Origin: Hemiscyllium ocellatum
Taxonomy: Eukaryota
DNA length: 64,000 nucleotides
Direction: 5' to 3'
Assembly: GCF_020745735.1 (NCBI RefSeq)
Contig: NC_083401.1
Coordinates: 94,423,740 to 94,487,739 of the forward strand
In this document: in pieces, positions 1 to 64,000 of the stretch
How positions within the stretch are numbered: the stretch's first letter is position 1
How the letters are laid out: each line of letters starts with the position of its first letter
Translations under genes and position numbers: made by a program
Notes under the pieces: generated by a model
What the model saw: the letters and a program-made list of their open reading frames with translations, nothing else
Databases searched by the model: none
Told to the model about the DNA's origin: nothing

Positions 1-249
1 AGGGACTACAACTCATGACGTTCTGAAACAAGATTACTACCTACTGAGCCATAGCTGACCCCAATGCAAACAGCTATTTCAATTACCATTTCTATGGTTG
101 ATAATCCATTCTTTTAGAATGTTTTTACAATATAGAAATGTATAAAAGCAATTGCACAGCTTGAAGGTACACAATGTATAATGGCTTTAGTTGAAATAGT
201 AAAGAAATGTCAAATTTAACGTTGATCTATGCATCTTGTTTTGTTTATG

Positions 250-660
250 TCACATCTGTTTTGGACCAGGCCAGATCCCCTCAAAACATTTTAAGAAGGT
301 AGCCCAGACCCTAACTTATTTAGTTGTTTTAGTCAGACGTAAGGTGGATATTTCAGGAGTGATGTAGCCGGTCAAACCACTCAGTTTTAAACAAAACAGA
401 ATTTATTTACAGATACTAAATGAAACATAATAAAAGAGAACAGAATATAGAAAAACTTAACCTATCTAAAAGCCCAACTGAATATCGCAACTCAATGTTG
501 CTGCTCCAATTTTCGGCAATATCCCCATAAACACATCCCTTGGCAAAAAAAGATAAATTGAAACACAGGTTCTTACAGGAGAGGTGTCAGCGAGAGAGAA
601 AGGATCCGCCAGGGATCATTGCCTGAAGCATGCAACCTCTTTCCACTGCAGTTATATCTC
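250..660. mobile_element. Probable LTR fragment, interrupted by the PLE at 664-1331 and resuming ~1332-1410
   Basis: Begins TG; TTTATT polyA signal on the minus strand; recognised by overall resemblance to shark LTRs only. Confidence 0.4.
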
Positions 661-663
661 TAG

Positions 664-1331
664 GTAAAAACAATGATTGCAGATGCTGGAAACCAGATTC
701 TGGATTAGTGGTGCTAGAAGAGCATAGCAGTTCAGGCAGCATCCGAGGAGCAGTAAAATCAACGTTTCGGGCAAAAGCCCTTCATCAGGAATAAAGGCAG
801 AGAGCCTGAAGGGTGGAGAGATAAGCGAAAGGAGGGTGGGGGTGGGGAGAAAGTAGCACAGAGTACAATAGGTGAGTGGGGGAGGGGATGAAGGTGATAG
901 GTCAGAGAGGAGGGTGGAGTGGATAGGTGGAAAAGAAGATAGGCAGGTAGGACAAGTCATGGGGATAGTGCTGAGCTGGAAGTTTGGAACTAGAGTGAGG
1001 TGGGGGAAGGGGAAATGAGGAAACTGTTGAAGTCCACATTGATGCCCTGGGGTTGAAGTGATCTGAGGCGGAAGATGAGGCGTTCTTCCTCCAGGTGTCT
1101 GATAGTGAGGGAACAGTGGTGAAGGAGGCCCAGGACCTCCATGTCCTCAGCAGAGTGGGAGGGGGAGTTGAAGTGTTGGGCCACAGGGCAGCATGGTTGA
1201 TTGGTACGGGTGTCTCGGAGATGTTCCCTAAAGCACTCTGCTAGGTTGCGTCCAATCTCCCCAATGTAGAGGAGACCGCATCGGTAGCAGCGGATACAAT
1301 AAATGATATTAGTGGATGTGCAGATGTGCAG
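664..1331 (-). mobile_element. Penelope-like element (family A, Neptune type) 3' fragment
   Basis: Minus strand encodes a GIY-YIG C-terminus ([10 protein letters not shown]...LEEERLIFRL..LQPQGINVDF), then a pyrimidine-rich 3' UTR, hammerhead and CCAGCATCTGCA tail. Imperfect TCTC(T/C)AGG duplication. Confidence 0.85.
758..792 (-). ncRNA. Minimal hammerhead ribozyme (family A)
   Basis: Reverse complement ATTC-CTGATGA-A-GGGC-TTTT-GCCC-GAAA-CGTT-GAT. Confidence 0.75.
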
Positions 1332-1861
1332 GTCTCCAGGTGCCTAGCTAAAACTAAACCAAACCAGAAAAATCCCTGAACTGGGAGAACTGGCTACTCA
1401 CCTTTCACTGTACACTGCCATCAGCAAAGGTACCAGCACTAAACCCTGTACAACTCCATCAGAAACAGACTCCAGTCACAGAAACATCTCTCAACCATCA
1501 CCTTCTGCTTCCTTCCTAATTAATCTTGGAACCAATATGCCACTTTGCCTTGGATCCTATTGAATACTTCCTTGACCAGTCTGTCATAAGGGACCTTGTC
1601 AAAAGTCTTGTTAAAGTTCATATAGCCCACATTATCCTCATCAATAAGCCTCAAAACATTTGACCAAATTTGCTAAATGCAACCTTCCCTTAACAAATCC
1701 ATGCTGACTATCCCTGATTAATCTGTGTCTGTCCTAGTGCAGAAATATTTTGCCCCTCAGAATTATTCCTAATAACTTTTCCAACACTGAATGGCCTGTG
1801 ATTTCCAAATCTAACTCTTCTTGTCTTTTTTAATAATGCGACAATTTTAGGAGGTCTCTAG

Positions 1862-2332
1862 TCATAGAGTCATAGAGATGTACAACATGGAAACAGACCC
1901 TTCAGTCCAACCCATCCATGCTGACCAGATATCCCAACTCAATCTAGTCCCACCTGCCAGCACCTGGCCCATATCCCTCCAAACACTTCCTATTCATATA
2001 CCCATCCAAATGCCTCTTAAATGTTGCAATTGTACCAGCCTCCATCACTTCCTCTGGCACTTCATTCCATACACGTACCACCCTCTATGTGAAAATGTTG
2101 TCCCTTAGGTCCTTTTATATCTTTTGCCTCTCACCTAAACCTATGCCCTCTAGTTCTGGACTCCCGAAACCCAGGGAAAAGACTTTGCCTATTTACCCTA
2201 TCCATGCCCCTCAAAATTTTGTAAACCTCTATAAGGTCACCCCTCAATCTCCGATGCTCCAGGGAAAACAGCCCCAGCCTGTTCAGTCTCTCCCTATAGC
2301 TCAAATCCTCCAACCCTGGCAATATCCTTGTA
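1862..2332 (-). mobile_element. CR1 LINE 3' end (young)
   Basis: [38 protein letters not shown]1 ORF2 C-terminus; (CTCTATGA)n tail. Confidence 0.92.
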
Positions 2333-2339
2333 AATAAAG

Positions 2340-3330
2340 AGTTCTATTAATATGGTAAGACATGACCTTCCCTGTACAAAACCATGCTTTTTCCCAATAT
2401 TCTTCCAAAGCTTCATCTGTTTTCAGTTGCCTAGATTTTATGTGTACTTCCTTTTCCCTCTTAGCAAATCTTACAATCCTTGGTTCCCTAATCTTGCCAT
2501 TTCTATTCCTCATTTTCACAGGGGCATGCCTGTCCTGCACTCTAATCAACCACTCTTTAAAAACATATCAAATATAGATTCACCCTCAAACAGCTGCTCC
2601 CAATCCATATTCCCTAGCTCATGCCCAATTTTGCGATTGCTGGCCTTCACCCAATTTAGCACTCTTCCTTTAGGATCACTCTTGTCTTTTTCCATTAGTA
2701 TTTGAACATTTTTGGAATTGTGATCACTATTCCCGAAGTAACTCCTGACAGAAACTTCAGCAACCTGGCCAGGCTCATTCCCCAACACCAGGTGCAGTAT
2801 GGCCCCTTCCCAAGATGGACTGTTTACACATTGCTCTATAAAACACTTCTGGATACTCCTTATAAATTCTGCTCCATCTAAACCTTGAACACCAGGTGAA
2901 TCCCGGTCAATGTAGGGAAAATTAAAATCTCCCACATTACTACCATTCTGTTGTTACTCCATCTTTACATAATCTGTCTACATATTTGTACCTCTCACGC
3001 TCGCTGTTGAGAGGCCTGTAGTGCACCCTTTCTATTTCTGAGCTCAGCCCATATTGCCTCATTGCTCGAGTCCTCCATTGTGCCCTTCTGAGCACTGCTA
3101 TGATATTGTCTCTGGCCAGTAATGCAGCTCCTCCACCCCTTTTACCTCCCTCTCTATCCCACCTAAAGCATCCATATCCTGGGATATTTAGTTGCCAATC
3201 TTGCCCTTTCCTCAACTAAGTCTCAGTAATAGCAATAACATCTTACTCCCAGGTACTAATCCAAGCTGTAAGTTTACCTGTCTTACCTACTGCACTTTTT
3301 GCATTAAAACAAATGCACCACAGACCAACG
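2340..3330 (-). mobile_element. CR1 LINE fragment (APE endonuclease region)
   Basis: MGDFNFPYID, GNSDHN, WQLNIPGY..FRWDREGGKRGGG motifs. Confidence 0.88.
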
Positions 3331-3424
3331 TTGCTGCAAATCTTGATCCCATGTCACTTTTAAGGGTTTGAACTCCCTGCCTAGATCCAAACCCATCTTA
3401 CCTTGATGGTTAAGGTTCTCATAA

Positions 3425-3760
3425 AATCCACAATGTGGAAACAGGCCCTTCAGCCCAACAAGTCTACACCAACCCTTCAAAACGTTACCCACCCATATAC
3501 CATTTCCAATATTTATTTACACTATAAGAATCCCTGACTAATGCCCCAAACCTGCACACTATGGGCAATTTAGCACAGTCAATTCACCTAACCTGCACAT
3601 CATTGGACTGTGGGAGGATACAAGAGCACCCGGAGGAAACCCACAGAGACACAGGGAGAATGTGCAAACTCCACATAGACAATCGCCCCAGGCTGGAGTC
3701 AAACCTGGGTCCCTAGCTCTGTGAGGCAGCAGTGCTAACCACTGAACCACTGTGCTGCCC
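3425..3760 (-). mobile_element. HE1-type tRNA-derived V-SINE
   Basis: tRNA-like head, V-domain TGTGGAGTTTGCACATTCTCC, CR1-like tail. Confidence 0.85.
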
Positions 3761-3829
3761 CCAGCTGACCATTCTGTCCATTATGTTCAGTTTGAGTTCA
3801 GCTACAGTTGACTTATAAAAACCTCACTA

Positions 3830-5510
3830 TAATAGCAGCATTATGACAGCTAAGAAGACTGAGATAAATTCAGAATCCCGCAAAGGAGGACCAAAAAAAA
3901 TTAAAAAGAAAGAAAATAAACTGCAAGGGCAAACTGACAAGGAATATCAAAACTGGCAATAAGAATCTCTTTAAATATATAAAAATGTAAAGGAAGGTCA
4001 AAGTGAACACAGACCCTTTACAAAATGAATCTGGAGAGACAGTTATGGGAACAAGAAAATAACAGAAGAGTTAACTTATATTATACATCAGTTTTAAGGT
4101 AGAAGGTATTTTGAACACTCCACTAATAGTAAAGAACAAAGGGAGAGATTGAGTACCACCACTAGAGAAGCTGGATTAGACAAAGTAATGGTGGGTAAAG
4201 GCAGTTAAGTCCCTTGGCCCTGAAGGCTTGCGTTCTAGGATTGTGAAAAAGGTAGATATGAAGACAGTGAGTGTATTGATTGTAATTTTCCAAAAAAATC
4301 TTGGATTCTGGAGAAGTACCAGAGTATTGAAAAACTGCTAATGTGACGCTGCTGCTCAAAAGGACAGGAACTGCAGCAGCACATTTGCTAAAACTGGAAA
4401 GATACAGAAAGGATTCACATGGCCCCTCCGCTAGGATGATACACAAATTTGTGAAGCATTCAAAAAGTGGGTAATTATAGGCCGATAAGCCTAAAAAGTT
4501 AGCAAATGGAATATAATATGGGAAGTTGTACATTTTAGAAGGGAGAACAGAAGAACAGAGTAATATTTAAATGGAAAACAAACTGCTAAAAGCTGCAATG
4601 CAAAGGGACTTGGGGGTACTTGTGCATGGAACACAGAAAGCTAGCACCCGAGTGTAGCAGGAAATCAGGAAGGCAAATGGAATATTGGCCCTTATTTCTA
4701 GGGGATTGGGAGTGTCAGGTAAGAAAGTTACACTACAATTGTACAAGGTGCTGTGGAGCACAGTTAGCTCTGCTATAATGTGTTGGTTCTGTTCTCATGC
4801 AATCCCATGTTATAAGAAAATTGCATAATAGCAGCACCATTTAAACTAATGTTATAAAAAATTCACAGTTTAAATGTTCATGTTTTAGAAACAGTGTCCG
4901 CAATTCGTCAATAGCGTTATACAAATTCGCATTGACAAAATGTGCATTATAGCAGAACTACCCGTACTGTGAGCAGTTGTGGTAGCCTTATTCAAGAAAA
5001 GATAAAATTTTATTGGAAATGGTTCAGCGAAGGTTCACTAGGAAGGCCCTTGATGTGGACGGATTGTCTTATGCGCAAAGATTAAAGAGGTTAGGTCTTT
5101 ATGATTGGAGTTTAGAAGAATGAGAGGTGACCTCACAGAAACATACAGGATTCATAAAGGGCTTGACAGGGTAAATGTTGAAAAGATGCTCCCCTTCATA
5201 GGAAAGCCCAGGACCAGAGAGCATAGTTTCAGAATTATGGATGCCAATTTAAGACTGAGATGAGGAGGAATTTATTTTCTCAGAGAGCTGTGAGTCTTTG
5301 GAACTCCTTGCCAAAGAGAGCTATGGAGGTAGACTCCTCGTGTATATGTTGTGATAGATTCTTGATTAGTTGGGGAATCAAAGGTTTTTGGAAAAAGGCA
5401 GGTAAGTCGAAGTGAGGAATGTCAGATCAGCCATGATCCTATTGAATGGCAGAGCTAAATTGACAGGCCGAATGACCTACTCCTGTTACTATTTCTTATG
5501 GTCTTATGGT
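3830..5510 (+). mobile_element. Degraded CR1 LINE
   Basis: Decayed ORF2 (RDLGVLVH, RMRGDL) and (TCTTATGG)n tail. Confidence 0.85.
4761..4964. mobile_element. Tc1/mariner (Tigger/pogo-like) MITE inserted in CR1
   Basis: Imperfect 20-bp TIRs CAGTTAGCTCTGCTATAATG / CATTATAGCAGAACTACCCG followed by TA; interrupts otherwise contiguous CR1 sequence. Confidence 0.7.
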
Positions 5511-5593
5511 CTGATATATAAAGATATTATCGTAATAAAGTTATCCAAATATCAGCAATACCTGTAACTTGGTGAATTTTTTTTGTTTTCCAG

Positions 5594-5705
5594 GTACATT
5601 CAAAAGGCCAAGGTAACAAGATGGGTGACGTATCACCTGACAAGACAGTCGAATCTTGACAAGGAACTGCTCTTCAACATTCACAATTTCACAAAGAACA
5701 AAACT
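5594..5705 (+). CDS. CNBD2-like coding exon (first in window)
   Basis: ttttgttttccag acceptor, GTTAGT donor; encodes YIQKAK...[13 protein letters not shown]; phase-0 join to the next exon. Confidence 0.75.
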
Positions 5706-8700
5706 GTTAGTGGTATCATTTATGTAACTTTCTGCTCAATATTTTGTTTAAGTTTAGATTATGTACAGTATAGATTGAAACGTGCTTGAATTTCAACTCT
5801 CTTTGTAGAGTGTGAAACAGACGTAACAAGTGTTAAAATTCAAGTAAGATTTTTCACTACTTTGACTGCTATATGGCAATTTTAAGATTACTCTTTCTCA
5901 GAAGCTTGACTCATTTCATTGCCCTATATTATCATTATGATGTCAATATAATTTTAAATGCAACCTTACTGAACCACATGTTACAGTAAAACCTGTTAGA
6001 TACCAAGGTGATGCTCCCTAAATTGAAAGCTAAATTGTATGGGGTCCTTCAAGTCCCTCAACAGTATTTGGGCCACTGTTATCCTGGGCTCTCTCCTCAG
6101 CCTGAACAGACTGAAATCTGCAATATTGGGAACCTCCACAGGAGGCTGAGATGGACCATCCAGTTAGCATTTCTGACTGAAGACGGATGTCAATGCTTTA
6201 GCCATATCTTTTTGCACTAAGGCGCTTGGGTCTCCAATCATTAAGGATTGAGGCATTGTGGAGCTCCTCCTCCAGTTGATTGAGTTTGATTTTTCATCCC
6301 CATTGATGGCTGAATGTGACAGGACTGCAGAGTTTAGACTGAATATCACTCTATGTCCACCTCTGATAGTAAAAACGAGGACTGCAGAAGCTGGAAACCA
6401 GAGTCTAGATTAGAGTAGTGCTGGAAAAGCACAGCAGGTCAGGCAGCATCTGAGGAGTCCACCTCTGTTGATCTGGTGTTAAATGAAATAGCCAGGAAGA
6501 GTACTGGCAGGGCCTGAAGCATTATCTGTATGATTATGTGAGTATGACTGTCTCAGGCTTCTACTTGACTAGTCTGAGAGACAGCTCTTCCAATTTTAGC
6601 ATAAGCTCCCAAACTTTAGTAAGAGGTGTTTGTAGGGTCAATAGTGTTGAGTTAGCCATTGCTGTTTGCAATACCTGGGTCAATGCTCGGTGCTCCATCT
6701 GGTTTCATTCCTTTCTCAGATAGCACAGTGGTTTAATGCAACTGTCAGCTTGTTCGACTATTTTAGAGAGCATTGAAGAGTCAATCATGTTGCTGTGGAT
6801 CTGGAGTCACATGTAGGTCAAACCAGGTAAGGACACAGATTTCCTTCCCTCAAGAATATTTGTAAACAGGTAGGTTTTTACAACAATGGACAATGGTTCA
6901 TAGTCCCCATTTGACGAAATTTTAATTCTAGATTTATTAATTGGATTCAAATTTCATCATCAGCTGTGTGGGACTTGAACTCAATTGTCCAGCCCATTAG
7001 CCTGGGCCTCTGGAGCACTAATCCAATACTAGTAACATCACCACTCGATGCTAAAATAAACCAAAGTTAAAATTCACACAACACCAAGTTATAGTCCAAT
7101 AGGTTTAATTGGAAGCACACTAGCTTGCGGAGCAACGCTCCTTCATCAGGTGGTTGTGGAGGACACAATTGTAAGGCACTGAATTTATAGCAAAAATTTA
7201 CAGTGTGATGTAACTGAAATTATACATTGAAAAATACCTTGATTGTCTGTTGAGTCTTTCGTCTGTTCAAATACTATAATAGTTTCACTTCTTTCATGTG
7301 TAAATCACGAAATCTTTTTTTAAAAGTTGCATTCTCAGGTTAACTGTAACAATTTGTGTTAGCTAGACAATGTGTCGAAGGTGTTAGCCCCGAGTTCTCT
7401 GTCTATGCCATGATGTTTAGACTGATTCTAATCTAAAAAGTGAGATAACAGAGTTTTACATAAATTCATGCAGTTTTTGAACAAAGCACAATGTAACCCT
7501 GCAAGTACAAATTCACCCCAAAAATATATGTGTGCATGTGGGTCTTTGTGTCTGTCTGTGTGTGCGTCCGTCTGATTGGGGGTTGTGTATGTGTGAGAGA
7601 GTGTATATGTGAGTGTGTAGTGAATGTCTTAAGTCTCTGAGAGGATGCCTGTGTGAGTGTGGGAGTGTGTGTGTCTGTAAAGGTGTGTGTGTGTGTCTGT
7701 GTGCGTGTCTGTGTGTATGTGTGTGTATAGGAGTGTGTGTGTGTGTGAGTCTGTGTGTGTGTGTGTCTGTGTGTGTCTGTGTGTGTGTATTGTGCAATGG
7801 TGGTCATCTGTAATGTGACATGAACCCTAGGTCCCGGTTCAGGCCCTCCTTATGGGTATGGAGCCTCTGCTAGGCCACTGCTGCCTGTCCCAAAGTCTGC
7901 CTTGGAGGATGGTCACCCGAAGGTCTGAGGTTGAAAGTCCTGTACCGCTGAAGTGTTCCCCAACTGGGAGTCATGATTTGGAGATGCCGGTGTTGGACTG
8001 GGGTGTACACAGTTAAAAATCTCACAACACCAGGTTATAGCCCAACAGGTTTAATTGGAAGCACACTAGCTTTCGGAATCACCTGATGAAGGAGTGTCGC
8101 TCCGAAAGCTAGAGTGTTTTCAATTAAACTTGTTGGACTATAACCTGGTGTTGAGTGATTTTTAACCAACTGGGAGGGAACATTCCTGTCTGTTGATTGT
8201 TGTGCGGTGCTCATTATCTATTGCCATAGCCTTTGCTCGGTTTCCCCAATGTACCATGCCTCAGGGCATCCTTGCCTGCAACGTATAAGATAGACAATAT
8301 TGGCTGAGTCACCACGTACATGGTAGGAGGTGTCCCCACGTGTAATGGTGGTGTCCATGTCCACACTCTGACCTGTCTTGAAGCGCCTACTGTGACAGGG
8401 TTGTATGGAGTTGTCCTGAAAGCCGGGCAGCTTGCCGGATGTTGTGTGATTTTTAACTTTGTACACTCCAGTCCAACACCGGCATCTCCAAATCAAAATA
8501 AACCAATGCATCATAAAATCTGCAGTTGTTAGTTCATCCTGAGTAAGTGTTTTGAGATACAGCAACTTGATGGAGACAACAAACTGTGAATCTAGCAATC
8601 CTGTGTCCTCAGTGCAGCTCTCTTCTGTGGTGAAAACTGGACAACATAGGCTAGTGAGATCATTATGTCGAACAACTTTCTCCTTTGCTGTCTCAGACAT

Positions 8701-11700
8701 ATACTCAAAATCTCATGGGACTGAAATTCCAGACAGCATGAACTTAAATCATATTATAGCTTTCTGAGGGTTTAAATTCAGTTTACTTTTATTCACCCAT
8801 GAGTTGTGGACAACGCTGACCAGGCGAGTTGTAAAAGATATGAAAAGCTGTTTGCTTTTTAAAGATTCATTTGTGGGATATTGGCGTCACTGGCTGACCA
8901 GCATCTATCACCTTTCCCCTTCGAGAAGGTGGTAGTGAGCTGCCTTCTTGAACTGCTGCAGTCCATGTGCTGTAGGCTGACTCACAATGCTGTTAGGGAG
9001 GCAATTCCAGGATTTTGATGGAGGTACAGGAAAGGAACAATGATATATTTCTAAATCAGGATGATGAATGTCTTGGAGGGTGCTCCCATGTATCTGCTGC
9101 CCTTGTCCTTCTAGATGGAAATGATCTTGGTTTGGAAGGTGCTGTCTAAGAATCTTTGGGGAATTTCTGCAATGCATCTTGTTGATATTACGCACTGCTG
9201 TTACTAAATGTCAGTGGTGGAGGGAGTAGATGTTTGTGGGTGTGGTGTCAATCAAGCAATTTGCTTTGTCTTGGATGGTATCAAGCTTCTTGAATGTTAT
9301 TAGCGATGCATCTATCCAGGCAAGTTATCATAAAATCCGATCCTGTTCACTACTAAGCTTAGGGAAAAGCTGCATTCTTACTCAGTTTGAACAATGTATG
9401 ACTCCAATCTCACACCAATATGATTGACTTTTCCTTAACCTAGAAAGTCATTCAGTTGCATTAAAACTGCTGCACCGGTACTAGCAAAGGAAGGGAATTG
9501 TTATCCTTGCCAGCAAGATCCTCCACCAGGGAAAAAAAGAACAAAAATGAAGACTGGCAAATTAAAATTGTTTGTATATTATTAGTGGCAAGTGGACTGT
9601 GTATTTTCTACACAGCTTGAAACGTTGTCTCTCATGTATCAAATCTAATGACAGGGAGACAAAATGACAAAATCAGGTTGTGTCATTACTTGAAGATGAA
9701 GGGAGCAATTTCAGGGGGAATAATCAGAGGGAGCTGGCCTCAGTGAGACTCTCAACCCCTTCTTACCACATCATTGATTAAATTCTGGGCACTCATCTCG
9801 ATCTGCCACCAACTAAGGTCCTTAAGTGGTTAATTACCAGCCATTAGAGGCGTCAACTTATCACCTCTCTAATTACCTGTCTCTCTGATGAGCAGGAAAG
9901 GTTGCTACCTGGCAACTATGAAACTAGAGCAACCTGTTTGCTGAACTGAGAGGAAGTGGTGGAACAGTTGGGGTCGGGGGATAATCTCTAAAAGCCAACT
10001 GCTGCTCTTGCCTCTAAAACATCTCCCTGAAACACCCAGCTGTTGGCAGGAGTTTGAAACTTCTAGCTGTTGGACCCCTTGAGGAGTAGACTTTGGCAGG
10101 CATTTTCTTAGGACCCAGAAGTTGCTGTCTTCATGCCTTAATTGGCGAGCAGCTTCTGGTGACCTTGGATGCCAGTCTCAAGGTTTGACATCGGTTGAGA
10201 ATATTGATACTTTAAATCAATCTGTTCAAACAGATACATATCTGGGGCATGTGGGACTTGAACCTGAACCTCTGGCCCAGAAGTATGGACACTATCACTG
10301 TGACACAAGAACCTTATAGGTTGAGAGACTTACTTATAGTTTATTTTCCCTTCCCACGTGATCAACAGTGCCCTCCAGTGCATTTCTTCCATTTCCTGCA
10401 CCTCTGCCCTTGAAACTCACCCAACAAGGATAGAACACCCACACACCCCCAAACCACCTCCCCCACCCCCACCCCCTGTCCTCACCTTCTACCCTACTAA
10501 TCTCCAGACACAGCACATTATTGTCTGCCATTTCTGCCACCTACAATCAGACCCCATTGCCAGATATATTTCCTTCCCCACTTCTATTGGAATTCTGCAG
10601 AAACCATTCCCTCGTTAGGTCCACGCCATCCACCAACCCACCCTCCACTCTTTCTAAAGCACCTTCTCTTGCTACCGTGAGAGGTGTAAAACCTGCACCC
10701 ACACCTCCCTCCTCACCTCCATCCAAGGCCCCAATGGCCTACTTGCAGAATGTTTCAAGGAACACCTCTGGAGTAATCACACCAAACAGCCCCACTGCCC
10801 TTTGGCTGAACATTTTAACTCCCCTTCCCACTCTGCCAAGGGCATGCGAGTCCTAGGCTTCCTCCTCCACCAAATCCAAGCCACATGAAGCCTGGAGGAA
10901 GAATGCCTCATCTTCAGCGTTGTGACCCTCCAACCACAGGGCATCAACATTGATTTTACCAGTTTCCTCATCTTCCCTCACCCCACCTTAATCCAGATCC
11001 AACCCTCCAACTCGGCACCACTATCCTGAGCTGTCCCACCTGCTCATCTTTCTCTCCACCTATCCGCTCCACCCTCCCTTCCGACCTGCATCTACCTATT
11101 ACCTTTGCAGTTACCTTACCCCCAGCTCAACGCCTATCCTCCTATTTATCTCTCTGCCCCATTTAACCCCCACCCCTCAACATTCCTGATAAAGGGCGTA
11201 TACTTGAAATGTTGATTCTCCTGCTGCTTAGATGCTGCCTGTTCCGATATGCTTTTCCAACAGCTCACTTTTTATCTCTTAATTAACTGATTGGTGTGGG
11301 CAATGGGGATGATATGTTAGTCTCACCTAACATGTGTGCTCCCATATTTTAAGCAAAAAGGGAAAATTATGACCTATAAATCTTAACCAGGTCCCATTTA
11401 TTCCATGAAGGTATTGCTTTAATATGCTAACACCACTGCTCACATGCATTTAGATGAATTGTATTTTCTGGATGCTTTAAGAACACACTGGGTCATCTTT
11501 TCTCTAAATAGACATTGGTGTTTACACATGCACTCTACTGAGGCTGCTTTCCTTGACCTAGAATGCCACTTTTCTGACTCTCCAGCATTCTGAGTTCATC
11601 CTTATCCTCGAATTAGGCATTCTCACTGTCTTCAGAACTGCATTGGTAAAATGACATCTGCAGTACTGCATTCAGTTTTGCATTCCTAACCTGAGGAAAG

Positions 11701-14700
11701 ATATAATTGCATTGGAGATGGTTCAGGGAAGGTTCATTAGACTAACTCTAGAGATGAAAGGCTTGTTTTAATGAGGAGAGATCGAACAGTTCAGGCCTAT
11801 ACTCTTTCATGTTCAGAAGGGTGAGAAGAGATCTAATTGAGGTATATAAGGGATTGGCAAAGTAGATGTTAAGCAGATATTTCCCTTGGTAGTTTTAGGC
11901 TGAGCATGGCAGATTTAAGACAGAGGTGAGCAGGAATTACTTCTCTCAAAGGATCAAGTATTTGTGGAATTCACCACCCTAGAGTGCAGCAGATGCTGGG
12001 ACCCTGAATAGATTTAATGCCTATTCATTTTCCTTCTACATCTCTTCAAGTTTCTCTCTTATCTGTTTACATAATTCCAGTAAATTGTTTTTAATTATTT
12101 ACATTATCATTATTAACATCATCTCACCCCTTCACTCCTCAAAAGTCACAGGTCGAGATAATTTCAAACACTGACTATTCATCCAGATTTGGTTTAATTG
12201 ATTTTCACATGAGGACAATAATTTTCTATTATTCTTGGAATTGCTGTAGCCCTCTCAATGGTATCTGATAATACAAGTATGTTTCCTTTATCCCTCATCG
12301 TCCTGAGATTTTATATTCAGCTTGAGATTGCTATTTCTGTTTTTATCTTCCCTTGGATAATTTTGCCAGTAAATATCGATTGATTAATTGTGTTGGACTG
12401 CAGCATAGTAATATAAATTCCCAGTTGGCACTCGTGGACATTAGCAACTTTACAGTTTTGACAGCCCTCTCTGCTTTTCCATTTGACTGAGAGTGATGGT
12501 GTCATTTTCAGTTATTTTGGCATTTTACTTAGTTTGGGGAAGAGTGATGATACCATCTCAGGGCCTACTGTTTTGTTCAAGAATGGACCAATTCTTGGGC
12601 CTGAGTCACATTTGAAATACTTGCCCCAATGTTAGGTCCCTTTTTGACTGAAGAAGATTGGATGGTTTTTCTCCCCAGTGCCTACTGTAATAACTGTAAG
12701 AAGATCAGCCACGTGGACCTCATATAATATGAGTTCCCTGATCGGAGCTATTAACTTCTTCCAACCAAGGAGATCTGGCTGACAGATAAGAACAGGAATG
12801 TCAGACATCTTGTTCACTCTGAGAGCTGACTCTGAGGGAGCTGGATCAGTGCCAAGGACTCTCCATGTGTAAATAAAGAATGACTTGATGACAGGATACC
12901 AGCGTCTGTGGAGTTATTTCACCTACAGTGGTGCAATCCCTAAATAAGTATTCTTTTAATCATCTATATTTGCAGCACCTATTAATCTGTAGAAATCTGT
13001 TAAAAGCACTACAATTGATACTTATAGACAATGGGACCATTAATTAAACATCACTAACACTAGCTTTTCCTTTGTACTAAAGCATGAATCACAAAATTAA
13101 AGCTTCAAAGTCAATAGTATTCCTACACTCTGCCTCTTGAGGACATTATTGACAATAGGCTCAACTGTGAACAGAAATACACTGGTATGATTTTGTTCCT
13201 TTGTTTCTTAGCATGCATCAATCATGCAGTCCAATTGAAACTGTTTGTTCTTCAGAGTTTTCTGCTGGGTTACTTTGTTGTTCAAGTCTTCTGAAGCTTT
13301 GTTCTGAGTTTTGGAGTCTTCCCTCTTGTGCCTCATGGACTATAACCTGACTTCAGATCAAGGATTTGAAGTCTCCCTTATTGCCACCATGCTTTACTAT
13401 TTTAACGCTGCTGCTGGCGTGTTTTTAGATTTTTATTTTGTGTTTCCTTTAAAAAGAACTGGTTCATCTCCTGTTTCTTTGCGCTGAACTCCTGTCTTTT
13501 TACCAGTTATCACATTTCTTGGACTCCAGCATTGGAGTTTGTGCTTATCCAAATGTAAAGCTCCCTTACTGTCTTCAGTACTGTAATGGCTTGGAGAAAT
13601 TCATTTTAATTAATATGCTAATGTGTTAAGGCTGGAACTGAACCCGGGTTCCTGGCATTGAGAGGCGACAATGTTAACTACTGTGCCAGCCAGTTCCATG
13701 TAATGCATGCTGTTTCTCCTGCTTGGCATTCACATATTGCTCTGTTATGACTTCACCAAACTGGGACCTCATTTTTGGACATGGTTGGTCGTGCTTCTGG
13801 TGTGCCTCCTGTACTTTTCATTGGAACTAGATTTGATTGCCTGGCCTGTTAGTAATTTCAGAGTAATATGTCAGATTATGTTACTAATTGTTGTCAAATA
13901 CAATTCTGCTGCTGATGCTTCACAGTGCCTCATGGATGTCTAGTTTTGTGTTGCTACATCTGTTTGAGATCTGTTTCCTTTAGGATGGAGATTGTGCCAC
14001 ACAACATCTTTGTTTCCATAAGAGCTGTGCAGTGTTCACTGCTCCTGATATTGTCATAATGCAATGCACCATTAGTCAATGCACTCCAACCACTGCCCAT
14101 ATGAAAAAAAAATGTATTCTTCACATTGCCATTGAATCTTTGGGCAATTAGCTTAAATTGCTGTCCTCTAGCTTGTCACCATTCTTCCGATATAAGTAGT
14201 TTTTATCTACCCATTCTGTCTAGCCTCTTCATGCTCTTGAATACTTCTGTCAACCACGAGGGAATCCATTGTATACCATTCACCAGTTTGAAAAACAACC
14301 ATTATCAAGTACATTCTATTTCCTGTCTTTCATTCAACAATCCACTAATTTACAAGTGACTGAATTTTCTCTTGTGCTACCATTTCTAAAATCATTCCCA
14401 TTATTGAAGTTAAACTGACTGACTTGTAGCTATGTAGTTTATTTTTGCATTGTTTTTAATCAACATGTCATTTATAATTCTCCTCTCTGGCAACCATAGA
14501 GGATTGGAACATTATGGGCAGTGCCTTCTCAATTTTCACCTTACTTTCCTCATACTGTTACATGCATTCCATCTGAACCAGAAGACTTATAATTTTTAAG
14601 AACAGCAACTCTTTCTAATGCTTCCTCTTTATCAATTGTTAACCCAGCCAGAATCTTGATTAATTCCTCTTTGCACTCACTTTGACAGTAGTCTTTTCCT

Positions 14701-26700: not shown

Positions 26701-29700
26701 GTGGATGTAGAAAGGATGTTTTAAATAGGGGTCTTTATTTACAAATAAGCAGTCACCCATTTGAGGGATAAAGATGAGGAGAATTTTTTTCTCATTCAGT
26801 ATTGTGTGTCAATGGAACTCTCTTCCTCAAAAGGTAGTGAAAGCAGAGTCTTTGAATAATTTAAGGCAGAGGTAGATGGATTCGTCATAAGCAAAGAAGT
26901 GAAAAATTATTAGGGGACCACAATTTGAGGTTACAGTGAAATTAGCCATGATCTTATTGAATGATGGAGCAGAGTCAAGGGGCCAAATTATCTACTCCTA
27001 ATGTGTAAGCTGTATTTACTTATTTTTGAAATTTTTTTATTGAAGATACAATCACTTCTACGTAAGACTCGAGCATTTCAAGTTATGCCCTACATTATGC
27101 AGTTGGAGATTTGCCAAGCAGCAGTTTATCAACAGTAAGTGACAGGTTTGCAGAAGTACAACAATATTACTTCATAATATATTTGTCAATATTATTATCT
27201 ATTTAATCCATTATCATCACTTTTTTGAGAGAATAAAGTTCAACTATGGGTAAAAGAGCTGAAAAAATGTGTTGCTGGAAAAGCGCAGCAGGTCAGGCAG
27301 CATCCAAGGAGCAGGAGAATCGACGTTTCGGGCATGAGCCCTTCTTCAGGCTTATGCCTGAAACGTCGATTCTCCTGTTCCTTGGATGCTGGCTGACCTG
27401 CTGCGCTTTTCCAGCAACACATTTTCAGCTCTGATCTCCAGCATCTGCAGTCCTCACTTTCTCCTCTATGGGTAAAAGAGCCAAAAATGAAGTGTGGCTA
27501 GTTTGTGTCCTACAAAGATGCTGCCAACACCTTAAAAAGCATTGATTTACTTTTAAAAATCTGCTAATTATTTGTAAAAATACCTGTAGCAATGAAGTAA
27601 TGATTGAGAACTGTCTCCTCTGATGGCTGAGGGATCTTATCTGCTGAGTTTAGGTGAGTCAAGGGTCCAAGGTGAGTGTTGTGGCTATCACTAGTGAGAA
27701 TGTGCTGGGAAAGCTGAAAGGTCTGAAGGTGGATATATCACCCGGACGAAAGGGAACACACCTGGGAGTTCTGAATGAGATAACTGAAGAGATTGTAAAC
27801 GCATTGGTGGTGATCTTTCAGGAATCATTGGAGGCAAGAAGGATCCCAGACAGCCGATAAATGGTTAATGTAGCACCCCTATTTAAGAGGGGAGGGTGGT
27901 ATAAGGGAAGGAATTATAGACCAGTTGGCCTGACCTTGATGGTTGGTAAGATTTTACAATATGTTATTAAGGATCAGATTGCAAAGTCTATGGTAAAGTA
28001 AGATGGAGTCAGAACAGCTTCATCAATGGGAGGTCATGCCTGTCAAATCTTAGAATTCCTTGAAGAGGTAATGAGCAAGTTAGACAAAGGCAGTGAATAT
28101 AATCTGTTTGGATTTACAGAAGATCTTTGACAAGGTGCCACACAGGAGACTGTTAAATAAAATAAGAGCCCATGGTGTTAGGGCAAGGTACTGGCATGGA
28201 TAGAGGATTGGCTGACTGGCAGTAGACAGAGAGTAGAGATAAAGGTTTTTTTTACAGGATGGTAGCTGGTAATTAGTGGAGTTGTGCAGGGGTCAGTGTA
28301 ACACAACTATTCACATCATACCTTAATGATTTGGACAAAGCAACAATGCCCTCTGTTCCTAAGTTTGCAGATGATGTAAAGATAGATGGAGGGGGGTGGG
28401 GAGCAAGTAATGTTGAGGAAGCAAGGAGGCTGCAGAAAAACTTGGACAGGCTAGGTGAGTGGGCAAAGAAGTGGCAGATGGGCAAAATATTGGAAATGTG
28501 CAATTACAAACATTGGAAGGAAGAATAGAGGCACATGCTGTTTTCTAAATGGGGAAAGACTTCAGAAATCTGAAGCACAAAGGGACTTGAGAGTCCTAGT
28601 TCAGGACTTCTCTTAAGGTTAACATTCAAGTTCAATTGGCAGTTAAGATGACAAATGCAATTGCTAGCATTCAGTTCAAGGGGGCTAGAATACAAGAGCA
28701 GAGACGTACTGCTGAGGCTGTATAAAGCTCTGATCAGGAAAAAGTGAGAACAGCAGATGTTGGCGATCAGAGTTGAGAGCATGGTGCTGGAAAAACACAG
28801 CTGGTCAGGCAGCATCCGAGAAGAAGGAAAATTGACATTTCAGACATAAGCCCTTCATCAAGAATGATTCCTGATGCAGGGCTTTTGCCCGAAATATTGA
28901 TTCTGCTGCTCCTCGGATGCTGCTTGACCAACTGTGCTTTTCCAGTACCACACTTGACTCTAAAGCTCTGCTCAGACCGTATTTGAAATATTGTGAGCAG
29001 TTAGGAGGGGTCTCATTGAAACTTACAGAATACTGAGAGACATGGACAGAACAGATATGAAGAGGTTGTTTTCACTAGTAGAAGAGACTAGGACCTGTGG
29101 GCACATTCTCAGACTCTTTCGAACTGAGATGAGAAGGAATTTCTTCAGCCAGAGGAAGTGAATCTATGGAACTCATTGTCGCAGAAGGCTGTGGAGGCCA
29201 AGTCATTGAGTGTATTTGAAACAAAAATAGCCAGTTTCTTGATTAGTAAGAGGATCAAGGATTATGAACAGGAAGCAGGAGAAAGGAGTTGAGAAACATA
29301 TCAGCCATGATTGAAAGCAGAGTAGGCTTGTTTACCTTTGATTCTAGCATCTGCAGATTATTTGTCTCTAGCAATGATTGAATAGCAGACCAGGTTCAAT
29401 GGGCCAAATGGCCTATATGGTCATTTGCAATAGATGAGCCATAAGGACAAGTTTTCTAGTTTGAAATCTAATCTTCAGGCTAAAATAGTTGACATTATTC
29501 AGGGATTCAATAACCTGGCTTAGGAAGGCAAAACATAGCCTAGGCTCCTCTTTCTGGTTATCAATCATTGAGCTCAGCTAAAAATTTAGTAGCGACAAGA
29601 TTGAACTTAGCTGTTTCCCTCCATTGCCTCCAAAGTTGAATGGGATGCCAATGATCACTGCCATGGTTTTGATTAATATTGACCATTTGAGTGAAACATT

Positions 29701-32700
29701 GAGGATGACTGACACTGTGGAGTAATTTAAATCTGTAATCCAACCACATGCTCCAGATCATAATTGTAATCTGTACTTAACATTCCATTATATGTTACCA
29801 CATATTATGTATGATCATATTATTGCCATAATGAAATATTGAGTAAACTTGCTACCATAAGCATACTGGGTTTTGCTGGAATGTTATAAGATCATACAAC
29901 TTGATAAAATCATAAAGCTTCCCTATTTATTTTATGTTAAGGTGACTTTCTTTCATATCACTATTTTGATTTATTGTAAGGGATAGTAAAAAGGTTATGG
30001 ATGAAACAGTCAATGCCTTTGCCAAAAACCAGTGTCAGAACTAGTGATTTTAATGTGGTCACCTAGCTGGACTTCACAGAATCTGAGTTCCATGATTGAG
30101 TTGTTAATCTGGTCAGGGATTCCTGGCTGACAGATATAAACAGAAGTGTCCCTTTTGATATGAAGGGCACTGCTAGTCACAGGCCACTCGGGTGTTTCCT
30201 TTCTTCCTGGTGGTGGAAATTTGAATAAAGATTCAAGCACCTTGTGTCTTTCACTGTGTCTCACACTTGCACACACACACACCATGGGTGTTATGGAAAA
30301 AATAAACACCACCGCAGTTAGGCAGTAGTGTGGGGGTAAAAAGGGAAAAAAAAATAAATAGGAGTGTCTGGCAATCTGAGAGTTGATTCTAAAGAGACAG
30401 TACTAAAGTCAGGAACTGATTATGACTGATCATAACTAACGGGTGACTTGGTGGTAGGATACCTGCCTCAAGAACCATGGTTCAGTAATATATGAAGGGT
30501 GCACATACTTTGAGCCACCTTCAGACTCCTGCGACTTTTACAGTTTATTTTATCTAACGAGGTCTTTGAATAAGTTATGTCCTACTTAGACTTTGGTTGG
30601 ATAGGATTGTTTGATGTGTGACATGGTGGCTCAGTGATTAGCATTGCTGCCTTACAGTGCCAGGGAGCTGGGTTTGATTCTAGCCTTGGGCACTGTATCT
30701 GTGGAGTTTGCATCTTCTTCCCATGTCTGTGTGGGTTTTCAGCTTCCTCCCACAGTCCAAAGATGAGCAGCTTAGGTGGGTTGGCCATGCTAAATCATCC
30801 ATTGTGTCCAGGGATGTGTACGTTAGGTGTGTTAACTGTGGGAAATATAGGGAAAGGGTAGGGGGATGGGTCTGGTGGAATGCTGTATGGAGGGTTGGTG
30901 TGGACTTGTTGGTCTGAATAGCCTGTTCTCACACTGTTGGGATTCTATCTCTCTAAATTGTAGGTTTAATTCAATGTCTATAGATAAAGAAATATACTAA
31001 CTTTTGTTTCCTTATGATTTCCAATCGAGCACATAAGAAGCTGAAACTAAAATGCGTTATTGAAGTATTCAGTATCTGCCCTCTATTTAGATATGAAGCA
31101 AAAACAATAGTACTACGAAAAGGCCACCAATCTGAAGCATGTTATTTTGTACTCACTGGTGAACTAATCGCTACATTGAGTGATAGCTGTTCAGAAAATC
31201 GAAATCACCTCACTGGAGTGGTGAATGAAATTCAGGAAGGCGATTTGTTCGGGGTAAGATTCTTTGCATAAAAAAAATTCTTCTGAAAATTCTTAAATCA
31301 ATTCATGCCTTATTTCTTTGCTGCTTACTGTCAGTTGTCATGTTTTTGTCACACTTGTATGTGTCAATTCTTTCCCTCCGTAAATTCTTAAGGCCACATT
31401 TAAAATGGGTTTTGCCTGTGTAGACTTATTATTTCATTTCCAAAGTCTGGCTATTAGTTTGAATGCATTTTGAAAATATTTTCACATAACTGTTCGACAA
31501 TAGTTTAGATCGAAATATCCGAAGTAAGGTTAAAGAAAACATATAAAAAGCAATTTCCCTGTAAATTGACAACATAACTTTGACCATTGTAAATAGGGCA
31601 TAAGAAATAATAAAGAGAGCACAAAATATAAACAATAAAGTATGCACATTTATAATGACCTTCTGAATCATTTTCTGGTCCAAATATCCTCTGACATCTA
31701 AGCTCATTTCAGGCAAAGTTTACACTTTAAGTGGAATTTGCTGCTTGGGCTGATGGGTCCAAATACTGGCTGGGAAGTCGATGGTAACTCAGCTACACCT
31801 CCCTGGCACAATTTAGTGCTGCTCAAGCATTTATCTTTTTGGACCTAGTTAAGGTCCTCATTGCCCTCATGAGGCATTTCTCGCCCCTGAGGGCTATCCA
31901 GTGCAGACAGCTGTCCAGTCCTGTCAGTGCTGCCAAGAGTGGGGGTCAAATATTCAGACTCTGGAAAACCCAAGCAAAGGATCAGTACTAGGACGCAAGG
32001 GATAAGGTAAATCGAGTAGGTTTACTAGCGATAGAGAGGGAGGCTCCGGTGAGGAGGGTGGTAAGTATTGGAATATTCAGATCAGGCTTTTGACAGGTTC
32101 CTGCATTTTGCAAGGGATACCAAATAGAAGCAGCATCCTACATCAGATAACAAGACGTTGGCCAGCATTTAATGTGAGCATTGTTGGGTTGTGGCCCTCA
32201 GGACCTGAAGTGCTTTTTGAATAGAAAAGCTGTCTTTCAGCCTTCTGGCCTGGCATTAATCAAGGTGAGTTGGGAAGGTATGAAAGTCTGCATCCACACC
32301 TTCCTGCCCAACTAAACAGTGTCACAACATGCAACATGGGAGAGTAGGGGGGTATAAGCTTCCACCATTTATCTATAACGCTGAGGAAAAATTAATGCAA
32401 AGAATAGAAACAGTTTGTCAATGTAATAGCTGATGGTTTAAGCCTTTTCTAAATTTTTATAAATACTTATTTTACAGGATGCTGCACTTTTAACTAACAC
32501 AAAGCGGCCCGCTACAATTTTTTGCAAGACTAATACAGAACTCTTGCTGTTAAACAAGGAGGTGTGTGCTGGATCTGGTGAGCTATAGTAACCAAGGAAT
32601 GGCAATGAGTCAAAACCATGATATCATTGTCAGTAACCCTTTGTTAAAAATCATATTGAATGATTGAAGTTTTTTTAACTGAAAATATGCATCATATCTG

Positions 32701-35700
32701 AAGTTGACAAGAATGATATCTGATGTTTTTGTAATGAATTAGGCTGAAGATAAGATCTGGTTTCCAGGAGACTTCGAACAACAGACATAAACACTCACTC
32801 CGTCAAAGTAACACATATATTAGTCATAGAGTCATAGAGCATGGAAACAGACCCTTCAGTTCAACCAGTCCACACCAAACATGCTCCCAAATGAACTAGT
32901 CCCACCTGCCTGCACTTAGTCCATATCCCTCCAAACCTTTCCCATTCATGTACTTATCCAAATGTCTTTTAAACACTGTAACTATATCTGCATTCACCAC
33001 TTCCCCTGGCAGTTCATTCCATATACAAACCACTCTCTCTGTAAAAACAAGTCATTCCTCATGTTCTTCTTAAATCTTTCTCCTCTCATCTTAAAAATAT
33101 GACTTCTAGTTTTGAACTCCCTTTGCTAGGAAAAAGACTCTTGTGATTCACCTTATCTATGGCCCTCATGATTTTTATGACCCTCAACCTCCTGCGCTCC
33201 AGTGAAAGAAATCTCACCCTATCCAACCTATTTTTATATCTCAAACACTCCATTCCTGGCACCTTCCTGGTAAATCTTTCTGAACCCTCTAGTTTAATAA
33301 TATCCTTCCTACAACAGGGTGACCAGAACTAGATACAGTACTCATGAAGAGGCCTCACTAATGTTTTGTACAACCTCAACATCACATCCCAATTCTTTAA
33401 AGAAATGTGTATGTTCTCCACAGCATCGATTATTATAAGGCCTGATGGCTGGAATTTTTATGGAGACTACAAATTATTTCTCAATTAAAAATGCAACAAT
33501 AATCTCACATGTTAATTCTTCAGTTTGAACACCAAGAAAAACAATAAATAGCTAATGTCAGAGGTGCAGGAATACAGGAAAATAGTTTGTATTCTAAGAG
33601 AATACCTAGGTCCATAAAGTGTCCATTTCCTCTGAGCTCTACTTCTTCATTGGCTGCAAGTTCAATGGAAATTAATCTACACACTTAACTTGGATTTAGG
33701 ATAAATGTTCAGTGGCAGTGTAGGAGAAATGGTTTCCTCAAATATAATTTCAAGGATTGCACTCCAAATTGGCAAAACCATTAAAGTACAGATAAGCATG
33801 ATGCTTATAGCTAGATATCATGTAACACAGAAACATTTTCCTATGCTTGCATACGCTGGATTCCAAATATGAAGAAAATCTTGCAAGTATTGATGAAAAA
33901 TATTGTTTGGATTTCCTTCAATGATCATTGCCACTACTGGCTTGCTATATTTGAGAATTTTCAAGCCAAATTTGTAAAGTTTTCTAGATGCAGTATATTT
34001 GATTCATCCACAAAACCAGATTAACACAACATGATGCAGAATTGTAGGTAAGAATCATAGAAAGGGAAACTCATCAAAAGGATCCCAACAATAAGAATTC
34101 TAAAGCAGACAACTGGTCTATAAGGCTATGTGTGAGATTAACGGTACAAGTTATATAGTTATTTAAAGCCTTGTTTTCTTCATTCTTTATTTTCAATTCT
34201 CAGGATTTTGAATCTATACTGGCCGGATTTCTCCAGCAGCGCTACAGTGCAATCACTGAATTACTAAGGTAGTGTTTAATTTTTATTCAATAAAAGTGTT
34301 ATGCAATTGAGCCATACATTGGACTGCAGGTGGTCAGTTAACTGAATGATTGATTTTTCAATGTTGAGTAATGCTAGCAGCATGGGTTCAATTCCTGCAC
34401 CAGCTGAGGTTACCAGTGAGGGATTCTGCTTTTCAATCTCTCAACTCACTTAAGTCAGCAGGTTTGGCAGCAACTGGAGAGATAAACAAGTCAGCAATTC
34501 AAGTCAATAAGATTGGAAATAAAAAAAGTGGTTGTGATTTCTTGAGATCAATCAGTTTAGGTACAAATATCTTCAGTTGCTTTAACAATTATTTTCCTTT
34601 CTTCATAATTTCAGAAGGAGGAATGTTTCCTGATATTTGCTCCAGGGGAGGCATAGTATTTTCATTGGACTGTTAATCCAGAGAGCCATGTAATGTTCTG
34701 ATGACCCAGGTTCAAATCCCACATGGCAGATGCTGGAATTTGAATTCAATGAAAAAAAACTTGTAGTTAAGAGTCTAACGGTGATCATGAATCAATTGCC
34801 AATTGTGGGGAAAACCCATCGGGTTCACTAATGTCCTTTAGAGAAGGGAACTGCCATTTTTACCTAGTCTGGCCTACATATGACTCCAGATCAAAAGCAA
34901 TGTGGTTGACTCTTAACAGTCCTTTGAGTGATTAGGAATGGGCAATAAATGCTGGCCTAGCTAGTGATGCCCTCAAACCATGAATGAATTTTAAAAAAAT
35001 GTTTACTGCCACTTCTGACTCATGAGGCACTGATCAGTTCATGCTAAATGCAGCAGGAACTGTACAATATCCAGTCATTGGTTGATCAGTGACAAATAGC
35101 ATTTGTGCCACACAATGACCAACTTCAACAAGAGAAAACTAACCCATCTTTCCTTGACATTCAGTAGCATTACTATTGCTAAGTCTTGCACTATCAACAT
35201 CTTGGGGTGACTATAGTCCAGAAACTGAACTGCACTAGCCACATAGACATTAGGGCTACAAGAGCAAGTCAGAGTCTAGGGGTTCAGTAGTAAATAACTT
35301 ATCTCATGACTTCCCAAATTCTGTCCACCATCTGCAAGGTATGTGGGAATGTGATGGAAAATTCCCCACTTTCCTGGATGAGTGCAGCTCCAATAACACT
35401 CAAAAGCCTCAACAAACCTCCTTTGACAGCACCTTCCAAAGCTGTGATTTCTATCACCTCGAAGGACAGAGATAGCAGATGAAGGGAACACCACTACATG
35501 CAAGTTCCCTACCAAGTTGCACACCATCCTGACTTGGAACTATATCACATTGTCACTGAACAAAAATTCTGGAACTCATTAAGGGAACGGTAAATGACCG
35601 TACCCACCTCATCCACTTCACCCTCAGTGGTTTAAAGGAATTAGTTCACCACCATTTTCTCCAGGGCAATTAAGGATGGGCAAAAAATGTTAGCCTGGCC

Positions 35701-38700
35701 AATGATGCCCACAAACCATGAACAAATTAAATAAAATGTTCTCAATAAATTGTGGAGCAGGCCCCAGGGATTGAAGCTGAAAATGTGTTGCTGGTTAAAG
35801 CACAGCAGGTCAGGCAGCATCCAGGGAACAGGGAATTCGACGTTTCGGGCAAAAGCCCTTTGTCGAATTCCCTGTTCCCTGGATGCTGCCTGACCTGCTG
35901 TGCTTTAACCAGCAACACATTTTTCAGCTCTGATCTCCAGCATCTGCAGACCTCACTTTTTACCCAGGGATTGAATACCTATCCCTTATCCTAATTATTC
36001 TGTTTCAGTGTGTGTATGATCATGTGTATGATAATTATATTATAATTCATTGCCTCTGCACCAATTAAAGCCTTCAGGAAGGTGCTTTTGGGCAAGAGAA
36101 AGGGATGCAATACTTGAGGATGGATGTTTGAAGCTAGGGTGATGACCCACATTCTTGCTCCAGTTGCAAAGTGGATCCGATGATCAAGATCAGTAATAGA
36201 TGAGATTTTCACAACTCCCCAAAAGCTGTCCAGTTTTTCCTGACATCTGTAAAGCATGCAGCACCAAGGGTATGCATATGCAGGTAATCTAGTTCCCAAA
36301 CAGGTAACCAACAAAATAGCACAACACTACCACACCAACAACAAAGGAAGTGTTAAGAATGTATCAAATACAGACACATCATTTAAGGTACAGAGTGAAG
36401 AAGTCAAAAGGCAAATTTAAGCAGATGACCAGGCTTCCCAAAATCTTCTGCCCAGGAGAATACAAAACCCAGCAATGGCAGGACTAGCAGTGTGCTCAGA
36501 TCTTGATGTGGTCTCATTTCATGATATTCAAGCCACATCCAAGAGGGTAGAACAGACCATTCATGACTTAAGGTAGATAGAATAGTGAAGAAGGCTTTTG
36601 GTATTCTTTCCTTTATTGGTCAGAGTATTGAGTACAGGAATTGGGAGGTCATTTTGCGGCTGTACAGGACATTGGTTGGGCCACTGTTGGAATATTGCAT
36701 GTAATTTTGGTCTCCTTTTTATCGAGAAGGTGTTGTGAAACTTGAAAGGGTTCAGAAAAGATTTACAAGGATGTTGCCAGGGTTGGAGGATTTGAGCTAC
36801 AGGGAGAGGTTGAATAGGCTAGGGCTGTTTTCCCTGGAACATCGGAGGCTGTGGGGTGACTTTATAGAGGTTTATAAAATCATGAGGGGCATGGATAGGA
36901 TAAATAGACAAAGAATTTTCCCTGGAGCAGGGAAGTTCAGACTAGAGGGCCTAGGTTTAGGGTGAAAGGAGAAAGATATAAAAGAAACCTAAGGGGCAAA
37001 GTTTTCACTCAGGAGAGTGGTACATATATGGAATGAGCTGCCGGAGGAAGTAGTAGAGAATAGTATAATTGCAACATTTAAAAGGCATTTGGATGGGTAT
37101 ATGAATAGGAAGGGTTTGGAGAGATATGGGCCAGGTGCTGGCAGGTGGGACTAGATTGGGTTGGGATATCTGGTCAGCATGGATGGGTTGGACGGAGGGG
37201 CCTGTTTCCGTGCTGTAAATCTCTATGACTCTATGACTCGAATACAATCAGTCAGTGATCTCAAATATGATTTGACACAATCATCAATTTTAAGAGTTAA
37301 TCAATATTCCATCTTAAGGATGTTACAATCTTGCTGTCTCATTTCTTGATCAGTCAAGAAAGTGCAGCATTTAAATCAGGAGACGTTTTGAGAGAAACTT
37401 AATAAGGTGGAGGAACACGATATAATTTAGAGGGTCAACCATCACACAGAATGGTGTAGCTCCAACTCACGTGTCTTAAAGAAAGATAGCACCATAAGAG
37501 GATGCCTGATCCATGACAACTTGAACTTTCACTGAAAAGGTGCCCAAAGAAAACACTGATGCCTGGGAAGCTGACTCCTAAGTTTTCCACAACAAGATTC
37601 TTTGCAAAGTTGATACACATTTCCATTTAACAGGAGAATTGCCAGAACTCAAAAAAATCTATGATGCCATTTGGACAGTGCTGTTTCTGATGGGTACTAT
37701 TTGGGTGATCAGTTCACCAAGCCATATTCGAGGAGACCTGGATGGATTATTGAAGATACACCTGGTTTTGGTTACGTTGCTAATAACATTATGATCATGG
37801 GTAAGACAAAGGAAATCATGACCACCAAAAGTAAAATTCTGATGAATGCCAAGACATGGATCAGCATTTAACAACATGAAATTTCAGCCAGCTAAACTTC
37901 TTCAGGGCCATGTACTCCACCCATGGAAGTTCTCTTGATTCAGATAAGATATACTAAACAAATATCATCTCCACTGAATAAATAAGATTTGTAATCTTGT
38001 TTAAGATTTTCTAACTTTCTCTTCTCATATCTTCCTAAATTCACAAACAAGATATCCTTGCTACGAGATTTTCACAGGCAGGGTGCCTTTTATATGCAGC
38101 ATAACACTATCAATATATCTTCAATGTTTTTAAAAAGTTTCTGCCAGCAAAATATTGCCTCCTGTAATGCTAAACCTTGAGGAAATTACAATTCTTGATG
38201 TAGATGCATCATCAAAAGGCTGAAATGTATGCCTTTTTCAAGATGAAAAAAAACCTATTGCCTTTGGTTCAAAAACCCTGTCATCTTCACAAGCCAACTA
38301 TTTCAATATTGGGTGTAAGACATCAGCTTTGATATTTAACATCATGCAAGTTCATACTTATTTGGCAAGAATAATAGTTGAATCTATTATTAGCCATTAA
38401 TGATGACATGCTACACGCCACTCATGAATGTAGCATTAGGTTTATAACATCTACCTGTCAAGGGGGAGCAAGGGATACACCAGAAACTGCAGGCCAGTCA
38501 GTCTAACCTCAGTGACGGTGAAATCATTGGAAGCAATTCTGAGGGACGGAAGTAATCTGCATTTGGAGAGAGAGGGATGAATCAAAAACAGTCCACATGG
38601 TTTTATTCAGGAGAGATCATGTCTGACTAGCTTGATTGAATTTTTTGAAAAGATGACAATGCTTTTGACATAGTCTACTTGGACTTCAAAAAAGCTTTTG

Positions 38701-41700
38701 CTAAGATTCTACTTGGGAGGCTGATTGCAAAGCTAAAAGCCAATGGGATTTAAGGAAATTTGGCAAAGTGAATCTGCAAATAGCTGAATGGCAGGAAACA
38801 GAGGGTAAAGGTTGAGAGATGGTTTTCTGACTGGAAGTCTGTGTCCAGTGGGATCCCACAAGAGTCAGTGTTAAGGACCTTGCTGATTTGATTTATATAA
38901 ATGATTCAGACTGGAATGTAGAAGTTTTTCATTAGTAAGCATATGATACAAAATTTAGTAGGATGTTAAATAATGAGAAGGATAATCTTAGATTACAAGA
39001 TGGGTTGGCCAGATGGGCTGATCAGGAGCAAATGGATGACAATGAAATACATGATGAATGGTAAGACCTGGAAATCACTGAGGTTCAGAGAGATTTTGAT
39101 GGGTGTGTCCCTTAAGATATTAGGACAGATGGCAAAAGCAATTAAGAAGGCATGTGATATAATTGCCTTTATTAATTGAGCATATAGTTTAAGAGCTGGG
39201 ACGTCATACTGGAACTGTATAACATAGTGGCTAGGCCATTGCGTGCAATTCTGGAATCCACACTAAAAGAGAGATGTGATAGCACTGGGAGGGTGCAGGG
39301 TAAATTTAGTTTAGATGTTCCCTGAGCTGGAGAGTTTCAGTTATGAAGAAAGATTGGATAGATTGGGGTTGTTTTCCTCAGAGCAAATGAGACTGAGAAG
39401 GGACACGATTGAGATGTATTGAATAATGAGGGGGACAAATAGGATAGACAGGAAAAAACGTTTCCTCTTGATCGAGGGATCAATGACTGGGGGTGGGGGG
39501 TGGTGCAGAGGTTTGAGGTAAGGTACAGAAAGTTTTAATGAGATGTGAGGAAAAATATTTTCACCCAGAGGTTGGCAGGAATCTGGAACCCACTGTCTTT
39601 AAGGGTGGTAAAGGCAGAATCCCTCATAAGTGCTAGAAGATTGGATTGAAATGATTAGGTGCTTGTTTCTGACCAGCTTGTAGACCTTTATAACTCTAAG
39701 GTGCAAGGATATGCTTTTGAAGTGAGATATAAGCCAGATACCAGGATGTTTTCCATGCTGAGCAAAACCCGCAACCCACTTAAAGATGTGGATATTCCTC
39801 TTGATCTACTTACTAAGGTCCAGATTATGAAGTCGAAGATGTTCTCAATGTTAATCTGTAACATTTTGGTGAGAGTCAGTGCAAACAGTTGCAATTGATA
39901 ACTGCTGAACAAGAGATGCAAAAGGTCGTTAATCATACTTAACATACTTAAAGAAGTAACTGAAAAGATTTGGCTACATAGAAGTGAATTTGGTGTATCT
40001 TCAAGGAAAAATGAGTCTTAATTTCAAAAGCATTATGCCAAACTATCATGACTATGTTACAATAGGATTACATGGATATTGACTATCTAAGTTGCCCAGC
40101 ACAGTAGGTTTATGTACTGGCTCAGGATAAATTGTGAATACATATGAGGCATGCCAGTTGAGTCACCTCCAGCAGTGGAGGGAACTTCTACATCGACCTG
40201 ATGTTCTCTTTGCTTTTTGGACAAAAATAACAATGGCAGTGCACAAAGAAGACTACAACTTATGATATTTTACTTTTCCAAGTTTGCTATTGTTCGATGT
40301 CTTAGCAATACAATGAGCGTGACCTGTTTCTGCAAAATGAAAACTATTTTGAGTTCATTTTATATCCACAAATAGATAGTGTCCAACAATGGACCGCAAT
40401 TGACTGGTAAACAATTTCAAAGTGTATATTAAGTGGGAAACTATCCATATCTCATACACTGCACTAAGTACATTCGGACTAGCAGAACATATGGTATATA
40501 TGATTAAATCAAAGGTCATTAAGCATCAAGCAAAAAAACCCCAACATTTTCACCCAAGGACAACTTTTGCTCAGAAGACAAGTGTGAATGACCATGCCCA
40601 CCAACTAGATGTCTAATTATTCTGAAGCACACGATACGCTTCTTCAAAGTCAGAGAAGAATGGAAAAGATATAAGACAAGCTAGCAGATAGAGAGCTATA
40701 GTAACTGTGCACTGGGCAGAGAATACAAGCTAGAAATACAATTAAACACTCTTGCATTCCAGCAAAGGTTTACTGGTCTTTGCATACCAGCCCAGATCAT
40801 ATAGTCATTACTGATCATGGTGCTGCACTGTGAAAGAATAGGAGTCAATTTCATCCAAAGAGCAACATACCAATCATACATGAAGAAAATGAATAAGAAT
40901 AATCTTGAGTGACAACAAACAGCAATAAATCAACCAAGTTGCCAATAAAGTGTGTCAAAGAACGATGTCCAACCGATTTGATTAACTTGATTTGATTTAT
41001 GTATTTTCACATGTATTTAGTTACAAAATACAGTGAAAAGTGTCTGACAGTGTCACCACTCTCTGGCACCATCTTAAAACATGGAAAAATGCTGTAAAAC
41101 TAATATAGAGTATAAAGGCAAAAGAATAAAGAAATAGTGTTCACCTTTACAGTCCTTTGTGTTAAATGCTCTGCCATGGGCCATGGTGACCAAACACAAG
41201 ACCCTTTGCAATCTCACTGGAATTAAAGTTGCTACTCTTCTGCATCATCGCACTTCTACACTCGCCTTCACACTCACCTCCACTGCAGCAGCCACGAGTT
41301 GGCACTAGGACCACCTCGTCGATGCAAATGCTGCCGGGAACCCAAACTCTCTCCGACTGTGCCTCCATAAATCCATGCTGGGTGCACTCATCACCTGCCA
41401 TAAGTCTGCTCTGGGCCCACTCCATGACGACATGAATCTGCATTGGCCTATCTGCCATCGCCAATGCTATCACCAGGACGGAGCTCTTCAAAAAAGAGGT
41501 AAATAAAACAAAAAAAAAGAAAAGAAACAATGAAAGACAAGAAACAAAAGGAAAAGTGGATGAAGTGGATTAGCCCCAGGCTCAGAAGTCCTACTCTACT
41601 ACTATTTCACTGCAAGATCTGCAACTCCCCAGATAGCAATATGTTCACAAGATTAAGATGATTTGCAAAGCCTACAAAGCATTATGTAAAAGTTTCAAAT

Positions 41701-44700
41701 GATAATCTAAATTTTTTTAACCTCTTTGTATAATCATTAAATTGACAATATTTTTTTTCTCATGTCCAACTGTGTATACCTGTTTCAGATAATTTAATCT
41801 TTTAGCTTTGTTAGAAAGGGGGATGTTGTGCTGTATTCCAAAGTCAGTATACACTGCAGCATAACATGTGACCTATAATGGTGCCATACACCACATTACT
41901 GGGGATCACTTGAAGCATTATATACTACAAGAAGAAATGCTGTTCTGTGTAACTTAATAGTTTGATGTTAGCTCAGGTACGGATATGTATGAAGAAAGTA
42001 TCTGTAATCTATCTGTAATAAATATCAATTGGATTCTTCATATCATGTCACCAATGTCTAGTTTCTTGTATTTCAAAGGATAACCTAAACTTTCCCACAT
42101 TAGGTAAAGTACCCTGCTGTGAGGAAAACTATATAATCTTCAGGTCAATTACATCTTCAGACCATGTCCACTTGTTGGAATTTTTTGAGGATGTTACCTA
42201 CAAAGGTAATAAAAAGGAGTTGATGGATGTGGTATATCAGTATTTTTACAAGGTCTTTGATTAGGTCCCTAGAGGAGGTTGGTCAGAAAAGTTAAAGCAC
42301 ATGGTTTGGGGTATTGCACAGGCATAGATTAAGGATTGGCTACCAGTCACAAAATGGAACACAGGCATACATGGGTTATTCTCACATTCTCTGTCTGTGA
42401 CCCGTGGCGTACTGCAAAGATCAGTCCTTGGAATCCAGCTGTTCATGTTATATATCAACGTATTTGATGTGGGGACCATTGTAATATTTCCAAATTTGCA
42501 AATGATACAAAGCCAAATGTAAAGGCTGTTATTTTCATAAGGGGAATGCAATGAAGGTTCACCAGACTTGTTTTCAGGTTGGCAGGACTATCCTGTGAAG
42601 AGAGATTGGGCAAACTGAGCTTGTTTTCTGGGGGAGTTTTGAAGTAACTGAGGTAATCTCATTTGAAAACTACAGAATATTTAAGGCAATAGCTAGAGTA
42701 AGATGCAGGTGTTATGTTTCCCCCGAGTAGGGAGTTTAGAACCGGGGAGCACAATTTAAAAATATTTAGAAGCAAGATGAGAATCTCTTTTGTTTAACGT
42801 TTGGTGAATTTTTGAGATTCTTTACCGGGGAGGGGTCTGAAAGCTTAGTCTCTCAATATATTTAAAATAGAAGTTGACATGTTTTTGATTATCAATGACA
42901 TAAGGGGACAGTGTGGTTAAAAAGTATTTGGTCAACCACAATCATGTTAAATACCAGAACAGGTTTGAGGAGGTGAATGGTCTACTCCTGTTCCTATGTT
43001 TCTATGTTCTTATCTACAGTTATCTACTTACCTACTAGAACTAATGGAAAGCTCTTTAGTCTTGCTCAGTCGATGACCATGAAATGATAAATCGTTGCTG
43101 TACATTGACGATGATGTACCAACATTCCATACTGAGGAACACCTGCAGTCACAACTGGACAGCCCTCGTTTCTGTAACGAGTTTAAGTTTGGCCAACAAC
43201 ATCAGGAAGGCAAGTGTCATGGTCTAGATTGTCAAGCTGACATCAATCAACATCAACAACACGACACTGGTTCAGAGCTTTGCATGTCTAGGTGCCATAA
43301 TCACAGCTATCTATCTTATGATGCTAAAAACCCTTGTGAAGCTGCAGCTGTCATGTCCAGCCCCCACAACTAAGTACTTTAGTAAGTAACTTAGTAACCA
43401 GATTGTGAACCACAAACTACTAGTCTGCCAAACTTCCATCCATAGCACATTCTTCTACAGTGGTACAATTGTCTTAACTTCTCCATTTATTCTTTTGTTT
43501 TCTGCATATTTACGTTTTTGAATTATTGACCTGTGAAAAGGCTTTTTCTGTGAATTATCTAAATGGAATCAAAAGTGTCAGTTAGGTGCAATAGTGTTGC
43601 AAGTGTAGGGCACACCCAACAGGATTTGAATTCTATGTTTGGCAGGAGAAAAGGCAGCATAGTTTCGATCTTCACTATCTCAGATGAATCCTCAGCATCT
43701 CTCGGCAGGACATGGTCACCAACTCAAGATCCTAGAGCATGCCATTCCATCAACATATATTTACTGCTAAGTAAACAATATCTGCTTTGGTTTGGCCACA
43801 TTCATCAGATGGAAGATGGCTATCTCCTATTGACCTTCTGGATAATGAATTGGGACAAAACCTCTTAGGCACCCATAACTCTGTTACAATATTTGATATC
43901 AGCATGTGAGATATGAAAATGGTGATTTTGAAATTGAAACTTCACATTCACATATTCCAGAAGCTGGCTGTTAAATGGGGATTGGAAGAGGCCAGCAGAA
44001 ATGAAAAGCTCAGTTGGCTAAATGTAAGACTTAGAGAAAACAGGCCAGTAAATTGTGAATTTTTCTGTCTATTCCTTCACACCATATGTGGAAACGAGTG
44101 ACATGTCAGAGCAGGAACTCTGAGCCATACCTGGTGATGTGTAATACAAAGCTGACTACCATAGAGCAAACAATTGTCTTACAAGATAAAAGCTGCCACC
44201 ATGATCATTACATATCCAGGAATTTCATGACTCCTGTTAATGTCAATACAAAGGATTACAGTCAGAAGGTAATTTTATGGACTTTATCAATGTTAACCAC
44301 AGAGCAATACAAGTTGTCAGAAGTTTGTGGTGAATTGGAACACATGAAATATCACAAATGTCTGGATATTTCTGGATATTTTAATGACTTAGTGGCACAG
44401 GAGCCAATCACAGTTTGGGAATATAGCAGCAACTGACTCTCCAAAGCATCTACAAGGCACAAGTCAGCAGCGAGATGGAACATTTTCCACTTGCCTGGAT
44501 GGGTGCAGCTGCAACAACTCTCAAAAAGCTTGACCCCATCCAGGACAAAGTAGCCCGCTTAATTGGTACAATATCCACAGTAGCAGCAGTGAGTACTATC
44601 TATAAGATCACTGCAGAACTTCACCAAAGATCCTTATAAGCACTTTCCAAACCCACAATCATTTCTATCTAGAAGGACAAAGGCAGAACTACATGGGAAC

Positions 44701-47700
44701 ACCACTATTTGCAAGTTGTCTTCAAAGCCACTCACCATCCTGACTTAGAAATGACTCTCCAAAGACTAACCCACCCAGACCCACTTACCTCCGACTAATG
44801 CACCTTACACTGTGGGTAATTTATCATGGCCAATTCACCTGGCCTGCACATCTTTGGACTGTGGGAGGAAACCGGAGCAACCAGAGAATATGCAAACGCC
44901 ACACAGACAATTGCCTGAGGCTGAAATCAAACCTGGGTCCCTGGCGCTGTGAGGCTACAGTGCTAACCACTGTGCTGCCCCTTTGCATGAACAACTCAGC
45001 TAGTCCCTCCAACCACCCCTTTCCCCCCATTACCCTGAAACATTGTTCTCCTCAAATGCTTATCCAATTAATTTTTGAAAGCCCTGTGTGTATCTGCCTC
45101 CATCGCACTCTCAAGTGGTACAACAGTCACTTGCAGCATAATAATGATTTTCTTTTCTTGACTCTTTTTTTTCAAATTACCTTATCTCGGTGTCCCCTGG
45201 TTCTTGATCCTTCCAGCAATGAGAACAATTCTTTTTATGCTGTATCTACAATCTTGACATTTCTGAGTCTATGTCGAGAATTCTGACAATAATTGTGGCA
45301 GAACTTGAAGAGTGAATGAGAGGCCCTATAATTTAATGTTATGGCTGATGCTTGCAATGTGTCTCAGGTATCCAGTCTTAAGCCAGTGCGCAACTTCATT
45401 TTTGTTCTGTTGGCTTCTGAAGTTCCCTGACATTCTGTGAGGCTAAAGTTGCTGGGACTGCCAGCAGTCAGAATTCCTGCTCCTTCCAATTCTAAATGAC
45501 TACCTCAGTGACCCAGTTCAGCTTGGATCTCTGCTCTATGCAAGGGCAATTGGCAATTCATAAGTTAAAATTTTACCATCTCAGTACTTTGGTGTTTATA
45601 CAGAAATGTGCTGGGACATGGAATTTCTGCCTCCATGCTCACAAGCCCCAAGAAATAGTAAGCTATTTATCACCACTAGATGGCATTTAAATACAATGCA
45701 ATGCCAAGATTCAGTGCAGTGCTTATATAAGATTATTTTATACTTTTTTTTAGACTAGATTAGAATATCTACAGTGTGGAAACAGGCCATTCAGCCCAAC
45801 AAGTCCACACCAACCCTCCGAACAGTAACCCACCCAGACCCATTTCCCTCTGACTAACGCACCTAATTTAGCATGGCCAATTCACCTGAGCTGCACATCT
45901 TTGAATTGTGAGAAAAAAACGGACACCTAGAGGAAACCCATGCAGACACGGGGAGAATGTGCAAACTCCTCACAGACAGTTACCTGACGCGGAAATTGAA
46001 CCTGCGTTCCTGACACTGTGAGGCAGCAGTGTCTAATAATATTCTGATCATTTACAGGAGATTTAAAAAACCATTTAATTTACTTTGGCTGGAAAAACTC
46101 CAGGAATATATCATGCCCATGGGATTTTGTACTGCCACTGGACTTAACCAACATGCTTTTCGCATGAATGGAGGGAGTGCTGTGATTGAGGCGGGTAGGA
46201 TGTGTAGCCCTTAAAGTGACATTCTCACTTAACACTTGAATTTGGTTACCAGGAATCTCCAAGGTCAGGTATGGAGTGTGAATATGGGAACGCAGCTGCC
46301 TCCACTTTGAATGGGCTGTGAATTCTGAAGTGGAGATAATATTGATTATCAAATCTCCGTGTGTGAAATTTTGGAATAGGGTCAATAAGGCTGAGGGCCA
46401 AGTAATGTTTGGTGATAGTTAGCCAACTTTGTAATGTTACTGTGTTTTACTTTATCCTGTCACTTCTCCACTCTTCAGAACAATGGTATAAATTGTGGTG
46501 TATTTGCATTGAAAAATGTACCCTCCTTATAAATTCTGATTTCTTTTTGCTCAGTTGTTTATTACATGGCAGAGTTTAAGCAGCAATTTCTTCCACACAT
46601 ACTGCCCACATAAGCTCCAACTCCGATACATCTCTGGCAGAGGATGTAAGAGCAGAAGCACACATCATAATTGAGGTAATACTAATGGAGATGGCAGCAA
46701 GGAGCCACAACTGATGAAACCTACTTGCAAAATGATACCGCATACTGAATTGTTGAATAAGGACCGTAGTTTACTAAAACTTTGTCTCTGGATGGTTATA
46801 ATAGCAAGTGATAGAAAGGTCCTGCAGAAAGAAAATAAAACAGTGCCATTGCTGGTCAGTAGCAAACTAATCTTTTCTTTACAGCCAAGAAGTGATAAGT
46901 TAGGCTTTGATGATAAGTTGGGCCTTGGTGGAAATCCCACGTTGCAAATGGAACATTACTTACAGCAGGTGACCAGCCTCCATTTCTTACTTGTGGGTGT
47001 ATTTGGTATTGATAATCCCATTGTGCCTGTCCATTAATAATGTTATCATAGCAAAAACATTTAGAAAACCCTCCACCAATCCATGCAACTGGACAAAGCT
47101 TTGGTTTGGCCACAACTGGAGTACTGTGTGCAGTCCTGGTCGCCACACCATAGGAAAGATATGATTGAATTGGAGGGAATACAGGGGTGAATCACCAGGA
47201 TGATGTCTGGGATGGAACATTTCAGCTGTAAGAAGAGGATAAGCTCAGTTTTCTCAGAGAAGGTTGAGAGGGTAGCCAGATAGAGTCAAAGAGTCATTGA
47301 GACGTACAGCACAGAAACATACCCTTCAGTCCAACTCATCCATGCTGACCAGATATTCTAAATTAATCTAGTCTTGTTCATAAATAATATGATGAGAGGC
47401 ATGGCCAGAGTGGATAGAATGCATTTGTTCTTCTTAGCTGCAGGGACTAAAACAAAGGACCATACCTTTAAAGGTAGAAGGTATGGAGGCGATTTGAGGA
47501 AAAATATTTTCACTCAGTGGTTGTCAGTTGGTCTGGGGGTCAGTGGAATGCACTGGGAGGGTTGTTGAGGCAGAAAGGCTCACAACCTTTAAATGTACCT
47601 GGATGAACATCTGAAGTATCATAACATTCAAGGCTATGGGCCTAGTGCAGGAAAATGGGACCAGTGGAGGTAGCAGCATACTTTTGGCAGTACACACTTC

Positions 47701-50700
47701 ATGGGCCGAAGGGCCTCTTCTGTACTGTATGATTCTATGATTAAATGAGCTGATGCAGTTGTCAGCCATTAGCAGTGAAGTTTGATCATTTAGATGTGTT
47801 TTTTTTGACCAAGATACATATAATTACCAAGCTATAAAATTTACATATTAAAACAGAAAGTCATCAAAGGAAACAAAAATAAAAGTCAACAGGTCGTGGA
47901 TGGTCTTTATTTGACCTGTGTCAGGACAAAGACACCACTTTACAAAGGCAAAACCTTTATAAAGCCGTTGTGTTTAAAACTTTCCTATTTATATTAACAC
48001 AAAATACTAGAATGGAGAAAAGTGGAAGCATACTAAACCCTTCTGGCGATAGGATCATGTGATTTGCTTTCATGCAATCAGAACCCCAAGCCGAAACCTA
48101 TAGAAACTCAGTTCCACAGTTCAACATGAAAGAGGGGTATTTTTGGACACAGGCTTTCAGACTGAGACAGACTCAGAGAGCAAAACCAACATTTCCTGAT
48201 TTTCCAAACATGGGAATGGAATGTTTTATTTTCACCACCAAGCAGAGTGTTAATAAGAATGATCCCTTTTTGAAGAGATGAAATTTGTAGACAATTATTG
48301 TTTACCCATTTTCCAGATGGTGCAATGCTGCTGGGAGCCAGTTTTGATGACACTCAGATGATTGATGGGATTTTCAAAGGATATTGAAAGACATGTTTTG
48401 GTGTGGCATGGAAAAGAGAGCCTATGGGAGGAGATTGCGGCTGTATCTGTAAGGCTGCATACCTCCTGAAAATATGGCATAATGTAAAAACATGGACAAA
48501 TTGGTTTGCTAATTGGCTAATGGACAAGTACCTTTATTGTAGTTTTGTTTTTTTATAATTATTACCTATTGCGTACTTGTTTAGTCTACATTGATTTTAG
48601 TTTTCATGGTGACTGGGAAATTCATATTTCTTTTTGAAAGGGTCTGGTCTCCAAGGGAATTATAACAAATTGGACATTCTTGTGGGATCTGAACCCACAG
48701 CCTGCAAAACAGAGAGACTGAAAATTTCCAGTGTTTAAACCTACAAGAACTTACATTTGATACGGTTGTCAGCAATTAGCAGAGAACTTTGATCATTTAG
48801 ATGTGTTTTTTTGACCAAGATACAGATAATTGCCAAGCTATAAAATATACATATTAAAACAGAAAGAATTGATGTACTCCTGCCATATTTAGTGAAATGA
48901 TAACAGGCACAATCAATCGTCAGACAATTCTAGCTGCTAGTGCCTTGAAGTTGAAAAGATTTGCAAGTTGTAGTAGTGGAATTCGAAACAGTAAAACTAA
49001 TGATTACGAAGAAGGAGAGATGTGAAGATTGATCTGGAATCTTGATGAGAAAGAAAGTTAGAAAGTGAAAAGAAATAGAAGGAAAATTTGATCCCAATAT
49101 GGAAAAATGCTGATTTTATGAACAGGGATTGGCAGGTAAATTTACAAATTACTCAGGTTTAACTCATAGCTACGATTTGAAGATGGCGAAGAAATAAATT
49201 GTCTACCATTTAAAAGCAGAACTCATGAATGTAATGGAATACTTCCCACTTGCCTGGGGTGAATAGTCGCATTCACTCATTCCACCACTGACGCTCAGTA
49301 GCAGCGGTGTGTACCATCAACACACACTGCAGAAATTCACCAAAGATTCTCCGACAACAACTTCTAAATCCATGACTACTTCCAATTAGAAAGACAAGGG
49401 CATTAGATACATGGGAACACCACCAACTGCATGTATCCGCCAAGCCACTCACCATCCTGACTAGGACATATATCACTGTTCCTTTAATGTCACTGGGTTA
49501 AATTATTTGAACACCCTTCTGAACAGCACTGTGGGACTACCCACAGCAAATGGACTGCAATGGTTCAAGAAGGCAGCTCACCACCACTTTCTCAAAGACA
49601 ACTAGAAACAGGCAATAAATATAAGCAGGAGATGGTGAAGATTAACAGCCCTTGAAACTGTTTTATCACTATCACTTCCTGTGTTTAACAAAAGCTCAAG
49701 TGATTTGGTTATCACAGGTGAAGAGTTCCAATTTTCACATTGTGACACAAAAGAGGTGCCTTTTTGTTAAAAAAACTCTCAGCCTCAGAGAACTGGAAAG
49801 AAACAAGGATGAGGTGTCACCTCCAGTGACCCGACAGCTAAGCAAAGGTAAATAGCTCTAGTGTTCAACAGTGGCATTGGGGAAGCAGTGGCAACTGCAG
49901 GAAGGACATCTTTTTTAGATTAGATTAGATTAGACTTACAGTGTGGAAACAGGCCCTTCGGCCCAACAAGTCCACACCGACCCGCCGAAGCGCAACCCAC
50001 CCATACCCCTACATTTACCCCTTACCTAACACTACGGGCAATTTAGCATGGCCAATTCACCTGACCCGCACATCTTTGTGACTGTGGGAGGAAACCGGAG
50101 CACCCGGAGGAAACCCACGCAGACACGGGGAGAACGTGCAAACTCCACACAGTCAGTCGCCTGAGTCGGGAATTGAACCCGGGTCTACAGGCGCTGTGAG
50201 GCAGCAGTGCTAACCACTGTGCCACCGTGCCGCCCTTAGAGTGCCAGGATCATAGAACAACCCAGACCATAGATAACTCATGGGCTTGAGGTTTTATTTA
50301 CTGCATTGGTGCCATAAGGAAAGTGTACACAAGAGGGATGGGAGCAAGAGCAGAGGACTGGTTTCTGATGTGCTGATCCCTGTCCTCATATTCAGTCGCT
50401 TAATCCCTAGACAGTTTTAGCTGCTGTGTGCACTGTATGCAGGTTTGGCCCCAATAGTTGAGGCTCTTAAGTTTTAACTGGCCACTTACGAGCCTCAATT
50501 ATCAGAGGGTCAGGAAGGTTGACCATTATGCTTTCTGTGGTGTAGTGGTAGTCTCCCTCCTACTAAGTCAGGAGGCCTGGGTTAAAGTCCAGTCTGCTCC
50601 AGACGTGTGTTGTAACATCTCTGAACAGGTTGACTAGGAAATAATTTACAATTCTGGTGAAAGCAGGTAAGTGATAATGTTCAGATACCCCAGTACCCGA

Positions 50701-53700
50701 CCTAATTAAATCCTCTTTGAGCCTCCAGAATCACTGGTGAAAGCAGAATATTCTGAAACATAGAAAATAGGAAATTGCCATTTGTCCCTTTGAGCCTCCT
50801 CTGTTGCTCACTGTGCATCAAGGCTGATCATTCAATTTAGTGCCCTGTTCCTGCTTAATCCCATGTCCTTTGTTCCCTCTCTGCCTAAGAACTATATGTA
50901 ACTCCTTCTTGAAAACATTCAATGTTTTCACCTCAGCTATTTTCCACAGAAAAGCATTCCACAGGCTCATTGCTCTCTGGATTAAGAAATTTCTCCTTAA
51001 CTTAGTCCTAAATGGTTTACCCCATATTCTTAAACTGGGTTCTGAACTCACCGGTCATTAGATGCATCCTTCCTGCACTTATACTGTCAAGTCTTGTTAG
51101 AAGTTTATAGGTTTGTATGAGACTTTCCCCTTTATTTTTCCAACCTCCAGTGAGTATAGTCCTAACAGATCCAGCCAGTCTGGTCATCCCAGAAATCATT
51201 CTGGAAAACTTTCATTGCATCCCCTCTATAGGTAGAACATTCTTCCTCAGGTAAGGAGATTGAAACTACACACAATATTCTAAGTATTGTCTTGCCAAGG
51301 CCTTATACAATTGCAGCAAGACATCCCTTTTCATATTTTCATTTGAATCCTCTCACTATAAAGGCCAACATATCTTCTTCACTGCCTGCATGTTTACTTT
51401 CAGCAACTGGTGTACAAGGACACCCAGGTCTCATTGCACCTATCCTATTCCCAATCAATTGCCAATCAGATAATAATCTGTCTTCCTATTTTGGTAACCA
51501 AAGTAGATAACCTCACATTATCCAAATTATACTTGATCGCCAATCTATTTGCATTCTCTGAATCCTTCTCACAGTTGACCCTCCTACCTAGCTTTGCATT
51601 TTCTTCAGGAGATATTCCATTTAGATCGCTCATCTAAATCATTAATACATTCTGTGAATAGTTGGGATCCAAATACTAAATCCCACGTACCCCACGAGTT
51701 ACTGGCTGCCTCTTGGAATATGGCCCATTTGCTATTCTTTATTTCCTGTCTGCTAATCAGTTCTCTAACCATGTCTACCTGCAATCTCGTGTGCTTTAAT
51801 TTCACACGCTAATTCCTCATGTGGGAGCTTATCAAAATATCCAGAATGAAGTTAGTGCTGTAATGGTTAGTGATTGTGTTCTCTAGAGCTTTCTGCGATG
51901 TCTTGGATAGATTCATTGGCATGAATCCTTCTTATTAATACTAGTCTTAGTTACTTATTCCAATTAGGGAAGGATGTCCACACAAAGTCTTAGACAGAAG
52001 ATCGACTCAGTCTTGTTAAATTGTGAAAATTGATTTCATTGTGCCTCATAGCTAGCTACAATACATCAAGGTAAATGATTGCCTCTGGTGAGACATCAGG
52101 TTCAAAAGATGAGTAAATATATATGAAGTATGTATTATATCTGATGAAGGCATACTTGAATAATTTACTCTGTTTTTCTCTCTCTCCACATAAGCTGCCA
52201 GACCGGCTGAGTTTCTCCAGTATTTTCTGTGTTGCTTCCAGACTTCCAACATCTGCAGTATTTAACTTTAATTCAAGTATATATAATTGTCACATTGATT
52301 TAGCTTTAGAAAAACTGGTAGTGGAGCACTGCAGCATTTTTTTAGCACTGCCCAGGATCAGTCCTCTTTATGCCTTGATGGGTAGAACTTTCTTGTGATA
52401 TCAACTGTCCCTTTCAGATACTAACTGATTTATACAACATCAGCCCATGAATTTAAACAGATTGAAATGCTGGATTTTTTGAAGTATTAAATGCTCAATG
52501 GTAAAAGGTTTAGTAAGTATAATTCTTCAGTTTGATACTGGGAATATATTAAAATTTATCTTCTGTCCAAATAAGAAGGGTGACATAGTTTAACTAATCC
52601 ACTAGATGGTGCTGAGGAGTCTCATGGCTGGAGAGCTGTTGAGAGTTTATTCCAAAAGGTTGATCTGCTGATCATTAAAGTGAAAGTCAAACCAATGCAA
52701 GATATCAATTTCTTGTGGAGATTCTCCTTCTGTTAAACAAGTGTAATGTTTTCTGTGGTATAATATTCTCTGGATGTGGGGATTATAGGATTTCTGTTGA
52801 CCAAGGTTGACCCTGTTGACTTTTTTAAATTCAGTCAAATTTAAAGTGTTTGAGCAGACCTGTGGCTTTTGGAATGCAATGATTTGTCCATCACCCATTT
52901 TGGATTGAAAAATGATCTCCTGGTTTAAATACCTGCAGCAACTTAAATAGCTGAATGTCATCGCTAAATTAAAAGCAACATCTCAAGTTCATTGCAGAAC
53001 ATTGGAGAGGCTGGTCCCTACGCAGAGTCTCAGGCCAGATTTTCAAACCAGTTACCAGGCATGAGATTGGAAGTGGACAGGCACATAATATCACAACATA
53101 AACCTCTGTATCAGTTTTTGCAGCTAAGCTGATCCTGATCATGTTTTCTTTTGTGATGAAAAGTGTAAGATTTCTTTTATTTTATCAAACATTAATAATT
53201 TAGAGCTTGAATTTTAAAATAGTGGCATATAGGGTGAGTTGCTTTTCTGAAGCATTTAAAAATGACTAGCTCAGACAGTCCTTCTGGAACAATGACCTAA
53301 TTTAGTATGTGTCAGAGCGCAGGATGCCTCTGGTGTGTTAATGAAAAATTGCTTGTACTGTGCTGGTTATGATAGGGAGTGCAAACATTGAAGCCATTCA
53401 CTTGTTTTTGGTTCAGGATAGTCAGTTATTGATTTTAATCAACATGGTGATTGAAAAACTAGAATAGTTTGGAGGAATCCTGATTGGGGTCAGAAACAAA
53501 TAACGTTTCTCCTAAAAAAAAAGGTTATAGGTCAGTTCAGGGAAAGCATAACTACCTCAGTAGAAAAGTTTAATTTGTGCAGCTTTGTAGACCATGAGTG
53601 ACCAGATCATACCATCAGCCCACAACTTGTCCCCCCGTGGACCTAGTCCCTGGCCCCACCCTACTGCTACCACCACCAGACTCGATTCACCATTCTTCAC

Positions 53701-56679
53701 TTGCTTCAGACCTGATCCACCTCCCACCAGGCATGTCTGAAAACCCCAGACTTAACACCCACCCACCAACCTCCCGAGGGGGTGTGAGGTGTGTCGAAAC
53801 AACTATAATCCTATTGAATGGTGCAACAGGTTAGATGGGCTGAATGGTCTACTGCTGTTTCCATTTTTTATGATCTTATTAACAGCTTTTATGTATTATG
53901 ATTAGAATTCTCTCATTTAAATTTGGTCAATATTTGTTGTATTAGGAATATAAAGTCTCCACCTGTTGAGACTCGAGTGTAGGGTTCAGATATACAACTT
54001 TAAAAGTGGATTCTGCTATAATCTGGATAATTTCTATCACAATGGCAAATGAATACAAGAATGCAGAAGTAGCCAGAGATAATTCCAGTACAATCAATGT
54101 AAGCAGAAAACTTGGGTTCTCGAGAGTATATTCTTAACATCTAAAAATGTTGTTCCTATATAACGAGCAATCTTCAATTATATTCTGTTACTGTTTATGT
54201 TTCTGGCAGGTCGCTTCCCATATTCACACCCTGGAATGCGGAAAAGCTGACGCTGCTTGCTTACAGCTCCTTACTACGATATTACAGGTTGAAAGTCAAT
54301 TTGCCACTTTCTCATAATATAAGGCAAAACTCTTTCTTAAAATCAGTGTGAATGTAACTTTGCAATTTATTGCAAGATGTTTATGGATAATTGCACAGGA
54401 ATGTCATTAGATAAATAAACAATTAAATGGAATTCCAAGGTTATTTCTTTTCTTCACCTTCCTTATTCGGGATATTATTCTTTCTTTCTGGGTTTTCCTG
54501 CATGATGTTAACTCTTCAATATCTCACTCATACAGTTATTCCTAGTGTGACATTGGATAGTGGGTAATACCATGTCGTTCCACTATCTTGACATCCATTT
54601 TGACATTCGATATTTTCCGACAAGGATCACTGGACTGCATGTGAATGCAGTTCTTCAATTTTACAGGTTAATTCTGAATATATTTCACTTGAAGTTGAGA
54701 TTGGGAAGGCTATATCAGGAAAGTTGAATTGGCATTGCCTGTTTTATATCATTATCAAGAGTCCCAATTGAGCCTCTGTGATTGGAATAGTAAATTGTTA
54801 TTTTGGCATTCAATTGAATCAAAGTGAATTCTAGTTTAAAAAAAAGGACCTGAATGTTCTTAATAGTCAATAATTATGATGATAAGATGAAGTGAATGAT
54901 ATCTCGCTTCTTTTGAATGTTATCGTTTATTATTCCTATTGACATTGTGATGCTGGGATGGGGCCTTGGACAGCACCACCTTTCTGGTTACCTCACCCAA
55001 ATGACTGTTCTTCAAGTGGGATCTAAACAGTGACTATCTTGGACAATATATATCCCACAATCAACATCACCAAACAGATGAACTGGTCATTATAACTTTG
55101 CTGTTTCTGGGACCTTGCTGTGTGCAAAATGATTGCTGTGTTTGCTTCATTACAACAGTGACTGCATTTCAAAAATACTCTGTTGGCTATAAATTCCTAA
55201 TGCAGGGCTTATGCCCAAAACGTTGATTATCCTCCTCATCAGATGCTGCCTAACCGGCTGTGCATTTCCAGCACCACACTTTTAACTCTTATTTCCAGCA
55301 TCTGCAGTCCTTACCTTCTCCTGGCAAATTGCTTCGGACCATGCTCAGGCTATAAAACACATCATGTGATTGGAAGTCTGAGTGTGAGAACTGAATGGAA
55401 GGACATCACTAAATCAATGCAATCAATCAGTTAGCACTTTTTTTGGGTGCAAATGGGGAATACATTGTTTAATGTCAGAAATAAGGGCAGGGGAAGTGTG
55501 CTTTCCTATCCTGCACACATTTCTTGTAGGATTGACAGATTGTGATACAAGATTAGAGTGATGCTGGAAAAGCACAGCAGGTCAGGCAGCATCTGAGGAG
55601 CAGGAAAATCAACATTTCAGGCAAAAGCCAATCAGGAAAGCATACTTCCCCTGCCCTTATTTCTGACATTAAACAATGTATTCCCCATTTGCACCCAAAA
55701 AAAGTGCTAACTGATTGATTGCATTGATTTAGTGATGTCCTTCCATTCAGTTCTCACACTCAGACTTCCAATCACATGATGTGTTTTATAGCCTGAGCAT
55801 GGTCCGAAGCAATTTGCCAGGAGAAGGTAAGGACTGCAGATGCTGGAAATAAGAGTTAAGAGTGTGGTGCTGGAAAAGCACAGCCGGTTAGGCAGCATCT
55901 GATGAGGAGGAGAATCAACGTTTTGGGCATAAGCCCTGCATTAGGAATTTATAGCCAACAGAGTATTTTTGCCTGAAACTTCGATTTTCCTGCTCCTCGG
56001 ATGCTGCCTGACCTGCCATGCTTTTCCAGCACCACTCTAATCCTGACTCTAATCTCCAGCATCTGTAGTACCCAATTCTGCCCAGATTGTGGTACAAATC
56101 TAGTCTAAAAATGCATAAGGTTACTGACAGATATCATTATATACACTATACCTATACATTATAGACAACCTTCCCCCCTTTTGTATCACATCTGATTCTG
56201 CTGATGTCAGGGTGAGATCAATAGACATCAATCTTTCAGCTGTAAAAATCGTTGGCTCAATATGAACATTTACAATAAAGGATAATATAACAGGGCAAAG
56301 CGACATTTTTACAGCAATTTTCTTTTTATTTTAAAGTTATTTATTATAAGTGTAGCACTCAATCTAAGTGGGGTAAGTAACTCTTTTGTATAACCTCTTG
56401 GAAGTAAACGAGTATGAAACAGTTAGCAATTTGACAATGTGATGTGCTAATGTACAAGTGTTACAATTGCTTTACATTGGGGTGATTTGTTTTCTCAGAA
56501 CTGCAGTTAGAGAGGTAACAGTCACCAGCAACAATTTCACTTGTAGACCATTTGAAAATTAGTCTTAAATCATTATGTCTGCACAGTCTGTGAAACAACT
56601 TTTCTGGTTCTTTCACAGATCAGGAACAGCAGTCATTCCAAAAAGTTCCAGGTCTTCTTTTATAGTCGTTGTCAAATCA
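5594..56679 (+). CDS. Partial multi-exon gene (8 internal coding exons, 242 codons): cyclic nucleotide-binding domain-containing protein, CNBD2-like; 5' and 3' ends outside window
   Basis: Exons 5594-5705, 15407-15481, 27046-27134, 31091-31253, 32478-32561, 34204-34268, 54210-54287 and 56619-56679 all have AG/GT boundaries. Phases match (0,0,2,0,0,2,2), total 727 nt, no stops. Translation: [245 protein letters not shown]-domain motifs (V-x-x-K-G, YFVLTG, G-x-x-FG, R-x-AT) and the start of a second CNB domain are colinear, from memory, with vertebrate CNBD2. Orthology versus paralogy is not established. Confidence 0.88.
6368..6456 (-). mobile_element. Single-arm PLE family A 3' end; ~13-bp TSD
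   Basis: GTCCACCTCTG(A/T)T duplicated at 6355-6367 and 6457-6469. Confidence 0.8.
7118..7152 (-). ncRNA. Hammerhead ribozyme (family C), core GAAA mutated to GCAA
   Basis: Reverse complement CAC-CTGATGA-A-GGAGC-GTT-GCTCC-GCAA-GCTA-GTG. Confidence 0.6.
7525..7790. repeat. Imperfect (TG)n microsatellite inside the family C PLE 3' UTR
   Basis: TG-rich tandem sequence. Confidence 0.9.
7971..8165. mobile_element. Hairpin mini-PLE (family C) nested in a copy of its own family; 11-bp TSD
   Basis: Inverted arms of the family C 3' end joined at ~8077; TSD CCAACTGGGAG at 7960-7970 and 8166-8176. Confidence 0.88.
8080..8114 (+). ncRNA. Minimal hammerhead ribozyme (family C)
   Basis: CAC-CTGATGA-A-GGAGT-GTC-GCTCC-GAAA-GC-TA-G(A/T)G; palindromic AGCT stem III. 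Confidence 0.75.
8860..9320 (-). mobile_element. CR1/L2-group LINE 3' end
   Basis: [12 protein letters not shown]...[14 protein letters not shown]; reverse complement of 49225-49620-type sequence. Confidence 0.7.
10335..11280 (+). mobile_element. Degraded Penelope-like element (family A) 3' fragment
   Basis: Similar to 664-1331 and 17600-18765; decayed hammerhead at ~11182-11218. Confidence 0.8.
11680..12020 (+). mobile_element. CR1 LINE 3' fragment
   Basis: Decayed [12 protein letters not shown] motif. Confidence 0.7.
12686..12921 (+). mobile_element. Solo LTR (236 bp) with 5-bp TSD
   Basis: TG...CA ends, GATATAA TATA-like box, AATAAA, TSD CCTAC at 12681-12685 and 12922-12926. Confidence 0.85.
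15407..15481 (+). CDS. CNBD2-like coding exon
   Basis: tttcactttattgcag acceptor, GTAACG donor; [25 protein letters not shown] (P-x-x-R-S/T-x-ED motif preceding CNB domains). Confidence 0.85.
15615..16135 (-). mobile_element. CR1 LINE 3' fragment
   Basis: Similar to 1862-2332. Confidence 0.85.
16151..16380 (+). mobile_element. Solo LTR, same family as 12686-12921
   Basis: TGTAGTGATTGTAA...GAGTTATTTCA; colinear similarity. Confidence 0.8.
18034..18069 (-). ncRNA. Minimal type I hammerhead ribozyme (mirror copy)
   Basis: Reverse complement ATTC-CTGATGA-A-GGGC-CTAT-GCCC-GAAA-CGTC-GAAT. Confidence 0.85.
18071..18106 (+). ncRNA. Minimal type I hammerhead ribozyme (PLE family A)
   Basis: ATTC-CTGATGA-A-GGGC-TTAT-GCCC-GAAA-CG-TC/GAAT. 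Intact core, stem I ATTC:GAAT, stem II GGGC:GCCC, palindromic ACGT stem III, predicted cut after C18102. Confidence 0.85.
20128..20167 (-). ncRNA. Hammerhead ribozyme, family B inverted arm
   Basis: Exact reverse complement of 21497-21536. Confidence 0.7.
21497..21536 (+). ncRNA. Hammerhead ribozyme, family B (stem III variant GAAAAGTT)
   Basis: GCACTGATGATGTCGCCTAGCCAGGGGACGAAAAGTTTGC. Confidence 0.7.
22230..23170 (-). mobile_element. Probable degraded L2-like LINE fragment
   Basis: Purine-rich + strand typical of antisense L2 endonuclease regions; no intact motif. Confidence 0.4.
24705..26490 (-). mobile_element. CR1 LINE RT/3' fragment
   Basis: [41 protein letters not shown]. Confidence 0.92.
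26051..26372 (+). mobile_element. HE1-type V-SINE, full length, nested in CR1
   Basis: GGTGGCCCAGTGGTTAGCAC A box, GGTTCAATACC B box, V-domain, (CTAAT)n tail. Confidence 0.92.
27046..27134 (+). CDS. CNBD2-like coding exon
   Basis: tttttttattgaag acceptor, GTAAGT donor; [29 protein letters not shown] (CNB N-terminal helices). Confidence 0.87.
27260..27465. mobile_element. Hairpin mini-PLE (family A); 16-bp TSD
   Basis: Inverted arms joined at ~27350; TSD CTATGGGTAAAAGAGC at 27244-27259 and 27466-27481. Confidence 0.92.
27318..27350 (-). ncRNA. Hammerhead core (family A), stem I truncated at hairpin junction
   Basis: Reverse complement C-CTGAAGA-A-GGGC-TCAT-GCCC-GAAA-CGTC-GATT. Confidence 0.65.
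27655..29420 (+). mobile_element. Degraded CR1 LINE
   Basis: [36 protein letters not shown] motifs. Confidence 0.88.
28738..28960. mobile_element. Older hairpin mini-PLE (family A) inserted in a CR1; 15-bp TSD
   Basis: Palindrome centre GAAT-G-ATTC at 28866. TSD TAAAGCTCTG(A/C)TCAG at 28723-28737 and 28961-28975. Confidence 0.88.
30040..30480 (+). mobile_element. Solo LTR of the same family, interrupted by a poly(A) retro-insertion
   Basis: CTGGCTGACAGATATAAACAG and GGTGACTTGGTGGTAGGATAC match the other copies. Confidence 0.7.
30151..30353 (+). mobile_element. Non-LTR (L1/Tx1-like) 3' UTR fragment with A-rich tail and ~15-bp TSD
   Basis: ATAAACAGAAGTGTC (30136-30150) versus ATAAATAGGAGTGTC (30354-30368); AATAAA and A-rich end. 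Confidence 0.65.
30620..30950 (+). mobile_element. HE1-type V-SINE (diverged)
   Basis: Same head, V-domain and tail. Confidence 0.85.
31091..31253 (+). CDS. CNBD2-like coding exon (CNB beta-barrel)
   Basis: ctctatttag acceptor, GTAAGA donor; [25 protein letters not shown]...EGDLFG. Confidence 0.92.
32478..32561 (+). CDS. CNBD2-like coding exon (phosphate-binding cassette)
   Basis: ttattttacag acceptor, GTGTGT donor; [28 protein letters not shown]. Confidence 0.92.
32823..33395 (-). mobile_element. CR1 LINE 3' fragment
   Basis: GTCATAGAGTCATAGAG tail; similar to 1862-2332. Confidence 0.85.
34204..34268 (+). CDS. CNBD2-like coding exon
   Basis: long polypyrimidine tract plus ctcag acceptor, GTAGTG donor; [21 protein letters not shown](R). 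Confidence 0.88.
34640..35000 (+). mobile_element. Second tRNA-derived SINE family sharing its 3' end with the adjacent LINE
   Basis: GGTTCAAATCC B box; 3' end GGGCAATAAATGCTGGCCTAGC...CCATGAATGAAT matches the LINE end at ~35660-35735; related minus copy ~6760-7045. Confidence 0.65.
35040..35740 (+). mobile_element. CR1/L2-group LINE 3' fragment
   Basis: Shared with 8860-9320(-), 19200-22150(+), 44430-44750(+) and 49225-49620(+). Confidence 0.7.
35776..35962. mobile_element. Hairpin mini-PLE (family A); 13-bp TSD
   Basis: Inverted arms joined at ~35860; TSD CCCAGGGATTGAA at 35763-35775 and 35963-35975. Confidence 0.92.
36572..37238 (+). mobile_element. CR1 LINE 3' fragment (young)
   Basis: [25 protein letters not shown]; CTCTATGACTCTATGACT tail. 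Confidence 0.92.
37260..42100 (+). mobile_element. Highly decayed Ty3/Gypsy LTR retrotransposon (RT-RNase H-integrase, PPT and probable 3' LTR)
   Basis: [17 protein letters not shown] (~37450), MPFG (37664), [12 protein letters not shown] (YxDD region), [24 protein letters not shown] (~38200-38300), YFSKF...IVSNNGPQ (~40270-40400). Polypurine tract AGAAAGGGGGA precedes TG at 41824. Interrupted by CR1. Confidence 0.8.
38460..39630 (+). mobile_element. Degraded CR1 LINE nested in the Gypsy element
   Basis: [25 protein letters not shown] motifs. Confidence 0.85.
42165..43010 (+). mobile_element. Degraded CR1 LINE
   Basis: Decayed RT and TTCCTATG tail. Confidence 0.75.
44760..44980 (-). mobile_element. 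HE1-type V-SINE (partial)
   Basis: Similarity to 26051-26372. Confidence 0.8.
45752..46035 (-). mobile_element. HE1-type V-SINE
   Basis: Similarity to 26051-26372. Confidence 0.82.
47090..47740 (+). mobile_element. CR1 LINE 3' fragment with a short antisense CR1 tail inserted (~47283-47374)
   Basis: [13 protein letters not shown] motif; TATGATTCTATGA tail. Confidence 0.8.
47758..48866 (+). repeat. ~100-bp diverged direct repeat pair (47758-47860 / 48766-48866)
   Basis: GTTGTCAGC(C/A)ATTAGCAG...TTTGATCATTTAGATGTGTTTTTT...CATATTAAAACAGAAAG occurs twice. Confidence 0.9.
49225..49620 (+). mobile_element. CR1/L2-group LINE 3' end
   Basis: Same family as 8860-9320. Confidence 0.7.
49915..50235 (-). 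mobile_element. HE1-type V-SINE, full length, young (CpGs intact)
   Basis: GGGCGGCACGGTGGCACAGTGGTTAGCACTGCTGCC head on minus strand; (CTAAT)n tail. Confidence 0.93.
50755..51840 (-). mobile_element. Degraded CR1 LINE
   Basis: [33 protein letters not shown] motifs. Confidence 0.8.
52138..52270 (+). mobile_element. Degraded PLE-type 3' end
   Basis: CTGATGAAGG start and CCAACATCTGCAGTATTT tail resembling family A ends. Confidence 0.55.
54210..54287 (+). CDS. CNBD2-like coding exon (start of second CNB domain)
   Basis: tttctggcag acceptor, GTTGAA donor; [25 protein letters not shown]; follows a ~20-kb intron in matching phase 2. Confidence 0.88.
54950..55360 (+). mobile_element. Probable Deu-domain SINE (SacSINE1/AmnSINE1-like) remnant, split by the PLE end at 55193-55323
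   Basis: GCTGTTTCTGGGACCTTGCTGTGTGCAAA...CATTACAACAGTGACT resembles the DeuSINE 3' region from memory. Confidence 0.5.
55193..55323 (+). mobile_element. Single-arm PLE family A 3' end beginning at the hammerhead
   Basis: Starts ATTCCTAATGCAGGGCTTATGCCCAAAACGTTGATT and ends CAGCATCTGCAGTCCTTACCTTCTCC. Confidence 0.8.
55551..56082. mobile_element. Hairpin mini-PLE (family A) containing a 338-bp inverted copy of adjacent host DNA; 15-bp TSD
   Basis: Arms 55551-55629 and ~55967-56082. The segment 55634-55971 is the reverse complement of 55170-55507. TSD CAGATTGTG(A/G)TACAA at 55536-55550 and 56083-56097. Confidence 0.9.
56619..56679 (+). CDS. CNBD2-like coding exon (last in window)
   Basis: ttctttcacag acceptor, GTAAGT donor; (R)[20 protein letters not shown]. 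Confidence 0.87.
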
Positions 56680-57714
56680 GTAAGTACATTCTTTTTCACA
56701 ACCTTGCCACATCATTTCTTATAGTCTGCAATGTCACAACAAGCAAAAGGACTAGGTTTGATATTCAAACTGTTTAGATATCTATCTATTTTATCTATAA
56801 AACAAAATATTTCTTTGCTTTCTTTAAGAACTTTTTCATTGAATTACATATTCTCACTAGAACTTGAGTTTATTTCAGTCCAAGCAATTAAACGCTTGCA
56901 TTAAAAGTTTAAAGTGAGGCACTTGTAAGCTGAATCAGTTCATAATGGATACTTGGAAAGATGGATGCCAAAAGGTGACAATGAATGTCAATCCTTTGAT
57001 ACTATATCATTTTAAAAAATACCTTTAGCTTAATCAAATTTTTAATAGGTAATCACATTGCAAATTGAGAGAAATGCGTGAGCCCTAATATTTGACAGCC
57101 TTAACCTGAGTCAGCCCAAAAGGTTGTATTATCCTGTAGCACAGATTCACTTGTGTTTGACTTGTGTGGGACTGTTCTGAATGAATTTTGCAATGAAAGA
57201 ACGTCCTTCTAATCTGAGTAGTTTTCAGGTACAAGAAAATATTTTCCAAAGAGCCTGGCCCAATAGAACAATTGACCGAGGAACACAGATCCAGTGAGGC
57301 AGCCACTCTTGAAAGTGTATAGCTCATCGTTTAACAGGGTTATTTTGGGAGAGGAAAAGAAGTTTGCAAACACTGCTGCCTTTACTGTTGATGGTTTACT
57401 AAGTCCTGAAGACATTGCCTGGAGAATGAAGGATAGCTTTAACTGAGGCATTCATAGAAAATCAGTGTGAGACCTGAATGGAGAGACAACACTCAGTTAA
57501 CACAATCAATCAGTCAGCTCACATCTGGCTGCAAATGGGGAATACATTGGATTGTGTCACAAATAAGTGCAGGGGAAGTATCCTTTCTGACCCTGTGTAC
57601 ATCTATGGAGTCATAGAGCCATATTTCTTGTAGGGATGATGGATTGTGGCACAAACCTAGTCTGAAAACAAATGATGTCACTGGGAGATACCATTTCACA
57701 TGTTAGATATGATA

Positions 57715-58030
57715 TATTTGATTTGATTTGATTTATTATTGTCACATGTATCAAGAGACAGTGAAAAGTATTGTATTGTGTGCTAACCGGATAAATCGTA
57801 CCTTACATTAAAAGAATGCAGAATATAGTGTTACAGCTACAGAGAAGGTGCTGAAAGAGATCAACTCTAATATATCAGAGGTCCACTCATAAGTCTGATA
57901 ACAGTGGGGAGGAAACTGTTGTTTAATCTGTTGGTACTTGTGTTCAAACTTTTACATCATGCTAGGTGGAATAGGGTGAAAGAGGGTAGAACTGGGGTAA
58001 GAGGGGCCTTTGATTATAGGCAGCTTTTCT
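57715..58030 (-). mobile_element. LINE 3' end with (CAAAT)n tail (probably Rex1 group)
   Basis: GATTTGATTTGATTTATTATTGTCACATG; related pieces at ~16625-16760(+) and ~40975-41050(-). Confidence 0.6.
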
Positions 58031-59029
58031 CTTTTTGCACTGCTTTCATTCTACATAAATTATGTAGTCCTTTTTTTTAAAGTCAGAAGTATCAAGTAAG
58101 GAATAACAAACAGCTCTCAGCAGAGGTGGTGCTGTGCTGTTCAAGAATTCTTCAGTGTGGAGTAGCAGCTTGCAGAGCACACCTCTGTGACCTACAAGTG
58201 CTTTGAATCAGATGGTGTCCTGTTGATGTTCCTGTTCTGAAATCTCACCTAAACAAACACCTGTTTGGTGTGCTCTGTCTTGCAGCAGATGTGCGATGTA
58301 TCTTTAAGGAGCATGCTCATGATGTAATTACCATGTCATTGCACGTGACCGAATGGGATCAAGGTCTCAGCCTCCATTTTAGTGGGTCCTCTTGCAACAC
58401 AAGAGAGAAGTGTGTGTTGCATTATGTTTGAATTGCTTAGCTTGAGCCCAGACACATGTGTGCCTGTGATTATAATGTGCATCTGTAAACATTAGGAGTT
58501 ATAATAAAAGCACATTGAATTATTCAGTACTACAATACCAGGGTGGTGATGGTCAGTGCTGTGTGGCCACTACAGTCAGTCTGGTGAGTCATGGGAACAC
58601 ATGGAGCAGTACAGACATCAGTCAGGGCTCTAGTCATTCATCATTCTGGTGAAGCTGCTCAAGAGGTTGGGCCATGGTCATCTAGGCAAGGGCTCTATAT
58701 GCCAAAAGTCTGTGAGGAACGGGATTATCAGGAGGCCGGTGCTGTGAGAGGGAAGTTGATGGTGGGAAGTGGAGGCAGAATCCTGGGATGCAGAAGGTAT
58801 TACAATTGTGAAGGGAAGCAACTTACTCCATAACTGAAGGGTAACGATGGAACATGGAAGGGTAAAGGGGGTGTAGTCAACAGAGAGCAGCCCCTTGGAT
58901 ACTTGGCTGAGCGTCAGAGGAATGTACAGTGAGCTACAGGATGTTACCCTCATATGCCTGAGACTGGGGAGTGGGAATGGTGGGCAGATGTGGACTCAGA
59001 TATAGACAAGTTGGGTGAGAAGGTGAAGA

Positions 59030-59722
59030 CTTGGTGTGGAAGGCTTCCGACCCATAGACTGCAATCAGTGAAGATGGAAAACTCCTCCTCAATAACCCCA
59101 ACATTGGAGCTCCCCAAGGATGCATTCTCAGCCCCCTACTGTACTCCCTGGACACTAATGACTGTGTAGCCAAATTTTGAACAAATGCTATTTACAAGTT
59201 TGCTGATGACATGACTGTGGTAGGACACATACCAAACAACAATGAGTCAGAATATGGAAAGGCGATAGAGGGCTTGGTGTTGTACTGCAGTAGTAACAGC
59301 CTCTCACTCAATGTCAGCAAAACTAAAGAACTGAACATTGACTTCAGAAAGAAAGAGGAGAACACGCCCCCATCTACCTCATGGAGTGGAGGTAGAGAGC
59401 TTCAAGTTCCTAGGAGTGATGACAATCAACAACCTGTCCTGGACTTCCCACATAGATGCGACAGTCAAGGTGGCACAACAGCGCCTCCTCCTCCTCCTCA
59501 GGCATCTCAGGAAATTTGGCATTCACCAATTTCACAGCTGCACCACAGAGAACATACTATCCTGGTGCATAATTGCCTGGTACAGCAACTGCTCTGCCCA
59601 AGACTGTAAGAAACTACAAAATGCTGTGTGCTGAGCTCAGGTCATCACGAAGCCAACTTCCCATCCATGGACTCCATTTACACTTCTTGTTGCCATGGAA
59701 AGGCTGCCAATCCTGGTAATGC
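59030..59722 (+). mobile_element. Rex1/Babar-like LINE RT fragment
   Basis: GAPQGCILSPLLYSL.T.DC, KFADDMTVVG, LNVSKTKELNIDFRK, VESFKFLGV, ILSWCIIAWY. Confidence 0.85.
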
Positions 59723-59725
59723 TCT

Positions 59726-59961
59726 CCGACTGTGTGGAGTTTGCACATTCTCCCCATGTCTTCGAGGGTTTCCTCCAGGTGCTCCGTTTTCCTCCCACAG
59801 TCCAAAAATGTGCAGGTAGGTGAATTGGTCATGCTAAATTGCCCATAGTGTTAGGTGAAGGGGTAAATGTAGGGGAATGGGTCGGGTTGGGTGGCGGATC
59901 GGTGTGGACTTGTTGGGCTGAAGGGCCTGTTTCCACACTGAAAGTAATCTAATCTAATCTA
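59726..59961 (+). mobile_element. 5'-truncated HE1-type V-SINE
   Basis: V-domain through (CTAAT)n tail. Confidence 0.85.
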
Positions 59962-60818
59962 AACATTAGCTGACTGTGCGCAGTCCAACCCCTTGCACCA
60001 AACACTCGTCATCGCTTGAGAAAGGAGAATGACTAACCCCCTTGACTGGGGATGCGTTCAAAATATCAATGCCCCTGGAGAGTTGGAGCTGAGTTGTTGA
60101 ATTTACAGACGTCCATGAGTCACACATTGCCTCATCAGGGAGTGGCTGTTGCTGACTTTGCACCTCCGTCCATGGAACATTGTCTCAGGATAAGAATGCT
60201 TCAGTACATTCCAGGTACATTTTTGGCTACACAGTGACTTGTACGAACAGATGGTAGTCAGGGATGAATATATATTTACAAATGTAAGAAATTAATCAGA
60301 ATTTGGTGACACAGTGACACTTGCATGTACCCTCTAAACATTGTCTTCTTTCTGACTGTCCCACTATGTCTCAGTGCTGTCCCAGGTTCTGCGGGCAGGG
60401 TGAAGGGAGCCTGCCTGACAGTGCAGTCTGTTGGCCTTGGAGCTATGACTGGATAACTCCAGGGATATTGGTGCTTAGAAGGCATATGGTGTGTGTCCTT
60501 GCCAGAGACAAGTGAACTCTCTTGGCTTGGACTCTTGCAGAGATGAGAGTGATAAGCAGTTGAAGGCCTGGCTACCTCTGAACTGTCCTGAGAGGAGAGA
60601 TCTGAAGGGTGTGTATGTGGCTCCTTCTCTGGCTGGATCTGTACTGACATTGTCCTGTCTGCTTGTGAGTAAAGGGCACCTGGAGTGAGGTCAGGATTCC
60701 TTGTTCCCTGTCACCTTGTCGACATATCCAGCAGGTACTGAAATTGCTGGACTTGGCTCTCCATGGCAGTTGTCAATATGTTGTTGTGGTTCTGTTCGCC
60801 GAGCTGGAAGTTTTTGTT

Positions 60819-60858
60819 GCAAATGTTTCGTCCTCTGGCTAGGAGACATCATCAGTGC
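60819..60858 (-). ncRNA. Hammerhead ribozyme, family B inverted arm (point-mutated)
   Basis: Reverse complement GCACTGATGATGTCTCCTAGCCAGAGGACGAAACATTTGC. Confidence 0.7.
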
Positions 60859-61404
60859 TCTGGAGCCTCCTGCGACGCGCTTCTTTGATGTTTCTTCTGG
60901 TATTTATAGTGGTCTGTCCTTGCTGCCTCCGGGTGTCAGTTTCAGCTGTCCGCTGTAGTGGTTGGTATATTGGGTCCAGGTCGATGTGTTTGTTGATGGA
61001 GTTTGTGGATGAATGCCATGCCTCTAGGAATTCCCTGGCTGTTCTCTGTCTGGCTTGCCCTACGATAGTAGTGTTTTCCCAGTCGAATTTTTGTTGCTTG
61101 TTGTCTGAGTGTGTGGCTACTAGGGATAGCTGGTCGTGTCGTTTCGTGGCTAGTTGATGTTCATGTATGCGGATTGTTAGCTGTCTTCCTGTTTGTCCTA
61201 TATAGTGTTTTGTGCAGTCCTTGCATGGTATTTTGTAAACTACATTAGTTTTGCTCATGTTGGGTATCGGCTCCTTTGTTCTAGTGAGTTGTTGTCTGAG
61301 CGTGGCTGTTGGTTTGTGTGCCGTTATGAGTCCTAAGGGTCGCAGTAATCTGGCTGTCAGTTCTGAAACGCTCCTGATGTATGGTAGTGTGGCTAGTCCT
61401 TTTG

Positions 61405-62560
61405 ATCTCATTCGACGTGACGGCACTGTTCACTTCGATTGACAAAACCCTAGCCAGAGAAACAATAGCCAACCTACTGGACATACAGAACAGAAAACAG
61501 GAGGCGGAACCTATCAACAAAGATGGCATACTTAAACTACTGGACTTGTGCCTCACTACACACTTTACATTCAACAATCAGATATATGAACAAATCAACG
61601 GAACACCCATGGGATCACCAATCTCGGGACTCATAGCAGAGGCAGTTATGCAAAGGTTAGAACAAACAGCCCTACCACAAATTCAACCCAAACTCGGAGT
61701 CAGATATGTCGATGACACGTTTGTAATCATCAAAAACACGGAAATAGAAAAAACACACCGGATCATCAACGCCACACTCACAGGAATCCGATTCACAAGA
61801 GAAGAAGTAAAGGATAGCCAACTCCCATTCCTAGACGTGATAGTACAGAGAACACCGAACGGAGAATTCACCACAAGGGTACACAGGAAAACAACACACA
61901 CAGACCAAGTCCTAAACTATGAAAGTAACCACCCCAACACACACAAACGAAGCTGCATCAGGACACTATTCAAAAGAGCCACAACACACTGCAGTACACC
62001 AGAACTGCGAAAAGAGGAAGAGGAACACCTATACAAGGTATTCGCCAAAAACGGATACCCGCGCAACTTTATCAACAGATGCCTAAGAGATAGACCACAG
62101 AACGAAGAAATGCCACAACCAAAAGGACTAGCCAAACTACCATACATCATGAGCGTTTCAGAACTGACAGCCAGATTACTGCGACCCTTAGGACTCATAA
62201 CGGCACACAAACCAACAGCCACGCTCAGACAACAACTCACTAGAACAAAGGAGCCGATACCCAACATGAGCAAAACTAATGTAGTTTACAAAATACCATG
62301 CAAGGACTGCACAAAACACTATATAGGACAAACAGGAAGACAGCTAACAATCGCATACATGAACATCAACTAGCCACGAAACGACACGACCAGCTATCCC
62401 TAGTAGCCACACACTCAGACAACAAGCAACATAAATTTGACTGGGAAAACACTACTATCATAGGGCAAGCCAGACAGAGAACAGCCAGGGAATTCCTAGA
62501 GGCATGGCATTCATCCACAAACGCCATCAACAAATACATCGACCTGGACCCAATATACCA
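61405..62560 (+). pseudogene. Truncated Penelope RT + GIY-YIG endonuclease ORF with a 1-nt frameshift near 62351
   Basis: Motifs [75 protein letters not shown] lacks one C relative to ACAATCCGCATAC in the other three arms; the frame continues RIHEH...REFLEAWHS. Confidence 0.92.
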
Positions 62561-62664
62561 ACCACTACAACGGACAGCTGAAACTGACACCCGGAAGCGG
62601 CAAGGACAGACCACTATAAATACCAGAAGAAACATCAAAGAAGCGCTTCGCAGGAGGCTCCAGA

Positions 62665-62704
62665 GCACTGATGATGTCTCCTAGCCAGGGGACGAAACGT
62701 TTGC
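62665..62704 (+). ncRNA. Minimal type I hammerhead ribozyme (Poseidon-type family B)
   Basis: GCA-CTGATGA-T-GTCTCCT-AGCC-AGGGGAC-GAAA-CG-TT/TGC. Stem I GCA:TGC, 7-bp stem II, palindromic ACGT, predicted cut after T62701. Confidence 0.85.
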
Positions 62705-63172
62705 AACAAAAACTTCCAGCTCGGCAAACAGAACCACAACAATGAGCACCCGAGCTACAAATCTTCGCACAAACGTTGTCAATATGTCCATGGAGACAGC
62801 TAAACACTCACATACCTGAGGTAGCAGGGAATCAATGCCTTTGCTACAGTGCTGCAGCCACTGTGTCAGGATGCCCAGTGCTCCCAGGATACCTGCCTGC
62901 TGCCCCTGAGTCTGCTTGTGCTTTTTGTAATGCAGCCCCTGATTACCAACCTCTTCATAGAGCTTCTTTCTGGACCAGCTTTCTGAGATGTGCCAGTGGA
63001 ATGCTCACCAGAAGGTGCTCCTAACTTGAATTCAGCTATTGATATTGTACATCTCTGCAGGGCCAGTCCTAGCCTTTGCCAGCAAGACTAAGATCCTCTC
63101 CTTATAGTGGATGAGGAGCAGAATATTGGGCACCCAAGTACCTGTTCTGGCTCTATTTATGGCCATTTAGTC

Positions 63173-63387
63173 CTATAATTAGATAAAGGGAGAACTGAGT
63201 GAGGTGGAAGTGGGTGCACAGCTGTTAGGTGTGGACAATAGGTGACAAGGTGTTTCAAGTGAGTCAGTAGACAATGCAGAGTGCATGCAGGATTACTGTT
63301 GTGGATGGATGGGTTGGATAGGAACATATGAGGGAAGTTGTGCCACCCACTTCCACCTCATTCAGTTCTCCCTTAGTCTAATTATAG
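63173..63387. repeat. ~51-bp inverted repeat (63173-63223 / 63336-63387)
   Basis: CTATAATTAGATAAAGGGAGAACTGAGTGAGGTGGAAGTGGGTGCACAGCT and its near reverse complement. Confidence 0.88.
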
Positions 63388-63480
63388 AGCATGAAATTTG
63401 TGAGAGTGTGCTGTAACAAGGAAAGAGTGAGTGTGCGACATAGGAGTGTACACTCTTGCTGCACTGTTGAGTGTTCCTCC

Positions 63481-63714
63481 TGAAATAACTTCACAGAGAT
63501 CAGTATCCCATCATTAAATCACCTTTATTTACATGTGGAAAGTCTTTGATGCTGATCCAGCTCCCTTGAAGCCAGCTCTCAGACTATCAAAATGTCTTTC
63601 ACTCCTGTTTATATCTGTCAACCAGGACTCCCTCATTGGACCAGATTAATAGCTCCAGTCAGGGAACTCGTATTCTGAGAGGTCCACTTGGCTGACACCA
63701 TTACAATCCCAACA
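63481..63714 (-). mobile_element. Solo LTR, same family as 12686-12921
   Basis: Reverse complement similarity; TGAAATAAC at the left end. Confidence 0.8.
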
Positions 63715-64000
63715 CAATCGTGTATGATAGCAGAATGCCAGCACTTGCTGGGATGCACCAAGCGCATTGTTAAGATTATGGTGGCACCAGGGATGTCAAT
63801 CTATTTTGAGATATTCAGGCAGTGATGAGAACCTCTGCCTATGCTGAGTGGGAGAATTGGGCTAGCATCAGACAAGGTAAGGTATGTAATTATTGGGACA
63901 ATTGCATGAAAAAAAACTGCTCATCCTTGCTGAGAAAAACCATACATGAAACATAGTGAAAATGACAACCAAAATAGGGCAAGGTTAATCACATTGTTTT

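Follow-up and report, generated by a model that had tools for sequence, protein, structure and literature searches.

In this work we analysed a 64-kb stretch of Hemiscyllium ocellatum DNA (the window) that holds nine fold-back insertions, each made of two inverted copies of the 3' end of an element, one with a terminal tail and one without. They belong to three families, A, B and C, which are Penelope-like elements (PLEs) as judged by their motifs, and they are very probably PLE integration products for which both target strands primed reverse transcription, at two sites of the element RNA. The nine insertions, followed by six single family A copies, are listed here.

7053..8506, minus strand, family C insertion (7065): TSD AAAATAAACCAA at 7053-7064 and 8495-8506; tail-less arm 7065-8434, sense minus, with nuclease ORF remnant, (CA)n tract and hammerhead region, its end at 7065; tailed arm 8435-8494, sense plus, 24 nt and a tail of 36 nt.
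7960..8176, family C mini fold-back (7971), sitting inside the nuclease ORF of the 7065 insertion: TSD CCAACTGGGAG at 7960-7970 and 8166-8176; tailed arm 7971 to about 8078, sense minus; tail-less arm about 8079-8165, sense plus, containing an intact minimal hammerhead (8083-8111).
17923..18179, family A mini fold-back (17938): 15-bp TSD at 17923-17937 and 18165-18179; tailed arm 17938-18070, sense minus; tail-less arm 18071-18164, sense plus; arms 98% identical; hammerheads at 18038-18065 (minus) and 18075-18102 (plus).
20079..21626, family B insertion (20095), Penelope/Poseidon type: 16-bp TSD at 20079-20094 and 21611-21626; tail-less arm 20095-20881, sense minus, 787 nt; tailed arm 20882-21610, sense plus, 688 nt plus a 41-nt tail; GIY-YIG nuclease encoded in both arms, which are 98% identical.
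27244..27481, family A mini fold-back (27260): 16-bp TSD at 27244-27259 and 27466-27481; tail-less arm 27260 to about 27350, sense minus; tailed arm about 27349-27465, sense plus; 5 nt (GCTCT) common to the tail-less end and the TSD; hammerhead at 27322-27349 (minus).
28723..28975, older family A mini fold-back (28738): TSD matching at 14/15 positions, 28723-28737 and 28961-28975; tailed arm 28738-28866, sense minus; tail-less arm 28867-28960, sense plus; arms 81% identical.
35763..35975, family A mini fold-back (35776): 13-bp TSD at 35763-35775 and 35963-35975; tail-less arm 35776 to about 35861, sense minus; tailed arm 35862-35962, sense plus; arms 100% identical over 62 nt.
55536..56097, family A fold-back (55551): TSD matching at 14/15 positions, 55536-55550 and 56083-56097; tail-less arm 55551-55634, sense minus; tailed arm 55967-56082, sense plus; middle 55634-55971, duplicating the upstream flank 55170-55507 in inverted orientation (99% identity).
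60769..62787, family B insertion (60782): 13-bp TSD at 60769-60781 and 62775-62787; tail-less arm 60782-61404, sense minus, 623 nt; tailed arm 61405-62774, sense plus, 1337 nt plus a 33-nt tail, with an RT (YVDD) and GIY-YIG ORF; hammerhead at 62668-62701.
666..1334, minus strand, single family A copy: tailed at 666; hammerhead at 761-788; nuclease ORF remnant at 990-1334.
6371..6457, minus strand, single family A copy of 87 nt, 5'-truncated: tailed at 6371; TCCACCTCTG on each side.
10300..11279, plus strand, single long family A-type copy: CYRERCKTC linker and nuclease remnant; internal deletion; tailed 3' end at 11279.
17300..18761, plus strand, single long family A-type copy: hosts the 17938 mini, which splits its nuclease ORF; tailed at 18761.
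52184..52268, plus strand, weak single family A copy: extends as far as the tail, covering positions 18-100 of the 103-position profile.
55193..55322, plus strand, single family A copy: tailed at 55322; this copy and its flank were later duplicated into the middle of the 55551 insertion.

The architecture described by an earlier, sequence-only reading was recovered at every listed coordinate: the outer ends of both arms are element 3' ends abutting the TSD, the arms have no target DNA between them, and a single TSD brackets each pair. TSDs of 11-16 bp, reported for all nine insertions, are exact in seven, while those of 28738 and 55551 match at only 14 of 15 positions; chance flank matches of at least 8 nt have a probability of 7e-5 (random position pairs at the same spacings). 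In coordinate order from 7065 to 60782, the raw tail lengths are 36, 42, 38, 41, 38, 34, 34, 40 and 33 nt, or 33-42 nt once the bases common to the TSD are subtracted, within about 3 nt of the 31-41 nt given earlier, and the tail is missing from one arm in nine of nine cases. When the whole window was scanned for closely spaced inverted repeats of at least 40 nt, all nine fold-backs were recovered; apart from them, the scan gave only a single later duplication of a flank, a single MITE-like pair and cross-matches among copies, which indicates that the list of insertions is complete and not cherry-picked. Most insertions are minis of about 200 bp, composed of two 3' ends and nothing else. A tailed arm is paired with a tail-less arm in all nine fold-backs and the single family A copies are tailed in six of six cases (p=4e-4); neither tailed-tailed pairs, nor tail-less-tail-less pairs, nor tail-less single copies occur among the nine pairs and six singles of the window. 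Head-to-tail partial tandems (pseudo-LTRs) of A, B or C are likewise absent from the window, which contains inverted pairs and singles only.

The assignment of the three families to the PLEs relies on an RVT_1 match, on GIY-YIG/CCHH motifs and on six minimal hammerheads. The family B ORF at 61381-62373, which contains YVDD, matches Pfam RVT_1 with 31 bits (cut-off 29.6, E=2.6e-7); for families A and C the window contains no RT portion. GIY-YIG/CCHH motifs, CCHH being the type with two Cys between GIY and YIG, are visible in the translations of A, B and C (...HEH in B, ...REH in A); when the nuclease was searched against Pfam, GIY-YIG was the sole match, below cut-off (15.7 and 13.2 bits vs 22.6). 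Hammerheads were searched for with the descriptor of Cervera & de la Pena (2014), that is, minimal type-I motifs of the terminal repeat with CUGANGA, an extra nucleotide, a G10.1-C11.1 helix II, GAAA and a palindromic 15.2/16.2 pair. Six are intact, at least one per family, compared with none in 200 shuffles; Rfam hammerhead models gave no match in the window even at E up to 10, as expected because these minimal variants are devoid of helix III. The three families had been called unrelated, which holds for their 3' nucleotide sequences (no blastn matches between families) but not for the encoded nucleases, which are mutually homologous (A-B E=2e-9). Their division into Neptune-type and Poseidon-type enzymes is supported for A and B. 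The CYRERCKTC linker (CX4CxxC) of the 10300-11279 copy, degenerate (CHCKKYKTC) in the 17300-18761 copy, supports a Neptune type for family A, although this motif is also shared by the Nematis clade. In family B, the more than 100 residues that precede VVYKIPC are free of CX2-5CxxC, which supports a Penelope/Poseidon type with CCHH and no linker; the database proteins closest to family B come from orectolobiform sharks and are uncharacterised. For family C, a degenerate linker is only suggestive of a Neptune type.

The two arms of an insertion are alike in sequence and unequal in length. The tail-less arm is the longer one, reaching further 5', in six of the nine insertions, the excess being 99 nt at 20095 and more than 1 kb at 7065; the 60782 insertion shows the opposite, with a tailed arm that exceeds the tail-less arm by 714 nt. 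Inverted PLE repeats have been proposed to arise by snap-back self-priming (Arkhipova et al., 2013; PMC3846280), in which a single cDNA would fold at a palindrome, for example the hammerhead stem, and copy a second arm from itself. The argument made there is in keeping with two features of the window, as internal junctions concentrate near the hammerhead region, and 17938 and 28738 are near-perfect palindromes with a common centre. However, a self-copy could not gain a tail of 33-42 nt from a template arm that has none, and the junctions are not mirror points. Because the arms are unequal in both directions, neither can be a fold-back copy of the other, which makes this origin very unlikely.

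Within one insertion the arms are 95-100% identical, compared with about 80-92% across insertions. The values are lower in two old insertions, 28738 (81%) and 55551 (90%), whose arms are more diverged than their TSDs and may have been copied from different template RNAs. Among the four arms of family B, five informative sites group the arms by insertion with no conflict, and in three of the five family A pairs the partner arms are each other's nearest neighbours; judged from these variants, the two arms of one insertion share a common source. These properties bear on the idea that the minis are non-autonomous palindromic elements transposing as whole units, the tail-less end then being the 5' end of an RNA and not a start of reverse transcription. 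Family A minis are indeed very abundant (about 1e5 contig pieces per run), and the common centre of 17938 and 28738 would be expected of such units. We nevertheless consider this unlikely, since the internal junction is a different one in 27260, 35776, 7971 and 55551, and likewise in all B and C insertions, since a diverged master palindrome would not be expected to give arms that are more alike within than between insertions, and since the coding-length B and C insertions obey the same rule as the minis. In addition, the 5' arm of such an RNA would be antisense, with no ribozyme to cut exactly at the end point.

Where the tail-less arm ends is nearly constant within a family. The five tail-less ends of family A all fit one base (after ...TTTTCAGC) when microhomology is allowed for, the two of family B are 2-4 nt apart inside an AC-rich run, and the two of family C are 1-4 nt apart. 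This spread of 0-4 nt bears out the near-constant base per family of the first reading, as does the microhomology between tail-less end and TSD, which it had put at usually 1-5 nt: in coordinate order from 7065 to 60782 it amounts to 3, 1, 2, 2, 5, 1, 1, 0 and 1 nt, hence at least 1 nt in eight of nine cases (chance 0.25 each, p=1e-4). Uniformly scattered end points had been named as evidence against a fixed start. When contigs of three species were aligned to one family A insertion, loose ends instead formed peaks genome-wide: the strongest of these, with about 800-1300 contigs per run, lie slightly inside the tail-less end point at mirrored positions, beyond which the contigs continue into AT-rich, non-family sequence. 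Family A end points are thus not scattered. In all three families a predicted stem-loop with an 8-10 bp stem encloses the internal start site in its loop, a prediction founded on thermodynamics and shuffles (per-family p about 0.00-0.08) and not on covariation; the family B tail-less ends would sit in the AC-rich loop CAGAACCACAACAACGAG. This position, a potential cleavage site, could also suit two RNA 3'-end isoforms, ending at the distal or the internal point, with reverse transcription starting at the RNA end, and from sequence alone an RNA end is indistinguishable from an internal start. Such isoforms are quite unlikely: drawn independently, they predict like-like pairs and tail-less singles, none of which was found (nine pairs and six singles, p=4e-4), and the main product of the lizard Poseidon enzyme is unchanged by added 3' RNA, which indicates internal initiation (PMC11167929).

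Three targets can be seen in their single-copy state. The 17938 insertion has a paralogous empty site at 1070-1323 with the TSD present once, the 55551 target is single-copy in a paralogue, and at 7971 the insert has to be removed for the host protein motif LPVG-EHF to become contiguous. The middle piece of 55551, with about 5 nt of microhomology at each junction, is most likely a later rearrangement: the flank duplication (99% identical) is much younger than the arms (90%), and it appears to be absent from two related species although their contigs carry the left junction of the insertion; the right junction is also present in one of these species. This inverted duplication is what could suggest that the fold-backs are two separate insertions, or palindromes made by DNA replication or repair and unlinked to integration. 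Such an origin is extremely unlikely, given one TSD per pair with no target DNA between the arms, an identical asymmetry in nine of nine cases and three families, source variants common to both arms, and the youth of the 55551 duplication itself.

The 3' ends at the TSD, the unequal arms and the two end points, both fixed to within a few nucleotides, together call for two separately templated cDNAs, one primed from either side of a staggered double nick. In the two-strand priming that we favour, the GIY-YIG nuclease of the element would nick both target strands 11-16 bp apart, and every exposed 3'-OH would prime reverse transcription on element RNA. On one strand, synthesis would start at the distal site (the unit 3' end) and give the tailed arm; on the other, it would start at the internal site 33-42 nt upstream, in the loop of the predicted 8-10 bp stem-loop and usually with 1-5 nt common to the target end, and give the tail-less arm. 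The two cDNAs would presumably be joined head to head with a 0-2 nt overlap, each being completed on the other, and filling of the staggered gap would create the TSD. Use of the distal site alone would yield an ordinary 5'-truncated, tailed copy.

The canonical PLE insertion architecture, for which Evgen'ev and Arkhipova (2005) is one source, combines a pseudo-LTR or an inverted 5'-truncated copy with a TSD of variable length and, at one end, a 'tail' of 30-40 bp (PMC3846280; PMC8557442). The insertions described here share with canonical PLEs the inverted arm, the TSD, a tail of 31-42 nt on one arm only, terminal-repeat hammerheads and an architecture that spans PLE clades, and the same asymmetry is reported for Adineta vaga, where the inverted repeat falls short of the full one by 37 bp. 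They differ in that direct (tandem) pseudo-LTRs are absent from the window, in that most are minis of about 200 bp made of two 3' ends, and in that TSDs are 11-16 bp vs 8-10 bp in the rotifer examples. As the inverted-only arrangement is a regular PLE variant in the literature, the lack of pseudo-LTRs does not exclude PLE membership. In R2 and other non-LTR target-primed reverse transcription, cDNA is likewise primed by a nick at the target, with 5'-truncated copies and junction microhomology, but there the bottom strand alone primes on RNA, the RNA 3' end is where synthesis begins, and a REL or AP nuclease takes the place of GIY-YIG. In the L1 twin priming of Ostertag and Kazazian (2001), the second nicked strand reportedly primes reverse transcription and leaves an inverted segment inside one TSD, as here; the second primer reportedly anneals inside the same RNA, at no constant position, so that the segments are adjacent parts of the element, and neither a fixed second start site nor a tail is known for L1, whereas here two copies of the same 3' end are associated with a fixed start and a tail.

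The closest parallel is PAc, the Poseidon PLE of Anolis carolinensis, which after purification cleaves and extends both target strands in vitro and reverse transcribes from two internal RNA sites, the interval between them being the genomic tail (Frangieh et al., 2024; PMC11167929). The idea that two nicked strands prime at two fixed RNA positions, put forward in the first reading and supported here by the geometry of the insertions, matches these results, and by analogy the shark enzymes would act on both strands like the lizard enzyme. The internal start of PAc lies in an AC-rich stem-loop, as predicted for the family B tail-less ends, and PAc targets are AT-rich, like the genome-wide flank consensus at the family B tail end and one family B insertion cut at ...ATT on both strands. 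Unlike PAc, which uses both start sites on either strand and without target homology (PMC11167929), each integration here combines a distal with an internal start, single copies rely on the distal start only, and the internal start is associated with 1-5 nt of microhomology; the strict pairing of tailed and tail-less arms is not explained by the published lizard-enzyme data, which show no start-site difference between strands.

In conclusion, the inference of two-strand, two-site priming is right but essentially published (Frangieh et al., 2024; PMC11167929), and the combination of a one-sided tail, an inverted arm and a TSD was described earlier (Arkhipova, 2013, PMC3846280; Craig, 2021, PMC8557442). 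This work adds to it an unbiased census of the window, significant microhomology where the tail-less arm meets the TSD, arms whose unequal lengths contradict snap-back, three checks of the empty-site type, and a predicted stem-loop around the internal start in all three families.

Each of the nine insertions, named here by its start coordinate (7065 and 7971 in family C; 20095 and 60782 in family B; 17938, 27260, 28738, 35776 and 55551 in family A), consists on direct reading of the sequence of two inverted copies of the 3'-terminal region of a Penelope-like element (PLE), and in all nine the element 3' end forms both outer ends. Target-site duplications (TSDs) in the form of exact direct repeats of 11–16 bp adjoin seven of the nine insertions, and for 28738 and 55551 the flanking repeats agree at 14 of 15 positions; for pairs of positions drawn at random with matching spacing, the rate of flank matches of at least 8 nt is 7e-5. 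In 9/9 insertions one arm (the tailed arm) carries a tail that is absent from the other (the tail-less arm), of 33–42 nt depending on the treatment of bases in common with the TSD, in agreement with the 31–41 nt of the sequence-only reading. That reading had listed the same nine insertions with a TSD, inverted arms and one arm short; all nine were re-read, and a window-wide, unbiased scan for close inverted repeats of at least 40 nt recovered them together with one flank duplication, one MITE-like pair and cross-matches, and nothing else. The list thus covers the window in full and was not selected, and the observation of fold-back insertions is real and significant. The MITE-like pair is a 44-nt inverted repeat (63173-63216 and 63344-63387, 93% complementary, spacing 127 nt) that is unrelated to the Penelope families and resembles a small terminal-inverted-repeat element.

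The coding features of families A and C to which we refer are the following:
666-1334, long copy of family A, GIY-YIG core motif and C-terminal nuclease region
10300-11279, long copy of family A, GIY-YIG core motif and C-terminal nuclease region
17300-18761, long copy of family A, GIY-YIG core motif and C-terminal nuclease region
inside the 7065-8494 insertion, - strand, nuclease of family C

The possibility that the arms of 7065-8494 are unrelated sequences was ruled out, because the nuclease is encoded on the - strand of the interior, so that the tail-less arm extends over about 1.37 kb and the tailed arm over just 60 nt. A (TG)n/(CA)n microsatellite, degenerate and about 270 bp in length (7520-7790), is contained in the 3' untranslated part of this long arm.

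The tail-less ends are highly reproducible. All five in family A fit one single base when microhomology is allowed for, the two in family B lie 2–4 nt apart within an AC-rich run, and the two in family C are 1–4 nt apart; tailed ends spread over about 3 nt. In 8/9 insertions the bases adjoining the tail-less end are identical to the first tail bases (3, 1, 2, 2, 5, 1, 1, 0 and 1 nt), and microhomology in at least eight of nine has a chance probability of 1e-4. For comparison with the 55551 insertion we aligned contigs of this species (two samples) and of two related ones, at about 1e5 pieces per run. The strongest peaks of contig loose ends are at the mirror positions 55558 and 56035, with about 800–1300 contigs per run, and beyond them the consensus reads about 10 nt of family sequence followed by AT-rich, non-family sequence. 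Tail-less ends are thus concentrated genome-wide rather than scattered. In family B, contig loose ends peak at the tail end (21612), where the flank consensus is AT-rich, and the tail-less end point was not found among the loose ends listed. No common cleavage-site motif was found across the nine sites. At the two family C targets the six bases just outside both nicks are twofold symmetric (7053-7064/8495-8506 and 7960-7970/8166-8176): the 7971 target reads GGAACA on both strands, and the 7065 target reads TGCATC versus AGCATC. Such symmetry, seen in these two cases only, would be expected for a dimeric nuclease; none was found outside the nicks in families A and B of the window.

Equivalents of the empty site exist for three insertions. 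The 17938 mini (minis being fold-backs of about 200 bp made of two element 3' ends) lies in a long family A-type copy, whose GIY-YIG coding sequence it interrupts, and a paralogue of its target at 1070-1323 is contiguous across the site, with the TSD present once. The flanks of 55551 are a repeat, another copy of which (57464-57695) is likewise contiguous with a single TSD, and once the 7971 mini and one of its TSD copies are taken out, the conserved motif LPVG-EHF is whole again in the host nuclease. In the contig comparison at least the left junction of 55551 is present in both related species and the right junction in one, so this insertion is older than the split. At 20095, a young family B insertion, one related-species contig starts exactly at the right TSD with 108 unaligned letters upstream; a matching joint was not found among those listed, and the flanks themselves are repeated. 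These flanks (19871-20083 and 21646-21858) are another repeat, which in each of the three species reaches thousand-fold contig depth; since they belong to an interspersed repeat, family B inserted here into an older repeat. Elsewhere in the window, at about 1400-3200 (- strand), are remnants of a CR1/L2-like LINE reverse transcriptase (e.g. ...SQHGFVKGR...), with an endonuclease-like ORF at 2546-2935 within this region, and the family A copy 666-1334 abuts the LINE.

The 55551 insertion is complex. Exactly between its arms, 55634-55971 is occupied by an inverted copy, 338 bp long and 334/338 identical, of the flank segment 55170-55507, which contains an older family A copy and stops 43 nt short of the insertion point; both junctions of the inverted copy show about 5 nt of microhomology. 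The 55551 arms are just 90% identical and the TSD has one mismatch. Contigs of the two related species are unbroken from about 55290 to 55575, reading out of the duplicated segment into the arm, and those of this species break at positions that differ between the two copies of the segment. The 338-bp copy thus appears to be younger than the insertion and absent in the two related species, and contig behaviour points to, without proving, a lineage-specific rearrangement that took place later, in the middle of an already existing palindrome, and was no part of the original integration.

How the arms arise is constrained by their lengths and sequences. The tail-less arm extends further toward the 5' end in six of the nine insertions, by more than 1 kb at 7065, by 99 nt at 20095 and by 8–20 nt at 7971, 27260, 35776 and 55551; the arms of 17938 and 28738 are equal within 1 nt, so that the 5' reach of the tail-less arm is at least that of its partner in 8/9, and at 60782 the tailed arm is the longer, by 714 nt. 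Copying of one arm by folding back on itself was ruled out, because it predicts mirror junctions and cannot add a tail; two separately templated cDNAs are therefore required. Both arms of an insertion come from a common source, judging from sequence: the four arms of family B fall together by insertion at five informative sites, with no conflicting site; of the five family A pairs, three consist of arms that are each other's nearest neighbours; and in young minis partner arms are 95–100% identical. A profile search found six further family A copies in the window, all single and all tailed; these single copies are old, and an exact search found no TSD of at least 9 nt around them. Given nine pairs and six singles, the probability of every pair receiving exactly one of the nine tail-less ends is 512/C(24,9) = 3.9e-4, or 0.007 for family A alone. 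In all three families a stem of 7–10 bp is predicted, in which sequence upstream of the tail-less end point pairs with the middle of the tail. This would place the internal start site of reverse transcription in the loop, followed 8–13 nt later by the 3' strand of the stem, with the distal site at the 3' end of the unit, and the tail would be made of half the loop, a stem strand and 16–22 nt more. Shuffling gives moderate support for the stem, with 0–10 of 300 for A, about 22/300 for B and 11/300 for C.

At the opposite end, the palindrome centres of two independent family A minis (18070 and 28866) are identical, 1 nt upstream of ATTCCTGATGA, and contigs genome-wide lose similarity just upstream of CATTCCTGATGA (loose ends 55967/55970). 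Both observations suggest that the template has a favoured 5' end, or a strong stop, at the 5' edge of the hammerhead. A minimal type-I hammerhead, known from PLE terminal repeats (PMC4209133), was searched for by the motif descriptor of that work and is present in all three families, with six intact motifs in the window versus none in 200 shuffles. Rfam hammerhead models gave no match at gathering thresholds in the window, nor at E up to 10 with one example per family. At gathering thresholds the sole Rfam match in the window is a U6-like sequence (4368-4470, + strand, 62 bits, full model length, several core mismatches), a possible gene or retro-pseudogene. With E raised to 10, the only matches were to microRNA hairpin families, below threshold and on the palindromes; the minis at 18035-18105 and 8019-8160 have low-E-value plant microRNA matches of this kind (MIR6136, 55.6 bits; MIR860, 51.4 bits), which are structural look-alikes.

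The three families, first described as unrelated, have no mutual blastn cross-matches, but relatedness is evident at the protein level: the nucleases of A, B and C are homologous (A–B, 30% over 70 residues, E=2e-9). The family B ORF has a Pfam RVT_1 match and YVDD, followed after the RT by a GIY-YIG core motif (...HEH) that has the pair of internal cysteines characteristic of PLE nucleases. A CX2-5CxxC linker, present in Neptune/Nematis and absent in Penelope/Poseidon (PMC8557442), was used as the typing criterion. By this diagnostic family A, with the linker CYRERCKTC, is of Neptune type, family B is of Penelope/Poseidon type, and family C, whose copy is degenerate, is probably of Neptune type. 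The closest database proteins come from orectolobiform sharks.

To our knowledge, the work on a lizard Poseidon element is the sole biochemical study of a PLE. [quoted passage not shown] The proposal that both nicked strands prime at two RNA positions is right in outline and coincides with that result, so it is supported and not novel. The architecture had been described too: an inverted repeat within the TSD, a 31-bp tail that one of the inverted repeats may carry and an inverted copy shorter by 37 bp (PMC3846280), and, across every PLE clade with Naiad and Chlamys among them, a 30–40 bp tail often at one end only, ascribed to the nuclease (PMC8557442). Architecture and mechanism are thus already established in the literature. 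Compared with these three papers, two features are seen only here, the tendency to a longer tail-less arm and a strict coupling of start sites per integration: the two sites appear to be coupled, with one of each used per fold-back and the distal site alone in single copies. In addition, microhomology is found here at the internal site, whereas no homology was reported at start sites in vitro (PMC11167929).

A tentative model, which we consider possible but rather unlikely, is that one RNA molecule serves each integration and that each of its two start sites is usable only once. If the internal site in the loop were primed first, the 35-nt 3' tail would be freed and the other nicked strand could prime there, giving a one-tailed fold-back; if the distal site were primed first, its cDNA would run through the internal site, leaving nothing but a simple tailed copy. 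The model, if true, would account for the pairing of one tailed with one tail-less arm in 9/9 fold-backs, for the tail on 6/6 single copies, and for the tail-less arm reaching at least as far 5' in 8/9, three patterns that published in vitro data leave unexplained.

Palindromic minis are extremely abundant and a source of mis-annotation and assembly breaks, and their matches to microRNA models are a likely source of false microRNA calls. The window provides a clean natural record of PLE integration, consistent with the lizard Poseidon biochemistry, and widens the picture of two start sites and both strands from one lizard Poseidon element to Neptune-type and Poseidon-type families of a shark. 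Coupled start-site use, if genome-wide, would constrain the arrangement of the dimeric enzyme, the RNA and the two nicks.
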